Assembly: GCA_002773725.1 (NCBI GenBank)
Contig: PFAH01000010.1
Coordinates: 1 to 57,941, forward strand
Source: Candidatus Colwellbacteria bacterium CG10_big_fil_rev_8_21_14_0_10_42_22
GTDB taxonomy: Bacteria > Patescibacteriota > Minisyncoccia > UBA6257 > Colwellbacteraceae
Direction: 5' to 3'
DNA: 57,941 nucleotides
The notes under the pieces are model-generated. The model searched no databases. It was given only the letters and a program-made list of their open reading frames with translations, and was not told the origin of the DNA. Position 1 is the first letter of the stretch. Every line of letters begins with the position of its first letter. The translations under genes were made by a program, and so were the position numbers. This document shows positions 1-57,941 of this stretch, piece by piece.

Positions 1-129
1 ACCCTCGGGAAACAATAATTATTTTATTGTATTACCGGGGGGAGCGAGGAGATATATGAGGAACTTGTTTCTTCATATATTCCGAGCGAACCCTCGGAAA
101 ACAATAATTATTTTATTGTATTACCGGGG
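1..129. repeat. Two 40-bp palindromic direct repeats (1-40, 90-129) flanking a REP-like hairpin
   Basis: ACCCTCGG(G/A)AAACAATAATTATTTTATTGTATTACCGGGG occurs twice with 1 mismatch; the spacer contains an ATATATGAGGAAC/GTTTCTTCATATAT hairpin. May continue beyond the window edge. Confidence 0.85.
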
Positions 130-208
130 TAATTGTAATGTCTTTATTCTGCCGCCTAGTGGTTAGGGACTAGAAATTAGATTACTACCCAACACGCTAC
201 CTTTCAAG

Positions 209-1270
209 TTAATCCAACTCTTTATCCAAATCTTCAAGTAAATCTTTGGCTTTTTTACTTAATTTCCTGGGTGTTTTCGATTCAATTTTTACGACTAAAT
301 CTCCCCTACTGGTCATACCTTCGCCTTTTATTCTCACCTCATCGCCAATTTTAAATCCGGCTGGTATTTTGGTTACTATTTTTTTGCCCTCTAGATTATC
401 AACCTCTATTTCTTTGCCAAGCATTAAATCTACTAAACTCACTTCTAGGAACCTAAACAAATCGTGTCCTCTGCGTTCAAAGACCGGATGAGGTTGAATC
501 ATGATCCTGACATATAAATCACCACTAAGAGCGTTATTTTCGCCCGCTTCACCAGCACCAGCTAATTTAATAATCTGACCCGACTCTACTCCCGGTCTAA
601 TCTCTATTTTAGTTCTTTGAGATTTTTTGACCCTACCTTCTCCTTTACACATAGAGCATGGTTTCTCGGGCATCTCGCCTGCACCTTTACACTTTGGACA
701 ATTAGCGACTTGAGAAAATCCTCCAAAAAATGTGTTTCTAACTTCTTTGATACGCCCTTGTCCACTACAATAGTCACACTTTTTAAAAGCGATATTTTTC
801 TCGTGTCCTACTCCATCACATCCTTCGCACTTACTATACGTCTCATAGTTTAGTTCAATAACTTTGCCCTGTTTCGCTTCTTCTAAGCTAATCTCTGTCA
901 TTAACTCAACATCGGCACCCCTTTTATAAGTACGTCTTTTTTGATTAATACCCAACCCTTCAAAAAATGTGCTAAAAATATCTTCTATGTCGCCCAAATC
1001 TTCAAAACCGGTAAAATTAACATCCCAGTTAAAACCCTGACCCCCAGCAAATGGATTTGAGCCGTCAAAAACATTTCCATATTTATCATATTGATTACGC
1101 TTTTCGGCATTCGATAAAACCTGATAGGCCTCATTAATTTCTTTAAATTTAGAGTCGTCTCCTTTGCCCTTATCGGGATGATATTGATGAGCTAATTTGC
1201 GATATGCTTTTTTAATCTCATCTTGAGTAGCATCTTTGGGAACACCCAATGTATTGTAATAATCTTTCAT
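209..1270 (-). CDS. dnaJ: Chaperone DnaJ
   Basis: J-domain with HPD motif, G/F-rich region, four CxxCxGxG zinc motifs. Confidence 0.97.
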
Positions 1271-1316
1271 AAAGTCGTTAAACTATACTTATATACACGG
1301 CCGACAATCAAGAAGT

Positions 1317-2324
1317 TTAAGAAATGGTTAGAACCTCTTTATTGCGTGATTCAAATTGAACTACGATAAAACCAAAAGCAATTAGAAGCTCGTAAATAAT
1401 AAAACCTAGAAACGCCAGCGGGATATGGATTAAAAATTCCACACTCTTGACGGCTAGAATAAGGATTAATAGTAATAAAGCCAATCTAGTCGCCTGCGTT
1501 TGCTCTGACAAATCTTTCGTCTTAAATTCAATAAATGATTGGACGTTCTTAGTTAACGATTCATTTGTTTTAAGCTCGTACTTAAGGTAGTTCTCTGTTG
1601 ATTTTGACAATTCACTAACGAAAGTACGAATAGCAACTTCCTGTTGATATGCGGGCAACTTATTAAATCCGGGTATTTGGTTAGGCAATTTGTCTTTTGC
1701 ATAACCGCGCATAACCTCTTCTAGGGTGGTCTCGCTGGAGAAATTCTCCACCAAAGAGCCGAATATTGGCTTACCCACGAGTTCAACCATTCTAGCGACA
1801 CTTCTTTCTTCCACAAGCGTTTTGCCGTTAATAAACAAAATAGTGCCCGCATAAAGAGTTATTGCGATCAAAAGCAGTGTGATAGAAGGCCTGACTACTT
1901 TAAAAAACTTGATATGCACGGCCTGTTCTACTTCATAGCGTCCCTTAAAGTGAGAAATGGCGAATAATATAAAGAGCGCTATCCAAAGAGATGCTGTTAA
2001 GTTAAGCGATGTGCTGTATAAAAAAATGGAAAAACCGAGGGCGTTTAGAATAGAAACTGCGATGATTTGACCCGGCCTTCTTAAGAGTATTGATTGGATA
2101 GAGAAAAAAGCTATAAAGGCGAGTATCACAAATACGCCTGCAACGAATTGCCCCACGTCTATTAGATACCCAGCGATAAATGCCAGCAGGGTGGTGGCGC
2201 CTAAAATAGAATATATTTTAAAAAGAGAGATGGTATGACTGGCCGTCTTAATGGCCGACTTGTCTTTATTCATTAAACCGCCAATTAACTGATCTGGCGT
2301 CTTTCTCTTAAAGATTTCCTTCAT
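1317..2324 (-). CDS. Hypothetical multi-pass membrane protein between dnaK and dnaJ
   Basis: 335-aa ORF with several hydrophobic segments, 6 bp after the dnaK stop. Confidence 0.75.
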   Translation of the reverse strand: MKEIFKRKTPDQLIGGLMNKDKSAIKTASHTISLFKIYSILGATTLLAFIAGYLIDVGQFVAGVFVILAFIAFFSIQSILLRRPGQIIAVSILNALGFSIFLYSTSLNLTASLWIALFILFAISHFKGRYEVEQAVHIKFFKVVRPSITLLLIAITLYAGTILFINGKTLVEERSVARMVELVGKPIFGSLVENFSSETTLEEVMRGYAKDKLPNQIPGFNKLPAYQQEVAIRTFVSELSKSTENYLKYELKTNESLTKNVQSFIEFKTKDLSEQTQATRLALLLLILILAVKSVEFLIHIPLAFLGFIIYELLIAFGFIVVQFESRNKEVLTIS

Positions 2325-2330
2325 TAAAGA

Positions 2331-4208
2331 TTAGTCCTTTTTGGGTTCAGATGTATCCTCTCCCCCTTTTTCTTCGCCCGACTTCTTCTGACTATCTTTA
2401 TACAATATTTCGCCTATCTTTTGAAGAGAATTAGACAATCCTTCGGATTTATTTTTAATGTCTGTGCCATCTTCTCCAGTTAATGAATCTCTAAGATCTT
2501 TAATCTTGTCTTCTATCTCCTTACGCACCTCTATCGGCACTTTTTCTCCTCCTTCTTTGAGCGACTTCTCAGCAGTGTAAGCGAGGGCTTCGCCTTGATT
2601 ACGTATCTCTACTAATTCTCGTTTTTTCTTGTCTTCGCTGACGTGTTCAGCGGCTTCCTTTTTTAGTCGCTCAACTTCTTCTTTATTAAGCGAAGTAGAT
2701 GCTTCAATTTTTACGGACTGGCTTTTGCCTGTAGCCCTGTCAACTGCCTTAACATTTAGAATGCCATTAGCATCAATATCAAAAGTAACCTCTACTTGAG
2801 GAATACCTCTTGGTGATGGAGGTATGCCATCCAAGATGAATTTACCCAAGGTTTTGTTATCTGACGCCATTTCTCTTTCACCTTGTAATACATGCACCTC
2901 AACAGACGTTTGGTTATCAGCAGCAGTTGAAAAAGTTTGTGTTTTAGAGGTTGGAATGGTGGTGTTTTTCTCTATTAATTTTGTAGACACCCCCCCAAGT
3001 GTCTCTATGCCTAAAGAAAGTGGCGTTACATCCAATAAAAGCACGTCTTTCACATCGCCTTGCAAAATGCCCGCCTGGATAGCGGCTCCAGCGGCTACCA
3101 CTTCATCTGGATTGATACCCAAGTGTGGTTCTTTACCGAAAAGCTCTTTAACCGCATTTTGGATTGCCGGCATTCTCGTCTGGCCACCAACCATCACAAT
3201 TTCATCTATGTCTTCCAGTTTCATGCCCGCTCCTTTGGGGGTTGGAGAAGTAACGACTTCTTTAACTAAATCAATAGATCTTTTAATTAGTTCATTTGTA
3301 AGTTCTTCGAATTTGGCTCTAGTCAATTTGATTAAGAAGTGTTTAGGACCAGATGCGTCAGATGTAATGTATGGAAGATTTATCTCGGTCTCCATGGCCG
3401 TAGATAACTCATGTTTCGCTCTCTCGGCTGCCTCTTTGAGACGCTGAAGAGCCAAAGGGTCATGAGATATATCAATCCCCTCTTGTCTCTTATATTCTTC
3501 GACTAAATGATCAATGATAATTTGATCAAGGTCATCTCCGCCCAAGTGGGTATCTCCACCAGTTGCCTTCACCTCTACTGTGTTGTCGCCCACTTCCAAG
3601 ACAGAAATATCGAATGTGCCACCACCGAAATCATAGACCACAATCTGCTCATCTTTTTGCCTATCTAATCCATATGCTAGGGCAGCGGCAGTCGGCTCGT
3701 TAATGATTCTTTTTACCTTAAGGCCAGCTATCTCACCTGCGTTTTTAGTGGCCTGTCTTTGTGAGTCATCAAAGTAGGCGGGAACGGTAATGACCGCTTC
3801 TTCGATGCTCTCGCCCAGTTTTGCTTCGGCATCTTTTTTCATCTTAGCCAAAACCATAGCAGACACTTCTTCGGGCTTATGCCATTTGTTTCCCATCTTA
3901 ACCTCCACCCCGCCATCAGAAGATTCTCTTATTTCAAAAGAAGATACTTTTTGGTCTTTTTTAACTTCAGCGTCTGAAAACTTGCGACCAATTAAGCGCT
4001 TGATGGACGAAACAGTATTATTGGGATTAGTGATTGATTGCCTCTTGGCTAGAAGCCCAACCAATCTTTCGTCTGATTTAGAAATAGCTACCACTGATGG
4101 AGTGGTGCGGTTGCCCTCCGCGTTCTCTAATATCTTTGGCTCTCCACCTTCAATAACGGCCATAGCCGAGTTCGTTGTGCCTAAATCAATGCCTAATATT
4201 TTGCTCAT
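2331..4208 (-). CDS. dnaK: Chaperone DnaK (Hsp70)
   Basis: [17 protein letters not shown] and VGGQTRMP motifs. Confidence 0.99.
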
Positions 4209-4213
4209 CTTTT

Positions 4214-4753
4214 TTATTTCTTACTTTTATAAACCTTTACTTTAGATGCTCTTAGAACTCTTTCATTTAGAGCATATCCCGTCTCTACTTCCTCCGCTAT
4301 TTTGCCATCATTTTTATCATTTCCTTCAACTGATGTAATGGCTTCATGAAAAGCAGGATCAAAATTATCCCCTTCTTTGGCCTCTATCCTTTCAAGCCCG
4401 TACTTTTTCATCACATTCTCTAATTGACTTTTAATAAGATGGATTCCTTTTTCAACCTGTTTTGACTCAGTTGAGTCGGAGCGAACAGGACTGGCCTTCT
4501 CGAGGGCTAAAATACCTAATTCGAAGCTATCAACGACCCTTATTAAGTCCATCAAGATCTCTGTATTGGCGAATTTAGCAACCTCTTCTAATCGTTTGAA
4601 CTCGTCTTTCTTATAGTTTGAAAGATCTGCTTTAGCTCTTTGCCAACCAGCAAGATACTCGTCGCATTGCCTCTGAAGATCTTTAACCTTTTCTATCTTT
4701 TTATCTTCTTGCCCTGGATGGGCTGAATGGTTTTTGTAATCTTTTTGAGTCAT
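4214..4753 (-). CDS. grpE: Nucleotide exchange factor GrpE
   Basis: [11 protein letters not shown] coiled coil, FDPAFHEA and [14 protein letters not shown] motifs; upstream of dnaK. Confidence 0.95.
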
Positions 4754-4793
4754 TTCAGCAATACAAAAATAAGAAACGTGCCACCTTCTGTCA

Positions 4794-4863
4794 ACCCCGT
4801 TAGAGATAAGACACCCTAGGTGTCCGACAGTTGTCTTGGAGACAACTTGGCTCTAAACGGGGT
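4794..4863. repeat. REP-like composite palindrome
   Basis: ACCCCGTTAGAG...CTCTAAACGGGGT outer inverted repeat with inner hairpins GACACC-CTA-GGTGTC and GTTGTCT-TGG-AGACAAC. Confidence 0.75.
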
Positions 4864-4893
4864 AAACCCGACATACCCACTCTATATATAACC

Positions 4894-5496
4894 CTACCCC
4901 CTTCCCTCTATAGCCCCACCCAAGGTTTCGTCATCAGCGAATTCTATTTCACCGCTTGAAGGGATACCAATACCGAGGCGCGTTACCTTATCCACAAAGC
5001 TCTCCAACTCTTTAGCTATTTGGTTGGTTATAAAGTCACTTTGAGGAGTTGGATTAAATGCCACCACCACTTCTCTCGCCCGACCACTCAAACTTTTGCT
5101 TATCCACGATTTCAAGCTCTTGAGCTTAAGTTTTTGATCTGCCTCCAACATCCCTCCTCTTCCAAGCTCACCCAACACTAAATATCTCCCCCTAAACTTC
5201 CCCGTATTTTCAATCGACATTAAGTCCGTCTCTTTTTCCACAATAGCGATAATACTTTTGTCTCGAGTGTCATCGTTACAAATATCACAGAGAGAATCTT
5301 TGTTCTCATGGACATAGAAGCACTGGCTGCAAATTTTGGCGGATCTTAAATCACGAACAGAATCTTCTAATTCTCTTTGAAAACCTTCGCCCTGACGAAT
5401 CAAGTGAAAAGCAAGACGAATCGCCTGTCTGGGACCAATACCCGGTAGAGAAGCAAGGATGTCCACTAACCTTTTAATTCCCTTCGGGGTTCTCAT
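4894..5496 (-). CDS. recR: Recombination protein RecR
   Basis: LPGIGPRQAIRLAFHL HhH motif, C4 zinc finger, TOPRIM domain. Confidence 0.93.
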   Translation of the reverse strand: MRTPKGIKRLVDILASLPGIGPRQAIRLAFHLIRQGEGFQRELEDSVRDLRSAKICSQCFYVHENKDSLCDICNDDTRDKSIIAIVEKETDLMSIENTGKFRGRYLVLGELGRGGMLEADQKLKLKSLKSWISKSLSGRAREVVVAFNPTPQSDFITNQIAKELESFVDKVTRLGIGIPSSGEIEFADDETLGGAIEGRG

Positions 5497-6838
5497 GTTT
5501 CTTATCTAAACTTCTAAAGCTCACTTTTTGTTTATCCCAAAAAAGACGCACCGTCCCTAGGGGTCCATTTCTGTGCTTGGCCACAATGATTTCGGTAATA
5601 TTCTCATCTTCAGTTGGTATGTCTACCCTTCCCTTATCCTTGGGGTGAACGAAAAGCACTACATCAGCATCCTGCTCGATAGAGCCGGATTCCCTAAGGT
5701 CAGAAAGTCGAGGAATTTTGACTTCTCTTTGTTCTACACCGCGCGAGAGCTGTGAAACTGCCAATACCGGCACATCTAATTCTCTAGCAATTCCTTTAAG
5801 TCCTCGTGATATTTCTGTTACCTGTTGAACGCTGTTGTCTATTCCTCTTCTTGGTTGAATCAATTGCAGATAATCAACAACTATTAGAGCTAGACCGTTG
5901 TGCTCTGCTTGAAGACGTCTGGCCATAGCTCGCATTTGAATAACCGTTGGCGATGGGGTGTCGTCTATAAAAAGAGGAGTTTCAGATAATTTATGCAATG
6001 CTGTCTGAATCATTTCAAAATCTAAATCATCCTTGAGGCGTCCGGTTCTAAGCTTCCACAGGTCAACTTGAGCTTCGGCTGCGATCATCCTGTCTAGAAC
6101 CTGCTCCTTGCTCATTTCCAATGAAAAGACCCCAACTGGCGCTTTTAGATCAGAGGCGATATGCCTAGCTATATCGAGAACAAAGGCCGTTTTTCCATAT
6201 GATGGTCTAGCTCCGACAATTATAAGGTCGGATCTTTGAAGGCCGGATAAAATGCTGTCTAGGTCATGAAAACCGGTTGGCACTCCCCTAAACCTCTCTC
6301 CTCCACCCTCGTGAAGTTTTTCAATACGTTCATAGGCCTTCTTAAGCTCATCGCGAAGGGGTGCGAAGTTTTTGGAAACAGATTGTTGAGAAACCGCAAA
6401 TACTTTCTTCTCAACATTATCTAGAAAATCATCCAGCTCTCCCTCTGATGCGAAAGCATCTTCTGCGATAGCTGCCGATATGTTAATCAACTCCCGTAAG
6501 ATTCTTTTTTCCTTAACTATCTTTCCGTAATGAAGAACATGCGAAGCGGTGGGTACTGAATTAACTAAATCTGTAAGATAACTGGAACCACCAATATCTT
6601 GAATTTCGCCCGTCTTTTTAAGCTCGGAAGTAACACTCAATATATCTATCGGTTCTCGTTTATCCCAAAGACGCAAAATGGCTTCGTACACAACGCCGTG
6701 GGACTTTTTGTAAAAATCCTCACTACGCAATAAATCTGCCACCGAAGCAACGGCGTTCTTATCAAGCATTAAGGCACCTAAAACCGACTGTTCGGCTTCT
6801 AGGTCTTGGGGTGGGACTTTCGGTTTCTGTTTGGCCAT
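5474..6838 (-). CDS. dnaB: Replicative DNA helicase DnaB
   Basis: PPQDLEAEQSVLG, GARPSYGKT Walker A, VDYLQL, DLRESGSIEQDAD. Confidence 0.98.
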   Translation of the reverse strand: MAKQKPKVPPQDLEAEQSVLGALMLDKNAVASVADLLRSEDFYKKSHGVVYEAILRLWDKREPIDILSVTSELKKTGEIQDIGGSSYLTDLVNSVPTASHVLHYGKIVKEKRILRELINISAAIAEDAFASEGELDDFLDNVEKKVFAVSQQSVSKNFAPLRDELKKAYERIEKLHEGGGERFRGVPTGFHDLDSILSGLQRSDLIIVGARPSYGKTAFVLDIARHIASDLKAPVGVFSLEMSKEQVLDRMIAAEAQVDLWKLRTGRLKDDLDFEMIQTALHKLSETPLFIDDTPSPTVIQMRAMARRLQAEHNGLALIVVDYLQLIQPRRGIDNSVQQVTEISRGLKGIARELDVPVLAVSQLSRGVEQREVKIPRLSDLRESGSIEQDADVVLFVHPKDKGRVDIPTEDENITEIIVAKHRNGPLGTVRLFWDKQKVSFRSLDKKHENPEGN

Positions 6839-8193
6839 ACAAAGGGTCCGTATGATGTGTCTTCTATATCGTATCCTAACGACTTCACTTTATTTCTCAA
6901 AGTGTCCGCCTTAACAAACTGTTGATTGTGTCTAATAATCTCTCTTCCACTAACTAGCGTCTTTATATGAAGGGGTGTTTTATACAACTTATCTGCATTT
7001 TTGAGATTTAGACCAAAGACCCTATCCATCTCAAAACATAAATCGCGTCTATCTTCCGGCGATATATCCTTGTCGGTGATAATGCGCCTTAAAATTGCTA
7101 GCCCTTCGGAAATATTCAAATCGTCTTCAATCGCCTCTTTAAAACGTGCTTTATATTCTTTGACTTTATTGACTTTGGTTTTGATACTTTCTTTTTGACC
7201 AACGAACTTTAATCTTCCGAGCTCGCGCCACAAATTCCAAACTGCGTTGTCGGCTCCTTCAATTGAGCGCCAAGTGAAATTTAGTTTTGATTTATAGTGA
7301 GCTCCTAAAACTAGATACCTAAAAGCAACTGGCATAAAACCCTTATTTTCTATATCTCGTAGAGTATAAAAATTTTTTAGAGATTTTGACATTTTCTCAC
7401 CGCCCACAATTAAGTGTTCTCCGTGTATCCAATAATTTACAAATTTTTTACCGGTAACGCTTTCGGATTGGGCAATTTCGTTTTCGTGATGAGGAAAGAT
7501 GTTATCTACTCCCCCGGTATGAATATCAATGGTCTCACCCAAATACTTCATACTCATCACCGAACACTCTATATGCCAACCCGGCCTACCTGTACCCCAG
7601 GGGCTCTTCCACGATGGCTCTCCTTTCTTTTTAGCTTTCCAGAGAACAAAATCCTGCGCCTCCTTCTTGTCATATTCATCCAAAGAAATCCTAACTCCAT
7701 CTCGTACTTTGATGTTTTTGAGGCCGATGAGTCTTCCGTATTTTTTATATTTAGAAATATCAAAATAGACGGACCCGTCTCTGCCTTGATAAGCGAATCC
7801 CTTATCCATTAACTTGCGAATAAGTTGAATCATTTCCTTGATATGATTCGTGGCTAGTGGATAGGTGTGCGCCGGCTCTATATTAAGAGAGGCGATGTCG
7901 TCAAAAAATTCTTTGATATAGGACTTAGTAACTTCTTGCAGGGTTTTTTTCTCACTGATGGCCTTTTTAATAACCTTGTCTTCTATGTCCGTAATATTCA
8001 TTACCTGCCGAACTTCATATCCCAAAAATTCTAAAGAACGCCTCAGAACATCTTCAAAAATATAAGTTCTTAGGTTTCCAATATGAGCAGTATCATAAAC
8101 CGTCGGCCCACAAGTATAGAGCCCAATGGATTTCTTTTTGATAGGTCTGAATACTTCCTTTTTACGTGTAAGTGTATTGTATAGCTTTAACAT
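6799..8193 (-). CDS. cysS: Cysteine--tRNA ligase
   Basis: CGPTVY, HIGN, GRPGWHIECS and KMSKS motifs. Confidence 0.98.
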   Translation of the reverse strand: MLKLYNTLTRKKEVFRPIKKKSIGLYTCGPTVYDTAHIGNLRTYIFEDVLRRSLEFLGYEVRQVMNITDIEDKVIKKAISEKKTLQEVTKSYIKEFFDDIASLNIEPAHTYPLATNHIKEMIQLIRKLMDKGFAYQGRDGSVYFDISKYKKYGRLIGLKNIKVRDGVRISLDEYDKKEAQDFVLWKAKKKGEPSWKSPWGTGRPGWHIECSVMSMKYLGETIDIHTGGVDNIFPHHENEIAQSESVTGKKFVNYWIHGEHLIVGGEKMSKSLKNFYTLRDIENKGFMPVAFRYLVLGAHYKSKLNFTWRSIEGADNAVWNLWRELGRLKFVGQKESIKTKVNKVKEYKARFKEAIEDDLNISEGLAILRRIITDKDISPEDRRDLCFEMDRVFGLNLKNADKLYKTPLHIKTLVSGREIIRHNQQFVKADTLRNKVKSLGYDIEDTSYGPFVWPNRNRKSHPKT

Positions 8194-8220
8194 CTCTTTT
8201 AAAGTATATCACGACAAAAA

Positions 8221-8249
8221 AAATAACCGGCTCTCTTAGCCGGTTATTT
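8221..8249 (-). terminator. Intrinsic terminator overlapping the rplU stop codon
   Basis: AAATAACCGGCT-CTCTT-AGCCGGTTATTT, followed by a U-tract on the minus strand. Confidence 0.75.
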
Positions 8250-8553
8250 TTGTGATTTCTAGTTCGGTGTGTGTCTGTCTGTGTCCGCCTTTCACTCTAT
8301 ATCTTTTCTTGGGTTTATATTTAAAAACTACAACCTTCTTGCCCCTTTTATCACCCAATATCTTGGCTTCTACTTTTGCTTTTTCTAGATAGGGGGTTCC
8401 TATTTTTGTGTCTTTCCCATCGTCTATTAGAAGCACCCTGTCAAACACAAAATCAGCGCCCTCTTCCGCTTCAAGTTTTTCAACCTTAATTTTCTGACCA
8501 ACTTCCACCCTGTATTGTTTAGAGCCGGTCTCTATAACTGCAAATTGACTCAT
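8236..8553 (-). CDS. rplU: 50S ribosomal protein L21
   Basis: FAVIETGSKQY and KGGHRQ motifs; start trimmed to MSQFAV. Confidence 0.97.
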   Translation of the reverse strand: MSQFAVIETGSKQYRVEVGQKIKVEKLEAEEGADFVFDRVLLIDDGKDTKIGTPYLEKAKVEAKILGDKRGKKVVVFKYKPKKRYRVKGGHRQTHTELEITKITG

Positions 8554-8690
8554 AATAAATTTCTGCAAGCTCGCCCATTAACGAACGAGCACAACGAAAA
8601 CATCATATATGCTTATATGTCTCCTTTCAAGTATGCCCGACGTTTCTTTTCCGGAAACTACTCTGTAGCATAACGAAGCATGGCACGATA
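8554..8690 (-). ncRNA. Candidate L21-leader-like structured 5' UTR
   Basis: 158-bp non-coding gap with a GCUCGUUC/GGGCGAGC hairpin just upstream of the rplU start; resemblance recalled, not computed. Confidence 0.4.
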
Positions 8691-8711
8691 CATTGTTTTA
8701 CCAAAATTTGT

Positions 8712-9044
8712 TTAGTTAATTAAAGCAATAGCTCCTGTGGCTATTAAGAAAAGCAAAGTAATGGCAGTGTTGCCAACAGCTAAAACATAAGAGAGGAATT
8801 TTTCTTTATCGTATACGTATTTTGCTAATACTAAATTTATGACAGATATTGCCAATACTGTTCCTAAAATGCCGTAATAGATAGCTATACTCCCAGTCCA
8901 AATGACTTCGTTGTGGAAATTGTCAAAACGTAAAATCAAATCTCCTGAGCCAGTCGGGAGTCCTAAAAAGGCGATAACACCACCGATGACTATAAACGAT
9001 AAACTAAGAGAAAATGTATAAACTATTGTTTTATCTTGTCTCAC
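8712..9044 (-). CDS. Hypothetical small membrane protein
   Basis: Three hydrophobic segments; GTG start overlaps the upstream stop (GTGA). Confidence 0.7.
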   Translation of the reverse strand: MRQDKTIVYTFSLSLSFIVIGGVIAFLGLPTGSGDLILRFDNFHNEVIWTGSIAIYYGILGTVLAISVINLVLAKYVYDKEKFLSYVLAVGNTAITLLFLIATGAIALIN

Positions 9045-10009
9045 TGGATAAATTTTTTGAATTCTTCCACCATTGGAACTTGCTCTGGTTCCGTACCGTA
9101 TTTTTTTGCTGTATAGAAAGAGAACCAATCACCCAAGATTAACGTATTAAATATTCTCTCTAGCTTGGTGTCCCCCTTTACGACCACGTTTTCTACGTCC
9201 AATCTCCTCTCTCCATACATTTTCTCTAAAACATCCATGCGTTTTTTGGTGCGCGAATAGTCGTCTTTATCGCGTAGAAATATAAAATGGATTTGAGAAG
9301 AGAGTTCTTTATTTGAGTTCTGAATATCAAATCCGTTCATTTCGTTGTGGTTGAGTTCTGGGAATGTATTATAGAAAGCCGGGATTTTGCCCGTTTCATT
9401 AAGCTTTATTTTCCAATTATAGGCGAGTATTTGATTGGCTCTAGAGGCATAAATGACGGGGATTTTTTTAAATAACTTATCTGCGAGTTCCCGCCCATCC
9501 TCTTCACGTTGACCGGCATCTAAGATTTTTACTAAACTGCCGACTTCTTCAAAAAGCTCGTCTTCTCCAAGTAATTTAAGCATCGCTCTCAACATGTACC
9601 CCAAAGCCATCCTAGGTTGGATGTCGTCTCCGGGGAGATCTATGTAGGGAAGCCCCTTCTTCTTGGCTAGCTCTAAAAGCTTCCCTCCGGAAGCAATAAT
9701 GGCTGTTGAAAAATTATTGTCTATAGCGCTTCTACAGAAATCGAGTGTTTCTTCCGTATTACCAGAATGAGAGATGGCAATGAATAAGCGCTTGCTTGCA
9801 TCTTTTTTAACGAAGGTCGGCAATCCATATTCATGATGGGCTACAATATCTAATCCTGGTTTTAGGGCACGAAGAATTCCGGCTACTAATCCTGATCCAC
9901 CCATTCCACCAATAACTATTGTCTCAAAATCGCCGAGCTTATTGGCATTTCCAATCTCTGGTTTATAAGCAAACTGTTTTGAAAATTCACGTATATCCTT
10001 TTCTATCAT
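9041..10009 (-). CDS. Bifunctional phosphoglucose/phosphomannose isomerase (SIS domain)
   Basis: GMGGSG, SHSGNTEET, WKIKLNETGK and PELNHNE motifs; ATG at 10009 preferred over TTG at 10012. Confidence 0.9.
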   Translation of the reverse strand: MIEKDIREFSKQFAYKPEIGNANKLGDFETIVIGGMGGSGLVAGILRALKPGLDIVAHHEYGLPTFVKKDASKRLFIAISHSGNTEETLDFCRSAIDNNFSTAIIASGGKLLELAKKKGLPYIDLPGDDIQPRMALGYMLRAMLKLLGEDELFEEVGSLVKILDAGQREEDGRELADKLFKKIPVIYASRANQILAYNWKIKLNETGKIPAFYNTFPELNHNEMNGFDIQNSNKELSSQIHFIFLRDKDDYSRTKKRMDVLEKMYGERRLDVENVVVKGDTKLERIFNTLILGDWFSFYTAKKYGTEPEQVPMVEEFKKFIQ

Positions 10010-10041
10010 CAAATTAATTCTACACCGAGTTTATAAAAATG

Positions 10042-10113
10042 TGACCCCACGGGGAATCGAACCCCGATTTCAAGCTTGAGAAGCTTGCGTCCTAGCCGTT
10101 AGACGATGGGGCC
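10042..10113 (-). tRNA. tRNA-Glu(CTC)
   Basis: Cloverleaf GGCCCCA/TGGGGTC; anticodon arm CAAGC-TTCTCAA-GCTTG; GGTTCGATTCC T-loop. Confidence 0.95.
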
Positions 10114-10177
10114 GTCCTTCGCTTTATCAAGCTACGGATCGACAGGCCTTTCTTCGCTAACTACGAAATGGTAGGCC
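10112..10177. repeat. Tandem CTTCGCT..(G)CTACG REP-like elements 5' of tRNA-Glu
   Basis: Similar motifs at 43039-43080 and 49720-49746. Confidence 0.55.
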
Positions 10178-10202
10178 AAACGGCAAACAGATTATTCCAA
10201 AT

Positions 10203-11840
10203 TTATTCTCCTATATCAATTCTATCTGGTGGAATGTTGTAATAATTGATTATAAAGTGAGCAAGCTCTCTAAAGGCAGGCACAATCGTGCCTCCTGCTA
10301 AAGGTGCACCATAGGGCTTATCTAAACGCAGGAGAATAATGAACTTTGGATCGTTCGTCGGTCCAAAACCGACGAATGTATTTATAACATCGTCCGTATA
10401 CTTTCCTCCGTTTGGTCCCGGCACTTGAGCCGTACCCGTCTTGCCCGCAATAGAATATCCGTTTATCTTGGCAATGGTCGCTTTGTCCACGGCCGAAACC
10501 ATCATTTCCGTGATCTGCCGACTGGCATCTCTTGATATCACCCTACCCATTTTTTGAGATTTATTTTCTGCATTAATATACGGCCTCATCAATTCTCCTC
10601 CATTTGCAATAGCCGAGATAGCCATGATTAAACGAATGGGAGTGGTAGAAATACCCTGCCCAAAACTGGCCGTGGCGTAGTTGATTTCTCTGATGTCGTC
10701 TTCTAAAGGAGATAAGCTTCCTACCACCTCGCCCGGTAGATCTATTTCTGCTTTATCTTTGAAACCAAATTTCTTGAGATATTCATAAAACTTTTTCTGT
10801 CCTAATTGTCTTTGGGCAAAAGCAGCTCCTGTGTTTACAGAGCGCTCGATAACGTTTGTCATAGTAATGGTGCCGTTGGCTTTCAAATCCCAGTTTCTGA
10901 TGGTGTGTTCATTAAGCGTCAATTCTCCTGAATCGTAATAAGTGGTCTCGGATGTAATTACACCCGCATCTAGAGCAGATGCCATTGTAATCACTTTAAA
11001 GATGGATCCCGGTTCATAAACGGATTGAACCGCTGGATTTAGAAAGTTCGCTATTGGATAGTTTCCATAATCGTTAGGATCGAAGCCGGGATAACTGGCC
11101 ATTGCTAATATTTTGCCCGTATCTGGCTCTGCCACTATCACAGTCCCCCCAACACCCCTATAGTTCTCAACCAAAGCTTTGAGCACATTTTCTGCCTGAT
11201 TTTGAATATTGGCATCTATAGTAAGTTTTATATCTTTCCCATGCATGGGCGACTTGATGACGTCCCCTTCTGCCTCTCCCTCAACGCCTCCCAAACGTTG
11301 ATTGTAATAATTCTCTATGCCATATTGTCCATTCCAAAAAAGCTCATTAGTCGAAGCATATCCCAAAACGTGTGCCCCCTTTTGACCCAGCGGATAGAAA
11401 CGCGTCAGTCCTTTCGCTATATAAACTCCTTCTATATCCAACTCTTCTATTAGGGCCACTTGTTCGTCGGTTGGCCTTTTGATTAATGATTCATACGGAT
11501 CATTCTCTTTTGATAAGAGAGATACGAGTTCTTCTTGGGTCTTGTCCTCAACGATAGGGTCGAGTTTAATAGCAACCGCAGTTGGGTCATCTATTTTGTT
11601 TGGAACAGCATAAATAATTGGATACTCTCTGTTGATTGCCGCCTGTACTCGCTCTCCGTCTTTGTCTGTAAAATAGATACTTCCTCTCTCGGGGGTTAGA
11701 AAGCCTCCGATAGAATTAATGGCGGATGCTTGGGCGCCATATCTGTCTCCTTCACTAACTTGGATATCAAAAAAACGCCAACCGATAGCTGAAAAAGCTA
11801 AAGCGAAAACGGCAATTATGACTGTGATGCGAGCACCCAT
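10203..11840 (-). CDS. ftsI: Penicillin-binding protein (FtsI/PBP2-like transpeptidase)
   Basis: EPGSIFK (SxxK), SVN (SxN) and KTGTAQ motifs; dcw context. Confidence 0.9.
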   Translation of the reverse strand: MGARITVIIAVFALAFSAIGWRFFDIQVSEGDRYGAQASAINSIGGFLTPERGSIYFTDKDGERVQAAINREYPIIYAVPNKIDDPTAVAIKLDPIVEDKTQEELVSLLSKENDPYESLIKRPTDEQVALIEELDIEGVYIAKGLTRFYPLGQKGAHVLGYASTNELFWNGQYGIENYYNQRLGGVEGEAEGDVIKSPMHGKDIKLTIDANIQNQAENVLKALVENYRGVGGTVIVAEPDTGKILAMASYPGFDPNDYGNYPIANFLNPAVQSVYEPGSIFKVITMASALDAGVITSETTYYDSGELTLNEHTIRNWDLKANGTITMTNVIERSVNTGAAFAQRQLGQKKFYEYLKKFGFKDKAEIDLPGEVVGSLSPLEDDIREINYATASFGQGISTTPIRLIMAISAIANGGELMRPYINAENKSQKMGRVISRDASRQITEMMVSAVDKATIAKINGYSIAGKTGTAQVPGPNGGKYTDDVINTFVGFGPTNDPKFIILLRLDKPYGAPLAGGTIVPAFRELAHFIINYYNIPPDRIDIGE

Positions 11841-12109
11841 TCTGGATTTTTATCTTTAATCAAGCCCATCTCGCCCGCCAATCTTTCTAAATTTTCCACG
11901 TTTGTTAGTTCAAAATATTGATTCTTCAACTCTGCGTTTTGAAGCTTACCTGATTTTAATTCGTCTCGTACTGCTTCTAGGTCGTGCTGAATGCTCACCA
12001 AGCTGACGTAGCTCACAAGCACTGCCAAGATCATCACGCCCATTCCTATCCCACACAAAATACAAATCTTTATAAAATCTCTGTCTTTATTTGGTCTTAT
12101 AATTGTCAT
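11816..12109 (-). CDS. ftsL: FtsL-like cell division protein
   Basis: One TM segment plus leucine-rich coiled coil, located between rsmH and the PBP gene. Confidence 0.65.
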   Translation of the reverse strand: MTIIRPNKDRDFIKICILCGIGMGVMILAVLVSYVSLVSIQHDLEAVRDELKSGKLQNAELKNQYFELTNVENLERLAGEMGLIKDKNPEWVLASQS

Positions 12110-12996
12110 TTTATTTCTATTGCTCTTAATTTTGCGCTTCGACTTCTTGGATTTTGTTTAACTTCTAAATCTGTTGGTTTGATGGCTTTTTTACTAATTA
12201 GTATTGCTTCTCCTTTCTCGGCTAAATCTTTGAAGAAATGCTTAACCATTGCATCTTCTTTAGAGTGATAACTGATAATGACGGCTCTACCTCCAGACCT
12301 CACTATCTCTGTTAATCCTCCTAAAATTCTGCCGAGATTCTCGAGTTCTCGATTAGCGTATATACGGAAGGCCATAAACGTTCTCGTTGCCGGATCAATT
12401 CTGCCCCCTTCATAATTTTTAGGTACCGCGCCCCTCACCACTTTTGCCAAATCATGATTAGTCACAATCGGTGATTTTTTGCGCTCAAGAACAATGGCCT
12501 TAGCAATCCTGCCCGCATATCTTTCATCACTTAAATCTTTAATGATTTCCGCAATCTGGCGCTCTCCAAGAGTCCCCAGGATTTGATAGAGTGGCGTGTC
12601 GTAATCGCTGTACGTCATGGCAAGCGGCTCTTCTTTACCCTTGAAGGCAAACCCCTTGCCCTCACCTAACTGATCCGAAGAGAATCCCAAATCAATTAGA
12701 AGTCCATTCACCTTGCCAATCCCCTCTCTTTCTAAGACATCGACCAAGTCAGCATAATTGCTACAAACAAGAATTAGCTTTTCTAAATCCAGCACTTCTT
12801 GTCCTATTGCTTCGCGAAGCTCTTTGAGCCGTTTCTCATCCCAATCGATGCCAATGAAAGTTCCTCCTGGAGAAAGACGTCTGGCAATCGGTATGCCATG
12901 TCCTCCGCCCCCAACCGTAGCGTCAATCATTATTTGTCCCTCGCGTGGAGCTAGTGTCTCCAATACCTCGTTTAAAAGAACAGGAACGTGGGCCAT
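12106..12996 (-). CDS. rsmH: 16S rRNA m4C1402 methyltransferase RsmH
   Basis: HVPVLLNE, DATVGGGGH, DLGFSS and NPRSRSAKLR motifs. Confidence 0.97.
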   Translation of the reverse strand: MAHVPVLLNEVLETLAPREGQIMIDATVGGGGHGIPIARRLSPGGTFIGIDWDEKRLKELREAIGQEVLDLEKLILVCSNYADLVDVLEREGIGKVNGLLIDLGFSSDQLGEGKGFAFKGKEEPLAMTYSDYDTPLYQILGTLGERQIAEIIKDLSDERYAGRIAKAIVLERKKSPIVTNHDLAKVVRGAVPKNYEGGRIDPATRTFMAFRIYANRELENLGRILGGLTEIVRSGGRAVIISYHSKEDAMVKHFFKDLAEKGEAILISKKAIKPTDLEVKQNPRSRSAKLRAIEIK

Positions 12997-12999
12997 CGC

Positions 13000-13431
13000 C
13001 TATATCCCCAGATCTGCCATCTTCTCCGCAATCTCTTCTGAGGCGCCCTCTGTTTTTGTCTTGTAGACACTCCATGCCTTTTCATCCCAAACTTCCATGC
13101 GATTGTAGACACCGATGACTTGTGCCGACTTTTTTAATCCGGCGTATTTCCGCAGATAGTCGGGAACCAAAACCCTTCCCTGCGAATCCAACCCAACATC
13201 ACTAGCTCCGGAGAGCATTAACCTTACAAAGGCCCTTGAGTTGGCTTGAGAAAGAGGGAGGGCTATCAGCTTTTCGGCTAAGATTTGCCAGTCCTTTTTA
13301 GTGAATATGAAAAGACATTTATCTAATCCTCGTGTAATAATGGCGCCTCCTGAAATTTGGCGTCTAAATTTGGCGGGCACTGCTACCCTACCCTTTTCAT
13401 CAATACTGTGTTGAAACTCTCCTATGAACAT
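13000..13431 (-). CDS. mraZ: Division/cell wall cluster repressor MraZ
   Basis: Two SpoVT-AbrB repeats (DEKGRVAVP, DSQGRVLVP). Confidence 0.97.
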   Translation of the reverse strand: MFIGEFQHSIDEKGRVAVPAKFRRQISGGAIITRGLDKCLFIFTKKDWQILAEKLIALPLSQANSRAFVRLMLSGASDVGLDSQGRVLVPDYLRKYAGLKKSAQVIGVYNRMEVWDEKAWSVYKTKTEGASEEIAEKMADLGI

Positions 13432-13446
13432 GACTTATTAACATAT

Positions 13447-13540
13447 ATGTGGGGTTATCCACACATTTATCCACTTTTCCCCACTTGTTTTGCAGTGTAT
13501 TCCACAAATCAACACAAATCAACAAACTCTCTGTGGATAG
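13447..13540 (-). promoter_or_regulatory. MraZ-box / DnaA-box cluster upstream of mraZ
   Basis: Minus strand GTGG repeats; perfect TTATCCACA at 13455-13463 and near-matches at 13467-13475, 13498-13506 and 13532-13540. Confidence 0.6.
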
Positions 13541-13554
13541 GGTCTCACACAGAT

Positions 13555-13589
13555 AAGTAAAAACTGCCCACTTGGGGCAGTTTTTACTT
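13555..13589. terminator. Bidirectional intrinsic terminator after rplL
   Basis: Perfect 15-bp inverted repeat AAGTAAAAACTGCCC/GGGCAGTTTTTACTT. Confidence 0.85.
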
Positions 13590-13618
13590 TTTGTCTTGTA
13601 GTCCTCTCTTGTAGTTCT

Positions 13619-14155
13619 CTATTGAAGTTCTACAGTAGCGCCGGCCTCTTCAAGCTTCTTCTTTATCTCTTCTGCTTCTTCTTTCTTAACACCTTCCTTG
13701 ACCGGTTTTGGAGCGCCTTCTACTAAGTCCTTAGATTCTTTAAGACCAAGACCCGTAATCTCGCGAACTGCTTTGATAGCATTGATTTTTTGCTCACCTG
13801 CTGATTTAAGTATGACGTTAAATTCGTCTTTCTCTTCAACGGCGACTCCCCCACCAGCTGCGATAGGAGTAGTGGCACTAATGCCAAATTTCTTTTCTAG
13901 AATCTTGACCAGTTCTGCTAATTGCATGACATTCATGCCTTCCAAGCTCTCAACTAGATCCTTAAATTCAGCTGGAACTTCTACTTCTTCAGCTTCATCA
14001 GCAGAAGTTAGAGCTTCTTCCTTAGGATCTTCTTTAGGGGTCTCTTCGACAGGAGCTTCCTCTACCTTCTCTTCTGTAGTAGGAGTATCCTCTTGAACCT
14101 CTTCGCTTGGGTGAGCAGATTCATCTGCTTTAGTCTTTTTATCTTCGTCTGCCAT
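13619..14155 (-). CDS. rplL: 50S ribosomal protein L7/L12 with acidic N-terminal extension
   Basis: [24 protein letters not shown] and [13 protein letters not shown]. Confidence 0.97.
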
Positions 14156-14184
14156 TTTTTATTTAATCTTTAATATTTTCGACC

Positions 14185-14676
14185 TTAACTTTGTTTGGAT
14201 TTTTCACTCAATATATGCAGGAGTGATCTAATCGGAGCTACAATCGAACCAACCACCTGCCCCAAAAGAACTTCTTTGGGTGGCAAGCTACCGATTGCGT
14301 TAATTGTCGTTTCATCAATCTCTTCTCTTTTCTCTAAATCATAGGCACCCAAAAGTTTGAACGTGTTGTGATCTTTGGCAAACCTGTAAAGTGGTCCAGC
14401 AATTTCAGATATATCTCCCTTTACAAAAACCGTCCCCAATTCGCCTTCGTATTTCAACGGATCAAGTTCAATTTTTTTGTCTTTTAAAATTACTCCTAAG
14501 AGGCGCTTCTTGATAACTTTGAACTTGCTTCCCAACTCCCTAAGAGTAGACCTTAGAGAATTCATATCCGTGACATTAACTCCAGAAAAATCTGTGAATA
14601 TAAGAGCGTTTGATTCATTGACGTTCTCGGCGCCTGTTTTTACTATATTCTCTTTTTGCTGTCTATTTATTGCCAT
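14185..14676 (-). CDS. rplJ: 50S ribosomal protein L10
   Basis: FTDFSG, KVIKKRLL, LPPKEVLLGQVV; upstream of rplL. Confidence 0.93.
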   Translation of the reverse strand: MAINRQQKENIVKTGAENVNESNALIFTDFSGVNVTDMNSLRSTLRELGSKFKVIKKRLLGVILKDKKIELDPLKYEGELGTVFVKGDISEIAGPLYRFAKDHNTFKLLGAYDLEKREEIDETTINAIGSLPPKEVLLGQVVGSIVAPIRSLLHILSEKSKQS

Positions 14677-14689
14677 AAAAATAAAAAGC

Positions 14690-14760
14690 TACGATTACGC
14701 AGCTAAGAAGTATTTCCTCGGCGGGACTTATGGTCGCCCACTGTCTGCGGATCGTGGATA
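14690..14760 (-). ncRNA. L10 leader (rplJ autoregulatory RNA)
   Basis: CCGCAGACAGUGGG...CCCGCCGAGG, resembling the L10-leader core, directly upstream of rplJ. Confidence 0.75.
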
Positions 14761-14789
14761 TATATTAGCAATTAGATAATCTGTGTCAA

Positions 14790-14969
14790 CTAGCCCTTGA
14801 GTCGAGCTTCTTTGTGGGGCGTGTGCTTTCTGCACCACTTACAGTACTTTTTAAGCCCTAGCTTGCCTTCAACTACGCGCTTATTTTTACGAGTATAGTA
14901 ATTCTTCCTGCTACACTCGGTGCACTTCATTGTTACTAAATATTCTGAAAATTTTGATTTTAATCCCAT
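14790..14969 (-). CDS. rpmG: 50S ribosomal protein L33 (zinc-binding form; missed by the ORF track)
   Basis: Manual translation: MGLKSKFSEYLVTMKCTECSRKNYYTRKNKRVVEGKLGLKKYCKWCRKHTPHKEARLKG. Confidence 0.93.
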   Translation of the reverse strand: MGLKSKFSEYLVTMKCTECSRKNYYTRKNKRVVEGKLGLKKYCKWCRKHTPHKEARLKG

Positions 14970-14982
14970 AATTTTATTTATT

Positions 14983-15058
14983 TGGAGCCGAGACGGGGAT
15001 TCGAACCCCGGACCTCTTCCTTACCATGGAAGCGCTCTGCCAGCTGAGCTATCTCGGC
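14983..15058 (-). tRNA. tRNA-Thr(GGT)
   Basis: Cloverleaf; anticodon arm CTTCC-ATGGTAA-GGAAG; encoded CCA. Confidence 0.96.
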
Positions 15059-15085
15059 AAGTAATAGCAACAACATATAACTTGA

Positions 15086-16444
15086 TTATATATTGTTGTC
15101 GAACGCCACCGAGAGGACTTGTCCCTCTCTCGGCATTAGCTTTGACCGAAAATGTTCTCTAACCGAGGTATCTATATCGCCAGCGCCCATAAAGATTACC
15201 ACCCCTTCTTCAATGAACGCAAGCGCCTCCTTGAGTGTTTCCTTATAAAAGATTCTTGTATTTTTATCAAGCTCTTTCTCTCTCTCCAAGAGAGCTTCAT
15301 ATAAGTCCTCGCTGGTTTTACCGCCCTCCCCTTCTCTGCCTGCAACCTGATAAATGGGCAGAAGACAAACCTTATCTGCGCTGTCAAAAGCTTCGATGAA
15401 ATCATCAAAAAGCATCGTCACTCGCTTAATTTGATGTGGTTGAAAAATGATTGTGATTTGCTTGTCTGGATACTCCGACTTTAATCCTTCGAGAGTTGTA
15501 CGAATCTCTGTTGGGTGATGTCCGTAGTCGCTGAAAAATGTAGTATCCTCCGGATATATCTTTTGGATAGGTTCAAGCTTTTCGAGTCGCCTCCAAACAC
15601 CTTTGAAATCCTGAAGTGCTTTGAAAGCAACGTTGCGCTCCACCCCAATCAACTTAGCCACTTGCCAAGCCGCCTCTGCATTTATTTGGTTAAAACTTCC
15701 CGGTATTTGAAGGGGCCAATTGAGCTCAATTCCAATTTCATTAAAAAACCCAATCTTGCAACTAACACCAGCTACTACAGATTGAGTGTGCTCGTCTTGA
15801 GAGTTCAGAATAGCTATAGAGTCGGCTGGTAGATTTTTCAGATATTGATTAAAACCACTTACCACACCTGCCATATCGCCATATGTATCTAGATGGTCCT
15901 CGTCTATGTTAGTAATAACTGCTATATGGGGCTTGTAGCTCCAAAATGCTCTGTCATATTCGTCTGCTTCTATAATCAAATATTTACTTTTACCTTTTCT
16001 AAAGTTGCTCCCGCCAAACTCTGCTAAGCGCGTGCCAACTATCACGGTTGGATCCAGCCCCGCCTCTATTAAGATACTCGCTAGCATACTAGTGGTGGTT
16101 GATTTGCCGTGCGTCCCCGAGACAGCCAAGGTAGTGTGTCGATCAACTAGTTCTCCTAAAGCTTGTGGGTATTTTAGCGTAGGGATTTTGAGTTCTCGGG
16201 TCTTTTTGAGCTCTAAACTATCGTCCTCAACAGCCGGACTATAAATAACTCTTTCTAGATCTTCAGTAATCGAGTCCTCAAACTCTCCACCCGTCTTAAT
16301 ATCCGCCCCCTTATCCATGAGAAGTTTGGTTAAATCAGAAGCAACTAAATCAGAACCAGAAACCTGCCATCCGGTGGCTAGATAGTATTGAGCGAGGGCG
16401 CTTACCCCTATACCTCCAATACCTATGAAGTGGACTTTTCTCAT
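15086..16444 (-). CDS. murC: UDP-N-acetylmuramate--L-alanine ligase
   Basis: HFIGIGGIGVS, GTHGKSTT, EADEYD and DYGHHPTEI motifs. Confidence 0.93.
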   Translation of the reverse strand: MRKVHFIGIGGIGVSALAQYYLATGWQVSGSDLVASDLTKLLMDKGADIKTGGEFEDSITEDLERVIYSPAVEDDSLELKKTRELKIPTLKYPQALGELVDRHTTLAVSGTHGKSTTTSMLASILIEAGLDPTVIVGTRLAEFGGSNFRKGKSKYLIIEADEYDRAFWSYKPHIAVITNIDEDHLDTYGDMAGVVSGFNQYLKNLPADSIAILNSQDEHTQSVVAGVSCKIGFFNEIGIELNWPLQIPGSFNQINAEAAWQVAKLIGVERNVAFKALQDFKGVWRRLEKLEPIQKIYPEDTTFFSDYGHHPTEIRTTLEGLKSEYPDKQITIIFQPHQIKRVTMLFDDFIEAFDSADKVCLLPIYQVAGREGEGGKTSEDLYEALLEREKELDKNTRIFYKETLKEALAFIEEGVVIFMGAGDIDTSVREHFRSKLMPREGQVLSVAFDNNI

Positions 16445-16448
16445 CTTG

Positions 16449-16522
16449 AGCCACCTCGCGGATTCGAACCGCGGACCTACTGTTTACAAAACAGTTGCTC
16501 TGACCAACTGAGCTAAGGTGGC
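16449..16522 (-). tRNA. tRNA-Thr(TGT)
   Basis: Cloverleaf; anticodon arm ACTGT-TTTGTAA-ACAGT. Confidence 0.96.
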
Positions 16523-16578
16523 AGTCTTATTTTTTATATTCAACGTTTATCTAAATCTATTTATGCCCAAATTGCAAT

Positions 16579-17757
16579 TTAGTAGTACTTTTCGACCATA
16601 TTACATATATATCCAGCCACATTGACCGGCTCGCCTTTGATTGGGTGGTGATGCATATCTACAAAGGGCAAGCTGTTTAATTCTATAATAGCTGAATTTT
16701 GCTCTTTCCAAGATTTTGATATATCGGGCGCAATAAAATCTATGCCTATCAACTTTGCCTTAAATTTTTGTGCCACTCTCCTAAAAAGCTCTAGATTATC
16801 TTTATGCACTTTCTTTGTCACCTCTATTATATCTGCCCCAAAATCAAGCAAGACCTTCTCCTGAAGATAAACAATTTTTTCTTGAGGCGGGATAGAGGCA
16901 AAGGCATATCTCTGTTTCTTTAGCAATTCTTCAGTTTTTTTATCTATGACAACTTTATAAAAAGTGCCATTAACTTCTCCCGCCTTTATTCTCTGTGGGT
17001 CTTCATTTTTAATATCAATCAATTGTGCAACTGTATGTTTGCCATCGCCAATAACATTCGCGGGTCTTCTCTCAACAACTGCAATATGCTTACCGTCTAT
17101 CACGGTTGCTCTATATACTCTTGTGTTTGGTATATATCTTTCAACTATCGCATATGGTTCGTAGCGAAAAACGCTTTTTAGCGCATCTTTGAGTGCATTC
17201 TCGTCTTGAATATTAATTCTCACGTGATGACTTGTAGAGCCCGATCTTGGCTTAATCACTAGTGGAAATCCAAGTTTTTTGCCATAATTTAAAGCTCTCC
17301 AATACTTTAATATTGAAAAACATTTACCCTGTGGAGTCGGCACTCCCATCTTTGTTAAAAGCTTTTTGACCGTTGCCTTGTCGTCTATAAATCCCCCATC
17401 TGCTCCTTTTATAAACTCGGCTCGAGGCAATCCCTCGAAAAGATATTTTCTACCACCCCTCTCAAGATAAAACATATTAATTGGACGCCCCAGGGCGTTG
17501 AAAAGAGTATAAAACTTATACCCCCTCTTAATACCTTCTTCTATAAATATGGAGGATCTCATATATATAGCAGGCGTTGATTCATATGGTCTAACCTTTA
17601 TAAGGCCTATGCCCATAAGCAAGCGTATAAATAGACCCTGTGTTTTATAAATCAGCCCACTAGAAGGGTTGGGCAAAAGATGAGATATTATACTCTCTAA
17701 ATATTTCTCAAAATGACTACGAGGAAGTGGAGCACAATCGAGACATTCTTTTTTCAT
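16579..17757 (-). CDS. ATP-grasp ligase (cyanophycin synthetase/GshAB-like C-N ligase domain)
   Basis: DDKATVKKLL, FPLVIKP, RRPANVIGDG, IGIDFI and IIELNSLP motifs. Confidence 0.8.
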   Translation of the reverse strand: MKKECLDCAPLPRSHFEKYLESIISHLLPNPSSGLIYKTQGLFIRLLMGIGLIKVRPYESTPAIYMRSSIFIEEGIKRGYKFYTLFNALGRPINMFYLERGGRKYLFEGLPRAEFIKGADGGFIDDKATVKKLLTKMGVPTPQGKCFSILKYWRALNYGKKLGFPLVIKPRSGSTSHHVRINIQDENALKDALKSVFRYEPYAIVERYIPNTRVYRATVIDGKHIAVVERRPANVIGDGKHTVAQLIDIKNEDPQRIKAGEVNGTFYKVVIDKKTEELLKKQRYAFASIPPQEKIVYLQEKVLLDFGADIIEVTKKVHKDNLELFRRVAQKFKAKLIGIDFIAPDISKSWKEQNSAIIELNSLPFVDMHHHPIKGEPVNVAGYICNMVEKYY

Positions 17758-17759
17758 TG

Positions 17760-17843
17760 TGCACGGAGAGGGATTCGAACCCCCGTAGGCGCAAGGCCGC
17801 CAGATTTACAGTCTGGTGCAATTGTCCACTCTGCCATCCGTGC
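17760..17843 (-). tRNA. tRNA-Tyr(GTA)
   Basis: Cloverleaf with long variable arm; anticodon arm CCAGA-CTGTAAA-TCTGG. Confidence 0.95.
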
Positions 17844-17891
17844 ATGTAATTTGTTAAAAGCCGTGTGCAATAGGTTTACCACAACCCTAGA

Positions 17892-17957
17892 GCACCAGAC
17901 CTGGTGCACCTGCCTGCCGGTAGGCAGGATTGTCCACTCTGCCATCCGTGCATGTAA
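17892..17957 (-). pseudogene. Duplicated 5' half of tRNA-Tyr, interrupted by a 20-bp palindrome
   Basis: 17929-17957 is identical to 17821-17849 and 17901-17908 to 17813-17820; anticodon loop and 3' half absent. Confidence 0.8.
17909..17928. repeat. 20-bp REP-like palindrome CCTGCCTGCCGGTAGGCAGG
   Basis: Exact reverse complement of 43049-43068. Confidence 0.85.
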
Positions 17958-18004
17958 CTAAAATCAAGTTTAGCCGACTAAAGACACCGATTCAACTAAA
18001 AGGA

Positions 18005-18253
18005 TTAATGTTTTTTAGATTTGAGCTGTTCGCTGATAAGATTGTCTGTCTTCATAACCAACACCTTAACTCGGCGCAAAAACTTATCCTTAAGTTTGAG
18101 TAAAAAGTTATCTAACTTGTCTAGGGGCAAAGATGTTCCGCTTGATTTATCTTCGCTTTCCTTGTCTTCAAGGCGTGGAACGGCAGCTGCCATCAAATAG
18201 ACAACAATTGCCAGTGAAATCATCACTAGAAGTTCTAGAATTAAGCTAAACAT
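18005..18253 (-). CDS. Hypothetical protein with N-terminal TM segment
   Basis: 82 aa; TACAAT -10 box 11 nt upstream of ATG. Confidence 0.7.
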   Translation of the reverse strand: MFSLILELLVMISLAIVVYLMAAAVPRLEDKESEDKSSGTSLPLDKLDNFLLKLKDKFLRRVKVLVMKTDNLISEQLKSKKH

Positions 18254-18287
18254 CTTTAGAGTTTATTGTATCACAAAGAAGCAGGCC

Positions 18288-18731
18288 CTAAAGCTCTAGG
18301 CGATAAAATTCGTCAACTTTAATATTCTCTCCGGTTTTAGCTATGGCTTGTTTAACTAGGTCCCCCACCGTCTGGCTTTCGTCCTTAATAAAATTTTGCC
18401 CTAGAAGTTCTTCTACATTCTTGGGGTTCATAGCCACAATTTGCATAGCTAAATTTTGGATTAATTCCTGAAATGGTTCTGACTTTGCCACAAAATCTGT
18501 TTCGCAACCAACACGAAGGACGGTACCAACACGATCGTTGTGTGTATATGTTTTTATGACTCCTGCTTTTATTTCTCGATCCGATTTCTTTTCGGCCTTA
18601 GCTAAACCCTTTTCTCTCATAATCTCAACGGCTTTAGCATAATCCCCGCCCGCCTCTTCAATAGCACGCTTGGCATCCATGATACCAGCCCCCGTTTCTT
18701 CTCTTAACTTTTTAATATCGTCTGTGCTCAT
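18288..18731 (-). CDS. tsf: Elongation factor Ts (short form)
   Basis: IKKLREETGAGIMDAK and CETDFVA motifs; follows rpsB. Confidence 0.95.
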   Translation of the reverse strand: MSTDDIKKLREETGAGIMDAKRAIEEAGGDYAKAVEIMREKGLAKAEKKSDREIKAGVIKTYTHNDRVGTVLRVGCETDFVAKSEPFQELIQNLAMQIVAMNPKNVEELLGQNFIKDESQTVGDLVKQAIAKTGENIKVDEFYRLEL

Positions 18732-18747
18732 TTATTGTTTGATTTCT

Positions 18748-19590
18748 TTATTCGATTTTTTTCTCTTTTGTTTTATTTACTAAGCTAATTTTTTCTTTTT
18801 GAATTTTGGGCTCTTCTTTAACGATTGGCATTTTTGCCTTTGCCTCCAGAACCATTTCCTTTACCCGATTTATTATAAAGTCCATCGCCTTTTTATTGCG
18901 ATCGTTAGCTGGGATAATCCTATCCACCAATGTTGGATCAGAATCGGTATTTACAACCCCCACTACAGTCGCCCCAATCTCGCGCGCCTCTTTAGCAGCA
19001 ATTTCATTGTTTTTAAGGTCGGCTATAAAAACCAGTGTGGGTAAACGATCTAAATTCTCTATCCCACCAAAAAGTCTTTCTAGTTTGGCAAGCTCTCTTT
19101 CAAGTTCTAGTTTTTCTTTCTTTGTATATTTATCGAGCTCCCCACTTGCCTTATCAGCTTTTAACTTTTTAAGATATTTAATTCTTTTAGAAATGGTTTC
19201 GAAGTTAGTGAGTGTTCCTCCAAGCCACCTTTCAACAACATGAGGTATATCAAGTTCAATAGCTGAATCTTTAATAGCAGTTTTAACTGAAGGACTTGTG
19301 CCCACAAACATGACTAATCCCTGTTTACTAATAGCGTCTTCTATTAATGCCCCGGTCTTTTTAAGGGCGGAATAGGTCTTTCTTAGATTGATTACACCAA
19401 AACCTGATCTGTTACTTAAAATATATGGCTTCATCTTAGGGTTGGTCCTCGATTTAGAACCACCATAAAAGACGCCCAAATCCATCATCTCTTGCACAAG
19501 CTGTGCTTCTTGGGGATCTAGGGTTTCGATTAGTTGTTCCATGCCATTTGAAACCTTATCTTCTTTTGTAACAACCTGTTTGTCTTCCAT
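18748..19590 (-). CDS. rpsB: 30S ribosomal protein S2
   Basis: ERWLGGTLTNF, LERLFGGI, DTDSDP and IPAND motifs; start trimmed to MEDKQ. Confidence 0.96.
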   Translation of the reverse strand: MEDKQVVTKEDKVSNGMEQLIETLDPQEAQLVQEMMDLGVFYGGSKSRTNPKMKPYILSNRSGFGVINLRKTYSALKKTGALIEDAISKQGLVMFVGTSPSVKTAIKDSAIELDIPHVVERWLGGTLTNFETISKRIKYLKKLKADKASGELDKYTKKEKLELERELAKLERLFGGIENLDRLPTLVFIADLKNNEIAAKEAREIGATVVGVVNTDSDPTLVDRIIPANDRNKKAMDFIINRVKEMVLEAKAKMPIVKEEPKIQKEKISLVNKTKEKKIE

Positions 19591-19640
19591 AAGTTGCGAG
19601 CCCAAGGATATCATTAAAAAACTCTTCGGGCAAGATTCCT

Positions 19641-20318
19641 TCAAGCCCTACGGTGTTTTTTTCTCCATTCCTCTATTTTCTTATGATTGCCCGATACAAG
19701 CTCCTTGGGAACACTGTACCGCCCATCTTTGTATTCATAAACCTCGGGTCGAGTAAATACGGGCACCCCCACACCTAGACGCCTCTCTTCTAAGGAGAAC
19801 TCTTTGCCTAAAACACCTTTTATTTGTCGAGATATGGCATCCACTATTACCATAGCTGGCACCTCTCCTCCGGTTAATACGTATGGGCCTACAGAGATTT
19901 TCTCCACACTTAAACCTAATCCTTTTTTACTTTTAAGAATCCTGATAACCCTTTCATCTATACCTTCATATCTTCCAGCGATAATAATTAAATGTTTTGA
20001 ACTTTTTGCTAATTGAGATGCTATCTTATTATTAAATTGCTTACCCGAGGCGTCTGTTAAAAGGATTTTTACGGAATTTTTGGGCTTACCTTTCAAGATA
20101 TACTCTATAGCCCTCATCAAGGGCTCAACGCTTACCACCATGCCTGGCCCTCCGCCGTATGCTTTGTCATCTACCTTTTTGTGTTTGTCGTTAGCAAAAT
20201 CACGTAAGTTATAAAGTTTTATTTTAATAATTCCCTTTTGAAAGGCCTTACCTAAAACAGATTCTTTAAAATAGGGTTCTATTACTTCTGGGAAGATTGT
20301 TAAAATATGAAATGTCAT
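19641..20318 (-). CDS. trmD: tRNA (guanine-N1)-methyltransferase
   Basis: VDDKAYGGGPGMV, GRYEGIDER and SVGPYVLTGGE motifs. Confidence 0.97.
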   Translation of the reverse strand: MTFHILTIFPEVIEPYFKESVLGKAFQKGIIKIKLYNLRDFANDKHKKVDDKAYGGGPGMVVSVEPLMRAIEYILKGKPKNSVKILLTDASGKQFNNKIASQLAKSSKHLIIIAGRYEGIDERVIRILKSKKGLGLSVEKISVGPYVLTGGEVPAMVIVDAISRQIKGVLGKEFSLEERRLGVGVPVFTRPEVYEYKDGRYSVPKELVSGNHKKIEEWRKKHRRA

Positions 20319-20336
20319 TTGAAAACGAGTTTATCA

Positions 20337-20364
20337 CAAAACCCGCCCTAAAGGGCGGGTTTTG
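20337..20364. terminator. Intrinsic terminator after khpA
   Basis: CAAAACCCGCCC-TAAA-GGGCGGGTTTTG. Confidence 0.85.
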
Positions 20365-20383
20365 TTAATCCAAATTTCTTTGA

Positions 20384-20800
20384 TTACAGATCTTTCTTGA
20401 TGTCATCAATAACTTTCCCTACTGCGGTTCCGCTCAAAGTATCAACCTCACTCTCTGGTTTTTCTACCTTGTTGGTAGATAGGCCTGCTGAAGATTCTTC
20501 ACGACGATAGGGTCTTTCTTCTCTTTCCTTTGATGGAGCACGTCTTCCGCCCTCTGGCTCTTCAATCTTTAGATTAACGCGGGCATTGCTTTTAATGCCC
20601 ACGATCTTCAAAAGAGACCTTATGGCTTTAGCGGTACTTCCTTGTCTGCCAACAACCTGCCCCATATCTTTGGAATTCACCTTGAGAGTCAGAAGAACGC
20701 CCATTTCATCAATCTGACGACTGACTTGAACATCTTCCGGGTTATCAACAATGGACTTAACTACGTATTCAAGAAACTGTTCGTCCTGATATTCTGCCAT
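20384..20800 (-). CDS. khpA: KH-domain RNA-binding protein KhpA
   Basis: DMGQVVGRQGSTAKAIR GxxG motif; follows rpsP. Confidence 0.9.
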   Translation of the reverse strand: MAEYQDEQFLEYVVKSIVDNPEDVQVSRQIDEMGVLLTLKVNSKDMGQVVGRQGSTAKAIRSLLKIVGIKSNARVNLKIEEPEGGRRAPSKEREERPYRREESSAGLSTNKVEKPESEVDTLSGTAVGKVIDDIKKDL

Positions 20801-20844
20801 TCTCTCTTATCTTGTCTTCTCTTTACCGACCTTTTAATTGTTAA

Positions 20845-21279
20845 CTAATCTTCTTTTGGTTTTTCCTGCTCCACCACCTCATCACCAGATGACACATCAT
20901 CTGCTTTTTGTGGTTCTGTGGGAGGTGTCTTTTCGGCCTCACCCTGTTCTTGGGTTTCAGTAGGTGCTGGTGTGGGCGCTTCAGCCCTCAATTTCTCTTT
21001 CTTCTTTTTCTTGGGATTTTTCCTGTTCTCGTAATCCTGAATTTCCGAACTCTCTTTGGCTTTTTTGATTATCTTCTCAGCGCTCTCTGTGGGTCGAGCG
21101 CCGTCTCCTAGCCATTTTTTGAGTTTTTCTTGGTCAATTTTGACTTGATTAGAGTGTGGATTATACCAACCTAAATCGTCTACAAATTTGCCATTGAGTT
21201 TGGCTTTTTTTTCCTGAACAATCACCCTGAAAGAATGTTGTCCCTTTTTTCCGATTAACTTTAATTTTACAGCTAACAT
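20845..21279 (-). CDS. rpsP: 30S ribosomal protein S16 with C-terminal extension
   Basis: GKKGQHSFRVIV, DDLGWYNP, WLGDGARPTE; start trimmed to MLAVK. Confidence 0.93.
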   Translation of the reverse strand: MLAVKLKLIGKKGQHSFRVIVQEKKAKLNGKFVDDLGWYNPHSNQVKIDQEKLKKWLGDGARPTESAEKIIKKAKESSEIQDYENRKNPKKKKKEKLRAEAPTPAPTETQEQGEAEKTPPTEPQKADDVSSGDEVVEQEKPKED

Positions 21280-21318
21280 AAGCTCTGCCAATGATATTTA
21301 TTTAAAGCCCTAAGGTCA

Positions 21319-21398
21319 ACCCCGTAGTAGAAATTGGACGCTCTTTTTTAGCTAGGGCCGATCAGAGATGGGCCCCTAGTTCAATTTTTTGCTACTAG
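21319..21398. repeat. REP-like composite palindrome between smc and the rpsP promoter
   Basis: AGTAG..AAATTG/CAATTT..CTACT outer arms, inner CTAGGG..CC/GG..CCCTAG; shares GTCAACCCCGT with 4790-4800. Confidence 0.6.
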
Positions 21399-23539
21399 GT
21401 TAACTTCAGCGACACCAATTTCGAAGTGCCATCGTTTGACATGGTTACGCCGTAAAGAACATCGGCTGCCTCCATAGTGGCTCGATTGTGTGTCACAATC
21501 ACAAACTGGGTCTTGTGTGAGAACTCTTTTAGAATTTCCCCAAAACGCTTGGCGTTCCTTTCGTCAAGAGCTGCATCGACTTCGTCTAAAAAGAGAAATG
21601 GTGGGGCGCTGATAGAAATCAAAGAGAAGAGGGCTGCTATGGAAACGAGGGCTCTTTCTCCTCCGGACAACACCTCTAGGCCTTTGATCTTTTTCTTAGG
21701 TAAAACTATATCTACCAATACCCCCGGAGATATAACTTCTTCTTCTCTAAATATCTCTCCGTAGGCGTCGGGTGAACCATCTTCGATGGTTTTAGCTCCT
21801 TCATCGCTTTTCTTTGGTTTAATTTTCTCTAATTTCAAACTGGCCTTGCCTCCCCCAAACACCATTTGGACAAGCTTATTAAACTCCTTATCTATCTTCT
21901 CTATGGCCATATTGAATTCGTTATGAATTCTACTATCTAATTCCGTAATGAGTTTTTTGAGATCCGCTATTGCTTTTTCTAAATCTTCTATCTGGCTAGT
22001 CAAGAATGTGTGACGCTCCTCTGCGTCTTGCGCCTCTTTGACGATTGACTCGTCAACTTCACCAATACTTGCCAGTTGAGAACGAAATCGGAGCATCTTT
22101 TGCCTAATCTCGTCATTTGATAAATTTAATTTCTTTGTCTCTTTTTTAAATGAATCTTTGGAACGTCCTATTTGTTTGAGCTCATCTAATAAACTCTCAA
22201 GGCGTGCCTTTAGGCGTTCTCTTTTGATTAAATACTCATTTTTCTTGGCTAAAAGTTCGCTTATCTTGTGCTGTTGTTTAGCAACTATCTCATAAGCATG
22301 TGAAAAGTTTTCATTAAAACCTTGTAGGCCTTCGTTAAGTTTTTGTTCGTTCCTTTTCAACGATTCTATCTCCTCAATAATTTTTTTAATTCTTGCTTGG
22401 ATATCTACTTGCTGTTTCTGGAACTCACCTTTATCCGACTTTTTTGCTCCCCCCAAAGATTCTATTAAATGAACTATTTCTTCGAGTCCCGTTTTAATTT
22501 CCGCCAAACCCTCTTGCTTAATCAACCTTTTAGATATTTCTTTAATTTTTTCTAAAACTTTCTTGGATTCAGCCGGATTTAAATTATTTTGGTCTGTGGC
22601 TAACTCTAGGCGGACTTCGATCTTCCCAAGCTCAAGCTGAAGATCTGCTCTCTGCTTATATAACTCGTCTTCTTTTTTCTTGATTTTTTGAAGATCTTGA
22701 GCAGATTTTGGTTCTGATTCTTTTATGTCGTTCAAATTCTTTTCGAGTAAAGTGAGTTTCTCCTCCTCTTCTTTTAATAAATCCTCTGTTGCTTCTTGCT
22801 CTTTATTAATCTCTATTAAACCTTTTTCCAGTTCTTCAAGTTGGAATCCGTAAAAGAAATCCTCCAAATCTAGAAGTTCTTTTTCTACATCATCTCTGCC
22901 CTCATAACGTTTTACTTGACGTCTCAAAAGCCGAAGGTGTGGCCCTAACTCTTCTATGAGGGCCTTAGCTTTATCAAGGTTGTTGATAGTGTTTCTAAGC
23001 TTTCTTTGACTTTCTGATTTTTTAATTTGGTATTCCTTCAACCCTAAGATCTCTTCTATCATTTCTCTCCTCTCTCCGGGAGATGCCTTAATAAACACGT
23101 CGCTCTCACCCTGAGAAATGATGGTGAGTCCCCTGGCGCCTACTTTGGATTTGGCAAAAAACTCTATAACATCTTTGAGGCGAACCTCGGATTTATTGAT
23201 ATAAAAATTGGAATTGCCATCCCTGTTAATCTTTCTCGATATAGCGACATCTTTATATTCAACCGGAAAGAAACCGCTTACATTGTTGAAATGAAGGGTA
23301 GCTTGAGCCTGACCAGCACGAGCTTTGTCTTTAGTACCGGCAAATATTAAATCCTCGCCCTTACCTCCTCGAAGGTTTCTGGCATCTCTCTCACCCAAAA
23401 GCCAACGAATACTGTCTGTTACGTTTGATTTACCTGATCCATTAGGACCCACGATGCCCGTAACTCGATGACTTAAATCTAAAGTGGTTTTGTCGGCAAA
23501 TGACTTGAACCCTTGCAACTCTAATCGTTTCAATAACAT
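21395..23539 (-). CDS. smc: SMC-family ATPase (short, no recognisable hinge)
   Basis: GPNGSGKSN, LSGGE, LDEVDAALD, VTHN; only 714 aa. Confidence 0.9.
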   Translation of the reverse strand: MLLKRLELQGFKSFADKTTLDLSHRVTGIVGPNGSGKSNVTDSIRWLLGERDARNLRGGKGEDLIFAGTKDKARAGQAQATLHFNNVSGFFPVEYKDVAISRKINRDGNSNFYINKSEVRLKDVIEFFAKSKVGARGLTIISQGESDVFIKASPGERREMIEEILGLKEYQIKKSESQRKLRNTINNLDKAKALIEELGPHLRLLRRQVKRYEGRDDVEKELLDLEDFFYGFQLEELEKGLIEINKEQEATEDLLKEEEEKLTLLEKNLNDIKESEPKSAQDLQKIKKKEDELYKQRADLQLELGKIEVRLELATDQNNLNPAESKKVLEKIKEISKRLIKQEGLAEIKTGLEEIVHLIESLGGAKKSDKGEFQKQQVDIQARIKKIIEEIESLKRNEQKLNEGLQGFNENFSHAYEIVAKQQHKISELLAKKNEYLIKRERLKARLESLLDELKQIGRSKDSFKKETKKLNLSNDEIRQKMLRFRSQLASIGEVDESIVKEAQDAEERHTFLTSQIEDLEKAIADLKKLITELDSRIHNEFNMAIEKIDKEFNKLVQMVFGGGKASLKLEKIKPKKSDEGAKTIEDGSPDAYGEIFREEEVISPGVLVDIVLPKKKIKGLEVLSGGERALVSIAALFSLISISAPPFLFLDEVDAALDERNAKRFGEILKEFSHKTQFVIVTHNRATMEAADVLYGVTMSNDGTSKLVSLKLT

Positions 23540-23562
23540 GAGAGATTGACGGAATGCTTTTT

Positions 23563-24249
23563 CTAATTTTTTATCTTGGCAAAATACTTCTCGGCTGCAT
23601 CCAACTCCGCCTCCTGTTTAGAAGGTCCTTCTCCTTGTGATTTCAATTCTTCTTCAAAGTAGAGACCCACTTTGAAATGCCTGTCATGGGCGGGACCAGA
23701 TTCGTCTAATACTTCATAAGTGGGTGTTATTTTATATTGTGCTTGGGCATGCTCCTGAACTAAACTTTTAGCGTCTTTGCCCCCTCCTTCAACAACCGTG
23801 TCTAAGTTAGTGAGGATTTGATTCTCGATAAAACTTTTGGCCTTATCGTATCCTAGGTCTAAATAAATAGCTCCAATTAATGCCTCTACAACATTAGCGG
23901 AAATACTTTCGCGCCCCTTACCATTACTATCTTTGGCTTCGCCTTTAGAGAGAAGAAGTATTTTGTCTAGGCCAATCTTTTTAGCAACTCCTGCCAAGGC
24001 CTTGGTGTTTACTAGGGCTGCCCTAAAGACGGTTAACCTTCCCTCCTCTTCGTCGGGTAGGCGTTTATATATCTCTTCTGTAACGGCTAATTCTAAAACT
24101 GCATCTCCTAAGAATTCTAAGCGTTCGTTGTTGTGATGAGGCCAACTTGGGTTTTCATTTAAATAAGATCTATGAGTAAGCGCCTCTTCATAAAAAGAAA
24201 TTCTTCTAAACTCTATGCCGATTTTCTCCTGAAGTTTTTTAAGATTCAT
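23563..24249 (-). CDS. rnc: Ribonuclease III
   Basis: [12 protein letters not shown] motif and C-terminal dsRBD. Confidence 0.98.
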
Positions 24250-24703
24250 CTTCTCTTGGCCTTGATTTTTCGGGATTCTTGTCCGGCTCCCCTATTTCTC
24301 TATAAACCGTTCCCATCACTCCATTTATAAACTTACCTGAATTATGCCCTCCATATGTCTTGGCTAATTCAATGGCTTCATTGATAGCAACACGGGGCGG
24401 AACTTCTTCTCGATTTGCATACAAAAGTTCATAAAGCCCGATTCGCAGGGCATTTCTGTCTATGATGGGCAGTTTATCTATGGGCCAATCGGGGGCGGAT
24501 GTCTCAATAATCTTGTCCAGCTCGTCTATTTTTGAGACCACTCCTTGGGCCAAGTTTTCTACAAATTCTTTCTCGGTGAAGCCGGGAGCAAACTCTTCCA
24601 AATTTCGCTCAAGGACATCTTCTATCTTTTCTTTCCTACCATAAAAATCCCATTCATAAAGGGATTGTATGACTACTCCTCTGCCTAACTGTCTGGTCGC
24701 CAT
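24239..24703 (-). CDS. nusB: Antitermination factor NusB
   Basis: [20 protein letters not shown] and FINGVMG motifs. Confidence 0.97.
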
Positions 24704-24731
24704 CTGGTTTTAATGGTACTTGGGGGGGCTC

Positions 24732-24896
24732 TTAATTCTTTGCTTTTTTATATTCTCCACAATTTGAGCAAACTCTGTGTGGTAGAGCGGGAGCTTTACA
24801 ACTAGCACAAATCTGAACGTTGGTTTTCTTAAGTGCTTGATGAGAGCGTCGTCTACCTACCTTTGATTTAGTGTGGTGTCTTTTTGGTTCTGGCAT
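24732..24896 (-). CDS. rpmF: 50S ribosomal protein L32 (zinc-binding form; missed by the ORF track)
   Basis: Manual translation: MPEPKRHHTKSKVGRRRSHQALKKTNVQICASCKAPALPHRVCSNCGEYKKAKN. Confidence 0.93.
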   Translation of the reverse strand: MPEPKRHHTKSKVGRRRSHQALKKTNVQICASCKAPALPHRVCSNCGEYKKAKN

Positions 24897-24908
24897 TTTT
24901 TCTAGTGA

Positions 24909-25514
24909 TTAGTTTTTAATTTTTTCCTTTAAAAATGTCAAACGGTGCATCTCAAGGATACCATGCTCTTTAATAGCTTTGAAGTGTGCTTTTGTGCCGT
25001 ATCCCTTATGGCGTGCTAGACCATATTGTGGATATCGAAAATCTAGCTTCTCCAAGTATTTATCACGCGTTACTTTGGCGACTATCGAAGCCAATTTTAT
25101 GGGGTTATGCTTTTCATCTCCACGTACGATAGTTTTAGAAGCTATGCCCATATGCTCAATACTCCCCAAATAAAGACCCCCATCTAGTAAAACTTTGCTT
25201 ACTCTTTTTCTAGGGATTTCCTTAAAGAGATTATCTAGAGCACGACTGGCAGCAACATTGGAGCTTTGTGTGATATTTATCTTATCAATCCTCCTCTGAT
25301 ATACGCGCGCACTAGCAAAAAATATCTGGGGGTGCTTACGAATATAGGTATACCACAAGCTCCGCTGATTAGCCGACAGACCTTTTGAATCTTTAAGTTT
25401 GGGTAATTTATATCCTGATATTTTGAATCCTTTTGGTATAGCTACAACGCCAACCACCACCGGTCCGGCTAGTGCTCCCCTACCCGCTTCATCTATACCC
25501 ACAATGTAATCCAT
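24909..25514 (-). CDS. rnhB: Ribonuclease HII
   Basis: GIDEAGRGALAGP, KDSK, ASIVAKVTRD and HKGYGT motifs. Confidence 0.96.
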   Translation of the reverse strand: MDYIVGIDEAGRGALAGPVVVGVVAIPKGFKISGYKLPKLKDSKGLSANQRSLWYTYIRKHPQIFFASARVYQRRIDKINITQSSNVAASRALDNLFKEIPRKRVSKVLLDGGLYLGSIEHMGIASKTIVRGDEKHNPIKLASIVAKVTRDKYLEKLDFRYPQYGLARHKGYGTKAHFKAIKEHGILEMHRLTFLKEKIKN

Positions 25515-25574
25515 TTCCTGCCTTTAAGTTTAGAGCAGGGTCGGTATAATTTGAAACGAGCACATCTTTAGAAT

Positions 25575-28500
25575 ATGTCTAAATTTATTCACCTACACAC
25601 GCACAGTCATTACTCCCTTCTAGACGGACTTTCTAAAATTGATGATTTGATCAAGAAGGCGAAGGAGTTGAAAATGGATTCCTTAGCTCTTACGGATCAT
25701 GGCAATCTGTATGGTTCCGTAGAGTTTTATCAGAAAGCTAAAAAGGCGGGCGTTAAGCCCATTATCGGCGTAGAGGCATATATGGCAGAACGCACTCGGC
25801 ACGACAAAGAACCGGGCAAAGATTCCAGTCGCTACCACCTCACGCTTTTGGTTAAGAACAAGGTTGGTTATTTAAACCTTGTTCAATTAATCACTAAGTC
25901 GTACCTAGAAGGTTTTTACTATAAGCCCCGCATCGACAAAGAACTCCTTGAGAAACATAAGGAAGGTTTGATTTGTATGTCTGGATGCCCTGCTGGAGAG
26001 TTAAGTCGCGCTATAGAACACGGTAAACGAGATGAAGCGATTAGAATCGCAAAATATTACAGCCGGGTTTTTGGAGATGACTACTATATAGAAATCCAAC
26101 CCCAAACTAAGTTTAACCAAAAGGGCCTAGTGGAAGTTGCCCAAGAGCTCGGAATCAAAACTGTTGCCACTCAAGATTCACACTTTATAGAAAAAGAGGA
26201 TCAACCCACTCACGATGTATTATTGGCCATTCAAACGGGTAATAAGATTGATGACGAAGATAGATTTAACTTTGGTGGATACATGGCCTTCTTCGCTTCT
26301 TATGATGAAATGTTTGAACTTTTTAAAGAGGGCGAGCAAGCCATTACGGATTCGCAGGCAAAAACAGCGATTGAAAACACCCCAGATGTTGCCAATAAAT
26401 GCGATTTTGAATTTGAATTAGGAAAAATCCATTTACCTAGATATCCCTTACCCCAAGGAGAATCAGATAGTTTCGAATACCTCAAAAAACTGGTTAATGA
26501 AGGCGTTAAATTCAGGTTTGGCAAAGAGACGTCTCAAATTAAAGAAAGATTAACTCACGAACTTTCTATCATTCAAGAAACGGGCTATGCCGACTATTTT
26601 CTAATCGTGCAAGATATGGTCAACTGGGCAAAAGATCGAGGCATCATGGTGGGGCCGGGCAGAGGCAGTGCTGCGGGTAGTTTGGTTTCGTATGTCTTGA
26701 ACATCACCGAAGTTGATCCACTCAAGTACGATCTGCTTTTTGAAAGGTTCTTAAACCCGGAAAGAAACGAAATGCCTGATATAGATTTGGACTTTGCCGA
26801 TAACAGACGCGATGAAGTTTTTGGATACTTGCGAGAAAAATATGGCACCGATCACGTTGCTCAAATTATTACATTTGGAACTATGGCCGCCCGCCAAGCG
26901 GTTAGAGATGCGGGTCGAGCTATGGGCATCCCCTACTCCTTCTGCGATCAAATTGCCAAACTTATTCCTTTTAACCCAAACCAAGGTAAGGGCGAGATTC
27001 AAAAATATCTAAAAACAACCCCTGAACTAAAACAGATTTATGATTCCGATAAACAGGCAAAAGATCTACTTGATATGGCGTCTAACCTGGAAGGAGTGGC
27101 TCGTCACGCTTCGGTTCATGCCTGTGGAACGGTGGTCACCGAGAAGCCGGTTACTAACTATCTACCTCTACAAAACGCCCCCCAAGACGACAAGACCATC
27201 ATCACCCAAATAGAGATGCATGGTGTGGAGGATCTGGGACTCTTGAAAATCGATTTATTAGGGCTTAGGAATCTAACCATCATCCAGGAGACAATCCGTT
27301 TGGTCAGAGAAATGAAGGATGAAGAAATCAAGGTTTCTAAAATTCCTTTGGATGATGAAAAAACATTTACATTCTTAAAAACCGGTGAGACGGCCGGCGT
27401 CTTCCAGTTTGAATCTTCTGGGATGCGCAGATATATGAAAGATATAAAACCTTCTGAGCTTGAGGACTTAGTGGCGTTGGTCGCTCTCTATCGCCCCGGT
27501 CCTATTGAACTTATTCCCTCATACATTAAGAGAAAGTTTGGCGAAGAGAAAGTCACGTATATTCACCCTTCTTTAGAGCCCATCTTAAACAAAACATACG
27601 GCATCGGTGTCTACCAAGAACAAATGATGAGAATTGCGACTGACCTAGCTGGCTACACCCTACCAGAAGCCGATACTCTTCGAAAAGCTATTGGTAAAAA
27701 GATTCAGAAACTTTTGGATGAACAAAAAGAAAAACTAACAGCTGGGTTAATTAAAAATGGTATAGATGAAAAAACGGCTGGAAAGATCTGGGATCTTTTC
27801 CCACCCTTCGCTCGCTACGGCTTCAATCGTTCTCATGCTGTGGCGTATGCTCTTATCGGCTACTGGACGGCCTATCTTAAAGCCCATTATCCAGAAGAGT
27901 TCACAACCTCTCTTCTCAATCACGCTGGTAATGATATTGAGCGAATTGCCTTTTTCATCCAAGAGGCCAACAGGATGAATATTCAAGTTCTGCCTCCCGA
28001 CATCAATTTAAGCGTGGCGCACTTTGCTCCTGAGGGAGAAAATATTCGCTTTGGTTTGTCGGCTATCAAAAACGTAGGGTTAGCCCTAACGGAAAAGTTG
28101 GTTGAAGAGCGCCAAAAGGGTGGTCCATTTGAAGGATTGGCTGATTTTGCAATGCGTACTCGTGTTCACGGCCTCAATAAAAAAGGGATGGAATCTTTGA
28201 TTATGAGCGGTGCCCTTGATTCGTTTGGTATAGACAGAATGACGGCTCTTGAGAATATGGATACTGTTCTCAAAGCCGCCGGTGAGAAAAACGGCAATAA
28301 TGGCAGTCAGGGACTTTTTGGAGGAGTTCATAAATTTGAGGTAAAGCTTCAGCCAGCTTCCCGTCAAGCTAGCAAATCGGAGACCTTAACCTGGGAAAAA
28401 GAGCTCTTAGGTCTCTATATTACAGAACATCCCCTTAAAAGATATCTAGAGAATGTTAATCCAGATTTTGTTAAAACCATCAAGAGCGTAAAAGCGGATG

Positions 28501-28760
28501 CAAAAGATGGGTCTATGGTTAAAATCTGTGGAATAGTGGGACCGGTGCGCAAAATTGTAACTAAAAACAATCAACTAATGGCTTTTGCCACTATCGAAGA
28601 TTTGGGCGATACTATAGAGGTGTTGGTTTTCTCTGACGTATTGTCTAAAACCGGCAGTTTGTGGGAGAGCAATAAGGCGATTCACATATCTGGTAGAGTT
28701 TCTCTCCGTGATGGTGAAGCAAAAATTATATGCCAAAACGTAAAAGAAATAACTCTGTAG
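25575..28760 (+). CDS. dnaE: DNA polymerase III alpha subunit
   Basis: PHP domain (HLHTHS, TDHG), GRGSAAGS, PDIDLD, YGFNRSHA, OB fold. Confidence 0.98.
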   Translation: MSKFIHLHTHSHYSLLDGLSKIDDLIKKAKELKMDSLALTDHGNLYGSVEFYQKAKKAGVKPIIGVEAYMAERTRHDKEPGKDSSRYHLTLLVKNKVGYLNLVQLITKSYLEGFYYKPRIDKELLEKHKEGLICMSGCPAGELSRAIEHGKRDEAIRIAKYYSRVFGDDYYIEIQPQTKFNQKGLVEVAQELGIKTVATQDSHFIEKEDQPTHDVLLAIQTGNKIDDEDRFNFGGYMAFFASYDEMFELFKEGEQAITDSQAKTAIENTPDVANKCDFEFELGKIHLPRYPLPQGESDSFEYLKKLVNEGVKFRFGKETSQIKERLTHELSIIQETGYADYFLIVQDMVNWAKDRGIMVGPGRGSAAGSLVSYVLNITEVDPLKYDLLFERFLNPERNEMPDIDLDFADNRRDEVFGYLREKYGTDHVAQIITFGTMAARQAVRDAGRAMGIPYSFCDQIAKLIPFNPNQGKGEIQKYLKTTPELKQIYDSDKQAKDLLDMASNLEGVARHASVHACGTVVTEKPVTNYLPLQNAPQDDKTIITQIEMHGVEDLGLLKIDLLGLRNLTIIQETIRLVREMKDEEIKVSKIPLDDEKTFTFLKTGETAGVFQFESSGMRRYMKDIKPSELEDLVALVALYRPGPIELIPSYIKRKFGEEKVTYIHPSLEPILNKTYGIGVYQEQMMRIATDLAGYTLPEADTLRKAIGKKIQKLLDEQKEKLTAGLIKNGIDEKTAGKIWDLFPPFARYGFNRSHAVAYALIGYWTAYLKAHYPEEFTTSLLNHAGNDIERIAFFIQEANRMNIQVLPPDINLSVAHFAPEGENIRFGLSAIKNVGLALTEKLVEERQKGGPFEGLADFAMRTRVHGLNKKGMESLIMSGALDSFGIDRMTALENMDTVLKAAGEKNGNNGSQGLFGGVHKFEVKLQPASRQASKSETLTWEKELLGLYITEHPLKRYLENVNPDFVKTIKSVKADAKDGSMVKICGIVGPVRKIVTKNNQLMAFATIEDLGDTIEVLVFSDVLSKTGSLWESNKAIHISGRVSLRDGEAKIICQNVKEITL

Positions 28761-30520
28761 GGGCTAATCTGGCCAAGGCGGACGCCCAAGTAGAAAAGGT
28801 TAGGCATTCGCTTGCTCATTTATTGGCGGCAGCAGTATTAGAGAAATTTCCGAAAGCTAAGTTGGGTATTGGTCCCGCCATAGACGATGGTTTTTATTAC
28901 GATTTTGATCTACCGCGCAACCTAACTCCGGAAGATCTAAAAGATATAGAAGCACGCATGAGGAATTTCATTAAGGAGGGACTTTCTTTTTCGGGTAAAA
29001 AAGCAACATCCGCTGTGGCGCGAAAAACATTTACGAACCAGCCCTTTAAACTCGACCTCATTAAAGATTTCGTTAAAGAGAAAAAACAGCTCTCAATCTA
29101 TAAAACAGGTGATGTTTTTGAAGACCTTTGTCGCGGAGGGCACGTTAAAAACACACGCGAGATTGATCCTAAGTCGTTCAAACTAGATCGCTTGGCTGGT
29201 GCTTATTGGAAGGGAGATGAAAAAAATAAACAACTTCAAAGAGTATATGGACTGGCATTCAAAACGTCCAAAGAGCTAAATGAATATATAAAACAACGCG
29301 AGGAAGCAGAAAAAAGAGACCATAAAGTTTTGGGTCCTCAGTTAGATCTTTTTACTTTTTCTGATTTGGTTGGCCCCGGACTCCCTCTTTGGACCCCCAT
29401 GGGTACACGTATGCGTCACCTTTTAGATGAATTTGTTTGGTCACTTCGTAAAGAGCGTGGCTATGAAAGGGTTGAAATTCCTCATATTACTAAAAAAGAA
29501 CTTTATGAAACTTCTGGGCATTGGGATAAATTTCAGGATGAACTTTTTCACGTGAGAAGTCGCGAAGGTCATGAGTTTGTTATGAAACCGATGAACTGCC
29601 CTCACCACATTCAAATACTCCAACGCAAACAGTTAAGTTATCGAGATATGCCTGTTAGGTATGCCAATACCACCACCTGTTACAGAGACGAGCAATCCGG
29701 CGAGTTATCCGGTATTGCCAGGGCTAGATCTTTTACTCAAGACGATGCGCATGTCTTTTGTAGACAATCTCAGGTAAAAGAGGAATTCTTTAAAATCTGG
29801 GATATTGTTGATGCCTTTTATAAAGGAGTTGGTTTTGTTGAACTAGAAGTACGCATTTCAGGACACGACCCTAAGAATTTTGACGCCTATCTTGGTACTA
29901 AGGCGAGCTGGCAAAAAGCGGAAAAGGCCCTGAAAGATATCGCACGCGAACGCAAAGCTAGGGTAAAATTTGTTGAGGGTGAAGCCGCTTTCTATGGTCC
30001 AAAAATCGATTTTATTGCTTTCGATTCTTTGGGTAGAGAACGCCAGGTCGCCACTATTCAGCTGGATATGAATATGCCTGACCGATTTGATATTTATTGT
30101 ATAGATGAAAAGGGCAAGCACGAACGATTAGTAATGATTCACGCTGCTATCATGGGTTCTATCGAGAGATTTATGTCTATATTTATAGAGCATACTGCTG
30201 GTGCTTTCCCGGTGTGGGTTTCCCCCATTCAAGTACAAGTCGTTCCTGTAAGTAAAAAACATGGCCCTTACGCTAAAAAGATAGTTAAAGAGTTAGAACA
30301 TGAAAATATTAGAGTATATCTTTCTGATTCAGACGAAACTTTGGGCAAACGTATTCGTGAGGGGGAACAGGCCAAAATTCCATATCTATTAATAGTTGGC
30401 GATAAAGAAGAATCATCTGATTCTGTTGCGGTCCGTAAGCGCGGGAAGGGAGACATTGGTGCTCAAAAACTATCACAGTTTATAAAGATCTTGAACGAGG
30501 AGATCTATAAAAAGAAATAG
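28730..30520 (+). CDS. thrS: Threonine--tRNA ligase (lacks N1/TGS domain)
   Basis: RHSLAHLLA, KPMNCP, RARSFTQDDAH and FYGPKID motifs. Confidence 0.97.
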   Translation: MPKRKRNNSVGANLAKADAQVEKVRHSLAHLLAAAVLEKFPKAKLGIGPAIDDGFYYDFDLPRNLTPEDLKDIEARMRNFIKEGLSFSGKKATSAVARKTFTNQPFKLDLIKDFVKEKKQLSIYKTGDVFEDLCRGGHVKNTREIDPKSFKLDRLAGAYWKGDEKNKQLQRVYGLAFKTSKELNEYIKQREEAEKRDHKVLGPQLDLFTFSDLVGPGLPLWTPMGTRMRHLLDEFVWSLRKERGYERVEIPHITKKELYETSGHWDKFQDELFHVRSREGHEFVMKPMNCPHHIQILQRKQLSYRDMPVRYANTTTCYRDEQSGELSGIARARSFTQDDAHVFCRQSQVKEEFFKIWDIVDAFYKGVGFVELEVRISGHDPKNFDAYLGTKASWQKAEKALKDIARERKARVKFVEGEAAFYGPKIDFIAFDSLGRERQVATIQLDMNMPDRFDIYCIDEKGKHERLVMIHAAIMGSIERFMSIFIEHTAGAFPVWVSPIQVQVVPVSKKHGPYAKKIVKELEHENIRVYLSDSDETLGKRIREGEQAKIPYLLIVGDKEESSDSVAVRKRGKGDIGAQKLSQFIKILNEEIYKKK

Positions 30521-30531
30521 GTTCTTTTTCC

Positions 30532-31479
30532 ATGCGCAAAGAACCTAATAGAAAACCGAGGGTGGTGGCGATTGTAGGGCCTAATGCGTCCGGCAAATCC
30601 GAAATTGCTCTCGAGCTTGCTATTAAACACAACGGAGAAATTATCTCCGCTGACTCCAGACAGGTATATAGGGGGCTCAATCTGACGGCCGGTAAAGTGC
30701 CGGGTAGTTGGCAAAGAGAGGGGCTCAAAAGAAAGTTCATCTATCATGGTATTCCCCATTATTTAACTGATGTTATCTCTCCCAGAAAACGTTTTACCGT
30801 TCAAAACTTCAAGAAAAAAGCATCTAGGGCAATTGACGATATTCTTAAGCACGGTAAATTGCCTATCATAGAGGGTGGTTCTGGATTCTATGTAGACGCT
30901 CTTTTACACGACATCAACATTCCTAAAGTGCCACCGAACAGAAAATTACGCCGAGAGTTAGAAAAATTAGATAATGAAGCTCTTTTAAGAAGATTAACGG
31001 CTCTTGATGCTCATACTGCTAAACGTATAGATCAAAATAATCGACGTCGCATTATAAGGGCTATTGAAATTGTAGTTATGACCAGAAGCCCAATCCAAGG
31101 TACTGGCCTTGTTAATTATGAACACTCCCCTTACGACATTTTAAAAATTGGTATATCCTATCCAGCCGATGAACTAAAAAGAAAGATTAAAAAACGCCTA
31201 AGAAGCAGATTGAAAGAAGGCATGATAAACGAAGTAAAGAGTTTGCATCGGAGGGGTCTTAGCTGGCGTCGCCTTGAGGAATTGGGGCTAGAATTTAGAT
31301 ATATAGCAAAACACTTACAAGGAAAATTATCTCTTGAAGAGATGGAATCAACGCTAGTCACCCAAACTTGGCAATACGCTAGACGTCAATTAACTTGGTT
31401 TAAAAGAGATAAGAATATTATTTGGATAGATGCTCCCGCAAAAGCTCTTCCACTCGTTCGGGATTTCCTGTCCCCCTAA
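30532..31479 (+). CDS. miaA: tRNA dimethylallyltransferase
   Basis: GPNASGKS, ISADSRQVY and YARRQLTWF motifs. Confidence 0.95.
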   Translation: MRKEPNRKPRVVAIVGPNASGKSEIALELAIKHNGEIISADSRQVYRGLNLTAGKVPGSWQREGLKRKFIYHGIPHYLTDVISPRKRFTVQNFKKKASRAIDDILKHGKLPIIEGGSGFYVDALLHDINIPKVPPNRKLRRELEKLDNEALLRRLTALDAHTAKRIDQNNRRRIIRAIEIVVMTRSPIQGTGLVNYEHSPYDILKIGISYPADELKRKIKKRLRSRLKEGMINEVKSLHRRGLSWRRLEELGLEFRYIAKHLQGKLSLEEMESTLVTQTWQYARRQLTWFKRDKNIIWIDAPAKALPLVRDFLSP

Positions 31480-32839
31480 GATCGCCCATAACCTGCCCTA
31501 AAAGAAACTTGAGGGCACTCTCTTTACCCTTTTTATAGTCCAATACGGCTTTGGAGTTATTTTTAATCGCTTTATTTACTGCTTCTTCAACCCTTTCATC
31601 ACTTGAGCCAACCAATCCCGATTCATTTATAATTTGACTGGGGTCAGCACCGGTTTCAAACATTTCTCTAAGCACCGTCTTGGCTACTCGCGAGGTTACT
31701 TTGTTGCTATTAATGAGGGTTATTAATTCAGCAAAGTTTTCTGGTGTAACTTTAAAATCATCCCAACCGGACTTTATCTCATTCATAATCCCCACTAGAT
31801 CGCTGTCTATATAATTGATGGCAAGTTTAATCTTGTTAGGATCTTTATCTCCAAGCTCTGAAACCACCTCTTCAAAAAATTCCGCTTCTCCCCTGTCTTT
31901 GATTAAGCGTTCTAAAACGTCTCCATCACTGAATCCATATTCTTTCTTAAATCTTTCTCGTTTCTCCCAAGGTAATTCGGGTAATTCTTTTTTGAGTTCT
32001 TCGATATTGATTTCGTTGCTGGCTGAAAAGTCCATTGGTGGCAAATCTGGTTCTGGCATATATCTATAATCATTTGCCTCCTCTTTGATTCTTTGAGAAA
32101 AGCTTTTCCTTTTGCCCTCATCCCAACCCCGTGTTTCTTGGATTACCTTTTCCTCCTCCTCAAGTAACTTCGTTTGCCTCTCTATCTCGCTAGCAATGGC
32201 GTCCTTAACCGACTTAAAAGAGTTAATGTTCTTAACCTCTACCTTGGTGCCAAGCTTCTTATCTTTACTGACTGATATATTGGCCTCCACCCTCATTTGC
32301 CCCTTTTCCATATCAGCATCAGATACATGTAAGTAACGGAGTACGAGCTGAAGTTCACGAGCAAATTCAAGCGCTTTTTCTGATGAATCAATAACTGGCT
32401 TAGTAACCAACTCCATTAAAGGCACGCCTGCTCGATTGAAGTCCACTAAAGAGCCATCTTTAGCGTGTGATAGGCGCCCGGTGTCTTCTTCAAGATGGAT
32501 TCTCTCAATCTCTACACCGGCGAGCTTACCTCCTTCAATCAAGGGTTGATCATATTGAGATATTTGATAGCCCTTAGGAAGGTCGGGGTAGAAATAACTT
32601 TTTCTATCAAATTTGGAATGCTTTGATACTTTCCCACCGATCGCCAGCCCAACCTTAATTACAGATTTTACTGCTTCTTTGTTTATCACGGGTAAAACAC
32701 CGGGATGGGCCAAACAAACCGGACAGATATTAGTATTAGGTCCTGCATCGTGTGGGTTGTTCTCGCACGCACAAAACATCTTACTTTTGGTCGCTAACTC
32801 CGCGTGAATCTCTAATCCAATTGTGGGCTTATATTTCAT
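31418..32839 (-). CDS. gatB: Asp/Glu-tRNA amidotransferase subunit B
   Basis: IGLEIHAEL, YPDLPKGYQISQ, IHLEED and DYRYMPEPDLP motifs. Confidence 0.97.
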   Translation of the reverse strand: MKYKPTIGLEIHAELATKSKMFCACENNPHDAGPNTNICPVCLAHPGVLPVINKEAVKSVIKVGLAIGGKVSKHSKFDRKSYFYPDLPKGYQISQYDQPLIEGGKLAGVEIERIHLEEDTGRLSHAKDGSLVDFNRAGVPLMELVTKPVIDSSEKALEFARELQLVLRYLHVSDADMEKGQMRVEANISVSKDKKLGTKVEVKNINSFKSVKDAIASEIERQTKLLEEEEKVIQETRGWDEGKRKSFSQRIKEEANDYRYMPEPDLPPMDFSASNEINIEELKKELPELPWEKRERFKKEYGFSDGDVLERLIKDRGEAEFFEEVVSELGDKDPNKIKLAINYIDSDLVGIMNEIKSGWDDFKVTPENFAELITLINSNKVTSRVAKTVLREMFETGADPSQIINESGLVGSSDERVEEAVNKAIKNNSKAVLDYKKGKESALKFLLGQVMGDLRGTGNPERVEELLREHLSK

Positions 32840-32865
32840 ACTTAGTCCCATCATATCATTTTATC

Positions 32866-32894
32866 TTGACCCCTAAAAAGCTTTTTGCTATGTT
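32866..32894 (+). promoter_or_regulatory. sigma70 promoter of the GC-rich HIT gene
   Basis: TTGACC-17bp-TATGTT with extended -10 TG; GGAGGT SD before ATG 32935. Confidence 0.7.
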
Positions 32895-32934
32895 GCCTGC
32901 CGGAGTACCCTACATCTAGCGCGGAGGTGCCGTA

Positions 32935-33393
32935 ATGGTCGTCAACGATACTCCTGATTCGGGCAAAGGCATTCTCTACAACACAAGATGGGCTGGTGAC
33001 TACAGAGGGAAGCTCGAAGAAGCAGAGAAGAGGGGCGTTTGCATCTTCTGTCTCAAAGAACTCGAAAGGAGTGGGCGGAAGTTTCGACGTCTCGACTCGG
33101 CCATCATGTTCGAGAACGAGTTTCCCTCCAAGGGCGCGAAGATTCACCTGCTCATCGTGTCAGAACGTCACGTGACGAGCCCCGCCGATCTACATCTCCA
33201 CGAGTGGATGGACATACTCAGAATGTTCATTCAGGTAACCGAAGAGATGGGTGTTGATGGAGGAGCGTTGGTAGTTCGTTTCGGCGACTCCGACATCTCT
33301 GGGGCAACTGTTCACCACCTCCATTTCCACCTAGTGGTACCGAAGCTTGACGAGAGGGGTCTGTCAACTCCAGTCGCTTTCTACGTCGGGTAA
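32935..33393 (+). CDS. HIT-family protein (GC-rich, SD-led copy)
   Basis: CIFC zinc motif and HLHFH histidine triad. Confidence 0.85.
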   Translation: MVVNDTPDSGKGILYNTRWAGDYRGKLEEAEKRGVCIFCLKELERSGRKFRRLDSAIMFENEFPSKGAKIHLLIVSERHVTSPADLHLHEWMDILRMFIQVTEEMGVDGGALVVRFGDSDISGATVHHLHFHLVVPKLDERGLSTPVAFYVG

Positions 33394-33404
33394 AGGACCG
33401 ACAA

Positions 33405-33454
33405 CGAACTTCGGCGACCTGAATTGCGAAAGCAATTCGGGTTGCCGAGGTTCG
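33405..33454 (+). other. 23-bp RNA stem with GAAA tetraloop
   Basis: CGAACTTCGGCGACCTGAATTGC-GAAA-GCAATTCGGGTTGCCGAGGTTCG; 20 Watson-Crick and 3 G-U pairs. Confidence 0.8.
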
Positions 33455-33492
33455 AGGTATTATAATTAAGAAACGCTTGTTAAAATATTTAT

Positions 33493-33939
33493 ATGAGCAA
33501 GTCACGTTTTATAAACAAATCTCATGTCCGCACGGGTAACCAAAGCGAGATTATGGACGAAATTGAAAAAGAAGGGGTTTGTCCTTTTTGTGAAGAAAAT
33601 TTAGAACGTTTTCATGGCAAACCGGTAGTTGAAGAAACGCAGTATTGGTCATTATTAGAGGCAAAATGGCCGTATAGCCATGCGCGCGCTCATCTTCTTT
33701 TAGTTGCAAGTCGTCATATGGAAGATATTTCCGAGCTTGAACCCGAAGAGTGGAAAGATATGCTGGAGCTAGCCCAATGGGCATCTAATCAATATAAAAT
33801 AGCCGGTGGTGCCTTGGCGTTAAGGTTTGGTGATTCTAATTTGACGGGGGCAACGGTCCACCATCTACATGCCCACCTCATAGAGCCCGAAGCGGACGAA
33901 GACGGCAAGGCAAAGCTAGTTAATTTTCCTATTGGTTAA
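33493..33939 (+). CDS. HIT-family protein (host-like, leaderless copy)
   Basis: CPFC and HLHAH motifs; TAAAAT 6 nt before ATG. Confidence 0.88.
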   Translation: MSKSRFINKSHVRTGNQSEIMDEIEKEGVCPFCEENLERFHGKPVVEETQYWSLLEAKWPYSHARAHLLLVASRHMEDISELEPEEWKDMLELAQWASNQYKIAGGALALRFGDSNLTGATVHHLHAHLIEPEADEDGKAKLVNFPIG

Positions 33940-34772
33940 ATTCCTACTGGAATTTTAATAAATGGGTGGGGGTCATATCCCTCAAGTTCAAAATCGTCTG
34001 GTTTAAACTCAAATATATCTTTAACGTCTTTATTTATCTTAAGCTTTGGTAGTCGGCGCGGTTCTCTTGTAAGTTGTTCCTTGATTGGATCCACTTGGTC
34101 AAGATAAATGTGCGTGTCTTGAGTGGTGTGTATGAAATTGCCGGGTTTATATCCGGTTACTTGAGCCAACATCACTAAAAGTAATGAGTATGAGCTGATA
34201 TTGTAGGGCACTCCAATCGGTACATCTGCGCTTCTTTGAACCATATTGAGATGAAGTTCTTGAGTTTCTAGATCTACGTAACATTTAAAATCTCCGTGGC
34301 AGGGCGCCACCATCACATCATCAACCGAAGCAGGATTATAGGCAACGACCTTGTGTCGTCTAGAGTCGGGGTTCTTTCTAAGTTCTTCCACAAGGCGTTT
34401 AATTTGGTTAAGTTCGCCGTCTCTTTTAACATCTGGCCAATGAATCCAGTTCGGTCCGTATATCGGCCCAAAGTCCCCTTCTTCTAAACCATATTTCTCG
34501 GCTACTTCCTTAACACCCCATACGTCCCATATTTTAACGTTATATTTGTGCAGATAATCCCACCTGCTCTCGCCAGACAAGAACCACAAGAGCTCTACTA
34601 CTACGTTATGAAAATTTATCTTCTTGGTGGTTAGTACTGGGAAGGCGTCTTCGCTTACGGGGTACGTTTTAGTCCTTACAAAGACAGACAAGTCACCCGA
34701 ACCCTGTAGGGTTTTTTCTCTCCTCTTGCCGTTTTGAAGCACATCTTCAACTAAATCTAAGTATTGTTTCAT
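33936..34772 (-). CDS. thyA: Thymidylate synthase
   Basis: ELLWFL, catalytic PCH, QRSAD..PYN (dUMP-specifying Asn), DTHIY. Confidence 0.95.
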   Translation of the reverse strand: MKQYLDLVEDVLQNGKRREKTLQGSGDLSVFVRTKTYPVSEDAFPVLTTKKINFHNVVVELLWFLSGESRWDYLHKYNVKIWDVWGVKEVAEKYGLEEGDFGPIYGPNWIHWPDVKRDGELNQIKRLVEELRKNPDSRRHKVVAYNPASVDDVMVAPCHGDFKCYVDLETQELHLNMVQRSADVPIGVPYNISSYSLLLVMLAQVTGYKPGNFIHTTQDTHIYLDQVDPIKEQLTREPRRLPKLKINKDVKDIFEFKPDDFELEGYDPHPFIKIPVGI

Positions 34773-35593
34773 ATTTTAACTTTATAAATCTTAATATTAT
34801 TTGTGTCCAATATCATCTTTCCTTCCAGATTGGATGAACCTTCGCCAAAATAACATTCCCCTATGCCCGATGCGACTATGAGTTTTGCACATGCAGAACA
34901 TGGAAAGTGGGTTATAAAAAGTTTGGTTCCATCTAAAGATATACCCGCCTTGGCTGCCCTTGAGATGATTTGTTGTTCGGCATGAATCGTACCGGATAGG
35001 TCAGGTCTTTCCCCTACTTCCATATAGTCCCTAACGTCTCCTATTTGATAAGGTGTGTGGTCAGATGGCGTTCCCTGATTGTATGCCTCAAGTATTACTT
35101 TTCCATCTTTTAACAATACTGCACCAACTTGTCGCCATTGGTCAGAGCTTTTTTCCGCCTGGGTGTATGCCCTCTTTATCATGGAAATGCTTTTTTCATC
35201 CAAGACCTCTTCTTCTTGGGACGGCTCTTCTTTAAAGACGCTAGATCTATCTCTCTTGAGAAAGACGTTCAACCATTTGATATCCGCCCCTTTTAGATGT
35301 CTTTCTACAAGCGCCCTAGAGGCATCGTCTTCAACCATTATTAAAGAATCGTCTTTTAGACCTGCAATATTCTCTTTTTTAAGTATTTCTACGTCTTCAT
35401 ACCCTAAATTCTGAAGAATCTTTTTTGCAACGTCTTCTTCCAAGGGTCTGATGGCGTGTGCGTATGGAATAAGTTTTTTTGAAAGTTCCTCTCCAATAAT
35501 ATAGACCCTTTCAATCTCCTGACTGTTGTTATCTAAAATGTCTAAATACCCTTGATGAATAACGGGCATTTGCAAAACTAGATTACGCTTCAT
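34769..35593 (-). CDS. dCMP deaminase-like protein with ~130-aa N-terminal extension
   Basis: HAE and PCSAC zinc motif; N-terminal PVIHQGY; start at MKRNLV overlaps the upstream stop. Confidence 0.85.
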   Translation of the reverse strand: MKRNLVLQMPVIHQGYLDILDNNSQEIERVYIIGEELSKKLIPYAHAIRPLEEDVAKKILQNLGYEDVEILKKENIAGLKDDSLIMVEDDASRALVERHLKGADIKWLNVFLKRDRSSVFKEEPSQEEEVLDEKSISMIKRAYTQAEKSSDQWRQVGAVLLKDGKVILEAYNQGTPSDHTPYQIGDVRDYMEVGERPDLSGTIHAEQQIISRAAKAGISLDGTKLFITHFPCSACAKLIVASGIGECYFGEGSSNLEGKMILDTNNIKIYKVKI

Positions 35594-36170
35594 TTTCTTT
35601 TCCATTTTCACCAAATAAGTCCTGTTGAGGCACTCTTTTGGGTTTACGAAGTTTACGAATGTTTTTCGCCAAATGTGTTTTTAAAACATTTTGGATAATG
35701 TCGGTTGATGATGTTTGCTCGGCCTGGCGTGGAATCACCTCCAGTTTTCCACAATATTTATTAATCATCTCTTCTTGTTCGGGTGTATAACTGTCCCCGC
35801 TGACAGATATAAAAACGTCCATCGGCACTTGTTTTATCATTCCATACTGCCAGTTGCCCCTGATATCCACATCGTGTATGGGCACGACATAATCGATACA
35901 TTCTTGATAACAAAGCATCTCCATTCTTTCCTCCTCGGGAATGATGGGTCGATTAGGTCCTTTATAAAACTTAATCGCTTCATCACTATCCACGCCAACT
36001 ATTAAGACGTCTCCATAATCTTTGGCTGTGTTTAGATATCTAACGTGTCCGATGTGGAGCATATCCCATGAACCAATGGTACAGACCACTTTATGGCCAA
36101 GTATTTTGTGGGCTTCAACTTTCTTCGCCAGCTCTTTGTAGTCCGTGACTATTTTATCCCTGATGTTCAT
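35583..36170 (-). CDS. Cytidylyltransferase/adenylyltransferase-family (HIGH) protein, RfaE-II-like
   Basis: GSWDMLHIGH, VGVDSD, KGPNRPI..EER and TSSTDII motifs. Confidence 0.88.
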   Translation of the reverse strand: MNIRDKIVTDYKELAKKVEAHKILGHKVVCTIGSWDMLHIGHVRYLNTAKDYGDVLIVGVDSDEAIKFYKGPNRPIIPEEERMEMLCYQECIDYVVPIHDVDIRGNWQYGMIKQVPMDVFISVSGDSYTPEQEEMINKYCGKLEVIPRQAEQTSSTDIIQNVLKTHLAKNIRKLRKPKRVPQQDLFGENGKENEA

Positions 36171-36223
36171 GTTTGATATAAGCTATACTTCTACTAAACG
36201 GATTATAAGTTAGGATATAAAGC

Positions 36224-36712
36224 ATGGCAAAAGTTAGCATCATAGCTGCTATTTCTAAAGAGAAACGGGCGCTTGGAAAAGATAATCAACTTCTTTGGAA
36301 TATCAGCGAAGACCTCAAAAGATTTAAGCGCATCACACTCGGACATCCCATTATCATGGGGCGCAAAACATACGAATCTATCGGCAGGCCCCTCCCCGGC
36401 AGGACGAATATAGTTGTCAGTAAAAATAAAGGTTTTAAGGCCGAGGGGTGCTTAATCTTTGGTTCACTAGAGGAGGCAATCGATGAAGCTAAGCGTCTAG
36501 ACATAGATGAAATATTTATAATTGGAGGTGGGGAAATATATAAACAAACCCTGCCTTTAGCAGACAAACTCTATTTGACTCTGGTTGAGGACGAGATGGA
36601 AGCGGACACATACTTCCCTGATTATTCAGGGTTTGAAAAAACTCGTGAGGAGCGGGGCGAGCAAGGTGAGTTAAAGTTCTCTTGGGTTGATCTAGAACGC
36701 GATTTATCTTGA
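36224..36712 (+). CDS. folA: Dihydrofolate reductase
   Basis: DLKRFK, IIMGRKTYESIGRPLPGRTNIV, IGGGEIY and ADTYFP motifs. Confidence 0.97.
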   Translation: MAKVSIIAAISKEKRALGKDNQLLWNISEDLKRFKRITLGHPIIMGRKTYESIGRPLPGRTNIVVSKNKGFKAEGCLIFGSLEEAIDEAKRLDIDEIFIIGGGEIYKQTLPLADKLYLTLVEDEMEADTYFPDYSGFEKTREERGEQGELKFSWVDLERDLS

Positions 36713-36735
36713 GCTTGTCGGGGGGGGAGGAGGGG

Positions 36736-37161
36736 CTAACCTTCTACTTCAATGCCCATACTTCGAGCAGTGCCTTCGATGATTTTCACAGCTGACTCAA
36801 TCTTGTCAGCATTGAGATCTTCCATTTTCTTTTCAGCAATTTCCTGAATTTGCTTCTTATTCACTTTACCTACCTTCTTTTTATTGGGCTCGCCGGATCC
36901 CTTTTGGATATTGGCTGCCTTACGGAGTAAATCTGATGCAGGTGGAGTTTTTAATCTGAAACTAAAGCTTCTATCTTCATAGACAGTAATTTCGACGGGA
37001 ATAATGTCCCCTCCCATTTCCTTGGTGGCTTCATTAAATTGAGTACAGAAATCCTGAATAGAAAGACCGTGCTGACCCAAAGCGGGCCCGATTGGAGGAG
37101 CTGGGTTTGCCTGTCCGGCACGGATCTGAAGTTTTAACTCTGATTTAATCTTTTTTGCCAT
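36736..37161 (-). CDS. rplK: 50S ribosomal protein L11
   Basis: [18 protein letters not shown] and GTARSMG motifs. Confidence 0.98.
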
Positions 37162-37198
37162 AATTTTCTGAAATTTATTTTAGTTAAAATTATGAGCA

Positions 37199-37213
37199 TC
37201 CGCCTCCGGCGGA
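37199..37213. repeat. Short palindrome TCCGCC-TCC-GGCGGA between nusG and rplK
   Basis: Hairpin in a 63-bp intergenic gap. Confidence 0.5.
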
Positions 37214-37224
37214 GCCATTATTGT

Positions 37225-37782
37225 TTATAATTTTTTTATCTGTAGCGAGTCCAGCTCAACGGCCGTATCTCTGCCGAAAACCGGAACCATTACTTTAATC
37301 CTTCCCCGCTGGTCGTCAACCTCGGCCACCTTGCCATCATAGTCCTTGAAGGGCCCATCTATTATTCTAACCGTTTCTCCAATACTTACATCCAACTTCA
37401 ATTCCGGTTCGCCTGCTCCCATGCGCGCCATTAATGATTCAACCTCTTCAAACGAAAGTGGAGTCGGATTGGTGGAATCAGATCCTACAAAACCAGTAAC
37501 GCGAGGGGTGTTTCTTACCACATACCAAGAATCGGGCTCCATCGTCATTTGCACTAATACGTATCCTGGGTATATCTTATCTTCTACCGTGATTCTTTTC
37601 CCGCTTCTAATTTTTATTTTCTTTTCTTTAGGAACAAGGATTTTGAATATCTTGTCATTCATCTCGAGTGAATCTACTCGTTGTTTTAGGTAGCGGGCAA
37701 CTGCGTCTTCATAACCAGCATAGGTGTGCACCGCAAACCACTGGGCGATACCCTTCTCCTGTTGTTTCTGCGCTTCAGCCAT
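37225..37782 (-). CDS. nusG: Transcription factor NusG
   Basis: WFAVHTYAGYE, YPGYVLV, VRNTPRVTGFVG, KOW motif. Confidence 0.98.
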   Translation of the reverse strand: MAEAQKQQEKGIAQWFAVHTYAGYEDAVARYLKQRVDSLEMNDKIFKILVPKEKKIKIRSGKRITVEDKIYPGYVLVQMTMEPDSWYVVRNTPRVTGFVGSDSTNPTPLSFEEVESLMARMGAGEPELKLDVSIGETVRIIDGPFKDYDGKVAEVDDQRGRIKVMVPVFGRDTAVELDSLQIKKL

Positions 37783-37784
37783 TT

Positions 37785-37970
37785 TTATTTAACAATTAAT
37801 TCCAATAAATATACGAACGCAAAGTCCAAAGCGCCCAGGTAAGCCGCAATTATAAGCGAAACCACAATCACCACCATAACTAAAACAGTCGCTTCCTTGC
37901 GACTCGGCCAATTTATTCTCTTAAATTCACGAGTTGACTCCTTTATATAAAGTCTGAATTTACTAAACAT
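37785..37970 (-). CDS. secE: Preprotein translocase SecE
   Basis: EFKRINWPSRKE plus one TM; start trimmed to MFSKF. Confidence 0.93.
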   Translation of the reverse strand: MFSKFRLYIKESTREFKRINWPSRKEATVLVMVVIVVSLIIAAYLGALDFAFVYLLELIVK

Positions 37971-38020
37971 ATGCGCTCTAAATAATAGCGAAGGAGTCGA
38001 CTCTTCGCAAGACCAGTCAT

Positions 38021-38055
38021 AAAAGAATGATGCCACGCTGGTTGCGTGGCATCTG
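38021..38055 (-). repeat. 35-bp terminator-type repeat, copy 1
   Basis: Identical to 40408-40442; minus strand GATGCCACGC-AACCA-GCGTGGCATC followed by ATTCTTTT. Confidence 0.9.
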
Positions 38056-38070
38056 TGTGAGGATTTCTTT

Positions 38071-38496
38071 CTAGTCATCCCCACCGAAGAGGTCTTCCAG
38101 GAAGCCAATGATGTGCGGAGTTTCCGGTTCCGACCAGACCGCAATCCAGCCGGAGCGCAAACCCACGGAGGGCTTGTTCCACATCTTGTGCTCGTCCTTG
38201 AGAGCGGCCCAGAAAATGTTTCTGAGAATCTTCCCTTTTTCCTGGAGTTCATGAGCCTTGATAGCCAATCTCTCGGCTTGCTGAGTGTCCTGTGTGAAAT
38301 TTGCCTCAACGTTGATTTCCATTGAGGTCTTTATCCATCTAATGGCCGTCAGGTAGAGACGCCTCAGCTCATCACTGACTTCGCCGACAACATGGTCCCT
38401 ATCAGGATTCACATCGACCATGGGCTCAAACGGATTACCGGGATTGAGTTCAACGAGCTCCAACTCACTTGCGAGCAAATCTACCCAAATTGACAC
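38071..38496 (-). CDS. GC-rich orphan hypothetical protein
   Basis: 141 aa; GTG start after GGGGAG SD; upstream TTGACG. Confidence 0.8.
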   Translation of the reverse strand: MSIWVDLLASELELVELNPGNPFEPMVDVNPDRDHVVGEVSDELRRLYLTAIRWIKTSMEINVEANFTQDTQQAERLAIKAHELQEKGKILRNIFWAALKDEHKMWNKPSVGLRSGWIAVWSEPETPHIIGFLEDLFGGDD

Positions 38497-38563
38497 AATA
38501 CTCCCCTTTTTGTCTATGTCCTACTTTTAGGATTACAGATTTTATAAGTATTCGTCAAGTACT

Positions 38564-38911
38564 TTACCAATCCCGAGCCACGTTCGGCTCCCCCTTTGCG
38601 CCTACCAATCTCTTGATATCTTGTCCGCTAAACTTTTCGTTCAAAATATCTACGGCATAGACATTGTCTAGATACGTTGAAAAGACGTGCGCCTCTCTGC
38701 CTATATCTGCATCAATATACCCAATAACGTAATCTCTCGGTTTACTACTTTCCCTGTCGTCCCGTGGATAAATATCATACGGGGATATTTTTCTAATGGC
38801 CCACTGTTCTGTGGTTTCTTTCTTGAAAGAGATTTCCACCTTATTTCTACCCTGAATGGCTTTGATAATTTTCTCTTTAATGGCGGTTTTGTCGTCTATC
38901 ATTGAGCCCAT
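38564..38911 (-). CDS. Stand-alone WYL-like domain protein
   Basis: IIKAIQ..KVEISF....R.ISPYDI pattern; TATGAT 6 nt before ATG. Confidence 0.6.
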   Translation of the reverse strand: MGSMIDDKTAIKEKIIKAIQGRNKVEISFKKETTEQWAIRKISPYDIYPRDDRESSKPRDYVIGYIDADIGREAHVFSTYLDNVYAVDILNEKFSGQDIKRLVGAKGEPNVARDW

Positions 38912-38950
38912 GTTTAAATCATATCAAATAAAGCTTTTATATAAGATACA

Positions 38951-38979
38951 TTGACGGTTTACTACGTTTATTGTATTAA
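38951..38979 (+). promoter_or_regulatory. sigma70 promoter of the 39012-39573 unit
   Basis: TTGACG-17bp-TATTAA. Confidence 0.7.
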
Positions 38980-39011
38980 ATCTCTAGACCCTTTACTCGA
39001 AAGGAAGATGT

Positions 39012-39338
39012 ATGCCCTTCGTAACTATTCGTCGCAAAGAAGATGCACTCACTGACGGATCCGAGGGAACTCTCTCGGCGCTCTGCGACTTGTTAGAGGA
39101 GAAGTTGCCCTCGATTGTGGGTATGGGTGGCGGTATCGAATTCGACACCCCCTTCTTCGACAAATCGGCTCGTCACGTCCCCGACGTGCGGGTGGAAGTC
39201 GAAGGCCACGCTTATCTCGAACGCGACGAAGATCGGATTGCTAGCCAACTGCGGACCGCCATCGACTCTTCGGGAATCGTTCCCGAAGATGTTTTGTTGC
39301 AAATCGCGGTGAAACTCCCCCGCCTCGGCGTTGCTTAA
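39012..39338 (+). CDS. GC-rich orphan, possible tautomerase-superfamily fold
   Basis: Begins MPFVTI (Pro-1 after Met removal); beta-alpha-beta pattern repeated. Confidence 0.7.
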   Translation: MPFVTIRRKEDALTDGSEGTLSALCDLLEEKLPSIVGMGGGIEFDTPFFDKSARHVPDVRVEVEGHAYLERDEDRIASQLRTAIDSSGIVPEDVLLQIAVKLPRLGVA

Positions 39339-39360
39339 CAGCAACGAGGAGAAACTCCCT

Positions 39361-39573
39361 ATGGGTAAGAAGTTCAGGAAGATTTCTCTAAACGTCGACC
39401 CAGACGTTTATAAGGAACTACAAGCTCGAGGTGACATCCGCAACGTCTCGGATTACATCAGGAAGAGGATGGATCCCAAATGGGGCAACTTCAATCTCAG
39501 CGAGGGTGAACGATTGTTCGTCGTTGACCAAGACGGCAACCCTCTTCGCGAGATTGTTTTCCTCTATCTCTAA
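39361..39573 (+). CDS. GC-rich orphan, ribbon-helix-helix-like
   Basis: RKISLNVDPDVYKEL....NVSDYIRK; GAGGAG SD; start trimmed to MGKKF. Confidence 0.65.
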   Translation: MGKKFRKISLNVDPDVYKELQARGDIRNVSDYIRKRMDPKWGNFNLSEGERLFVVDQDGNPLREIVFLYL

Positions 39574-39706
39574 CCCCGTTCCCCGAACAAAGCAGTACGG
39601 CTTCGTGAGGGGGCGGGGTCGTATTGTTTTTGAATATTCTAATCTCCCACTGGACGACGCTAGAATTTATCTGTTATACATATAAAACCGAAGAGAGGAG
39701 TATTGC

Positions 39707-40066
39707 ATGGCCTTTGACACGACTAGGTTCACCGAAGAGTCCATCCTCGAAACCGCTGACATCTACAGGCGAATTGAGGCCCTCCAACAGGAATCAGCCA
39801 ATCGTCACACAGATGAGTTGAAGCTCCATAGTGGAGGATTCGGTGATTCGCCAGATCTTCAGGAACTGATTCACTTCGTCATCAAGACCCTTGAGGGAAA
39901 TGGTCTTGAACCATCTTTCGAGATGGTGATGATGATTCTCTGGGAAAGAGGTCTATACAAGGGAACCTTCAGGAGTGCGTACTCGAGGATGCTGGACCAA
40001 GGGCTTCTCGGCACACACGGAGATTGCATCCTCCACATCCCCATACTCGAGGAGGTGAGAAGGTGA
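39707..40066 (+). CDS. GC-rich orphan hypothetical protein
   Basis: 119 aa; GAGGAG SD. Confidence 0.75.
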   Translation: MAFDTTRFTEESILETADIYRRIEALQQESANRHTDELKLHSGGFGDSPDLQELIHFVIKTLEGNGLEPSFEMVMMILWERGLYKGTFRSAYSRMLDQGLLGTHGDCILHIPILEEVRR

Positions 40067-40314
40067 CCACCAACACAAAGATGGACGAAGTAATCGAATT
40101 CGTTGCCTCTGTGGCAACCGACGTTGTCAACGCATACAGCGGTGATCCTGTTGGTTGGGCAGATCTTGAGATCGATCTGACCATATGGCTCATGAGGGAG
40201 ACGGATCTTGGACCACTCGATGCTGCAGATGTTGCCAATAGAAGCATCTGGCACGGCATCAACACCGGGAGGATGAACTTCCACCTCGGAGACCTCAGTC
40301 CTGCTACAACCTAA
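40063..40314 (+). CDS. GC-rich orphan hypothetical protein
   Basis: GTG start overlaps the upstream stop; AGGAGGTGA SD. Confidence 0.7.
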   Translation: MTTNTKMDEVIEFVASVATDVVNAYSGDPVGWADLEIDLTIWLMRETDLGPLDAADVANRSIWHGINTGRMNFHLGDLSPATT

Positions 40315-40365
40315 CACAACCCCCATCGCCAACGAAGATTCCCTCTTCGGCTCGGCGTCGGGGGT

Positions 40366-40405
40366 TTCTTCGTTTTTAGATATTCAAAAACTACTAATCC
40401 TCCAC
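40366..40405 (+). repeat. Conserved post-terminator motif, copy A
   Basis: TTCTTCGTTTTTAGATATTCAAAAACTACTAATCCTCCAC; similar to 50463-50502 and 39624-39650. Confidence 0.75.
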
Positions 40406-40407
40406 CA

Positions 40408-40442
40408 AAAAGAATGATGCCACGCTGGTTGCGTGGCATCTG
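40408..40442 (-). repeat. 35-bp terminator-type repeat, copy 2
   Basis: Identical to 38021-38055. Confidence 0.9.
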
Positions 40443-40451
40443 AGTGGGCTC

Positions 40452-40694
40452 CTATGAGGCCGTGGTAACGACAATGGGCTCTGGATCTATCACTCGCATA
40501 CATCCCCAAGGCGCGAACGCCAGTCTCGAATAGTTTCCCGAAACAAGGCTGGCGTTTGCAAAAGAGATGTCGCCGGAAGTGAATCCATCCGCCTCCAATG
40601 CTTCAATCTCGTCGAGAATGGGAAACGGTTCATCGCCGTAGAGCTCCACAATCTTCGCCAGAATCTTGTTGATAGTTGCCAGGTCATGAGCCAT
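40452..40694 (-). CDS. GC-rich orphan hypothetical protein
   Basis: 80 aa from MAHDL; GGAGG SD. Confidence 0.7.
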   Translation of the reverse strand: MAHDLATINKILAKIVELYGDEPFPILDEIEALEADGFTSGDISFANASLVSGNYSRLAFAPWGCMRVIDPEPIVVTTAS

Positions 40695-40826
40695 AGCTTT
40701 CCTCCAAGGTGCAATCTTCTTATTCAAACTATACACAAAAAAAGCGGTATACCGCAAAACTTTACTAATCTCTCGTCAAAAAATCCCATGTGCACCATCC
40801 CATCTTTGACGGAGGGATTCTTTGAA

Positions 40827-41255
40827 TTAATCTAGATAATCTCTTACTTCTTTTAATACGGCTCTCGCTTCTTCGTGCGTTAATATGTCTTGAGCTTCAT
40901 CAAATGAGACCCACTTTGATTCTTCTATCTCTTCTGTCGGGTCTGGGGCAATCTCTTTATCAATAGTCGAAACAATTCCCACAAAATACGTAACCGTTTT
41001 ATCGTACATGTTGCCATCTCTAGGAAATGAATATTCTTCTACAAATTTATTGCCAAAATCAATCTCAACCTCGCTAATTCCAGTTTCCTCCAAAAGCTCT
41101 CTTCGCGCGGTTTGTTCAATCGATTCCCCTTCTTCTGCATGACCTTTAGGGAAAGCCCAGTGGTCACCTTTGTGTTTGATAATGAGGATTTTTGTTGATT
41201 CATCCCCTTTCTTAAACACTGGGATGACTCCCATTGATTCGTCTTTGATAGTCAT
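40827..41255 (-). CDS. NUDIX hydrolase (Ap4A hydrolase-like)
   Basis: HWAFPKGH..EGES..QTARRELLEETG Nudix box. Confidence 0.92.
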   Translation of the reverse strand: MTIKDESMGVIPVFKKGDESTKILIIKHKGDHWAFPKGHAEEGESIEQTARRELLEETGISEVEIDFGNKFVEEYSFPRDGNMYDKTVTYFVGIVSTIDKEIAPDPTEEIEESKWVSFDEAQDILTHEEARAVLKEVRDYLD

Positions 41256-41308
41256 GCCTAAATTCTACACCCAAAAACGTGAAAACCGCCTTTGAGCGGT
41301 TAATCTGC

Positions 41309-41341
41309 GTAGAGGGAGAAGCTCGATGCTTCTCCCTCTAC
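41309..41341 (-). terminator. 14-bp perfect hairpin downstream of ORF 41349-41708
   Basis: GTAGAGGGAGAAGC-TCGAT-GCTTCTCCCTCTAC; second hairpin at 41282-41301. Confidence 0.7.
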
Positions 41342-41348
41342 GACTTCC

Positions 41349-41708
41349 CTAGCTGCTAGTACCCACCCTCTCTCCAGGGTAGATGAACAGCATCACCTGG
41401 GCGATGCCGAGAAGGAAGATCCCAACGACGACGAACGCTGCCGAGAGTTCCTCCACTGCAATCGAGGCAACGAAGGTTGCGGAGGGCAACCCCAGAAGCA
41501 CGAATGTCGCCGAAGAGCGAAGTAGTTGGTCGTCCTCCTTCGACACAATCCCGAGAAAGGCCCACGCGAGGACAATGACGAAAATCACCGTCAAATCCCA
41601 CGCGAGAAAGTCCTCTCCGTTCGCGAATGCTTCCTTCGCTCCCGAAGGGAGGCATCCAATGAACACCATCGCCACGAAAAAGACGAGCCTGTACGTCAAC
41701 GAGAACAT
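41349..41708 (-). CDS. GC-rich orphan membrane protein (~4 TM)
   Basis: Hydrophobic 119 aa; GGGAGGT SD. Confidence 0.75.
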   Translation of the reverse strand: MFSLTYRLVFFVAMVFIGCLPSGAKEAFANGEDFLAWDLTVIFVIVLAWAFLGIVSKEDDQLLRSSATFVLLGLPSATFVASIAVEELSAAFVVVGIFLLGIAQVMLFIYPGERVGTSS

Positions 41709-41739
41709 TTTGACCTCCCGGTCATTGGTCTAGGAACTG

Positions 41740-41793
41740 GATTTCAACTCCTATCCCAAACCACATTTATAATCTGGGATAGGAGTTGAAATC
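41740..41793. repeat. Perfect 19-bp inverted repeat
   Basis: GATTTCAACTCCTATCCCA-16nt-TGGGATAGGAGTTGAAATC. Confidence 0.9.
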
Positions 41794-41824
41794 AAGTGTA
41801 GATAGCTTAAAGAACTGTGAATGC

Positions 41825-41853
41825 ATTATACCACGATATACTTCATTCGTCAA
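41825..41853 (-). promoter_or_regulatory. Consensus sigma70 promoter
   Basis: TTGACG-17bp-TATAAT with extended -10 TG. Confidence 0.8.
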
Positions 41854-41997
41854 TATCAACTCCAAATCCCCCGTCAAAAAAAATCATTTTTCAAAAATTT
41901 AGAAATCTAATGAATAATCAAATTATTCAATGATAAAGAAAATCCAGTTATTGGAGCTGAATTATTTTGTTTCTGAGAAAATGTGTGGAGTGAACCC

Positions 41998-43017
41998 CTA
42001 ATCCACCCCATAAGGCCTATAAACCTCAGGGTCTATGGTCCTCTCAAAACAAGCCCTCCCCTCCTCATGATCCCAAGAATCATTCGTACCTCCCGGCCAT
42101 GGATAAGAAATCGCCATATCTTCTATGTACCCTCCTTTCCCGCCCATCGGCACTATGCCTCCCCCGCGATAGTACTCCACCCAACCTTCCGGCATTGGCT
42201 TAGTAAAGGTGGCGCAAAGCTCAAAAGTAAGGGGCTTAAGGGCATTGTATTCATATGTCCTACCCTTTTCAAATTCCGGATCAACCGGTAGAGAATATCC
42301 CTGCAGAGGGTCCTTTAGGTCATTTAATGTTTTCGGCAACACTTCTTTATTCTGCCAATAACTCACTATCTGCCATTGAATATTCTGTAAATCCTCAATA
42401 CGTCTTTGATCAAGACGAAGCGCCCTCTGCTCCATGGGCGATCCGATTATCATAAAAGCTCCTATCACGGCTGATGTCACAAACACCACCGCAAGAGTTA
42501 GGCACAAAATGCGAACTGCTTTCCTTTTTTCTGTGTTTTTAAGCTCATAGAGGTAATAAAGACCCACCACTAGTGCTGTTACCAAGGTCGCTGCCACCTT
42601 AAGTAAAAAGCGAGTTGTAATCTCTCCCTCCACGAAATAGCGCACCAAAGTGATTAGGTCAACAACTATGGTAATAGTTGCTAGAAAGACAATGAGATAG
42701 AGCATCCATTTTTTTATCACTAAATCAACTCGCCCCAACCTGCCCTTGAGCATTTTGGTCCAAAAGTAAGAAGCCAGAATAAAAACAGGGAAAATAACTA
42801 AGAGTGTCGCAAGCGCCGACCGCATAGCAGACAGCTCGTATGGATTGTATCCATATTGATAATCCGCATTTAGGACATCTGGAAACTTTTTATTCAAAAC
42901 CCCAAAAACAACATTTAGAAATGAAGTAACGGTGGTAATGAGCCATACAAGAATAAAAAGCGAAGTAAAGAAAAACTTCGGGCTCAACTTCGGCTGATGT
43001 TCTACCGCTTCTTCCAT
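41998..43017 (-). CDS. Membrane protein, DUF5671-like, with C-terminal pseudopilin-like domain
   Basis: Five TM segments followed by RIEDLQNIQ..LP..L..L..P.DP...YEY....FELCATF. Confidence 0.7.
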   Translation of the reverse strand: MEEAVEHQPKLSPKFFFTSLFILVWLITTVTSFLNVVFGVLNKKFPDVLNADYQYGYNPYELSAMRSALATLLVIFPVFILASYFWTKMLKGRLGRVDLVIKKWMLYLIVFLATITIVVDLITLVRYFVEGEITTRFLLKVAATLVTALVVGLYYLYELKNTEKRKAVRILCLTLAVVFVTSAVIGAFMIIGSPMEQRALRLDQRRIEDLQNIQWQIVSYWQNKEVLPKTLNDLKDPLQGYSLPVDPEFEKGRTYEYNALKPLTFELCATFTKPMPEGWVEYYRGGGIVPMGGKGGYIEDMAISYPWPGGTNDSWDHEEGRACFERTIDPEVYRPYGVD

Positions 43018-43048
43018 ATACCTACTTATTATATCCCACTTCGCTAAA

Positions 43049-43068
43049 CCTGCCTACCGGCAGGCAGG
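43049..43068. repeat. 20-bp REP-like palindrome nested in a CTTCGCTAAA/GCTACG element
   Basis: Reverse complement of 17909-17928; flanks CTTCGCTAAA and GCTACGAGG. Confidence 0.85.
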
Positions 43069-43086
43069 GCTACGAGGGACAGGCAC

Positions 43087-44079
43087 CTAGAACCACGTGG
43101 TATCAGATAAACCAAAATGCCCTGCTCCTGCAGTTTTTTGGTATTGAGACTTCTTAAGATCTAGAAGTTTGATGATTCCTTGCGGGGTTAAATCGTATTC
43201 GGTGATTGTTTCCTTTCTCTTTTCCACCCGCCCCTGCGGGTCGAGGTAAATCAATTCTGCCTCTGCAGAGACAGGATCTACTACCCCGATCACATACGCT
43301 AGATGAACAACCACTTCCTTAGCGTTTCTCTCTTTTAGTAAATCTACCGCGATCTTGCGTGCCATGTAGGCGCCACTTCTATCCACTTTTGTTGGATCCT
43401 TACCTGAAAAACTTCCGCCCCCAACCGGCACATATGGTCCGTAATTATCAATAATTATCTTTCTGCCCGATAAACCTGAATCCGCCTCAAAACCGCCTAT
43501 ATGCCACTCTCCTGCGGGATTTATGTGATACTTGTCCGCTTTTATGAATTCACGTACAAGCGTCTCTAAATCAACTGTTTTGGTGTTTTGGAAACTAGCC
43601 ACAACGTCTGTCACTTTGTTTTTGTCAATCGTCACCTGTGTTTTGCCATCGAATGGATATCTCTTATATATATCCCTACACAAATTTCTCGCTAGTTCAT
43701 ATCCATACGGCATGAAGTTTTCCGTTTCGCTACACGCATAGCCCACCATAATGCCCTGATCACCCGCTCCGCCCGTATCTACTCCACGAGCAATCTCGGG
43801 GCTTTGTTTGGAAATAAATACTTCTACGTCGTAACTCGCTCTCGCTCCGCTCGGTCGAGACGGATCCGTCTCTACAACTTCGCGGGCGATTTTGGGGATA
43901 TCTACTTCGGCGCTACTTGTCACTTCCCCCGTGACTTTGATTTTCCCATGCCCCCCCATCACCTCTACTGCTACCCGTGCCTCCGGATCTTTTTCTAAAT
44001 AGGCATCCAAAATACTATCGGCTATTTGGTCGCAGATTTTATCCGGGTGTTTGGGTGAAACGAATTCGTATGTTTGCAT
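43087..44079 (-). CDS. metK: S-adenosylmethionine synthetase
   Basis: HPDKICDQ, GAGDQG, SGLSGRKIIIDNYG and GGGSFSGKDPTKVDRSGAY motifs. Confidence 0.96.
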   Translation of the reverse strand: MQTYEFVSPKHPDKICDQIADSILDAYLEKDPEARVAVEVMGGHGKIKVTGEVTSSAEVDIPKIAREVVETDPSRPSGARASYDVEVFISKQSPEIARGVDTGGAGDQGIMVGYACSETENFMPYGYELARNLCRDIYKRYPFDGKTQVTIDKNKVTDVVASFQNTKTVDLETLVREFIKADKYHINPAGEWHIGGFEADSGLSGRKIIIDNYGPYVPVGGGSFSGKDPTKVDRSGAYMARKIAVDLLKERNAKEVVVHLAYVIGVVDPVSAEAELIYLDPQGRVEKRKETITEYDLTPQGIIKLLDLKKSQYQKTAGAGHFGLSDTTWF

Positions 44080-44269
44080 ATTTGTTTTTGTTTTATGTTT
44101 TTTATTTAGTGCATGCGCAGGCAATGCATCTTGATGAACATCCCGCATGGCTTTGCGCTCAGTTCAGGCAAAGCCCGAGGGCGAAGAAATTTTTGTCGCT
44201 GAAACAAAAATATTCTGTTTCTAAGAGATATATCGCTTGCGTATTTTTCGGCAAATAAAATGCCGACAT

Positions 44270-44400
44270 TTTTATCCTTTCGACAAACTCTGGGCAAGCA
44301 GAGCAAGTCGAGTTTTGGTAAGCACCTTCTCGGTTCGTCATTTCCGAGGGTTGCCGGGTAGGTCACAGAGCCAATTCTCTTACTACCTCTCGCGATAAAT
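44270..44400 (-). ncRNA. SAM-I riboswitch
   Basis: Minus strand UUAUC-GCGAG-AGGUAG..GAGA..UGGCUCUGUGA-CCUACC-CGGCAACC..AAGGUGCU..GGAUAA, upstream of metK. Confidence 0.85.
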
Positions 44401-44448
44401 CGCAATATTCAATTATCTTTCTACTTTATATTATTTTGTCTTGTTCTT

Positions 44449-46464
<2,016 letters not shown>

Positions 46465-46551
46465 TTAAATTATACCTAAATCACGGGGTTAAAACAAGTT
46501 AAAAACCGACTCTAAAAGCCAGTTTTTAAGCCAAATTTAGACCTTTTTCAC

Positions 46552-48453
46552 CTATCTTATTTCAAAGGGTATTTTTTTCTTCAAACGAGAGACAATTCTA
46601 TTGAACTCCTCCGTTACTTCGGAGTCCTTGAGAGTGCGTTTATCTGACTGGAAAATAATTCTAAATGTCAGATGTTGGGGGTCATAGTAGTCAATGAGGT
46701 CAACATCCACCACATCCTTTGCTCCAGCGAGGTCTATCTCTGCCAAGATCTCCCCCACAGATACCTGCTGTTTAAGCGCTAGGGAAAGATCTCTAATAAC
46801 AGCCGGATATTTTGAGATGGGTCGATATTCGCGCTCACCTTGCTCCTGACGCATCAGTTCTTCTGCCTCAAGTTCTGCAAAAGCAGTATCTCTTTTTCCG
46901 TGCCAGATTCTACCCAAGACCCTGTTGCTCGTTTTAATAGTTAATTCTTTTTTCTCGGGCACTAGGGTGAAATCGCTAAGCCCTAAACCTTTTAGAAGTT
47001 CCTCAACCGCTCCTTTCAATTCTAAGAATGATTTTTCCGGCTTTGATTTGATAGCCAAACCTAGAGAGAATCGCTCACCCGCTCTCAAGTCAAAGACGCT
47101 ACCTATCTCAAAAAGACGAATTTCGCTAGAGAAGCGTGCGTTGTCTCCTAGGTTTTGTTCCAAATTGTCTGCAAGGGTTTGACGTAAGTATTTTTTATCT
47201 TCAGCTAGGGGTTTTTCAAATTCATAAGCGGTGGACGTCCCATTTTTGGCAAAGACGTAGTTATAAACTTCTGTGTAGCCAATGCCTGTTAAGATGCGTC
47301 TCAATTGATCTTTAAATATGGTGATATCCTGCTCTTTGGCTGGAGTAATACTTATGTGGGGCGCTCGGGACTTCAGCTCATTAATCCCGTAGAGGCGCAC
47401 CACTTCTTCCACCAGGTCTTCGAAAATAGATACATCCCGACGCAGGGGTGGCACTTCTACCATAAATTCATGCCTTTCACTCTTGCTCTTGAAAGGTGTC
47501 TTTTTAAAGCCGAGTTTTTTAAGAGTGTTCCAGGCATCGTTGGCCGAAAACTCAAGTCCGGTTAAACTATTAAACTTATCTATATCGAATCCGATAATTT
47601 CTCTGCTTTGCTTTTTGGGATATACATCTAGACAATCTAATAACTTTGCACCCGCCACCTCTTGAAGTAATGTGGCCGCTCGATTAAGACCAATCTCAAC
47701 AAGCTCCGGACTAAGTCCATGTCCAAACCTGATAGACGCATCGGTAATAAGCCCCAATCTCTTGGATGTTTTATAAATCGCTACCTGATCAAAGTTGGCT
47801 GACTCAACCACAATGGTTCTGGTCTTGGCGCCTATTTCAGCTGGCTTGCCTCCCTTAATACCAGCAATGGCTTGAGCCCTTACCTTGTCGGCTATGACAA
47901 TATCGTCTTTGGATAACTTAAACTCCTGATCGTCTATGGTGGTGATTTTCTCGCCCACCTTAGCGCGTCTCACGTGAATTGCTCCTTCTAATTTATCTGC
48001 ATCAAACGCATGCATGGGTTGACCTATTTCCAACATGACGTAGTTTAAAATATCCACTACTGGAGAAATTGGTCTTAATCCGCAATCAGTCAAGATTTGC
48101 ACCATCCAAGAAGGGGTCTTGTCGTTCTTGCCAAGCTCAAATACGCAAGCGCCGTAGCGTGGACAGTCGTCTTTATTATCTATCTTGATATTAACCAAGC
48201 CCTTTGACTTGGCGGGAAAAACTGATGCTAGTTCTGGCTCTACAAGCTTTTTATCTGTAATGATGGCGTATTCTCTGGCCACTCCTAAGTGAGAAGCAGA
48301 ATCGGCGTAGCGATTATGGGGTATCTCTGAGTCAAAAACACTGCCTGGTGCATCCTCCGTTTCAAAAGCACGCATACTAAGCTCTTCTATGACGTGCTGT
48401 TTACTTCCCACTTCCGGCACTAATCTTTTGATTGAGTTATAAGAGAATTTCAT
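46552..48453 (-). CDS. pheT: Phenylalanine--tRNA ligase beta subunit (no B2 OB domain)
   Basis: GQPMHAFDADK, RFGHGL, EDLVEEVVRLYG and YPAVIRDLS motifs; start at MKFSY. Confidence 0.93.
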   Translation of the reverse strand: MKFSYNSIKRLVPEVGSKQHVIEELSMRAFETEDAPGSVFDSEIPHNRYADSASHLGVAREYAIITDKKLVEPELASVFPAKSKGLVNIKIDNKDDCPRYGACVFELGKNDKTPSWMVQILTDCGLRPISPVVDILNYVMLEIGQPMHAFDADKLEGAIHVRRAKVGEKITTIDDQEFKLSKDDIVIADKVRAQAIAGIKGGKPAEIGAKTRTIVVESANFDQVAIYKTSKRLGLITDASIRFGHGLSPELVEIGLNRAATLLQEVAGAKLLDCLDVYPKKQSREIIGFDIDKFNSLTGLEFSANDAWNTLKKLGFKKTPFKSKSERHEFMVEVPPLRRDVSIFEDLVEEVVRLYGINELKSRAPHISITPAKEQDITIFKDQLRRILTGIGYTEVYNYVFAKNGTSTAYEFEKPLAEDKKYLRQTLADNLEQNLGDNARFSSEIRLFEIGSVFDLRAGERFSLGLAIKSKPEKSFLELKGAVEELLKGLGLSDFTLVPEKKELTIKTSNRVLGRIWHGKRDTAFAELEAEELMRQEQGEREYRPISKYPAVIRDLSLALKQQVSVGEILAEIDLAGAKDVVDVDLIDYYDPQHLTFRIIFQSDKRTLKDSEVTEEFNRIVSRLKKKIPFEIR

Positions 48454-48594
48454 CCGAACACCTAATGAGCTTTTAGGTTCTCGCACGAGAACCTCATAGA
48501 CCGGCTCGACGGAATGCCTGTCTGTTGCTGTATTTTATGCATTATGTTTTTCATATTTCTAACTTAATTAACGAAGCTTATTAGGTGTCCGGAT
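48452..48594. mobile_element. MITE-like 143-bp element with 21-bp terminal inverted repeats
   Basis: Terminal IRs match 19/21; flanked by duplicated ATGA/GA on the minus strand; removal restores TAA-TGAC-ATGAAATTC. Confidence 0.7.
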
Positions 48595-48602
48595 TCATGT
48601 CA

Positions 48603-49586
48603 TTAAAATTGATTTATAAACCTTAAGTCACCTGTGTAAAACATTCTCATGTCCGGAATTTTGTATTTAATCATTGCTAGACGCTCGATACCCATCCCAA
48701 AAGCAAAACCCTGAAATTCACGCGGATTGTAATGAGCAGCTTCAAAGACGTGTGGATGCACCATGCCAGCCCCCATCATCTCAAGCCAATCCCCTCCCTT
48801 AAATCGCATATCAACCTCTACTCCCGGTTCAACAAATGGGAAATAGCTTGGTCTAAACCTTGCCTCTACTTGTTGCTCTTTGAAGAATTCCTCAAAGAAT
48901 TTTTCAATAATGTATTTAAAGTGAGTAAGATTAACGTCTTTGCCAACCATTAGTCCTTCAAACTGATAGAAATTTGTTTCGTGAGTAGCGTCCGTGGCTT
49001 CGTATCGAAAACACCTACCCGGAACAATAATTTGGAAAGGGGGCTGGTGTTTCTCCATATATCTAATCTGAACCGGCGATGTGTGAGTTCTCAAAAGTTT
49101 TTGCTCTTCACCCTTTTTGGGTTTAAGCCAAAACGTATCCCACGCCTCGCGTGCCGGATGCCAGTCCGGAAGATTAAGAGCGTCGAAATTGTAGAACTCG
49201 GTTTCCATCTCCGGTCCCTCTACCACAGAGAAGTTCATGGAAAGAAATATCTTCCTAATATCGCTCTCTATCTTAGATAGAAGGTGGATGTGTCCTTTAG
49301 TGGGCCTATGGCCAGGACGAGTAATATCAATACTGGGAAGTTCTTCTTCGCCAAGTTCTAGGAATTTAGCATCTATTTTGTTCTGTAATTCGTCTCTAAG
49401 CTTGTTTGCCTGACTACCAAGGGTTTTTCTTTCGTTTTCGGATAAATCCTTAAGAGAACGCAAAACAGAGGTTAGCTGACCCTTCCTGCCAAGATATTTG
49501 ACCCTAAGAGCTTCTAATTGGTTTTTATCCTGAACTGACTCTAATTCTTTCGGGTAATCTTTTTTAATACTGTCCAAGTCGGGCAT
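48603..49586 (-). CDS. pheS: Phenylalanine--tRNA ligase alpha subunit
   Basis: HPAR..DTF, LRTHTSPVQIR, FRPSYFPFVEP and FGMGIERL motifs. Confidence 0.98.
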   Translation of the reverse strand: MPDLDSIKKDYPKELESVQDKNQLEALRVKYLGRKGQLTSVLRSLKDLSENERKTLGSQANKLRDELQNKIDAKFLELGEEELPSIDITRPGHRPTKGHIHLLSKIESDIRKIFLSMNFSVVEGPEMETEFYNFDALNLPDWHPAREAWDTFWLKPKKGEEQKLLRTHTSPVQIRYMEKHQPPFQIIVPGRCFRYEATDATHETNFYQFEGLMVGKDVNLTHFKYIIEKFFEEFFKEQQVEARFRPSYFPFVEPGVEVDMRFKGGDWLEMMGAGMVHPHVFEAAHYNPREFQGFAFGMGIERLAMIKYKIPDMRMFYTGDLRFINQF

Positions 49587-49751
49587 ATATATTAATTCTA
49601 AGGGGAAAACCTAAAGCGCTCAACAAGTTGAATGCTCGGTCAAAGGTTTTGACAATAAAATTGGTGGGTTTTAAAATGCATCTGCGCTCCCCATCCCCCA
49701 CCCCGGGGAGTGCATGTGTCCCTCCGTCGCCTAAAGCTATGGAGGGGGCGC

Positions 49752-49823
49752 CGCGGGGAAGTGTAACGGTTGCACGTGAGGCTCATAACCTTAAGGCAGC
49801 GGGTTCGACTCCCGCCCCCGCAA
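49752..49823 (+). tRNA. Initiator-type tRNA-Met(CAT), non-canonical
   Basis: C1xA72 mismatch; anticodon arm TGAGG-CTCATAA-CCTTA; GCGGG-TTCGACT-CCCGC T-arm. Confidence 0.88.
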
Positions 49824-49829
49824 CAAAGC

Positions 49830-49858
49830 TTGACTTATCGCTTATTTTGTGATATAAG
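49830..49858 (+). promoter_or_regulatory. sigma70 promoter directly after the tRNA-fMet 3' end
   Basis: TTGACT-17bp-TATAAG with extended -10 TG. Confidence 0.7.
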
Positions 49859-49902
49859 GGGGCTTTTTTGTATAAAACTGGCGGAAAAAAACTGGAGGAG
49901 AG

Positions 49903-50370
49903 ATGACGTACGTACGAATGGCTGTGCGGCCCTTCAGGAAGCTTAGCGATTACATCAACAAGCTTCCCTTGGCCGGTAAACTGGCCATTGCCCCCGTGGT
50001 GTTTAGGGCGTACACAGCTCCCAAGGGCCAACGCCTGAGTCGTTTCCTGATGGCCGTCGCCCTCCTGTTGGTGATGATCGTTGGTCATTACCGCCAGGTA
50101 TTGCTCGGCTTGGAGCTCTACACGAACGGCGCTCCGTGGGCACAGAGCATCGGCTTGATCTACGCCGCGGTTAACATCCTCGTGGTGTACACGCAGGCAG
50201 TGATCTTGATAAGGGTGCTGGCACGCATCAGAAGGCTCGCCAGGATGCGGAACACAACCACCAGGCGCACCTACAAGGGCTTCAGTCCGGCACACAAGGT
50301 AGCCTGCTTTGCAGTCACGCTCGGTGGGCAAATCGTATTCCTCCTCTCACAGACCATCACAGGTTTGTAG
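49903..50370 (+). CDS. GC-rich orphan membrane protein
   Basis: Basic, ~3 TM segments; GGAGG SD. Confidence 0.75.
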   Translation: MTYVRMAVRPFRKLSDYINKLPLAGKLAIAPVVFRAYTAPKGQRLSRFLMAVALLLVMIVGHYRQVLLGLELYTNGAPWAQSIGLIYAAVNILVVYTQAVILIRVLARIRRLARMRNTTTRRTYKGFSPAHKVACFAVTLGGQIVFLLSQTITGL

Positions 50371-50462
50371 GATAGGATGTATACGACCCGAGAGGGCCTA
50401 ACGCCGCTGACGGAAAGCGAAGAGGCATAAGTCAAAACCTCTTCCCTACTTACTGAGGCGGC

Positions 50463-50502
50463 TTCTTCGTTTTTAGGTATTCAAAATCACTAATTCTCCC
50501 AC
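50463..50502 (+). repeat. Conserved post-terminator motif, copy B
   Basis: TTCTTCGTTTTTAGGTATTCAAAATCACTAATTCTCCCAC. Confidence 0.75.
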
Positions 50503-50541
50503 TATTTGGTTCCATCCGGATCTTACCCCCGCAACCATTAT

Positions 50542-51051
50542 TTAATCTATAAGTAAAATTTCTGGGTTCTCTGTGGGTTTTAAAATCCATGGTATTAATC
50601 CGGTCTCATCCGGCTCAAGTTCTCTGGCGAAATAATCTGGTTTGACGATTGATGTTGTTTTATGAAAAAGGGTGGCTGTTTTAATCTCCTTTATATTAGG
50701 AAATTTATTCATAAGATACGTTTTTCCGTATTTCAGAGTATCGCCGGTCTCTGTTAGATCATCTATGAGCAAAATTTTGCCCGACACATCTTCGGTCGTA
50801 TAAACACAATGGAGCGCAAACCTTATCCTTTCCATTTTCTTCCCCTCTGGCCAATTCTCTGCAGCCATAACAACGAGCGGTTTCTTAAATAGATAAGAAA
50901 CTCGTTCACCGATAGTGAGGGAACCTCTTGAAATCGCGACTATATGGTTTGGAATAAAACCGTCGTTTTCAACCTGCTCATATATATTCTGAATATGTCG
51001 AAGATATTCTTCCCAACTGATTTTAATAATTTTTCTATCTTGCTTCTCCAT
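50542..51051 (-). CDS. Phosphoribosyltransferase (purine-salvage-like)
   Basis: VAISRGS and LLIDDLTETGDTL PRPP-binding loop. Confidence 0.85.
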   Translation of the reverse strand: MEKQDRKIIKISWEEYLRHIQNIYEQVENDGFIPNHIVAISRGSLTIGERVSYLFKKPLVVMAAENWPEGKKMERIRFALHCVYTTEDVSGKILLIDDLTETGDTLKYGKTYLMNKFPNIKEIKTATLFHKTTSIVKPDYFARELEPDETGLIPWILKPTENPEILLID

Positions 51052-51145
51052 CTTTATATCAATTTTACTCCCAATCTATCCTTTTACGAGGGTTTCCCGA
51101 ATTTCTACTAAGATTTTTAAGAGTATTTTCGTTTATAATATCTAA

Positions 51146-52549
51146 ATGGATAAATATCCTTCTCTTATAGAAAAAGAACTCCCCGCTCCCCCGCATTGGA
51201 GTAAGGCGCTTGGAGTTGGAATTGTAGTGATGGGGCTTGCCATTGGCACGGGCGAGCTTATCTTGTGGCCCCACCTTGTTACAAAGCACGGGCTTTCACT
51301 TTTGTGGTTGGCACTTTTGGGAATTGGTTTTCAATACTTTATTAACCGCGAAGTGGCTCGGCATGAAGTAGCTACGGGTGAGGGGTTTTTTACCACTTCA
51401 GCTCGTATATTTAAATGGTCTGTTTTCTTTTGGCTACCGTCAGCTGTGTTGCTCTACATCTGGCCAGGGTGGGCATCTGCTATCGGCACCACCTTAAATG
51501 CTCTTTTTGGATTTGGGACACACCTTTTTTGGTCTTGGATGACATTGGGTTTAGTGCTTCTTTTAACGTTTAGTGGACGAATTGCATACACCATGCTCGA
51601 AAAATCTCTCAAAGTACTCGTACCCACTTTTTTCACGCTTTTACTCGTAATTAGTTTCTTTAATTTAAAACTTGCTGACCTCCTAGAAGCCGGGAGGGGC
51701 GCCCTTTCTTTTGGAGTGATTCCAGAGGGAGTGGATATAAATGTATTACTTGGAGCAATTGTTTTTGCTGGTGCTGGTGGGATGCTCAATTTGGCAGTAT
51801 CTCTATGGTATCGGGATAAACAAGTTGGAATGGGAAAATATGTAGGACGTATCACAAATCCGATTACAGGCAAAGTGGAGGCCACGCCCGCCACGGGATA
51901 TAAGTTTGATGTCAAAAACCCCGAGAACATGAAGCGCTGGAAGGGTTGGATGAGATACGTGACGATTGATCAGGGCGTAATTTTTTTCTTGCTTGGTTTT
52001 ATTACACTTTTTCTTCTAAGTGCCAATGCCTATGCCGTCTTGTCTCCTCAAGGCATCGTGCCGGAGGGCTTACAGGTAGCGGTAGTCCAAGCGCAAATCT
52101 TTGGAAATGTCTGGGGACCTATCGGATATAATCTTTTCTTGATAATGGCATTCTTAATGATTTTTGCCGTGATGTGGACAGTGATTGATGCTCTAACTCG
52201 AATAATCTCGGATATTGTCTATACCAATGCTCATGTCGGTCCTTTTCAGAAAATATTTTTTGTATTCAATAAACTTTCTCTAAGTCAGCTCTATTACATC
52301 TCGATAGTACTTATCGTAATCTCTGGAGCTTTCCTACTCCTACTCGAGCAACCATTAACTCTCCTTGTGATATCTGGTGTGCTTTCGGGCCTCACGATGG
52401 CGCTCTATACGCCCTTCTTGATTTATGTAAACAACAAACACTTGCCCAAACCACTTCGACCCTCAATAATTACAAGCTTGATAATGATGGGAATTTCGAG
52501 TTTCTATATGTATTTTGCGTTTAGAATTGTTGCCTCCTATTTGGCATAA
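51146..52549 (+). CDS. NRAMP-like/APC-superfamily transporter
   Basis: GTGELILWP motif, ~11 TM segments; leaderless-type promoter. Confidence 0.75.
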   Translation: MDKYPSLIEKELPAPPHWSKALGVGIVVMGLAIGTGELILWPHLVTKHGLSLLWLALLGIGFQYFINREVARHEVATGEGFFTTSARIFKWSVFFWLPSAVLLYIWPGWASAIGTTLNALFGFGTHLFWSWMTLGLVLLLTFSGRIAYTMLEKSLKVLVPTFFTLLLVISFFNLKLADLLEAGRGALSFGVIPEGVDINVLLGAIVFAGAGGMLNLAVSLWYRDKQVGMGKYVGRITNPITGKVEATPATGYKFDVKNPENMKRWKGWMRYVTIDQGVIFFLLGFITLFLLSANAYAVLSPQGIVPEGLQVAVVQAQIFGNVWGPIGYNLFLIMAFLMIFAVMWTVIDALTRIISDIVYTNAHVGPFQKIFFVFNKLSLSQLYYISIVLIVISGAFLLLLEQPLTLLVISGVLSGLTMALYTPFLIYVNNKHLPKPLRPSIITSLIMMGISSFYMYFAFRIVASYLA

Positions 52550-52565
52550 AATCTAAGGTTCTATG

Positions 52566-52594
52566 TTGACTACTCCTATATTTTGTGGTATAAT
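52566..52594 (+). promoter_or_regulatory. Consensus sigma70 promoter
   Basis: TTGACT-17bp-TATAAT with extended -10 TG. Confidence 0.8.
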
Positions 52595-52621
52595 ACCGTT
52601 GGTACACTGAAAAGAGGTGAA

Positions 52622-52903
52622 ATGATCAGTGCGCTGAGCTCGATTCTGAGCTCTCTGTTGGTACTCTGGGTCATGGGGCTCGGATTCGCCGTCATGTTCG
52701 GACGGCACCAGCAGTACAACGCGGCGTGGGGGCGCATCATCCGGCGGTTCTTCCGCTGGGTGGGACGTACCATCCGCCACATTGTAAGAGGAATCTGGAA
52801 CTGGCTCCGACCGCACCTTATCAGAGGTCTGCGGAGGGTCGGTCGGTGGCTCCATGCTCGTGCCCGTCAGGGTTGGGCTTGGCTTCGCACCAGATTCGCA
52901 TAG
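52622..52903 (+). CDS. GC-rich orphan: one TM plus Arg/Trp-rich amphipathic tail
   Basis: GAGGTGA SD; start at MISAL. Confidence 0.7.
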   Translation: MISALSSILSSLLVLWVMGLGFAVMFGRHQQYNAAWGRIIRRFFRWVGRTIRHIVRGIWNWLRPHLIRGLRRVGRWLHARARQGWAWLRTRFA

Positions 52904-52906
52904 GTT

Positions 52907-52980
52907 ACCGCCCACCTATTCTCCAAAAAAGGGCGGTTTTACTTTTTTAAAAACAAAAGACGTCCCACTGGACGTCTTTT
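52907..52980. terminator. Two terminators between convergent genes
   Basis: ACCGCCC/GGGCGGT plus TTT, and AAAAGACGTCC-CACT-GGACGTCTTTT. Confidence 0.75.
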
Positions 52981-53002
52981 AAATGCTCTATCTCTTACAA
53001 CG

Positions 53003-54592
53003 CTACCCCTTCGTATTGGAGCTCAAGTAGATTTGGGACGTCTGATAACCATAACCCCCTCCTTTGGCTGGACCGATGACATACATCTGATCCATCTTAG
53101 AACTCGTAGCTAATCCCCAAGCGATGCTTTGCAAACTCACGTTATAAAAGCCCGCTCCACTTTTAGGAGTCACAGAAACTGTAAAGGTGAATCTAACGGT
53201 CTGGTTCGCTCCAATAAATACTGTATTCTCAGCCCCCTTGCCCGCATTTGATGTTACGGCGTGGGTCTCAATTATGTCAGTGCCGCCATGTATACCAAAA
53301 CCAAAAGCCGTACTGACAGAAGCTGATTCACCAACGGCCGAAACGTCCATTACTATCTCGAAGATACCTTGATCGGGGTAAATGTCTTCTCCTGGATTTA
53401 TAGAAGCTCCCTTCGTTACAACGGCAGTCGCGCTCACCAAATTGGCTTCAATTGAAGCTCTGCTAGGTATTTCTACAGACACGGTTGCAGATGTCGATTC
53501 CCCTCCATCCTTCGTGAAACAATCCAAGCGGAAACTAGCGGTGCCAGAGGTCTCTGGCTTAAAGATATGTGAGCCGGATGCTGGTAGTTCTGCTTTCCCA
53601 GTTGAATAGCCCATCCTTTCTACAAATTCACAGTATTCAGTATTGCTACTTTCCCAATAAGCAATAGCTTGGGGTGGATTTTCGAGATTATTCATGATGG
53701 AGTCCCTATTAATCACCACCTCAAAATAAGTTATGGCTGGCTTGGTCGTATTAGGTCCACCAATTTCTGCAAGAATGGCCCGATACAAAGTCGCTGTTTC
53801 CCTAACAACCACAACGGCGGACTTGGTATCTGAAACCAATGTCTGATAGAGGGACTTTCCTTGTTTCCAGACAGCCCTTGCCTCTTCTAATACACCTGCG
53901 ACTCGTAATTGATCGAAGACATTAAGCGCAAGTTCATATCTAGAGACCGCTACGCCTATCGCCTTATCGGAGGCGTCCACCAAATCTGTTAGGTCTTTGT
54001 CTTGAATGCCATTATTAGACATCCCCGGCCTTATGGTGCCGGAAACAATATTATCCAACTTGCCTATCTTTTCGGCCATTAAGTCGATTTTTATGAAACC
54101 GACAGCCCTATTCATTTTGGTTGCCCGAAACAAAATAAGCTCGTTACGTAGAACGGATAATTCTTTCGCATCCACTGTCTTCTCAATAGATCTTCTTAGA
54201 GTAGCCACCTCTTTAATCAATTCCCTAACTCTTTCCAACGTGCTCGCATATTCAATTGGTGCCATTTTGATGGGTTCCAATTGAGACACCTTAATCTCAA
54301 CTATCTTTAGAGAAAGTTCTGACATTTCGGCCAAAAGAAGTAACTGTTCTTTGACGCTACTATTAAGCATGCCTTTAGTTTCATCGTTTTTGTCAGCTTT
54401 CCAGCTTTGTCTAAGACTTTTGATGTCGTTGCCTAAACTCTTATATTCAGACGTTATCTCTTTTAAGGATGCCTGCATATCCTCTAAAGAATTAGTGTTA
54501 ACAGCACTTTGAATGCTCGCCAACAAGCTACCAGGCATCACAAGCCCCGCCATTAACACTCCTATAGTGATATTTTTGGTAATGTTTTTCAT
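53003..54592 (-). CDS. Large secreted/surface hypothetical protein
   Basis: Signal peptide, long coiled coil, beta-rich C-terminal domains. Confidence 0.75.
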   Translation of the reverse strand: MKNITKNITIGVLMAGLVMPGSLLASIQSAVNTNSLEDMQASLKEITSEYKSLGNDIKSLRQSWKADKNDETKGMLNSSVKEQLLLLAEMSELSLKIVEIKVSQLEPIKMAPIEYASTLERVRELIKEVATLRRSIEKTVDAKELSVLRNELILFRATKMNRAVGFIKIDLMAEKIGKLDNIVSGTIRPGMSNNGIQDKDLTDLVDASDKAIGVAVSRYELALNVFDQLRVAGVLEEARAVWKQGKSLYQTLVSDTKSAVVVVRETATLYRAILAEIGGPNTTKPAITYFEVVINRDSIMNNLENPPQAIAYWESSNTEYCEFVERMGYSTGKAELPASGSHIFKPETSGTASFRLDCFTKDGGESTSATVSVEIPSRASIEANLVSATAVVTKGASINPGEDIYPDQGIFEIVMDVSAVGESASVSTAFGFGIHGGTDIIETHAVTSNAGKGAENTVFIGANQTVRFTFTVSVTPKSGAGFYNVSLQSIAWGLATSSKMDQMYVIGPAKGGGYGYQTSQIYLSSNTKG

Positions 54593-54613
54593 AGAATTGG
54601 TTTTAACTGATTT

Positions 54614-54817
54614 TTATTCAGCGAATTCCTCTAGATTCTCGTCTAGATCCGGAGTCGTTCCTAAGTCATCCTCCCCAAAGAATTCTTGATCAACCCCCTG
54701 TTCTACCTCGCTGACAGTGGGCTCGGCAGGCCCATTAGTTATGGTTTTGAAATTAACAACTAAGATAAGCGTCAAAATGACGACGGCTAAAAATATTAGC
54801 CAAAGTTTTTTATTCAT
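54614..54817 (-). CDS. Small single-TM hypothetical protein
   Basis: N-terminal TM and acidic tail; TATACT 7 nt before ATG. Confidence 0.6.
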   Translation of the reverse strand: MNKKLWLIFLAVVILTLILVVNFKTITNGPAEPTVSEVEQGVDQEFFGEDDLGTTPDLDENLEEFAE

Positions 54818-54881
54818 TGATTTAAGTATAAATCAATCACCCCATAGAAACATCTAAGTGTTAATATCCTTATTGATTATC

Positions 54882-57203
54882 TTATGAAGGCGGGATGAGC
54901 TTCATATTAAACGGCTTAGTAGTTTTACCATTGACCAACATCCTGACATACGCCTGAAAGTTATCCATCTCAATCAGGTCTTTCTGTTCAATCTTGGGGG
55001 CAAATTGTTTTTCCAGAAATTCTGCATCTTCTGCTCCCACTCTGAAGGCCATCATGGAGCCAACGTTGCCAAAGACCGCGTCCCTGATGTCGTCTTGAAG
55101 TTGCTGAATAAACTGGTGGGCGATAATCAGATTGAGTTTGTATTTCCTGGCCTCTGAAAGAATAGTAGCGATGCTGGGGGTGGTAATGTTTTGGAATTCA
55201 TCCATGTATAGATAAAAATCTTTACGAGTTCCTTCTTCGCTATCAACGCGCGAAAGAGCGGCCATTAAAAGTTTACCGACTACAACTAATCCGATAAGGT
55301 TGGAATTTAGATCTCCCAATTTCCCTTTTGAAAGATTAACTAAAATTATTTTCTGATTATCCATGGCATCCCTAAAGTTGATGGTACTTTTTTGCTGGCT
55401 AATAACGGGACGCAAAAACTCATCCGCCACAAAGCCGTTAATTTTAGAAGTGATGTAGGGAGCAATGTTTGAAAGAGATGCCTCTCCTTTGGCCTTCTCC
55501 GCCTCCCCTTCCCAAAAACGCTTAACTACTTCGTTTGTCTCGCGACTTAATTTATCTGCTCTGTATTCGCTGTCCGTTAGGACCTTTGGAACATCGAGAA
55601 GAGTCGGTATTTCGTGTGCATAGTCGTCTAAAAGCAAAAGGACGGAGTTCCTGAAATATTGATCAAAAACAGGACCCATGGTCTCTGCTAAAAAGAGCTT
55701 ATGGAATATACCTAAAAGTTCATTAACCACTAGCGTCTTCTGTTCGGGTCTCTTTGGGTCAATATCCAACATATTAAGGCCGAATGATCTTGATAAGTCG
55801 CCCGGATCAAACCAGACAATGTCTTGTTTCCTATTCTCGGGCACAATTGAGAGAGCATATTGAGCTAATTCTCCATGAGGGTCTAGAACGGCTAGCCCTT
55901 CACCATTTTCGATATCTTGTCTAATCATGTTTTTGAAAAAGCTCGTCTTACCGGTACCAGTTTGACCGACAACGTATAGATGCCTGCGTCTGTCGTCTCT
56001 ACTCATTCTAATAACGCTTTTTTTACCCCTGAATTCGTTTTCTCCTAAAACAACTCCTTCACTAGCAATCTCTGATGGGGGCTCAAGAATCTTGCCCTTA
56101 AGCGTCTTATACCCAGGTACACCAGCTTGAGATAAGGATAGGTGGAATAGTCCCACCAATTCTTTTGTGGAGATTAAGCTGGCTTTTTTGGGTTCAGGGA
56201 TTCTGAATGAATAATTAAAAACAAATTTGCGCATACTCCGAGAGCGAATCCGTTTTGTGTAAAATGAATTGCCAACGGGATTGCTAAACTGCTGATAGGC
56301 GGACTCCATTTCGCTAATGATTTGCTCGGCTCTCGTTTCGCTCTCAGCCGATACCACCAAACGAATGTTAGTTTGGAAGTGATGTTTGGTAATTTTTTCC
56401 TGAAGTTCCTTGATAAAGGCCTCGTCCGCAACTGTGCTCGGCTCTATTTCCTTTTGAGGTTGAGGGTTGCCGGATGCATCCCGAGCGGGAGTAGATAAGA
56501 TATTAGTTACTTCTCTTACTTTTTCACCTTTAACACGAGAGAGGGCGTTTGAAAAATCGTGACCCTTTTGCATCTCCTTTATAATCTTTTTGGCCATCTC
56601 TCTTTGTTTTCGATAGTCGGCGGGGCGAACAATGTATTGAACGGATGCCCCTTCCCCTTCTTCGGCGATTTTGCTCATAGCGGTAACAATGCTCGACAAC
56701 GGGTCTGCACTCATATTGTCGTACGTATTGAGAGATAGGAGTGGGGTGTTGCTAGTCCTGAGCCATGCACCTAAGCTAAATCCTCCGGGGGTAAAGATAT
56801 TATAGTCCTCGGTTTTCTTGACTTCAGCATAAGGGAATACGCCATGAATCTGTTTCTCAAGAATTCCCTCTATAGAGCGAGGCACGGCTATATAGCTCAT
56901 AATCTTATCTCCCTTGTGGTGCACCGCTAACTCCAGCGAAGCATAAGGTTGGCCATAAATTAGGGCTTTGAATCCACGCGCCCTCAAGCTCATCAAAGAG
57001 GTTAGGAACTGCTCCATGTCTTTCATAACTTTGTGTTCCTCGCCCTTCTCACTACTTTCATCTGCTTTAGGTAAGATAACTGAATATAAGGACGTGTTTA
57101 GGGAGCGCACTATAGAACCCTGTTTTCGGTGTTTTAATATAAAAATGGCCGATACAATAACCAACACAAGGAATAGAAGAAATAGAATTATGGTGGCGTT
57201 CAT
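54882..57203 (-). CDS. VirD4/TrwB/HerA-like P-loop ATPase
   Basis: RRRHLYVVGQTGTGKT, DPHGE, LYMDEFQN, EARKY and AHQFIQQL motifs; N-terminal TM. Confidence 0.88.
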   Translation of the reverse strand: MNATIILFLLFLVLVIVSAIFILKHRKQGSIVRSLNTSLYSVILPKADESSEKGEEHKVMKDMEQFLTSLMSLRARGFKALIYGQPYASLELAVHHKGDKIMSYIAVPRSIEGILEKQIHGVFPYAEVKKTEDYNIFTPGGFSLGAWLRTSNTPLLSLNTYDNMSADPLSSIVTAMSKIAEEGEGASVQYIVRPADYRKQREMAKKIIKEMQKGHDFSNALSRVKGEKVREVTNILSTPARDASGNPQPQKEIEPSTVADEAFIKELQEKITKHHFQTNIRLVVSAESETRAEQIISEMESAYQQFSNPVGNSFYTKRIRSRSMRKFVFNYSFRIPEPKKASLISTKELVGLFHLSLSQAGVPGYKTLKGKILEPPSEIASEGVVLGENEFRGKKSVIRMSRDDRRRHLYVVGQTGTGKTSFFKNMIRQDIENGEGLAVLDPHGELAQYALSIVPENRKQDIVWFDPGDLSRSFGLNMLDIDPKRPEQKTLVVNELLGIFHKLFLAETMGPVFDQYFRNSVLLLLDDYAHEIPTLLDVPKVLTDSEYRADKLSRETNEVVKRFWEGEAEKAKGEASLSNIAPYITSKINGFVADEFLRPVISQQKSTINFRDAMDNQKIILVNLSKGKLGDLNSNLIGLVVVGKLLMAALSRVDSEEGTRKDFYLYMDEFQNITTPSIATILSEARKYKLNLIIAHQFIQQLQDDIRDAVFGNVGSMMAFRVGAEDAEFLEKQFAPKIEQKDLIEMDNFQAYVRMLVNGKTTKPFNMKLIPPS

Positions 57204-57619
57204 TACTTAATCTGTTTGATTTTACCGCTTTGCACTAATTGGTTGAAAAGCTTGTCTACAATAGCATCGTGGAAAGCGTCTAAGATGGCGGGGTCGTTAA
57301 TATCCCGAGCTTTTTTGATAGCGTCATCTAAATCTTTAGAAACAGCAAGGTTGATAAGTTCATCCACTTGGGGCTTAAGCTTGGGGTCTTCATACGATGG
57401 GGGCTCTGCTCCATAAGGCCTATCATCGCTAGGTTTAGAAGTGGGTTGAGGCGCGCTCCCCTCTTTACCAAGACGCTCACCAACTACTTGGTGGAGAGCG
57501 TCTCGCTCATGTTGTCCTTCAATAAAAGTTGTCTCCGGAGAAGAAACTCTTTCTTGAACTTTAAAAGAAAGATTATCCAAATGAGGTGTTAATCCCGGCT
57601 GTTCTTGTATTTCTGTCAT
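57203..57619 (-). CDS. Conserved hypothetical protein upstream of the ATPase
   Basis: DPAILDAFHDAIVD motif; stop overlaps the ATPase start; TATAAT 7 nt before ATG. Confidence 0.7.
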   Translation of the reverse strand: MTEIQEQPGLTPHLDNLSFKVQERVSSPETTFIEGQHERDALHQVVGERLGKEGSAPQPTSKPSDDRPYGAEPPSYEDPKLKPQVDELINLAVSKDLDDAIKKARDINDPAILDAFHDAIVDKLFNQLVQSGKIKQIK

Positions 57620-57670
57620 ATATAAAATTATAGCCCCTAAGGGGCTATTTTTCATCTAATGTGTTGGATA

Positions 57671-57701
57671 GTGGGGGCTTTGTTTTCACTCGCGCCCCCA
57701 C
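57671..57701 (-). terminator. Hairpin downstream of ORF 57702-57911
   Basis: GTGGGGGC/GCCCCCAC; second hairpin TAGCCCC-TAA-GGGGCTA at 57631-57647. Confidence 0.65.
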
Positions 57702-57911
57702 TTACGAGCTTTCGTAATTGCGTGCATTGAGACGCCTGCTCTCTGCTGTTATCTCTTTGGGCTTACAACAGATAGTGGTGCCGTGCGTTTTCAGAACATC
57801 TAATGTTTCAGCGTCTGGCATCTTGCCACACATGGAACACTCCAGCGTGTCCAATCTCCAGCAGTGCTGAACGAAAGATCCTCTTTCGCTAAAGCAGATT
57901 TTCTCTGCCAT
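57702..57911 (-). CDS. Small Cys-rich orphan protein
   Basis: CxxC plus CC; perfect AAGGAGGTGA SD. Confidence 0.65.
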   Translation of the reverse strand: MAEKICFSERGSFVQHCWRLDTLECSMCGKMPDAETLDVLKTHGTTICCKPKEITAESRRLNARNYESS

Positions 57912-57941
57912 TTTTGCTCACCTCCTTTCTTTGATGTGCGG

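Follow-up and report, generated by a model that had tools for sequence, protein, structure and literature searches.

Lineage-specific, GC-rich gene units led by Shine–Dalgarno sequences in an SD-less Parcubacteria genome

Gene units at the locus

The window, that is, the whole 57,941-nucleotide stretch of DNA analysed here, comes from a tiny, Colwellbacteria-like member of the groundwater Parcubacteria. Between 32.9 and 57.9 kb it carries a set of 11 open reading frames (ORFs) in nine transcription units, which lie in both orientations, are not arrayed and are interleaved with native genes:

Unit A, 32866–33447 (+): promoter TTGACC-17-TATGTT at 32866–32894; Shine–Dalgarno (SD) sequence GGAGGTG at 32923–32929; ORF 32935–33393 (152 amino acids (aa), HIT family, HIT2; GC 0.53, GC3 0.62, dG −13.1); 3′ hairpin at about 33412–33447, lacking a U-tract
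Unit B, 38021–38558 (−): promoter TTGACG... at 38558–38530; SD GGGGAG; ORF 38071–38496 (141-aa orphan, GTG start; GC3 0.63, dG −8.3); terminator T1a at 38021–38059
Unit C, 38951–39650 (+), two genes: promoter 38951–38979; ORFs 39012–39338 (108 aa) and 39361–39573 (70 aa, basic), both with GC3 0.61, dG −5.6 and −8.9; terminator 39574–39631 with a T2-like tail
Unit D, 39651–40406 (+), two overlapping genes: ORFs 39707–40066 (119 aa) and 40063–40314 (83 aa, GTG start, 4-nt overlap, SD GGAGGTGA), dG −8.6 and −16.1; terminator module T2 at 40331–40406
Unit E, 40408–40790 (−): upstream TTTTTTGACG block at 40767–40783; SD GGAGG; ORF 40452–40694 (80 aa, acidic; dG −9.3); terminator T1b at 40408–40446
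Unit F, 41272–41853 (−): promoter TTGACG-17-TATAAT with TG at 41853–41825 (11/12); 25-bp leader hairpin at 41736–41797 (−40.4 kcal/mol, z −9.7); SD GGGAGGT; ORF 41349–41708 (119 aa, four hydrophobic, TM-like segments; GC3 0.73, dG −11.5); two 3′ hairpins at 41272–41341
tRNA-Met (CAT), from ARAGORN and Rfam, and the 16-nt repeat CCGCCCCCGCAACAAA at 49812–49827, together 49752–49827 (+)
Unit G, 49830–50541 (+): promoter TTGACT-17-TATAAG at 49830–49858; SD GGAGGAG at 49894–49900; ORF 49903–50370 (155 aa, three TM-like segments, pI 11.5; GC3 0.76); terminator module T2 at 50413–50502; decayed copy of the tRNA-Met 3′ end at about 50503–50541, ending ...CCCCCGCAACCA
Unit H, 52566–52950 (+): promoter TTGACT-17-TATAAT with TG at 52566–52594 (11/12); SD GAGGTG at 52614–52619; ORF 52622–52903 (93 aa, one TM segment and an Arg/Trp-rich tail, pI 12; GC 0.61, GC3 0.72, dG −9.0); terminator 52905–52948
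Unit I, 57668–57941 (−): SD AAGGAGGTGA at 57918–57927; ORF 57702–57911 (69 aa, 6 Cys; dG −15.9); terminator 57671–57701; a TTGACG promoter lies beyond the window end and is visible in L038 together with the terminator of the preceding gene

The initial annotation had described these units as a family of orphans. The word family is apt for their composition and regulatory scaffolds and not for the proteins, among which there is no pairwise similarity; orphan fails for the ORF at 32935 and fits the other ten, which matched no family library (for unit C, Pfam, PHROG, NCBIfam and PADLOC). The unit A product scores 31 bits against Pfam HIT (cut-off 21.5), has an intact HxHxH motif and is 40% identical to the adjacent core HIT protein (33493–33939), and its best match among 1.84 × 10⁹ representative proteins is also only 40% identical. 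HIT2 is a divergent HIT enzyme that separated anciently, and as a real member of an enzyme family, with its motif intact, it suggests that the pool from which the units came holds genuine old genes. The two to three units searched against 5.8 × 10⁹ proteins, B and D included, returned self matches only and no donor. AF2 predicts a helical hairpin in the unit B product (pLDDT 83–94 over residues 50–90) and an all-helical fold in unit D (pLDDT 62). The protein of unit F is found identically on six contigs, always and only in this genomic context. The set of products comprises one HIT hydrolase, small proteins of membrane, secreted, Cys-rich or acidic type, and those of a gene pair with a toxin–antitoxin-like architecture. 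Most likely their roles lie at the cell envelope, or in conflicts of elements with one another or in host interaction.

Composition and codon usage

The unit ORFs are GC-richer than the core, as had been claimed: GC ranges over 0.47–0.61 and GC3 over 0.54–0.76 in the 11 ORFs, versus 0.36–0.46 and 0.30–0.47 in core genes (n = 46; Mann–Whitney p = 3 × 10⁻⁷). The GC spot counts given earlier (36/60, 35/60 and 23/60) were reproduced, with coordinates and counts correct, and a 150-nt GC scan also recovered the segments with unit ORFs. When GC3/codon and SD scoring were run on the window, the units emerged as a distinct class with a common dialect, the codons TTC, TAC, AAC, AAG and CTC, from which the core genes, including EF-Tu, are free. 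A leave-one-out codon log-likelihood ratio is positive in 10/11 units and negative in every core gene; unit I is the weakest member by composition, with a GC of 0.48 and a slightly negative ratio. The GC3 of EF-Tu is 0.33, so the dialect, which differs from that of EF-Tu and the ribosomal protein genes, is not native optimisation. A unit in the sister species L014 shares the dialect of the window units, unlike L014's own core. The chosen frames follow the pattern GC3 > GC1 > GC2, and GC1 and amino-acid composition are shifted along with GC3.

These results support a coherent, non-native compositional and expression class. The separate mutational class first proposed as an alternative is disfavoured by the shift in GC1 and amino acids and by the presence of the same dialect in the anciently diverged enzyme HIT2.

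Translation initiation

The anti-SD duplex energy averages −10.5 kcal/mol in units versus −2.3 in core genes (p = 1.4 × 10⁻⁶), whose upstream regions are close to random 20-mers (−2.6). Energies of −8 or below occur in 10/11 units versus 8.4% of GC-matched 20-mers from inside units (binomial tail, computed for at least 9/11 units, 1 × 10⁻⁸), and 10/11 unit ORFs have a well-spaced SD, 4–10 nt ahead of the start in the chosen frames, figures that are to be read with unit start codons having been picked partly with the SD in mind. It had been stated that all units are SD-led and the core is without SDs; this is borne out for the core, which equals random background, and for all but one of the unit ORFs. 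In a motif-first scan every SD-led non-core ORF fell within 32.9–57.9 kb, and the first 32.8 kb had none. Of 52 core genes, 13 have a −10 box that ends 4–14 nt before the ATG; in units the box lies 27–145 nt upstream. The evidence supports units that are leadered and SD-led, and host core genes that are SD-less and often leaderless. Parcubacteria lacking uL1 are reported often to be without the anti-SD motif (PMC9297842), and in this clade L11 is present without L1 following. L030 carries SD-led orphans of native composition, hence an SD does not invariably go with GC-richness in the clade.

Promoters and shared 3′ modules

A TTGAC-N17–19-TAnnnN promoter lies 56–145 nt upstream of 6/8 first genes of units, in keeping with the near-consensus promoter reported for most of them. 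Its strict form (TTGAC-N18-TAnnnT) has seven matches in the whole window, three of which belong to units, and promoter-like sites as a whole are no more frequent than in shuffled sequence. An own terminator was likewise confirmed in 8/9 units, the exception being the hairpin after 32935–33393.

Unrelated units share 3′ sequence, as had been seen, and do so across species as well. The two T1 copies are 97% identical; the hairpin has an energy of −19.7 kcal/mol (z −7.5), and the chance expectation for the T1 pattern is 0 occurrences. In another species (L006) T1, its stem altered by a compensatory change, also follows a third, unrelated unit. The window has two to three copies of T2, and L014 has a homologous tail; the copy at 40331–40406 is 90% identical to 50457–50486, the similarity running on to CTAATyCTCC, and the 3′ tail of unit C aligns with it. 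All T1/T2 copies follow units (5/5), and these scaffolds are better conserved than the ORFs. In IMG/VR viral contigs T1 and T2 are absent except for one likely chance match. A role as attC-like sites was rejected on inspection, which found plain GC stems with U-tracts and no R″/R′ boxes: the 3′ modules in common are intrinsic terminators of the ordinary kind.

The tRNA-Met site

Unit G begins 3 nt past the 16-nt repeat that overlaps the tRNA-Met 3′ end, and the end of its distal flank resembles the intact tRNA of L013. This distal copy (att′) is similar to the 16-mer at only 11/15 positions, and more weakly in L014. The site is polymorphic: L001 and L036 have an extra segment of 121 bp with exact 16-bp repeats on both sides, and three contigs end on the junction repeat (L002 and L003 at 49827, L037 at 49812). 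The repeat here acts as an att-like junction. At the same site L014 carries a different GC-rich, SD-led orphan, one with a lipobox, between a homologous promoter and 3′ flank; the segment swapped between the window and L014 starts immediately past the −10/TSS region and extends as far as the terminator T-tract, and the promoter similarity (score 17) equals the null maximum, barely above a consensus extended −10 promoter. Other relatives have other cargo behind tRNA-Met.

Distribution among relatives

Presence and absence across relatives bear out the lineage specificity of the units, which are not syntenic. In seven relatives GyrB and SecE are neighbours separated by 32–80 nt; in the window this gap measures 6.5 kb and holds seven unit ORFs, and unit B lies next to the conserved secE promoter, on its upstream side, in the place that GyrB itself takes in relatives. 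The three sites that the fetched contigs from relatives (GyrB 62–89% identical) span are without units, tblastn of units against the relatives' loci gave no match, and L014 has no unit H behind its memb51146 orthologue. Independent ENA, JGI and Logan assemblies show this arrangement of the window with 100% identity, which rules out chimeric assembly. The absence of an integrase or transposase noted in the initial annotation was upheld for the window and the fetched flanks, which are also free of replication and phage genes. Flanking repeats or target-site duplications are lacking at all units except for the tRNA-type repeats at tRNA-Met.

Origin of the units

The units offer a handle on gene gain by reduced CPR genomes. 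We lean, at slightly better than even chances, to the view that they are horizontally acquired, moron-like cargo from an unsampled, SD-using mobile gene pool. Each would be a complete foreign-style module (sigma-70 promoter, SD leader, one or two small ORFs, intrinsic terminator) from a single, compositionally coherent, GC-richer source, plausibly a mobile-element family (phage, plasmid or integrative element) among Colwellbacteria-like Parcubacteria, and would have landed in intergenic hot spots of an SD-less, frequently leaderless genome. At least one unit would have entered by site-specific integration at the tRNA-Met 3′ end, where each newer insertion would move earlier ones farther out and att repeats would recombine to delete material; for the others, illegitimate or short-homology recombination is the probable route. 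A composition that has not ameliorated means that transfer was recent, and a close donor homologue is then expected if the donor has been sampled. Set against the mobile-pool reading are the lack of a donor and the distance of HIT2 from its nearest relative, the lack of mobility genes, of T1/T2 in IMG/VR and of repeats at non-tRNA units, the imperfect att′ and the native composition of the L030 orphans.

The initial annotation had inferred a gene-cassette system. Its coherent non-native class and shared 3′ modules stand; for its dedicated machinery there is no support, the window having neither a recombinase nor a reverse transcriptase. An enzyme encoded elsewhere, or a helper element, might still insert and exchange cassettes whose ends are standardised (promoter module, T1/T2 terminator module, tRNA-derived att) and whose GC-rich cargo is arbitrary, in analogy to integron cassettes or to integrase-less satellites of tRNA-targeting elements. 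The exact swap with L014 between homologous promoter and distal flank, the conservation of 3′ modules across species beside unrelated ORFs, the near-identity of T1a and T1b within one genome, the five T1/T2 copies behind units and the 121-bp mini-insert all speak for such exchange, which is nevertheless unlikely: the fetched flanks hold no recombinase either, the modules are not attC-like, units lie in both orientations among native genes with other borders free of repeats, the promoter similarity does not exceed its null, and one site with two alleles has been seen. Direct uptake, by illegitimate recombination, of fragments of an SD-using organism of about 55% GC, possibly the host, is about equally improbable. 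Import of DNA by way of competence machinery has been proposed for these bacteria, and uptake would suit the missing mobility genes, the canonical bacterial signals and a single dialect compatible with one donor species, whose repeated terminators could account for T1 and T2; yet the source metagenomes are within the searched proteins, where two to three units have no donor copies, random fragments would rarely run complete from promoter to terminator in nine units, and the tRNA-site repeats suggest site-specific recombination.

A native, fast-evolving class of lineage-specific genes that need another translation mode, such as conditional or privileged initiation, is a shade more doubtful. The recurrence of the pattern in three related species, the L030 orphans, the canonical SD spacing and the failure to find a donor anywhere would fit; the missing synteny, the non-native dialect with its GC1 and amino-acid shift, the insertion structure at tRNA-Met and the reported frequent loss of the anti-SD in uL1-lacking Parcubacteria argue against it. 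Very improbable indeed is that the GC-rich stretches are non-coding and their long ORFs a by-product of few stop codons. Long antisense ORFs do occur in the same segments (for example 49783–50331 (−), 182 aa) and single-sequence structure models are mediocre, but the codon-position pattern and SD placement of the chosen frames, ORFs that fill the promoter-to-terminator interval, the intact HIT domain, the TM-helix-like segments, the L014 lipobox and the lack of any Rfam match to the units all point to genes.

Comparison with known systems

Integron cassettes and CALINs are small, mostly orphan ORFs followed by a repeated hairpin element, and some (toxin–antitoxin) have their own promoter. The units resemble them in their orphan ORFs and in a 3′ hairpin element better conserved than the ORFs; unlike integrons, they have no intI or attI and form no one-directional array, a promoter per unit is the norm, and the stems of their 3′ elements are short and perfect, carry U-tracts and have neither R″/R′ core sites nor extrahelical bases. 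REP/BIME elements, short GC-rich palindromes, are found repeatedly behind unrelated genes and can serve as terminators. T1 and T2 recur 3′ of unrelated genes in the same way, but in only two to three copies per 58 kb, none of them behind a core gene, and a RAYT-type transposase is not in evidence. Bacteroidetes are SD-poor and keep a few SD-led genes (cited in PMC9723584). They share with this genome a core without SDs and a small minority with strong ones; here, unlike there, that minority is lineage-specific, orphan and of foreign composition, and is not a conserved autoregulated ribosomal gene.

Phage morons are independent transcription units added to phage genomes (PMC3594210). Like them, the units are single small genes or pairs with their own promoter and terminator and a GC unlike that of their neighbours, are evident as additions against syntenic relatives, and are often membrane-associated or without known function; unlike them, they lie between chromosomal housekeeping genes and not in a prophage, have no PHROG matches or phage genes nearby, and have another mode of translation initiation than the host. 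The tycheposon islands of Prochlorococcus are tRNA-associated and grow by serial integration (bioRxiv 10.1101/2020.12.28.424599). The differences are that here a tRNA adjoins just 1/9 units, the inserted DNA comprises a single gene in about 0.7 kb, its partial tRNA copy has degenerated, and there is no sign of a tyrosine recombinase or replication module; the two are alike in the streamlined genome, in cargo that adjoins a full-length tRNA (tRNA-Met-CAT) with a partial copy at the far side, in the newest insertion being nearest the tRNA, in integrase-less remnants and in cargo that varies among close relatives.

Genome setting and gene order

The genome belongs to the Parcubacteria (CPR) and is close to Candidatus Colwellbacteria; its MetK is 70% identical to that of JAQULQ01 (contig L006) and 62% identical to that of GWA2_46_10 (contig L007), and metagenome contigs carry GyrB up to 89% identical to that of the window. 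The overall GC content of the window is 42.5%. Its first 32.8 kb are made up of housekeeping genes (dnaJ/K, grpE, recR, dnaB, cysS, mraW, those for a Mur ligase, EF-Tu and S2, dnaE, thrS, gatB and others), whilst the second part encodes ThyA, DHFR, L11, NusG, SecE, a NUDIX protein, a DUF5671 protein, MetK, GyrB, PheST, tRNA-Met, a phosphoribosyltransferase, membrane and secreted proteins and a VirD4-like ATPase. Between 32.9 and 57.9 kb the initial annotation had picked out nine GC-rich transcription units, comprising eleven ORFs led by Shine-Dalgarno (SD) sequences; every ORF was found in place and the three GC spot counts proved exact. The annotation had also remarked on the lack of an integrase or transposase, and indeed no integrase, transposase or phage gene was seen in the window.

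The order GyrB-SecE-NusG-L11...GatB is found in seven related contigs (GyrB 62-87% identical), in which the gyrB-secE gap is only 32-80 nt, compared with 6.5 kb in the window (37971-44448). This interval holds seven GC-rich ORFs mixed with native-GC genes (metK with a SAM riboswitch, DUF5671, NUDIX and hyp38911). Breakpoint comparison with relatives, as had been suggested, placed the units as absent from the interval in all seven contigs, and homology upstream of secE restarts exactly at the secE promoter, adjoining the terminator of unit 38071-38496. Unit 52622 is absent from L014 (GyrB 89% identical) downstream of the orthologous membrane protein, and tblastn against the loci of relatives returned no match for any unit. 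Chimeric assembly was ruled out, since contigs of several samples, from ENA, JGI and Logan, show the arrangement with 100% identity. Within the species all unit copies are identical, and the sole divergent stretch is the neighbouring DUF333 gene in assembly L039. This gene lies just past window end 57941 (L038 102-1553, L039 1-618) and its product is a secreted protein of 483 aa that contains DUF333 and two Cys-rich repeats; in L039 the 5' and central part of the gene has diverged, with 30 mismatches within about 100 nt followed by 100% identity. Either the product is a variable surface protein or the difference is an assembly variant induced by repeats.

Composition and codon usage of the units

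The units form a distinct class, an observation that is real and statistically solid. The eleven ORFs have a GC content of 0.47-0.61 and a GC3 of 0.54-0.76, against a GC3 of 0.30-0.47 in 46 core genes (p=3e-7), which bears out the earlier description of them as GC-richer than the core; an unsupervised 150-nt GC scan picks up the same segments. They share a codon dialect (TTC 0.80, TAC 0.85, AAC 0.71, AAG 0.75, CTC 0.45), and the leave-one-out log-likelihood ratio against core usage is above zero in 10 of the 11 and below zero in all core genes. Their amino-acid composition is also shifted, with Lys lower and Arg higher. Native codon or translational optimisation was ruled out as the source of the dialect because EF-Tu (GC3 0.33) and ribosomal genes are low in GC3, and derivation from GC-richer sister lineages, as represented by the core genes of L013 and L014, was rejected because those genes are SD-less and do not have the dialect. 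The unit reading frames follow GC3>GC1>GC2 and the ORFs occupy the whole promoter-to-terminator interval; that the units are a non-coding artefact is hardly credible.

Core genes of relatives are likewise SD-less, and relatives have small SD-led orphans of their own. That of L014 is a 158-aa lipoprotein (GC 0.57, GC3 0.69) with the codon dialect of the window units, which differs from that of L014 core genes, and L006 carries two units of this kind. Two small orphans in contig L030, at 654-914 (+) and 8661-8906 (-), have very strong SDs (AAGGGAGGTGG and AAAGGAGGTGG) together with native GC and codon usage, and SD-led orphans of the clade are therefore not always GC-rich.

Unit products

The units had been presented as a dispersed family, but their products show no pairwise similarity. 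The claim that they are orphans holds for ten of the ORFs, which gave no significant match in Pfam, PHROGs, NCBIfam or PADLOC, but not for ORF 32935-33393, which encodes a HIT-family protein (here HIT2). HIT2 scores 31 bits against PF01230 (cut-off 21.5) and retains an intact HxHxH motif (VHHLHFHLV), as expected of a member of the HIT superfamily; it has 594 relatives below E=1e-3, the nearest of which is 40% identical (1.84e9 representatives). It was ruled out as a recoded recent tandem duplicate of the neighbouring HIT gene, because identity to the neighbour is also 40%, equal to the best hits, and the neighbour has better matches elsewhere. Two orphans and HIT2 were searched in 5.8 billion proteins and found only themselves; this search was word-based and overlooked the adjacent HIT, and it therefore rules out only fairly close relatives.

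Three of the remaining products are small membrane proteins; they have four, three and one TM-like segments, and the one-segment protein carries an Arg/Trp-rich tail. The others include a protein with 6 Cys and a set of small proteins, one of them basic and several acidic. Single-sequence AlphaFold models of two orphans were of middling quality (pLDDT about 60), a helical hairpin being the one part predicted with confidence. ORFs 39707-40066 and 40063-40314 overlap by 4 nt, and 39012-39338 and 39361-39573 are separated by 22 nt; both pairs thereby share the layout of type II toxin-antitoxin operons, with two small adjacent or overlapping genes. No significant match to a toxin or antitoxin was found in Pfam, NCBIfam or PADLOC, and none among the PDB sequences searched; 39361-39573 gives the impression of being RHH-like.

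Translation and transcription signals

The mean anti-SD duplex energy is -10.5 kcal/mol for the units, compared with -2.3 for core genes and -2.6 for random 20-mers, so that the earlier picture of SD-led units in an SD-less core was upheld: upstream regions of core genes are not distinguishable from random 20-mers. Energies of -8 or lower are found in 10 of the 11 unit ORFs versus 8.4% of GC-matched 20-mers from within units. The SD lies 4-10 nt upstream of each unit start, and in a motif-first scan every SD-led ORF outside the core genes falls in 32.9-57.9 kb. The large secreted protein at 53003-54592 (-) has an in-frame ATG at 54553 with AGGAG 5 nt upstream; this is the start picked by other gene callers (516 aa), and would make it a native-GC gene with an SD.

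Unit leaders are 27-145 nt long and SD-bearing. In 13 of 52 core genes the -10 box ends 4-14 nt before the ATG, and core genes at operon starts appear, from these spacings, to tend towards leaderless transcripts. The EF-Tu ATG follows tRNA-Tyr by 1 nt and the Mur-ligase ATG follows tRNA-Thr by 3 nt (16444-16522 and 17757-17843, -); tRNA 3' processing would leave both mRNAs leaderless in a manner resembling tRNA punctuation. The contrast between units and host thus extends at once to composition, codon usage and the architecture of both transcription and translation. In window 17759-17957 (-), upstream of the real tRNA-Tyr, there is a 29-nt exact copy of its 5' part (17929-17957 = 17821-17849), followed by a hairpin (17900-17931) similar to the terminator after metK (43046-43077); the copy looks like a pseudo-tRNA or insertion remnant.

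The anti-SD motif is reported to be absent in about half of Parcubacteria, mainly in the group lacking uL1 (PMC9297842). In the window rplK (L11; 36736-37161) has no rplA (L1) after it, as in relatives L013, L015, L017 and L033, which fits the uL1-lacking subgroup, and the organism may therefore lack an anti-SD. No 16S rRNA gene was present in the window or fetched loci, and core genes gave no signal of SD-like motif avoidance (GGAGG observed/expected 0.99, a comparison of low power).

The near-consensus promoters ascribed to most units were recovered in part. A TTGAC-N17-19-TAnnnN arrangement lies 56-145 nt upstream in six of the eight first genes of units, and units account for three of the seven strict matches in the window; promoter-like sites overall show no enrichment. 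The promoters of 49903, 52622 and the L014 orphan are no more similar to one another than the null maximum, and a promoter module beyond the consensus was thus ruled out. Between the consensus promoter and the SD of ORF 41349-41708 lies a near-perfect 25-bp hairpin (41736-41797, -; -40.4 kcal/mol, z -9.7), a candidate operator, processing site or small inverted-repeat element.

Shared terminators

Each unit had been credited with its own terminator, and eight of nine do have one; the exception is HIT2, the hairpin of which has no U-tract. That unrelated units share 3' sequence was confirmed for two hairpins, T1 and T2:

38021-38059, T1
40408-40446, T1
after units 40063 and 49903, T2 (TTCTTCGTTTTTAGrTATTCAAAA..CTAATyCTCC), also partly after 39361

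The two T1 copies (GATGCCACGCAACCAGCGTGGCATCATTCTTTT) follow unrelated units and are 97% identical (chance expectation 0), and GATGCCACACACCCAGTGTGGCATCACTATTTTT, located in L006 after a GC-rich SD-led orphan of 120 aa, is the T1 hairpin with a compensatory CG-to-TA change. All five T1/T2 copies follow units and none follows a core gene. The non-coding ends of the units are therefore better conserved than their ORFs, both within and between species. T1 has a perfect 10-bp stem, a 5-nt loop and a U-tract, and T2 a long stem with the base CGAAGA/TCTTCG, then TTTTT; both are plain intrinsic terminators and not attC-like, and their structure rules out an attC/integron reading. On viral contigs T1 had no match and T2 a single one that is likely due to chance.

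The tRNA-Met site

Unit G (ORF 49903-50370) follows tRNA-Met (49752-49824), the 3' end of which is overlapped by a 16-nt junction repeat (49812-49827); the promoter of the unit begins 3 nt past this repeat. At the same position L014 carries its lipoprotein ORF, unrelated to unit 49903. Homology between the two loci covers the tRNA, the promoter as far as the -10/TSS region, and the terminator tail together with some 40 nt of the distal flank. The segment 50503-50541 (TTTGGTTCCATCCGGATCTTACCCCCGCAACCA) is homologous in L014 and matches the 16-mer at only 11/15; it reads like a T-arm, acceptor and CCA, as in a decayed tRNA 3' half. The distal flank ends in CCCCCGCAACCA, just as the intact tRNA-Met of L013 does. 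Other relatives have different cargo after tRNA-Met, and in L013 (212-472 (-), 1-210) a small ORF of GIY-YIG type comes after the tRNA, and beyond it a non-coding stretch that is rich in GC and dense in hairpins. In assemblies L001 and L036 of the window population, otherwise 100% identical, an extra segment lies right after tRNA-Met:

L001 1761-1881, extra 121-bp segment, placed between window 49812 and 49827
L036 8144-8264, the same segment

It has exact 16-bp tRNA-end repeats on both sides and contains a T-arm-like fragment as well as a small terminator hairpin. The 16-bp repeat is also exactly where three contigs of other samples break off. Judged by these junctions, the site presents what would be the textbook pattern left at a tRNA gene by serial site-specific integration and by deletion. 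No direct repeats or target-site duplications were found around units other than this one.

Relation to known systems and origin of the units

In integrons, intI and attI adjoin an array of contiguous, mostly co-oriented and mostly promoterless cassettes, and attC is an imperfect palindrome of 55-140 nt with R'' (RYYYAAC), R' (GTTRRRY) and extrahelical bases. The window units are similar in that conserved hairpins follow small orphan ORFs. The differences are that R''/R' core sites are absent from T1 and T2 (by inspection), intI and a co-oriented array are lacking, the units lie on both strands interleaved with native-GC genes (NUDIX, hyp38911), and most carry a recognisable promoter. No integrase or recombinase domain was present in the Pfam-scanned ORFs of the 58-kb window and about 1.7 kb beyond, no tyrosine or serine recombinase in the window or fetched loci of the same genome, and the non-unit neighbours are all housekeeping or hypothetical genes. 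REP/MITE repeats occur in many dispersed copies, have terminal inverted repeats or target duplications, and show no association with a gene class; here T1 is present twice and T2 two to three times, in each case after a unit and with no duplications at the flanks. A known phage, insertion sequence or defence system was ruled out, as there were no PHROG, NCBIfam or PADLOC matches, Pfam matched only HIT, and viral scans were empty or at chance level.

Phage morons come with a promoter and a terminator of their own and a deviant GC content (PMC3594210). The units resemble them in all three respects (apart from the HIT2 terminator without a U-tract), but lie outside any prophage, flanked by gatB, secE-nusG-rplK, metK, gyrB, pheST and tRNA-Met, and a PHROG search of the units gave no significant match. 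Tycheposons build tRNA-associated islands (bioRxiv 10.1101/2020.12.28.424599), and the tRNA-Met unit resembles the remnants found there; insertion at a full-length tRNA 3' end applies to unit G and the L014 orphan, but to no other window unit.

The most economical account, and on balance a probable one, is that the units are moron-like accessory modules from one coherent, SD-using, GC-richer pool. The pool probably represents a mobile-element family of this clade that has escaped sampling; one unit would have been inserted at a hot spot via tRNA-site integration, and for the others illegitimate recombination, or recombination over short homology, is the probable route. They are most safely classed as a variant of horizontally acquired self-contained gene modules, the twist being their contrast with an SD-less, leaderless host and the regulatory scaffolds common across species. 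Unameliorated composition implies recent transfer, yet no close homologue was found in 15 billion proteins; this missing donor is the main weakness of the account and keeps three others alive. The initial annotation had proposed an undescribed cassette system, for which the scaffolds common across species provide partial support, but the intI, attC and array features of integrons were not found. Such a system in Colwellbacteria-like Parcubacteria would deliver unrelated GC-rich orphan ORFs in a standard scaffold (extended -10 promoter, strong-SD leader and T1/T2 ends); a recombinase encoded elsewhere would insert and exchange them at fixed hot spots, of which the tRNA-Met 3' end is one, with the SD as a translation mode apart from that of the SD-less, leaderless host genes; in a host with no anti-SD, the SD would mark the units as made for another ribosome. 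Taken whole, we consider this unlikely. The missing donor would equally allow for DNA of the host or the environment having been taken up without help from a mobile element, which we hold to be improbable to the same degree, and for a native, fast-evolving, separately translated class, which seems slightly less probable still.

CPR bacteria have tiny genomes and many unexplained small proteins, and to our knowledge almost nothing is known of their mobile elements and gene gain. The locus offers three signatures of recent gain (an SD and leader against an SD-less, leaderless background, the codon dialect and the common terminator modules), along with an active hot spot at tRNA-Met that is polymorphic within the population, and it points to an unsampled donor pool traceable by the motifs T1, T2 and att. 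Should the organism lack an anti-SD, the SDs would be a built-in clock of foreign origin; if it has one, the units would be a separate translational class.

Other features of the locus

The 300-nt metK leader contains a SAM-I riboswitch scoring 42.1 bits (E=3e-7), just below the gathering score of 44.4, and it was overlooked by a gathering-threshold scan. GyrB is uninterrupted in the window, whilst in four relatives it is split at the same residue (about 458) by an insertion of ~1.2-1.3 kb that looks intein-like. A 40-nt direct repeat (ACCCTCGGGAAACAATAATTATTTTATTGTATTACCGGGG), the copies of which are 98% identical, lies downstream of dnaJ at the window's left edge.

Window 44269-44401 (-), SAM-I riboswitch (RF00162)
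L019 4756-6029, GyrB insertion
L033 11308-12581, GyrB insertion
L030 11011-12284, GyrB insertion
L024 1762-2938, GyrB insertion
Window 1-40 and 90-129, direct repeat

Follow-up and report, generated by a model that had tools for sequence, protein, structure and literature searches.

Introduction

Thymidylate synthesis is among the best-understood and most drug-targeted of pathways, and in Gram-positives and eukaryotes it is organized as the canonical dCMP deaminase–ThyA–DHFR (SHMT) cycle. Phage T4 carries its own dNTP set, in which a dCTPase/dUTPase is grouped with dCMP deaminase, thymidylate synthase and DHFR. ECT, CCT, GCT (TagD) and HldC–HldE domain II are built on the HIGH nucleotidyltransferase fold, with an HxGH motif, a conserved Lys and an RTEGISTT-like motif; ECT has tandem domains of this kind, and both CCT and ECT accept dCTP. 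In NadD–YqeK and NadM–Nudix, a PF01467 transferase is coupled to a nucleotide-pyrophosphate hydrolase, with NadD, another HIGH transferase, sharing an operon with the Ap4A hydrolase YqeK. Human CDADC1, the bifunctional deaminase of PBCV-1, V. cholerae DcdV and the anti-phage dCTP deaminases join a dCMP-deaminase-type domain to a non-catalytic or nucleotide-binding N-terminal domain and have lost or altered the canonical allosteric regulation.

Patescibacteria, symbionts of ultra-small size whose nucleotide metabolism is minimal, form a radiation that accounts for a large part of bacterial diversity, and deoxypyrimidine supply and partitioning bear directly on their host dependence. We find that the window, positions 1-57,941 of contig PFAH01000010.1, which comes from a CPR (Patescibacteria) bacterium as the first-pass annotation had recognized, very probably carries a typical copy of a Patescibacteria-wide coupled thymidylate module; our literature search found no paper describing it. 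Relative to the canonical cycle, the ThyA, DHFR and catalytic deaminase domain are ordinary family members, but the conserved HIGH transferase and HIT hydrolase have no counterpart there, the G(Y/W)N(A/G) motif is missing from the deaminase, which is extended by an N-terminal domain, and a 480-aa fused thymidylate synthase replaces ThyA and DHFR in half of the related loci. Like the T4 set, the module groups dNMP-producing enzymes with a deaminase and a thymidylate synthase. The transferase has the fold and motifs of the ECT/CCT/GCT group and, taken with a degenerate domain of predicted transferase-like fold, is reminiscent of the tandem arrangement in ECT; unlike in ECT, this second "domain" lies on a separate polypeptide, the deaminase, except in fused forms, and the partners are deoxynucleotide enzymes rather than lipid, teichoic-acid or heptose genes. 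The deaminase recalls the CDADC1/DcdV group, yet its added domain appears HIGH-transferase-like, not a second deaminase or P-loop kinase-like, and it sits in a setting of housekeeping dTMP synthesis rather than defence. The coupling of a PF01467 transferase to a hydrolase (HIT, in some loci also NUDIX) parallels NadD–YqeK and NadM–Nudix, but with another transferase subfamily (NMNAT model, ~16 bits), another hydrolase family and pyrimidine deoxynucleotide partners.

Results

Organization of the locus

An ORF check of the contig finds every gene discussed here on the strand and at the coordinates given below, with assignments made using Pfam and NCBIfam profile models. The operon lies on the minus strand and opens with a 195-aa HIGH-family nucleotidyltransferase (positions 35583-36170; CTP_transf_like, 59 bits; the "CTPt" family), followed by an extended deaminase with a longest ORF of 34769-35614 (dCMP_cyt_deam_1, PF00383, 67 bits, residues 143-257 only) and by thyA (33936-34772), the gene for a 278-aa thymidylate synthase of the canonical kind (Thymidylat_synt, 308 bits). 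The longest deaminase ORF begins with a TTG at 35614 and overlaps the transferase by 32 nt; an ATG at 35593 (MKRNLVLQMPV...) gives the 11-nt overlap described in the first-pass annotation, and this start agrees with the 274-aa database protein P0001 and with homologue N-termini. The ATGA-type overlap of the deaminase with thyA is likewise found, at 4 nt, and transferase, deaminase and thyA are translationally coupled in the window.

On the plus strand, folA (36224-36712; dihydrofolate reductase, 162 aa; DHFR_1, 181 bits) diverges from the operon, its start separated from that of the transferase by the expected 53 bp. A sigma-70-like promoter match (36202-36230, minus strand; TTGCCA-17-TATAAT, 11/12) precedes the transferase within the divergent region common to folA; it is a pattern match only, from a consensus scan that finds as many matches in this region as in shuffled sequence. 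Downstream of the operon are HIT-a (32935-33393; 152 aa, CxxC and HHLHFHL; Pfam HIT (PF01230), 31 bits) and HIT-b (33493-33939; 148 aa, CxxC and HHLHAHL; 32.4 bits). Both HIT genes are on the plus strand and point toward thyA, as described earlier; HIT-b and thyA have TTAA in common at their convergent stop codons. Genes, strands, overlaps and motifs are as that annotation gave them, in agreement with both the coordinates and the profile models.

Conservation of the gene set across Patescibacteria

A transferase-anchored search recovers all four parts, i.e., transferase, extended deaminase, HIT and thymidylate synthase, in 45 of 54 species-level Patescibacteria loci, where they span a median of 3.3 kb; in the remaining nine loci the contig ends ≤3.6 kb downstream of the transferase. 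The reverse, deaminase-anchored test gives a complete set in 24/24 well-flanked loci, and hand inspection of six loci agrees with the gene set in every case. The linkage proposed from the single locus is thus kept in both directions, and the four parts always occur as a set. Recurrence in every related locus of sufficient length puts the arrangement far above chance. Order and orientation vary by lineage, with four main layouts, while the set itself is retained; transferase > deaminase > HIT > thymidylate synthase is the order in ~10 loci. A HIT gene is present in 49/54 related loci, some with two copies, and DHFR accompanies ThyA in 21 of the 23 ThyA-type loci. Variable neighbours include the dNTP-to-dNMP enzymes dUTPase, MazG, NUDIX and Dcd as well as Tmk (SHMT, dUTPase, MazG and Tmk being frequent), and the cluster often sits beside the conserved secE-nusG-rplK block.

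The transferase

The transferase scores above the cut-offs of the superfamily models (PF01467, 58.7 bits, cut-off 21; TIGR00125, 54.3 bits, cut-off 27.7) and carries its HIGH motif as GSWDMLHIGH. Across the family HxGH, the conserved Lys and an RTEGISTT-like RQAExTSST are kept, with HIGH and RQAEQTSST invariant or nearly so. The first-pass annotation had named a standard ADP-heptose or CDP-glycerol synthase as the identification that would undo its proposal. Source databases do name the homologues ADP-heptose synthase-like; the transferase itself falls below every curated equivalog cut-off, including those of TIGR02199 (rfaE_dom_II, HldE domain II; 100.9 bits, cut-off 181.5), NF008454 (ADP-heptose synthase; 99 versus 521) and TIGR01518 (g3p_cytidyltrns, TagD/GCT; 39.1 bits, cut-off 165.4) and those for PPAT, NMNAT (~16 bits) and FAD synthetase. 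In the inspected neighbourhoods there are no heptose genes (GmhA, HldE kinase, GmhB) and no teichoic-acid genes. The nearest solved relatives are ECT (3elb), CCT (4zcp), GCT (1coz) and HldC (5x9q), with a full-length alignment to CCT.

Transferase identity across Patescibacteria is 60-77%. By median identity the transferase (63%) is as conserved as L11 (59%) and more so than ThyA (50%). The retention of all catalytic motifs and a conservation at the level of a ribosomal protein argue for an active transferase with a needed product.

The extended deaminase

The deaminase domain (34769-35212, minus strand; residues ~135-281) is predicted to adopt the zinc-dependent dCMP-deaminase fold, with IHAEQ and FPCSAC as its zinc motifs (HxE, PCxxC). 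Its best sequence and fold matches are the dCMP deaminases 4p9c, 2hvw and 1vq2 (target TM 0.77-0.84), while the score against the ComEB equivalog TIGR02571 is 54.5 bits, under the cut-off of 219.45. At 274-281 aa, the protein is longer than the ~150-190-aa single-domain protomer of DCTD/ComEB. The G(Y/W)N(A/G) motif that defines the allosteric site for dCTP/dTTP (PMC12088426) is absent from all 106 distinct family members in the retrieved loci, and the window deaminase has AYNQ in its place.

The N-terminal domain (35213-35593, minus strand; ~125 aa from the ATG; PVIHxGY and FL(R/K)(W/R)D motifs) has no sequence match in Pfam or the PDB. Its AlphaFold2 model (pLDDT 90) finds PanC, HldC, GCT, FAD synthetase and PPAT as best folds in Foldseek (HldC, probability 0.99, TM 0.52; GCT, TM 0.52/0.58), a structural match that is weak, with a best E-value of 6e-3 and TM ~0.5. 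The transferase profile matches this domain of some family members in register (HxG[HY], VGxxSD, RPIxPE), and hhalign aligns the same motifs, but with a probability of 1.4%. The HxGH of the transferase becomes HxGY, and the RTEGISTT region, the part of the fold that binds nucleotide phosphates, is missing. From the model and these motifs, we infer that the N-terminal domain repeats the transferase fold in degenerate form. The domain family comprises 565 clusters at 50% identity; among the best 150 of these, nearly all full-length ones are fused to a deaminase. The transferase-like nature of the extension had not figured in the first-pass annotation.

Natural fusions in related lineages, also absent from that annotation, join these parts further. 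Transferase, N-terminal domain and deaminase form one polypeptide in P0258, P0326 and P0327, whose mutual identity is only 37-38%, and DHFR is fused to HIT in L057 and L064. The His of the N-domain motif is gone from some fused proteins, as in P0327 (PVMTQAY), which fits a scaffold role and argues against nucleotide binding by the N-terminal domain.

ThyA, FolA and the HIT proteins

ThyA scores well above the cut-off of TIGR03284 (280.5 bits versus 108.35; PF00303, 308 bits), and in a full-length alignment its APCH and VPYNISSY motifs correspond to APCH and VPFNIASY of the solved thymidylate synthase 6auj, with the PCH and dUMP-specifying Asn in place as previously noted. ThyA is, judged by sequence, a canonical dUMP-type enzyme. 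FolA matches Pfam DHFR_1 over its full length (residues 4-155; 180.6 bits, cut-off 25) and scores 140 against the type-3 DHFR equivalog, below its cut-off of 168. CPR folA genes complement an E. coli folA deletion (PMC11974145).

HIT-a and HIT-b are 40% identical and both exceed the PF01230 cut-off of 21.5. The nearest solved relatives of HIT-b are Fhit and an archaeal HIT protein, although these matches are weak (Fhit, E 7.6e-4), and assignment to the Hint/Fhit branch is correspondingly weak. Fhit/Hint-type enzymes release a nucleoside monophosphate.

Discussion

The transferase and the HIT enzymes stand outside the textbook pathway, as had been pointed out at the outset, and yet they are functionally tied to the deaminase and ThyA; their constant company suggests that thymidylate synthesis in a very large group of bacteria includes a step or control not yet described. 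Two extra enzymes bound into the pathway would mean that the textbook scheme misses a step or control in these organisms.

In the model that we propose, the conserved parts would work as a unit: the HIGH-type nucleotidyltransferase and one or two HIT hydrolases, the deaminase with its two domains, and a thymidylate synthase, in this window ThyA, whose folate DHFR regenerates. The catalytically degenerate N-terminal domain of the deaminase would pair with the transferase as a pseudo-dimer, like the tandem ECT domains, thereby tethering a cytidine-nucleotide-handling active site to the deaminase in place of the usual dCTP/dTTP allosteric site. The transferase would react (d)CTP with a small phosphorylated acceptor, giving PPi and a (d)CDP-linked intermediate from which a HIT enzyme would free (d)CMP; the deaminase would then convert dCMP to dUMP, and ThyA dUMP to dTMP. 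Transferase and HIT would in this way act as the gate through which cytosine deoxynucleotides are committed to making dTTP. The module itself is very probably real; taken as one statement with this chemistry, i.e., (d)CTP to a (d)CDP-linked intermediate to (d)CMP to deaminase to ThyA, the proposal is possible and we put it forward tentatively. The first-pass annotation had suggested that (d)CMP may be harvested from host CDP-conjugates by reverse transfer, which is more specific than the data: the evidence fits a general function, supply or control, on the way from (d)CTP/(d)CDP-X to (d)CMP, and is silent on direction and on a host origin of the substrate. Many of these clusters also contain MazG, NUDIX and dUTPase, which makes the use of two enzymes to get from dCTP to dCMP look needlessly complex. 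The strictest form of the model, in which cytosine deoxynucleotides across Patescibacteria enter dTMP synthesis only via a conjugate such as dCDP-X, made by a transferase docked on the pseudo-transferase domain of the deaminase and either resolved by HIT or deaminated while conjugated, is doubtful; if true, a central pathway of a major radiation would contain an obligatory step not described before and follow a regulatory logic of a new kind.

The extended deaminase might instead act on dCTP, dCDP or the (d)CDP-X product of the transferase rather than on dCMP, with the N-terminal domain holding the phosphate or conjugate end and HIT, together with dUTPase, MazG or NUDIX, freeing dUMP for ThyA. 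Precedents exist in triphosphate-deaminating DCTD-fold enzymes with extra domains or changed pockets, namely CDADC1, the PBCV-1 bifunctional deaminase and the XP-12 deaminase (PMC12088426), and the local matches of anti-phage dCTP deaminases here, the lost canonical allosteric motif, the recurrent transferase > deaminase > HIT > thymidylate synthase order (~10 loci) and the dUTP-processing enzymes that often adjoin all point the same way. We nevertheless consider this unlikely, with a catalytic domain closest to dCMP deaminases, an N-terminal domain that lacks the phosphate-binding RTEGISTT region and a gene order that differs by lineage. A mainly regulatory function is less likely still: a (d)CTP-sensing pseudo-dimer of transferase and N-terminal domain would switch the deaminase, replacing the lost allosteric site, with the transferase product irrelevant or a signal and HIT relegated to dinucleotide or adenylate house-cleaning. 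The loss of the allosteric motif, the degenerate transferase paralogue on the deaminase, the likeness of the transferase–deaminase fusions to the ECT tandem-domain architecture and the NadD–YqeK parallel are all compatible with such a switch, but the transferase keeps all its catalytic motifs and is conserved as a ribosomal protein is, and HIT is linked as tightly as the other parts and in some lineages fused to DHFR, which argues against unrelated house-cleaning.

That the transferase is an independent housekeeping enzyme, making a CDP-alcohol, ADP-sugar or dinucleotide cofactor and adjoining the other genes by inherited synteny near secE-nusG-rplK, would explain the ADP-heptose synthase-like database names and the frequent position of the cluster beside that block. 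It seems very improbable for a set that is retained despite shuffled order, whose transferase forms one chain with the deaminase in three divergent proteins and scores under the equivalog cut-offs for HldE domain II, GCT, PPAT, NMNAT and FAD synthetase, whose deaminase bears an apparently paralogous domain, and whose inspected neighbourhoods contain no heptose or teichoic-acid genes. The first-pass annotation had also raised a modified pyrimidine nucleotide, made or removed for defence or counter-defence, and this we regard as hardly credible. What speaks for it is that the deaminase motif locally matches models of anti-phage dCTP deaminases and that HIT weakly matches ThsC, but PADLOC yields matches at domain level alone, and they extend over no more than the catalytic motifs common to these families: the NF041025/PADLOC dCTPase match is confined to residues 208-256 (49 residues; 63.8 bits versus a cut-off of 400) and leaves the N-terminal kinase-like domain unmatched. 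The module is moreover universal and single-copy, lies amid housekeeping genes and has DHFR, SHMT and Tmk in its vicinity, its ThyA carries the dUMP-type Asn, and a search of viral contigs returned zero relatives.

The proteins of the module are small and soluble-looking with defined partners, and are accessible to work with recombinant enzymes. The DHFR–HIT fusion is a feature that our model does not specifically predict; it and the transferase–deaminase fusions are ready-made constructs for structural work.

Gene anatomy and conservation of the module

We find that the transferase, extended deaminase, HIT protein and thymidylate synthase make up a conserved module whose genes are translationally coupled and, in some cases, fused. 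At the locus itself, two forward-strand genes, HIT-a (32935-33393, 152 aa) and HIT-b (33493-33939, 148 aa), which encode proteins of 40% identity to one another, are followed on the reverse strand by thyA (33936-34772, 278 aa), the extended deaminase gene (34769-35614, 281 aa, or 274 aa from ATG 35593) and the transferase gene (PF01467; 35583-36170, 195 aa), and then by folA on the forward strand (36224-36712, 162 aa). ORF listing and family scans bear out the gene anatomy described in the first-pass annotation, including the 11-nt overlap of transferase and deaminase when the latter begins at ATG 35593; this start (MKRNLVLQMPV...) is the most likely one, since it agrees with how homologues begin and with the database protein of 274 aa. 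The deaminase and thyA overlap by 4 nt, thyA and HIT-b have their stop codons in a common TTAA with both HIT genes converging on thyA, and the transferase and folA start on opposite strands 53 bp apart, across a divergent spacer that contains a sigma-70-like promoter match (by pattern alone). ThyA is of the canonical type, and its catalytic Cys and its Asn both align to solved enzymes; the dCMP-deaminase model covers only residues 143-257 of the deaminase.

Homologues of the transferase and the deaminase originate from candidate-phyla-radiation metagenomes and MAGs, and the linkage, whose conservation had been proposed as a check, holds when approached from either gene. Precomputed Pfam labels place the transferase, the extended deaminase, a HIT or HIT-like gene and a thymidylate synthase together in 6/6 inspected neighbourhoods, with DHFR, SHMT, MazG, dUTPase, Dcd, Tmk or Ndk around them. 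A scan of GTDB with the transferase alignment, at one genome per species, gives 54 loci, nearly all titled as Patescibacteria groups (Zambryski-, Nomura-, Adler-, Vogel-, Wildermuth-, Nealson-, Falkow-, Buchanan-, Moran- and Abawacabacteria, Paceibacterota, WWE3), with a few automated titles of Gammaproteobacteria or Pseudomonadales. When stop-to-stop ORFs of these loci are labelled by profiles and phmmer, all four parts are present in 45, over a median span of 3.3 kb; in the other nine, the sequence ends ≤3.6 kb downstream of the transferase. Conversely, all 24 loci from metagenome contigs with at least 4 kb on each side of the deaminase hold transferase, HIT and thymidylate synthase. Gene order and orientation vary by lineage (main layouts: transferase > deaminase > ThyA > < HIT; transferase > HIT > (NUDIX >) deaminase > thymidylate synthase; transferase > deaminase > HIT > thymidylate synthase; DHFR < transferase > HIT > < ThyA < HIT < deaminase) while the set is kept, which speaks for function and against frozen synteny.

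At the locus of a complete Nealsonbacteria genome (L035), DUF4430 and DUF6580 genes (6945-7992), which may encode membrane or transport components, lie directly upstream of a transferase-HIT-NUDIX-deaminase-thymidylate synthase run, and Tmk and a DeoC-like aldolase lie downstream of it.

Gene fusions and thymidylate synthase variants

A search with the N-domain profile identifies a 469-aa protein, P0258, in which the transferase, N-domain and deaminase are joined in one chain; its gene adjoins those of ThyA and a DHFR protein of 315 aa. The same fusion is found in P0326 (482 aa) and P0327 (493 aa), each only 37-38% identical to P0258, and the fusion is therefore old and maintained. DHFR-HIT fusions occur at two further loci (L057:2521-3447, minus strand, 308 aa; L064:7726-8664, minus strand, 312 aa), with DHFR N-terminal and the CxxC histidine-triad domain C-terminal, and the DHFR protein beside P0258 is probably also of this type. 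Through such fusions, the transferase is linked to the deaminase, and HIT is linked to the pathway's folate side.

A fused protein of ~480 aa takes the place of ThyA and DHFR in 22 of the 45 complete loci (e.g., L035:10320-11762, L001:7285-8739 and L063:2167-3711), and DHFR is missing in all 22. It is composed of an MtrA-like domain, a divergent thymidylate-synthase core and a PterinBD-DUF4346 domain and looks like a pterin-carrier-linked thymidylate synthase; we found no paper on a thymidylate synthase of this type. At L064, a 758-aa ThyX (Thy1)-domain protein (9700-11976) directly adjoins the ThyA/DHFR-HIT/deaminase/transferase cluster, which suggests that this genome encodes thymidylate synthases of both kinds.

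The N-terminal domain of the deaminase

Sequence searches with the N-domain against Pfam and the PDB return nothing significant, and the domain is placed only by predicted structure and by the transferase profile. In the family alignment, H-x-G-Y is invariant close to the N-terminus (PVIHxGY), and there is also a motif resembling FLRWD. AlphaFold2 models are confident, with a pLDDT of 90.8 for the full-length deaminase and 90.0 for the N-domain alone, the latter built separately because Foldseek returned only deaminases for the full-length model. The best folds for the N-domain alone are HIGH-signature nucleotidyltransferases (pantothenate synthetase, HldC, GCT, FAD synthetase and PPAT), at probabilities of 0.9-0.99, modest E-values of 6e-3 to 3e-2 and a TM-score of ~0.5. 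In searches with the transferase profile, the N-domains of several family members align in register over HxG[HY], VGxxSD and RPIxPE, at E-values of 6e-4 to 8e-3 computed on the ORF set of the retrieved loci; hhalign of the N-domain against this profile also brings these motifs into register, at a non-significant probability of 1.4%. We conclude with moderate confidence that the N-domain is a diverged, probably non-catalytic paralogue of the neighbouring transferase, minus the C-terminal RTEGISTT part.

An exhaustive search with the N-domain profile gives 565 clusters at 50% identity (E ≤ 1e-3); among the best 150 of these, about 70% are roughly 260-320 aa in length, i.e., deaminase-fused, and the shorter members look like fragments. 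The catalytic domain is without the motif G(Y/W)N(A/G) that marks the allosteric site for dCTP/dTTP (as defined in PMC12088426); 0 of 106 deaminase family members have it.

The transferase and HIT proteins

The transferase passes superfamily models only and falls below the equivalog cut-offs for HldE domain II, GCT, PPAT, NMNAT and FAD synthetase; assignment as an NMNAT, PPAT or FAD synthetase is rejected, because the NCBIfam scores reach only 15-33 bits where the cut-offs are 104-290. Among solved structures, the relatives of the transferase are ECT, HldC, CCT and GCT, with a full-length alignment to CCT, and its catalytic motifs are all invariant. A Trp and a Tyr common to the transferase and CCT are no guide to nucleotide or acceptor specificity, since GCT conserves both. 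ECT, the best solved match, contains two such domains in tandem, an architecture that the transferase-N-domain-deaminase fusions recreate with a deaminase attached. In the 13 loci where every gene is comparable, the transferase has a median identity of 63% to its counterpart in the window, compared with 59% for L11, 55% for the deaminase domain, 50% for ThyA, 46% for DHFR, 33-39% for HIT and 35% for the N-domain, and it is therefore under very strong constraint.

In some lineages, transferase homologues carry long N-terminal extensions with no Pfam match: ~300 extra residues, including an HD-like 'HDWGE' motif, in P0352 (L065:1573-2961) and ~100 each in P0357 and P0358 (the latter L064:6001-6834). 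All three still adjoin deaminase, HIT, ThyA and DHFR.

The HIT proteins retain the CxxC and the histidine triad and are weakly closest to Fhit and an archaeal HIT protein. Enzymes of this Fhit-like HIT branch act on NMP-X to free a nucleoside monophosphate. Average-linkage clustering of 71 HIT sequences yields no split into two orthologous subfamilies, and does not tell the roles of HIT-a and HIT-b apart.

Proposed chemistry and alternatives

Beyond family membership, we infer function from comparative genomics and predicted structure. The transferase would dock on the deaminase N-domain and, with HIT, would handle cytidine nucleotides upstream of the deaminase. In the simplest chemistry, the transferase would catalyse (d)CTP + X-P -> (d)CDP-X + PPi, and HIT would then yield (d)CMP from (d)CDP-X. 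That dUTPase, MazG, NUDIX and Dcd are variably present in the module clusters shows dNMP production from higher phosphates to be the theme of the neighbourhood, and by the same token makes a two-enzyme route through transferase and HIT appear redundant. The deaminase might instead act on dCTP or on the conjugate made by the transferase, with CDADC1, the PBCV-1 deaminase and DcdV-type enzymes as precedents for substrates other than dCMP (PMC12088426); alternatively, the transferase and N-domain might together constitute a regulatory dCTP sensor.

That the transferase is simply an unrelated housekeeping enzyme is countered by the fusions and by a linkage that is shuffled but conserved. The first-pass annotation had also raised a defence role, which we reject: PADLOC returns matches at the motif level only, a scan of viral contigs finds no relatives of the transferase, ThyA is canonical and the context is one of housekeeping genes.

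We found no description of the module in the open-access literature, which does not prove that it is unpublished. CPR folA genes are functional and common (PMC11974145), a study with no mention of the transferase, HIT or deaminase set. The core of the pathway was already known, unlike the pseudo-transferase domain and the two additional universal parts.

Other features of the window

From ORF listing and family labels, the remaining genes are ordinary Patescibacteria housekeeping genes (DnaK/J/GrpE, DnaB, CysRS, PBP, MraW/Z, L7/L12, L10, a MurC-like ligase, EF-Ts, S2, TrmD, SMC, RNase III, NusB, RNase HII, DnaE, ThrRS, MiaA, GatB, L11, NusG, SecE, MetK, GyrB and PheST). Two ORFs surrounded by well-annotated genes of this kind, 1317-2324 (minus strand, 335 aa) and 51146-52549 (plus strand, 467 aa), match no Pfam family at E ≤ 1e-4. 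The region 38000-42000, adjoining secE, has a G+C content of 0.465-0.475 vs about 0.38-0.43 across most of the window. Its short ORFs, which lie on both strands, belong to no recognisable family (e.g., 38564-38911, no Pfam match), and the region may be an island of foreign or fast-evolving DNA. Finally, at 14983-17843, tRNA genes for Thr-GGT, Thr-TGT and Tyr-GTA are interleaved with a Mur-ligase gene (15086-16444) and a 392-aa ORF (16579-17757), the sole match of which is sub-threshold, to the D-Ala-D-Ala ligase C-terminal domain.

Follow-up and report, generated by a model that had tools for sequence, protein, structure and literature searches.

The 35-nt module AAAAGAATGATGCCACGCTGGTTGCGTGGCATCTG occurs twice in a foreign-looking island of small genes in an uncultured groundwater bacterium. 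The module is probably an intrinsic terminator that was duplicated once, recently and locally, as genes were inserted at a hotspot. Each of the minus-strand copies would stop one small transcription unit, p115-p141 at copy 1 and p80 at copy 2, and copy 1 may also shield the promoter of secE-nusG-rplK, 10 nt downstream, against read-through. A GC-rich patch would have accumulated in the gyrB-secE spacer, where a block carrying p141 through p83 would have joined beside a resident p80-terminator-secE arrangement. The joining could have proceeded by recombination, of the Campbell or short-homology type, through the terminator common to both partners, which would leave one terminator copy on either side of the new block.

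The 35-nt repeat and its terminator fold

A search of the window (the whole stretch of DNA analyzed, 57,941 nt) found two exact copies of the 35-mer, copy 1 at positions 38021 to 38055 and copy 2 at positions 40408 to 40442, with a spacing of 2,387 nt and no third match at up to 3 mismatches. The 35-mer was not matched in any of 100 shuffles of the sequence. Contigs from independent assemblies (L002 and L018/L023) span both copies in identical order, and contigs from different assemblers and samples (L002, L018/L023, L021, L003, and L004) span one copy or both. Since independent assemblies cross both copies in the order of the window, the repeat is not an assembly artifact, and the exact repeat at 38021 and 40408 claimed in an earlier reading of the letters alone (the sequence-only reading) is borne out. 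The alignment of the copies showed that identity extends to 39 nt with one mismatch, and that the repeat edge is sharp on the low-coordinate (distal) side and fades within about 8 nt toward the ORF. The homology gained on the latter side amounts to about 5 extra matches and could be of chance origin. A sharp distal edge together with a decaying ORF-side edge would be the expected outcome of recombination between 3' UTR terminators that were already similar.

On the minus strand, the module reads as a stem GAUGCCACGC, a loop AACCA, and a stem GCGUGGCAUC, followed by AUUCUUUU. The stem has 10 bp, is GC-rich with 7 G-C pairs, and closes a loop of 5 nt. The terminator scan called both copies as minus-strand terminators, in agreement with the earlier naming of the repeat as a terminator module. 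RNA folding gave -21.5 kcal/mol and a z score of -3.9 for copy 1 and a z score of -3.5 for copy 2, and none of 200 shuffles matched the stability of the native stem-loop. The U-tract, AUUCUUUU(U/A), satisfies the scan rule of at least 5 U in 8, with an A and a C interrupting the tract. As had been noticed, each copy stands closely downstream of a minus-strand ORF. Copy 1 is 15 nt past the p141 stop, and the secE -35 hexamer follows it after 10 nt; copy 2 is 9 nt past the p80 stop, back-to-back with the plus-strand p83 terminator and motif B between convergent genes. No promoter follows copy 2, and the secE promoter that follows copy 1 falls outside the repeat. Three sequence features of an intrinsic terminator are present: a stable GC-rich stem-loop, a U-rich tract immediately 3' to it, and a position just behind a gene's coding sequence, on the strand that is transcribed. 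By its shape, the 35-mer is an ordinary Rho-independent (intrinsic) terminator, and it presumably terminates transcription in vivo. A search of RNA runs recovered the locus in none of them. Rfam searches of the window at gathering scores and of positions 37900 to 44500 at an E value of up to 1 returned no family at either copy, except a noise match to whalefall-1 (E value of 0.66).

In X1, the best metagenome, the unitig of the 35-nt repeat has a depth of 68, about 2.3 times that of the four adjoining contigs (28.1, 29.4, 32.7, and 29.6), and only the four known flanks are joined to it. The repeat depth of 68 against flank depths of 28 to 33, with only the known flanks, indicates two copies per genome. 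That only these two copies exist is the first half of the outcome which the sequence-only reading had itself named as refuting its inference. The 35-mer is missing from 80 related loci and has no match in viral contigs. A scan of the genome collection for the stem with a free loop returned nine matches; all are to the bare stem only, come from unrelated taxa such as Paraburkholderia and Microbacterium, and were read as chance matches. Downstream of the five p141 homologues for which this sequence was read, the module is absent and a different sequence is found. On these sequences, the module shows no tie to the p141 family. The 35-mer does not look dispersed, mobile, or widely reused, and the idea that it is a reusable cassette end in the sense of a general device finds no support, given the two copies per genome and its absence after the p141 homologues and in the related loci. 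The alternative put forward at the same time, a recent duplication of the module, is supported by the exact identity, the restriction to two local copies, and the absence from relatives.

Genes of foreign composition in the gyrB-secE spacer

The two copies enclose six small ORFs, as had been counted before. The minus-strand p141 (38071 to 38496; GC content at third codon positions [GC3], 0.63) is the gene ended by copy 1. It belongs to a widespread uncharacterized family of about 135 to 140 aa, with 423 cluster representatives at an E value of up to 1e-3. The AF2 model of p141 has a pLDDT of 93.3, while no Pfam relative, no PDB profile match, and no meaningful structure neighbor was found (best E values of about 1 in the PDB and 0.04 in BFVD, with TM below 0.4). 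Two p141 homologues on long contigs have housekeeping-gene surroundings. Upstream on the same strand is p115 (38564 to 38911; GC3, 0.47), which has a weak WYL-like match under the Pfam threshold.

The other four ORFs are on the plus strand. The first, p108 (39012 to 39338), is preceded by a promoter-like TTGACG-17-TATTAA (38951 to 38979, read by eye), and its homologue in a relative (L041) also sits in the gyrB-secE spacer with the orientation kept (pairwise E value of 2e-9, 34% identity). It is followed by p70 (39361 to 39573), which has a long hairpin terminator (39573 to 39619) and then motif B1 (39626 to 39650) behind it. No family match was found for p119 (39707 to 40066), which is retained in a strain with 9 differences in 203 nt there. 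The last ORF, p83 (40063 to 40314), is a gene call in contig L018, overlaps the p119 stop by 4 nt, and is followed by a terminator hairpin (40318 to 40366) with a fold of -30.1 kcal/mol and a z score of -5.1.

Beyond the bracketed segment, copy 2 ends the minus-strand ORF p80 (40452 to 40694; GC3, 0.58), which has a GGAGG ribosome-binding site. A homologue search with p80 returned p80 itself as the sole match, and p141 and p80 have no significant protein similarity. The two genes that end in the repeat were indeed found to share no protein sequence; the description of both as orphans holds for p80 and does not hold for p141 with its large family. The GC3 values of p141, p108, p70, p119, p83, and p80 are 0.57 to 0.63, and that of the host is 0.393 +/- 0.051 (48 ORFs). 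The composition of the GC-rich patch is foreign, and the patch was probably acquired horizontally. Since p80, beyond copy 2, matches the enclosed genes in GC3, copy 2 falls within the foreign region and not at its edge, contrary to the earlier view of an island bracketed by the repeats.

We then compared the surroundings with those in relatives. In 53 of 60 relatives, gyrB adjoins secE directly (spacing of at most 150 nt), with the gyrB stop codon a few nucleotides upstream of the secE promoter. This promoter (TTGCGA-17-TATTAT; minus strand, 37982 to 38010 in the window) is conserved in relatives. The same 53 relatives lack, at this place, a lineage-specific segment of 6.4 kb that runs from the secE promoter to the gyrB stop (38011 to 44448) and contains the island, a NUDIX gene, p119b, a DUF5671 gene, and metK with its SAM riboswitch. 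The remaining seven relatives have other inserts of 217 to 2025 nt between gyrB and secE, and the three largest of these carry genes unrelated to one another. Since seven relatives carry other inserts in the spacer, the comparison of these loci shows the gyrB-secE spacer to be a recurrent insertion hotspot in the clade. An indel at the borders of the repeat pair, which the sequence-only reading had asked for, is seen in none of the strains; the region is missing from relatives, with an indel that starts about 10 nt beyond copy 1 and reaches gyrB instead of ending at copy 2. The left repeat stands at the edge of the lineage-specific DNA, and the right one falls within the GC-rich region.

Other short repeats are found in the window. 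Motif B2, GGGGGTTTCTTCGTTTTTAGATATTCAAAA...CTAATCCTCCAC (plus strand, 40360 to 40405), found by repeat-family search and alignment, is another shared 3' module, and 2 nt separate its end from copy 2. Motif B3 (plus strand, 50457 to 50502) is about 85 to 90% identical to B2, follows an unrelated GC-rich gene, p155 (49903 to 50370), and is separated by 5 nt from a degenerate tRNA-Met 3' end (50508 to 50535), with which the p155 cassette closes. With B1, motif B has three copies in the window. The palindrome CCTGCCTGCCGGYAGGCAGG occurs at 17909 and 43049, and the copy at 43049 overlaps a -35 hexamer. Short regulatory modules are reused at foreign-gene borders in the window. At the tRNA-Met gene, a 121-nt segment is flanked by the 16-nt tRNA-Met end, and X1 has a depth of 9 with the segment and 24.5 without it. 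This 16-nt-repeat indel is clearly polymorphic in a sample in which no variant was seen at the 35-mer.

Origin of the second copy

Instead of a doubled terminator, the two copies could be the attL/attR core of a small element (38056 to 40442) whose recombinase is encoded elsewhere, with the hairpin as the attachment site and the p155 tRNA-Met cassette as a member of the same family. Identical direct repeats do bracket a GC-rich block of 2.39 kb, and the layout of a repeat, genes, a terminator with motif B, and a second repeat is found at two loci (copy 2 and p155/tRNA-Met). Repeat-flanked indels also exist in the population, as the 121-nt tRNA-Met segment in X1 demonstrates. However, no recombinase, integrase, or transposase was found among the ORFs of at least 90 aa and the island ORFs (58 kb of one genome). 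The right compositional boundary lies beyond copy 2 with p80 equally foreign, and one edge of the repeat decays rather than being sharp. No empty site with a single 35-mer was found in the 80 related loci, in which the gyrB-secE spacers show the secE promoter only.

Eight runs and all spanning contigs yielded no deletion, circle, or empty-site variant, within the scope of k=31 unitigs, which are unable to resolve joints across a 35-nt repeat, and of read depth, which shows only variants above about 10 to 15%. All spanning contigs of the species carry the island with no alternative junction, and the island depth equals the flank depth with neither deficit nor excess. At this resolution, no present-day rearrangement was seen at the 35-mer. 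We regard the attL/attR account as unlikely. The earlier suggestion of a recombination site may hold as history, in that the repeats may mark the entry of a block, but there is no sign of activity in the form of a recombinase, uneven depth, or an alternative junction.

The 35-mer might also be a regulatory module that a donor genome or element uses repeatedly; both genes would have arrived with it, and recombination between its copies may still mediate the shuffling of small ORFs. The module ends unrelated small ORFs in a hyperplastic region, motif B and the palindrome are likewise reused in the window, and the PeSLs of phages phi1 and RB49 act in this manner (PMC2839356). On the other hand, there are two copies only, and no third flank is found in a metagenome with the organism at about 30x, which indicates that no donor is present there. 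Viral contigs have no match to the module, the island proteins have no tblastn match in phage and plasmid records, copy 2 has no associated promoter, and recombinant forms were not seen. This makes such a donor module improbable.

A broader proposal, which we hold to be very improbable, treats the 35-mer, motif B, and the tRNA-end repeats as the termini of very small gene cassettes of one family, which a recombinase acting in trans would move and which would accumulate at hairpin and tRNA sites in this CPR-like lineage, with the gyrB-secE spacer as a collecting site. Such a family would correspond, on a chromosome, to the PeSL cassettes of phages or to an integron that lacks a local integrase, and, if real, it would suggest that CPR bacteria have a gene-capture mechanism. 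To our knowledge, the mobile genetic elements of CPR bacteria have so far been little characterized. Finally, the probability that the repeat is an assembly artifact or a chance or convergent match of two independent terminators is close to nil: De Bruijn unitigs do break exactly at the repeat, but the contigs that span the copies with the order unchanged have effectively refuted this reading, and an exact identity of 35 nt is unexpected by chance.

We thus favor the duplication of a terminator by gene insertion. We infer both the recombination route behind the duplication and the order of events, the latter because no relative or strain preserves the p80-terminator-secE intermediate. Taken in this way, the locus illustrates on a small scale how a streamlined genome may take up small genes by horizontal transfer. 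Each acquired gene would keep its own promoter and terminator, and the terminator nearest to the essential secE-nusG-rplK operon would keep read-through out of that operon. More useful, as a by-product, is the recurrent gyrB-secE hotspot across dozens of related uncultured groundwater bacteria.

Comparison with known systems

Several classes of repeat were rejected. REP/MITE-like palindromes are numerous and dispersed, whereas the 35-mer has two copies 2.4 kb apart. CRISPR arrays have three or more regular repeats with spacers of 25 to 50 nt, and the two copies here are 2,387 nt apart with genes between them. Integron attC sites come with a nearby intI, a same-orientation cassette array, and conserved R/L core sites (GTTRRRY); here there is no integrase, the cassettes are on both strands, and the loop region GTTGCGT (by reading) does not fit GTTRRRY. 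A dif site was rejected on anatomy.

The direct repeats around foreign DNA resemble the attL/attR scars of tRNA genes, and the tRNA-Met of the window has such scars, including the polymorphic 121-nt segment. The 35-mer differs in that it forms a terminator hairpin instead of matching the end of a tRNA gene, and no integrase was found among the ORFs checked. The E. coli H47 island, the excision of which was shown by PCR (Azpiroz & Lavina 2017, PMC5426353), is likewise small, has direct repeats on both sides of its block of genes, and lacks its own recombinase gene, but in our case an excision product was not detected and the right repeat is off the compositional boundary. The PeSLs of T4-type phages combine a promoter with a stem-loop, occur in about 50 copies per phage genome, and have demonstrated recombinants and mini-circles (Arbiol et al. 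2010, PMC2839356; Comeau et al. 2014, PMC4122927). The likeness to PeSLs lies in a repeated stem-loop terminator that borders functionally uncharacterized small genes of a hyperplastic region, with copy 1 directly upstream of a sigma-70-like promoter; the differences are that there are two copies on a bacterial chromosome, that copy 2 has no promoter, and that no recombinants were seen. With Rho-independent terminators, the module shares the GC-rich 10-bp stem, the short loop, the U-rich tail, the position 9 to 15 nt past a stop codon, and the intergenic gap. It differs from them, as read here from sequence, in that the U-tract is interrupted and that an identical 35 nt serves two neighboring unrelated genes.

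The repeated terminator and its copy number

The sequence AAAAGAATGATGCCACGCTGGTTGCGTGGCATCTG was found as an exact 35-mer twice in the window, at 38021-38055 (copy 1) and 40408-40442 (copy 2); no third copy with ≤3 mismatches was present in the window, and none arose in 100 shuffles. On the minus strand, each copy consists of the stem GAUGCCACGC, AACCA, the stem GCGUGGCAUC and then AUUCUUUU. A consensus scan called both copies as terminators with 10 pairs (7 G-C), and the fold z scores were -3.9 (copy 1) and -3.5 (copy 2), with 0 of 200 shuffles folding equally well. Copy 1 lies 15 nt past the stop codon of p141 (38071-38496, minus strand) and copy 2 lies 9 nt past that of p80 (40452-40694), which is preceded by a GGAGG ribosome-binding site. 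Pairwise comparison of the p141 and p80 proteins showed no significant similarity, and six ORFs (p141, p115, p108, p70, p119 and p83) were counted between the copies. The sequence-only reading, an exact 35-bp direct repeat that closes two unrelated minus-strand ORFs and encloses six small ORFs, was thus borne out. The Rfam search returned no family at either copy, and no RNA run matched the locus. The anatomy and position of the 35-mer make it quite likely that it acts as a terminator in the cells.

With the repeat finder, the match extended over 39 nt, one of them mismatched. In the copy-versus-copy alignment, the low-coordinate edge was sharp and the ORF-side edge was a short tail fading out (CTG[T/A]GTG..GG).

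Contigs matching the window were retrieved from several groundwater samples (L002, L003, L004, L018/L023, L021 and L022). These contigs, from JGI, ENA (k141_ prefix) and another ENA assembly, were 99.96-100% identical to the window and crossed copy 1, copy 2 or both with the order unchanged. An assembly artefact as the source of the repeat was ruled out by these spanning contigs from separate assemblies and samples.

In X1, the metagenome run with the organism at the highest abundance, the Logan k=31 unitigs broke at the repeat as expected. The depth of the 35-nt repeat unitig was 68, while the adjoining contigs (28.1, 29.4, 32.7 and 29.6) were exactly the four known flanks, with no other flank. 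There are therefore about two copies per genome, and no module-bearing donor genome in that community. The hairpin pattern had nine matches in unrelated taxa of the species-representative genome collection and none in viral contigs, and the 35-mer was absent at ≤3 mismatches from 80 related loci. The proposed search for all copies gave about two per genome and yielded no third flank in X1, while the nine genome-collection matches were read as chance. A recent module duplication agrees with a terminator that is duplicated, present in about two copies per genome and not found in the 80 related loci.

Reads or relatives with the 38056-40442 deletion, which had been suggested as a check, did not turn up: no alternative junctions were reported in eight runs, the depth over the island equalled that of the flanks, and no empty site is known. 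Since the 35-nt repeat exceeds k=31, junction variants were judged by depth and longer-k assemblies only, and those below ~10-15% would be missed. A positive control was provided by the tRNA-Met 3' end (49812-49827), where a 121-nt segment flanked by a 16-nt direct repeat, CCGCCCCCGCAACAAA, is missing in the window and present in L018 (747-867). X1 held both forms, with (depth 9) and without (depth 24.5) the segment, showing that a repeat-mediated indel was detectable in the same sample. The island was also retained in a strain differing at 9/203 nt within p119. The duplicated terminator appears to be fixed in the population.

Composition of the island and the p141 family

The window is a low-GC (42.5%) housekeeping stretch containing secE-nusG-rplK, gyrB, pheST, metK, dnaE, ribosomal protein genes and a DUF5671 gene, and its host ORFs have a GC3 of 0.393 +/- 0.051 (n=48). 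Gene content and habitat suggest that the host, an uncultured groundwater bacterium, may be CPR/Patescibacteria-like. The GC3 was 0.57-0.63 (z 3.5-4.6) in p141, p108, p70, p119, p83 and p80, and intermediate (0.47) in p115. As p80 is as GC3-rich as the others, the foreign stretch runs from copy 1 to ~40780 with p80 included. Copy 2 is therefore inside this stretch, not at its edge, and the repeats do not bracket the compositional island.

No Pfam or PHROG family was above threshold for any island ORF, no island ORF matched phage and plasmid records, and the sole match to p80 in the homology search was p80 itself. Other GC3-rich outliers were a second HIT-family gene (32935-33393, plus strand, GC3 0.62) beside its low-GC HIT paralogue and p119b (41349-41708, minus strand, GC3 0.73), whose sequence resembles a membrane protein; they suggest several separate small acquisitions. 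A near-perfect long hairpin (41736-41797; 23-nt arms, 96% complementary, 16-nt loop) lies between the DUF5671 gene and p119b. It matched only sub-threshold microRNA-precursor models in Rfam, which were taken as noise.

The p141 gene, previously taken for an orphan, encodes a member of a sizeable family of uncharacterised proteins. The exhaustive HMMER search (E≤1e-3) returned 423 cluster representatives, counted as clusters at 50% identity, the best match being 49% identical. P25, G38, W96, L105, W106, G112 and R114 were near-invariant, and the AlphaFold model from the HMMER alignment (pLDDT 93.3) resembled no structure in either library searched, PDB or BFVD. Two homologues on long contigs were each single among housekeeping genes, one between hisS and a HIT gene near ftsA/ftsZ and comEC, the other with mostly unannotated neighbours. 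In the five homologues whose downstream sequence was read, it was quite different, so the 35-mer is not baggage of the p141 gene family.

The gyrB-secE spacer and its small inserts

The 80 related loci were retrieved via NusG (66-85% identity), and the window proteins were mapped onto them. The end of gyrB was ≤150 nt before secE in 53 of the 60 loci showing both genes, and the spacer was approximately the secE promoter alone (CTTGAAT-17-TATTAT), beginning a few nt past the gyrB stop. In the window this promoter is intact (TTGCGA-17-TATTAT, 38010-37982) and gyrB is 6.4 kb away from it, followed in order by a SAM riboswitch, metK, the DUF5671 gene, p119b, a NUDIX gene and the GC-rich genes. Copy 1, 10 nt from the secE -35 hexamer, is thus at the end nearest to secE of the entire lineage-specific DNA. 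In seven relatives the corresponding position is occupied by inserts of 217-2025 nt; among these are a 231-aa ORF (L046), a membrane-like 298-aa protein with a 112-aa ORF (L049) and a homologue of p108 with its orientation preserved (L041; 34% identity, E 2e-9). Small genes have thus landed in this spacer repeatedly within the clade.

The SAM-I aptamer upstream of metK (44269-44401, minus strand; 42.1 bits, E 3.6e-7, full-length model match) scored below the Rfam gathering score of 44.4 and was missed at the curated threshold; it is probably real. The gyrB match is interrupted by ~1.27 kb in two relatives (L032 4756-6029; L033 5851-7124), which could be an intein or other insertion.

A 20-nt palindrome, CCTGCCTGCCGG(C/T)AGGCAGG, occurs at 17909-17928 and at 43049-43068; at the latter site it shares bases with the -35 hexamer of the promoter that follows metK. 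In 622 kb from this genome and its relatives (L041, L045, L046, L048, L049, L054, L068 and L070), it had 10 occurrences in non-homologous contexts, with conservation limited to the palindrome itself; in L041, L046 and L049 it is inside the gyrB-secE spacer. The palindrome at 17909-17928 immediately precedes the second copy (17929-17957) of a 29-nt exact duplication of the tRNA-Tyr 5' end plus 6 upstream nt (first copy, 17821-17849), an arrangement that looks like a tRNA copied in part and carrying 20 inserted nt. A 40-nt direct repeat at 1-40 and 90-129 (98% identical, 89 nt start to start, internal AT-rich palindrome) could be part of a longer array cut by the window edge.

Origin of the two copies

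The reading we moderately favor is that a p141...p83 block recombined in beside a resident p80-terminator-secE arrangement. Recombination would have run through terminators that were already similar, leaving one copy on either side of the block. This origin is favored because the direct orientation, the sharp distal and fading ORF-side edges, the hotspot, the composition shared by p80 and the block, and the copy number of two all fit.

Alternatively, the copies may be attachment repeats of an integrated element. The best argument for this comes from motif B, in which the plus-strand p70, p83 and the distant p155 each end in a long hairpin, then a T-run and then a common tail, TATTC...CTAAT(C/T)CTCC(C)AC (B1 39626-39650, B2 40360-40405, B3 50457-50502; B2 and B3 ~85-90% alike). 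B2 ends 2 nt from copy 2, and in a parallel layout B3 ends 5 nt from a degenerate copy of the tRNA-Met 3' end (50508-50535, GGTTC...CCCCCGCAAC). The GC-rich, membrane-like p155 (49903-50370, plus strand, GC3 0.76) lies beside tRNA-Met, between it and this degenerate copy, and the region (49825-50535) has the look of a scar left by an integrated element that no longer has its integrase. Against attachment repeats at the 35-mer, no recombinase gene was found among the ORFs checked, neither an empty site nor an excision signal was seen, and the right-hand repeat is located within foreign DNA, which leaves attachment repeats unlikely. Only one gene reminiscent of conjugation or DNA transfer was seen in the window; it encodes a 773-aa TraG/VirD4-type coupling protein (54882-57203, minus strand) with T4SS-DNA_transf, TrwB_AAD_bind and TraG-D_C domains.

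The repeat is genuine, and the evidence does not back the sensational interpretations; a duplicated terminator lies in a mosaic island, and the island occupies an insertion hotspot. Although the locus fails their defining features, PeSL-mediated shuffling by the promoter/stem-loop cassettes of T4-type phages (PMC2839356) and recombinase-less islands with short flanking direct repeats (PMC5426353) are parallels, and the 35-mer pair is a further instance of an already known kind of thing.

Follow-up and report, generated by a model that had tools for sequence, protein, structure and literature searches.

The 141-nt sequence that separates pheS from pheT is, with a probability of about 0.8, a fixed, non-autonomous, MITE-like copy of the NCCCCACACCTAAT family, whose full-length members encode an 84-86-aa GIY-YIG nuclease and nothing else. 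We propose this reading because the family ends, the duplications and a coding copy are shared. This family consists of tiny elements that habitually land on the starts and stops of genes in the very compact genomes of Patescibacteria, and it had previously gone unnoticed: in the literature, we found no description of GIY-YIG elements bounded by inverted repeats, of MITEs in CPR bacteria or of UPF0213 mobility. The original prediction of a MITE-like element at the pheT start was confirmed by the length of the insert, the repeats (19/21), the TGAA flanks and an empty site in a relative (locus L010). Its non-autonomous nature was also supported, as the insert is short, carries no nuclease gene and shares its ends with a coding copy of 292 nt.

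As presented in Table 1, the junction on the minus strand is ordered pheS...TTT TAA-TGAC-ATGAA-[TCCGGACACCTAATAAGCTT...AAGCTCATTAGGTGTTCGGA]-TGAA-ATTC. The repeat arms (48452-48472 and 48574-48594) are 21 nt long, 90% complementary (19/21) and separated by 101 nt. With up to three mismatches allowed, the arm was found at these two sites only in the whole window (the entire 57.9-kb stretch of DNA analysed), against 0.01 expected from shuffles. The most economical reading of this arrangement would be a 20-nt repeat (T...A) flanked by a 4-bp duplication, TGAA, so that the regenerated ATG would be made of the last A of the element and the duplicated TG. The rebuilding of the start codon had been predicted and was observed; its detail is refined here, both in the origin of the three bases and in the duplication, TGAA.

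Table 1. Features of the pheS-pheT junction in the window (positions counted from its first nucleotide)
Feature	Position	Strand	Evidence or remark
pheS (327 aa)	48603..49586	-	TIGR00468, E=1.5e-91; stop TAA 48603-48605
Original 4-nt spacer TGAC, pheS stop to original pheT ATG	48599..48602	-	sequence
Target-site duplication TGAA, upstream copy	48594..48597	-	sequence and L010 empty site CGGCATGAAATT
Mini-ORF, 5 codons, ATG AAT CCG GAC ACC TAA	48581..48598	-	sequence
Element, 141 nt, separating pheS from pheT	48453..48593	-	repeats, duplication, family covariance model
Upstream terminal inverted repeat TCCGGACACCTAATAAGCTT	48574..48593	-	19/20 identical in L009
30-codon ORF MKNIMHKIQQQTGIPSSRSMRFSCENLKAH, followed by a stop	48462..48554	-	ORF list
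Internal 8-bp hairpin AGGTTCTC-GTGC-GAGAACCT	48475..48494	-	sequence and fold; in L009, stem identical and loop different
Downstream terminal inverted repeat AAGCTCATTAGGTGTTCGGA	48453..48472	-	19/20 identical in L009
Target-site duplication TGAA, downstream copy	48449..48452	-	sequence; TG completes the regenerated ATG
pheT (633 aa from ATG 48451-48453)	46552..48453	-	TIGR00472, profile positions 160-798

The A at 48598 and the upstream TGAA copy form the original pheT ATG, now orphaned, which starts the mini-ORF; the latter ends on a TAA built into the upstream repeat, which also holds an anti-SD-like CACCT core. An SD-like AGGTG (48459-48463) lies in the downstream repeat, whose final A (48453) provides the first base of the pheT ATG. 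The 30-codon ORF and the hairpin that had been predicted in the interior were both present, and the TAG stop of this ORF lies inside the downstream repeat, 8 nt ahead of the pheT ATG. Translated from this ATG, PheT has the same length and N-terminus (MKFSY/MRFSY) as in relatives (628-633 aa, 100% coverage), without the ~150 residues found at the N-terminus of typical bacterial PheT. Gene callers place the start at GTG 48486, inside the element, which gives a protein of 644 aa; this 11-codon extension is missing from relatives and was rejected.

The covariance model of the family detected one copy in the window, with a score of 93.8 bits that is true by construction, since the window copy is in the training alignment of the model. 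No GIY-YIG gene was detected in the 57.9-kb window by tblastn. The recurrence of CGGACACCTA in the palindrome at 4794-4863 was verified (4817-4826). By contrast, the kinship of this palindrome, described as a REP, with the element was not retained: its outer repeats differ and the covariance model did not match it. Rfam searches at gathering thresholds and at E<=1 gave nothing, whether at this palindrome or at the element.

Metagenomes were scanned for paired arms with a search pattern taken from the arms of the window element, and 16 loci were recovered where less than one was expected. The family was defined by its ends, NCCCCACACCTAAT, and by an arm core, ACACCTAAT[A/G]AGC, at both ends, with a short size class (~128-144 nt) and a coding one (about 280-296 nt). 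The window copy fits this definition in its arm core, its length class and its 4-bp duplication TGAA. A perfect 4-bp duplication was present in 12 of the 16 copies, and the terminal base pair covaries between T-A, C-G and G-C. The repeat does recur at other loci with a duplication of consistent length, as had been anticipated. In a separate scan of viral contigs, 83 loci with one arm were obtained; as no second arm was present within 400 nt of any of them and even 4/6 outer bases matched in only 3, these loci were treated as chance matches.

Five copies lie on contig OBEQ010660369.1, where the four short ones are 84-93% identical among themselves, and one divergent copy lies on OBEQ010577890.1. 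All six end in ...GGGA directly followed by TGAA, all are co-oriented, and an ORF of 255-391 aa begins at each junction ATG. Pfam matches were obtained for 5/5 of the downstream ORFs on OBEQ010660369.1, three of them from profile positions 1-6, while the sixth ORF (L102) had no Pfam match. With the exception of L124, the copies ending in T sit on the ATGAA start codon of a real gene. A mini-ORF and an ATG-initiated ORF ending at the TAG of the downstream repeat were found in all copies at start codons and not in copies elsewhere; the mini-ORF peptide, MNP[D/H]T, is also encoded in L009 and in the five copies of OBEQ010660369.1. At stop codons, the TAA of the repeat is used by neighbouring genes in L102 (on both sides), L107 and L144.

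The 292-nt copy is found on the same contig, OBEQ010660369.1, and encodes an 86-aa GIY-YIG domain protein (PF01541, E=4e-17). Its 14-nt termini and its TGAA duplication are the same as those of the short copies of this contig; the window copy has 12/14 terminal nt in common with it, and 25/32 nt at the downstream end (as read from the table of ends). A longer copy with a protein gene between the same ends was thus found, and this gene encodes a GIY-YIG nuclease and not a classical transposase. The homologues of 84-86 aa numbered 450, and all those with a source name belong to Patescibacteria. The ends are the same in all six full-length copies examined (L096b, L124, L144a, L111, L134 and L151), which lie between operon genes in the orientation of these genes. 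Their GIY-YIG ORF starts 2-6 nt from the upstream repeat where measured, and stops inside the downstream repeat (L096b, L124, L144a, L111) or just before it (L134, L151). A clean duplication is missing in four of these six copies (L111, L124, L144a and L151). Small GIY-YIG genes of more distant kinship likewise behave as insertions, in this case at tRNA genes.

The interiors of the short copies aligned with those of five coding copies no better than shuffles did (local alignment, trimmed). Only the last ~12 nt before the downstream repeat look related, with ..ENLKAH before the stop in the window and ..ASLKTN in the coding copy. The probable link between short and coding copies rests on ~14-32 nt per end, on the duplication length and on their co-occurrence on one contig. 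The solved structures closest to the 86-aa protein are those of the UPF0213 proteins 1ZG2 and 1YWL, which are classed in the bacterial Slx1 family (PMC1564403). In the 86-aa protein, only a catalytic domain was matched, with no recognisable DNA-binding domain. To our knowledge, a nuclease of 86 aa without a DNA-binding domain corresponds to no known type of transposase.

This last point leads to an alternative that we consider unlikely, in which a conventional transposase mobilises both the short elements and the GIY-YIG genes in trans, the nuclease being cargo or an independent parasite settled inside. DDE transposition is typically recognised by terminal inverted repeats and duplications of fixed length, we know of no GIY-YIG-only transposon, and the lack of a recognisable DNA-binding domain in the 86-aa protein points in the same direction. 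However, the GIY-YIG ORF is integrated with the ends in 6/6 full-length copies, the gene tables of the loci examined contain no transposase gene, and the insertion behaviour of the distant small GIY-YIG genes also argues against this alternative.

The junction was compared with that of relatives, in which a short junction had been expected. The pheS and pheT genes overlap by ATGA in L007 and by TAATG/TGATG in L008 and L011, without the element. L010 has a syntenic empty site with a 7-nt spacer, reading ...CGGCATGAAATT..., exactly what remains of the filled-site flanks once the element and one TGAA are taken out; removal of the element does restore a short junction as predicted. These four more distant relatives represent the empty site. 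In contrast, the closer species L009 (PheT 76% identical) has an orthologous filled site, at the same base, with the same length and a gap-free alignment; the counterpart of the TGAC spacer is CGGC in L009 and TATCGGC in the L010 empty site. As the long spacer is also present in L009, the insertion is an ancient, fixed one rather than a recent event. The comparison of filled and empty sites shows an insertion at the TGAA of ...TAA-NNNN-A/TGAA/ATTC in an ancestor common to the window organism and the L009 species, upon which the duplication and the terminal A of the element rebuilt the pheT ATG and left a second, orphaned ATG upstream.

Between the window and L009, each repeat is 95% identical (19/20, P about 3e-6) and the hairpin block 20/25, whereas the middle of the element is identical at 21/45 positions (47%), in comparison with 38-51% at synonymous-type sites of pheS and pheT. 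These values show that both repeats were kept by selection, together with the hairpin and the beginning of the small ORF, while the middle drifted at a neutral rate. A recent transfer or co-conversion between the two species was rejected, since third-position identity beside the element is the same as elsewhere, with no flanking co-conversion tract. The exact 20-nt arm of the window type was absent from the metagenome contigs scanned, and only the orthologous L009 locus was found in 185,579 species genomes; the exact repeat TCCGGACACC is found at the pheS-pheT locus only, in two species.

The same comparison bears on a quite improbable scenario, in which the window and L009 lineages gained related elements independently at a pheT ATGAA hot-spot, the conservation of the repeats then reflecting recent activity and not selection in place. 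The strong habit of the family of landing on ATGAA start codons would fit such a hot-spot, as would another assembly of the L009 species, in which the contig is interrupted 15 nt inside pheT, a kind of break seen at repeats or strain polymorphisms. Nevertheless, both elements are 141 nt long and align without gaps; changes specific to their subfamily (CC to GG, in both arms) are common to the two, as is an identical hairpin stem found nowhere else; and their middle has diverged like synonymous sites, as expected of a single insertion dating back to the species split.

Conservation could also be attributed to the 30-residue peptide, taken as the functional unit and encoded by a small gene lying between pheS and pheT. 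In both species, this ORF begins and stops alike and is equally long, and its ends are conserved (MKN... and ...RFSxENLKAH). Its central 15 codons, however, are unconserved at the nucleotide and amino-acid levels, and those coding parts that are conserved fall on the hairpin and the repeat. The chance of 15 random codons staying open in two lineages was estimated at roughly 0.1-0.2, and profile searches gave no family match for the ORF. Overall, we judge a peptide function very improbable. A Phe-rich attenuator peptide was also rejected, because the ORF contains a single Phe.

Regarding RNA structure, the predicted fold of the element has a free energy of -51 kcal/mol (z = -4.9), with the arms paired over AGGTG and AU(G), and the same consensus fold is predicted in L009. 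This strong fold, the single copy in the window and the conservation of the stem, hairpin and small-ORF start in two species while the rest drifts would suit a locally evolved cis-regulatory RNA, a structured and immobile intercistronic leader controlling pheT whose repeats are the two strands of a regulatory stem, but this is extremely improbable and largely refuted by the arm core, size class, 4-bp duplications and ATGAA junctions at unrelated genes in other genomes, by the L010 site, which matches the filled one less the element and one TGAA, and by the lack of any Rfam match at E<=1 on either strand of 48300-48760. A regulatory role gained after insertion is compatible with the mobile-element reading. 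Among expression signals, SD-like motifs are weakly enriched upstream of the ORFs of the window (24% versus 15% background), so the SD supplied by the element may matter little. The promoter search gave one weak promoter-like site within the element, not above chance, and the sole terminator-like site found in the element is on the opposite (+) strand.

For the mobile-element reading, we propose a mechanism in which the ends act as gene-boundary modules, with in-frame TAA stops upstream and, downstream, AGGTG placed 5 nt ahead of the rebuilt ATG. Once transcribed into mRNA, the arms would pair (20 bp) and mask AGGTG and the AUG. Ribosomes coming off pheS could start again at the orphaned ATG, which lies 4 nt downstream, and translation of the 5-codon mini-ORF would run into the upstream arm and open the stem. 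Ribosomes on the 30-codon ORF would then halt 8 nt short of the pheT AUG and could re-initiate there, so that this relay of small ORFs would keep pheT expression tied to pheS translation. The anatomy of the junction suggests that pheS-pheT coupling, which had been thought possibly lost, may be relayed through the small ORFs instead. As for mobility, the GIY-YIG protein, possibly a structure-specific nuclease, would act on the repeats and mobilise full-length and short copies alike.

Put together, these features may define a new class of prokaryotic transposable element, a proposal that we make tentatively and consider possible. Such an element would be a unit of ~290 bp encoding a Slx1-like GIY-YIG nuclease of ~85 residues that cuts at or around its own repeats and generates 4-bp duplications. 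Its ends would be portable gene-boundary modules (a stop and an anti-SD-like core on one side, an SD-like AGGTG and the A of ATG on the other), by which the element and its MITE derivatives would colonise start and stop codons without polar effects, riding on operon transcription and passing ribosomes on by termination-reinitiation.

Compared with known systems, the family resembles the bacterial MITEs Correia/NEMIS of Neisseria, Chunjie of Geobacter and Nezha of cyanobacteria in its small size, terminal inverted repeats, fixed-length duplication and very stable predicted hairpin, as well as in its location inside operons that are not destroyed and in ends common to a longer protein-coding element (PMC10969869, PMC3184786). 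It differs from them in that the longer partner encodes an 86-aa GIY-YIG nuclease and not a DDE transposase, the duplication is of 4 bp instead of TA (Correia) or 9 bp (Chunjie), copies ending in T are placed precisely at ATGAA start codons, which they rebuild, and the window copy is single and ancient. The REP2 repeats of Neisseria and the inverted-repeat sequences of Borrelia plasmids also carry a promoter and are not described with terminal repeats and target duplications, whereas the contribution of the element described here is limited to an SD-like AGGTG and the initial base of ATG, with no above-chance promoter. The palindromic elements of Rickettsia (RPE) are likewise selfish and palindromic, of ~100-150 nt, and persist in compact genomes through product-compatible insertion (PMC10969869). 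However, RPE are inserted in frame within ORFs and translated with the host protein, whereas the present element lies between a stop codon and the conserved N-terminus of pheT; an RPE-like in-frame insert was rejected, as relatives lack the 11-codon extension called for pheT.

Among GIY-YIG genes, the free-standing homing genes of T4-like phages (Seg, I-TevI relatives; PMC2988022) are also wedged between conserved genes, co-oriented and dependent on host expression signals. An assignment to such homing genes was rejected for our family, in which the protein is of only 86 aa, with the catalytic domain alone, and many unrelated sites carry terminal repeats with variable 4-bp duplications. The GIY-YIG homing enzymes of T4-like phages exceed 200 aa, possess DNA-binding modules, lack terminal repeats and duplications, and spread by homology-dependent gene conversion at one locus. 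In sequence, the 86-aa protein is best matched by the UPF0213/bacterial Slx1-like proteins (1ZG2, 1YWL), which equal it in size and domain, whereas inverted repeats, duplications and derivative MITEs are not described for these proteins in PMC1564403. That study described the GIY-YIG domain as exceptionally mobile in evolution and raised the question of molecular parasites (PMC1564403). In the same phylum, the insertions in CPR rRNA genes offer a further likeness, with small GIY-YIG ORFs in short inserts that are not introns of group I or group II and do not have a homing-like appearance (PMC11270868).

If this reading is true, it shows how a selfish element persists in genomes with almost no intergenic DNA: its insertion would be nearly harmless because it lands on start or stop codons and carries replacement signals in its ends, and the pheS-pheT insert has itself come under selection. 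The abundant 84-86-aa GIY-YIG genes (UPF0213/Slx1-like) of Patescibacteria would then supply a minimal mobile element with its protein. Should the nuclease suffice for movement, this element would rank among the smallest autonomous DNA elements, and its mechanism would differ from those of the DDE, serine, tyrosine and HUH transposases. Such inserts mislead gene callers, with pheT annotated 11 codons too long and starts put on GTG inside the repeat, and assemblies are probably broken by them too. The hairpins may in addition influence how operons are expressed in uncultivated bacteria.

At the pheS-pheT junction, we observed a short inverted-repeat element at the start of pheT, as the original prediction had proposed, with its arms, 30-codon ORF and hairpin all present (Table) and TGAA on either side. 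On the minus strand the junction reads pheS ...CAA TTT TAA / TGAC / ATGAA / TCCGGACACCTAATAAGCTT ...101 nt... AAGCTCATTAGGTGTTCGGA / TGAA / ATTC TCT TAT..., and the flanking ORFs matched the profiles TIGR00468 (pheS) and TIGR00472 (pheT), followed by gyrB. With up to three mismatches allowed, the arm had no further site in the window (0.01 expected by chance). The pheS-element-pheT sequence was identical on five metagenome contigs; the window contig belongs to the Patescibacteria (CPR), as do all named PheT relatives. Gene callers place the pheT start on a GTG within the element (48486). At full coverage, PheT relatives measure 628-633 aa, the ATG at 48451-48453 is where their N-termini (MKFSY/MRFSY) line up, and the NCBI annotation of the orthologue in L009, the closest species with the same insert, gives 633 aa. 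This places the element exactly in the gap from the stop region of pheS to the conserved start of pheT. The 644-aa calls, made in the window and in loci L001, L003 and L004, carry 11 spurious residues, and L002 uses the true ATG (633 aa). In this clade the match of PheT to the bacterial profile begins at position 160, so the usual N-terminal ~150 residues are absent.

Positions of the features in the window and in loci of other genomes or metagenome contigs (L handles)
Sequence	Feature	Position	Detail
Window	Element (minus strand)	48453-48593	141 nt
Window	Element arms	48452-48472 and 48574-48594	21 nt, 90% complementary (repeat search)
Window	30-codon ORF inside element	48462-48554	
Window	Hairpin inside element	48475-48494	8 bp
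Window	pheT as called	46552-48486	644 aa
Window	pheT from true ATG	46552-48453	only ~630 aa in this clade
Window	Near-perfect 23-nt hairpin	41736-41797	ACTGGATTTCAACTCCTATCCCA / TGGGATAGGAGTTGAAATCAAGT, 16-nt loop
Window	Nested palindrome	4794-4863	CCCCGTTAGAG...CTCTAAACGGGG; inner hairpins GACACCCTAGGTGTC and GTTGTCTTGGAGACAAC
L006	Contig start	1	15 nt inside pheT, beside element site
L009	Two tandem small GIY-YIG genes	7020-7870 (genes 7217-7471, 7608-7850)	beside tRNA gene upstream of pheS
L009	12-nt direct repeat CGCCCCCGCAAC	7083, 7856	includes tRNA 3' end
L010	pheS in two ORFs	1948-2993	289 + 58 aa
L124	GTG in downstream repeat GGTGTGGGG	1762-1775	in frame with ADK-like gene
L134	Full-length GIY-YIG element	1380-1860	TTTA duplication
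L144	Small GIY-YIG gene in tRNA gene	2330-2760 (gene 2424-2684)	
L151	GTG in downstream repeat GGTGTGGGG	10270-10290	in frame with ligA

Relatives were expected to have a short junction, and the element was indeed absent there in four of them. In these, pheS and pheT overlap by ATGA (L007, PheT 57% identical to the window), TAATG (L008, 59%) or TGATG (L011, 59%), or are separated by a 7-nt spacer (L010, 65%; ...GGA TAA tatcggc ATG AAA TTT...). L010, which has the upstream TraG-like/phosphoribosyltransferase synteny in common with the window, reads CGGCATGAAATT, which is exactly the filled site of L009 (taaCGGCATGAA, element, TGAAATTC) minus the element and one TGAA. At the sequence level, insertion is shown to have occurred at TGAA on the pheT start codon, with the ATG rebuilt from the last A of the element and the duplicated TG. 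In L009 (a Patescibacteria MAG, PheT 76% identical), the element occupies the same nucleotide, measures 141 nt and aligns without gaps, and the simplest history would be one insertion in the common ancestor of the two species. The insertion itself was thereby confirmed, but as an ancient and shared one. The divided pheS of L010 reflects a frameshift or an assembly error. The contig start of L006 (JBDREL010000015.1, from another assembly of the L009 species) may mark a point where a repeat, or strain polymorphism at the junction, interrupted the assembly.

In the comparison of the window with L009, identity is 51% (pheS) and 44% (pheT) at third codon positions, 38-40% at four-fold-type sites of both genes and 47% in the central 45 nt of the element; by this measure the divergence of the element centre is neutral. 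Each 20-nt repeat is identical at 19/20 positions (P about 3e-6), the hairpin block at 20/25 and the stretch surrounding the start of the small ORF at 21/31; long-term conservation of both arms is shown by this alignment. A recent transfer with co-conversion is unlikely, since third-position identity in the 20-codon bins adjoining the element is not above that of other bins. Judged from these comparisons, the window copy is old, with ends under selection: an immobile, selected relic.

The exact window-type arm was found in L009 alone among 185,579 species genomes and nowhere in the metagenome collection. A paired-arm pattern (ACACCTAATRAGC, 90-120 nt, GCTYATTAGGTGT; chance expectation <1 by our own estimate) gave 16 loci, from which one palindromic contig and six human-gut hairpin copies adjoining a tRNA were set aside; the others measure 128-144 nt and end in [T/C]CCCCACACCTAAT... 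Of the 16 tabulated family copies, 12 are flanked by a perfect 4-bp duplication (TGAA seven times; TTTA, TAAA, CTAA, CAAA and TTGA once each), and the outermost base pair covaries among copies (T-A, C-G, G-C). The repeat does recur with a consistent duplication, as anticipated, the size of the latter being corrected to 4 bp. A covariance model trained on 11 short copies detected no second copy in the window and one further divergent copy, in L102. The only other weak match of this model in the window was the hairpin at 41736-41797 (E=0.32, not significant). The palindrome at 4794-4863 has a gene of the minus strand on each side (4894-5496 and 4214-4753), and a promoter-like stretch, TTGACA-17-TATTTT, lies just downstream of it. 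The palindrome matched neither Rfam nor the element model and is therefore unrelated to the pheT element despite the common CGGACACCTA. Among the loci set aside, the human-gut contigs (L098, L103-L106, L110) carry a hairpin element of ~138 nt, with arms TTGACACCTAATAAGCGCCGCTC, that adjoins a tRNA 3' end on its downstream side. This element has the ACACCTAATAAGCG core of the family and scores about 33 bits with the model, but its outer ends differ and a clean duplication is lacking. In L095 (Ga0163217_1000059), the match neighbourhood is a perfect long palindrome, flanks included, which suggests an assembly fold-back artefact.

On contig OBEQ010660369.1, we observed five copies with T as outermost base, each arranged as atgaa / TCCCC...GGGGA / tgaa.. 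with an ORF of 255-391 codons starting at the A+TG junction. For four of them, the stop of the upstream gene precedes the element by 11-35 nt; before the fifth (L101a), no long ORF was found. By Pfam, the downstream ORFs encode a GDP-mannose dehydratase, a DegT aminotransferase, a nucleotidyl transferase (these three matching from profile positions 1-6), a glycosyltransferase and a GatZ-like protein; on these matches they are real genes. The divergent L102 copy adjoins the ATG of a 271-aa ORF. With the window and L009 counted once, there are seven independent ATGAA start-codon insertions, all facing the downstream gene in the same direction. In six of them (the window/L009 event and the five OBEQ010660369.1 copies), the upstream duplicate ATG opens a 5-codon mini-ORF, MNP[D/H]T, ending at the TAA of the repeat. 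Start-codon copies also retain an ORF that opens with ATG and closes at the TAG of the repeat, whereas other copies do not. Copies with C as outermost base lie at other gene boundaries, and in L102 (both sides), L107 and L144 the adjoining gene runs into the repeat and stops at its TAA. In two full-length copies, L124 and L151, gene callers take a GTG of the repeat as the start of the downstream gene, so in some cases the start codon may come from the repeat itself.

A longer partner with the same ends had been expected to encode a transposase; the partner was found, and it encodes a GIY-YIG protein. One OBEQ010660369.1 copy measures 292 nt and contains an 86-aa ORF that starts 2 nt past the upstream repeat, has its TAG stop within the downstream repeat and corresponds to a GIY-YIG catalytic domain (PF01541, E=4e-17). 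The window copy matches this coding copy at 12/14 terminal nt and, at the downstream end, at 25/32 nt (read from the table of ends); the interiors of short and coding copies have no detectable similarity, the likeness being limited to the ends. There are 450 homologues in the protein database; almost all measure 84-86 aa, many are on short contigs, and the named ones are from Parcubacteria, Moranbacteria, Kuenenbacteria and Brennerbacteria. In 5/5 further homologues seen in context, the ends are the same and the gene runs in the direction of its neighbours (wzm/wzt; aspS-like/ADK-like; degT/wzx; gatA/hypothetical; upstream of ligA). In L134 the element, with a clean duplication, interrupts what is left of the 3' coding end of degT (CCGATTTA, element, TTTATCCTGAA); immediately upstream there is an intact but diverged segment that replaces this C-terminal part. 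Among solved structures, the UPF0213 proteins 1ZG2 and 1YWL come closest; PMC1564403 places them in the Slx1 family of bacteria, which is the minimal form of GIY-YIG protein. From the co-occurrence and the tight integration with the ends, we infer that the GIY-YIG protein moves the elements; alternatively, a conventional transposase acting in trans may do so. Other small GIY-YIG genes occur at tRNA genes. The tandem pair of L009 is devoid of NCCCCACACCTAAT ends, has the 12-nt direct repeat on both sides and looks like an insertion at the tRNA, and in L144 the last codons overlap the tRNA 5' end (GCGCCCGTAG, then CTCAG...), with a duplicated tRNA 5' segment upstream.

The pheS-pheT mRNA is predicted to fold at -51 kcal/mol for 173 nt (z = -4.9), with the same consensus structure in L009. 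In the model, the arms would pair as a 20-bp stem that hides the first two bases (AU) of the pheT AUG and the AGGTG located 5 nt ahead of this codon. A ribosome ending pheS would restart at the orphaned AUG 4 nt downstream, and the mini-ORF would bring it into the upstream arm, unfolding the stem; the stop of the 30-codon ORF, 8 nt before the pheT AUG, would favour re-initiation at pheT. Full-length elements share this arrangement, the GIY-YIG ORF standing where the window copy has its 30-codon ORF. In this way the element would use the transcription of the operon and pass ribosomes on, which would explain both the strict co-orientation of copies and the restriction of the TAG-ended ORF to start-codon copies. 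Two points temper this model: SD-like motifs upstream of window ORFs are only modestly enriched (24% vs 15%), and the start-codon MITEs represent only two independent lineages.

By its structure (short, with terminal repeats, a duplication and ends in common with a longer coding element), the element is a MITE. Partial parallels are offered by Chunjie MITEs inside operons and Correia MITE hairpins cut by RNase III (reviewed in PMC10969869, PMC3184786), and by RPE palindromic inserts in frame (PMC10969869). In the literature searched, whose coverage is incomplete so that an earlier description is possible, we found no MITEs in CPR bacteria, no elements that sit on start codons and rebuild them through their own duplication, and no inverted-repeat-bounded units coding solely a minimal GIY-YIG nuclease. 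Insertions with GIY-YIG ORFs in CPR rRNA genes are described as neither introns nor behaving as homing elements (PMC11270868) and may belong to the same family. Overall, the reading of a MITE-like element on a start codon is supported with three corrections (an ancient, shared insertion; a 4-bp duplication; a GIY-YIG partner), and the family behind the window copy is a more interesting result than the relic itself.
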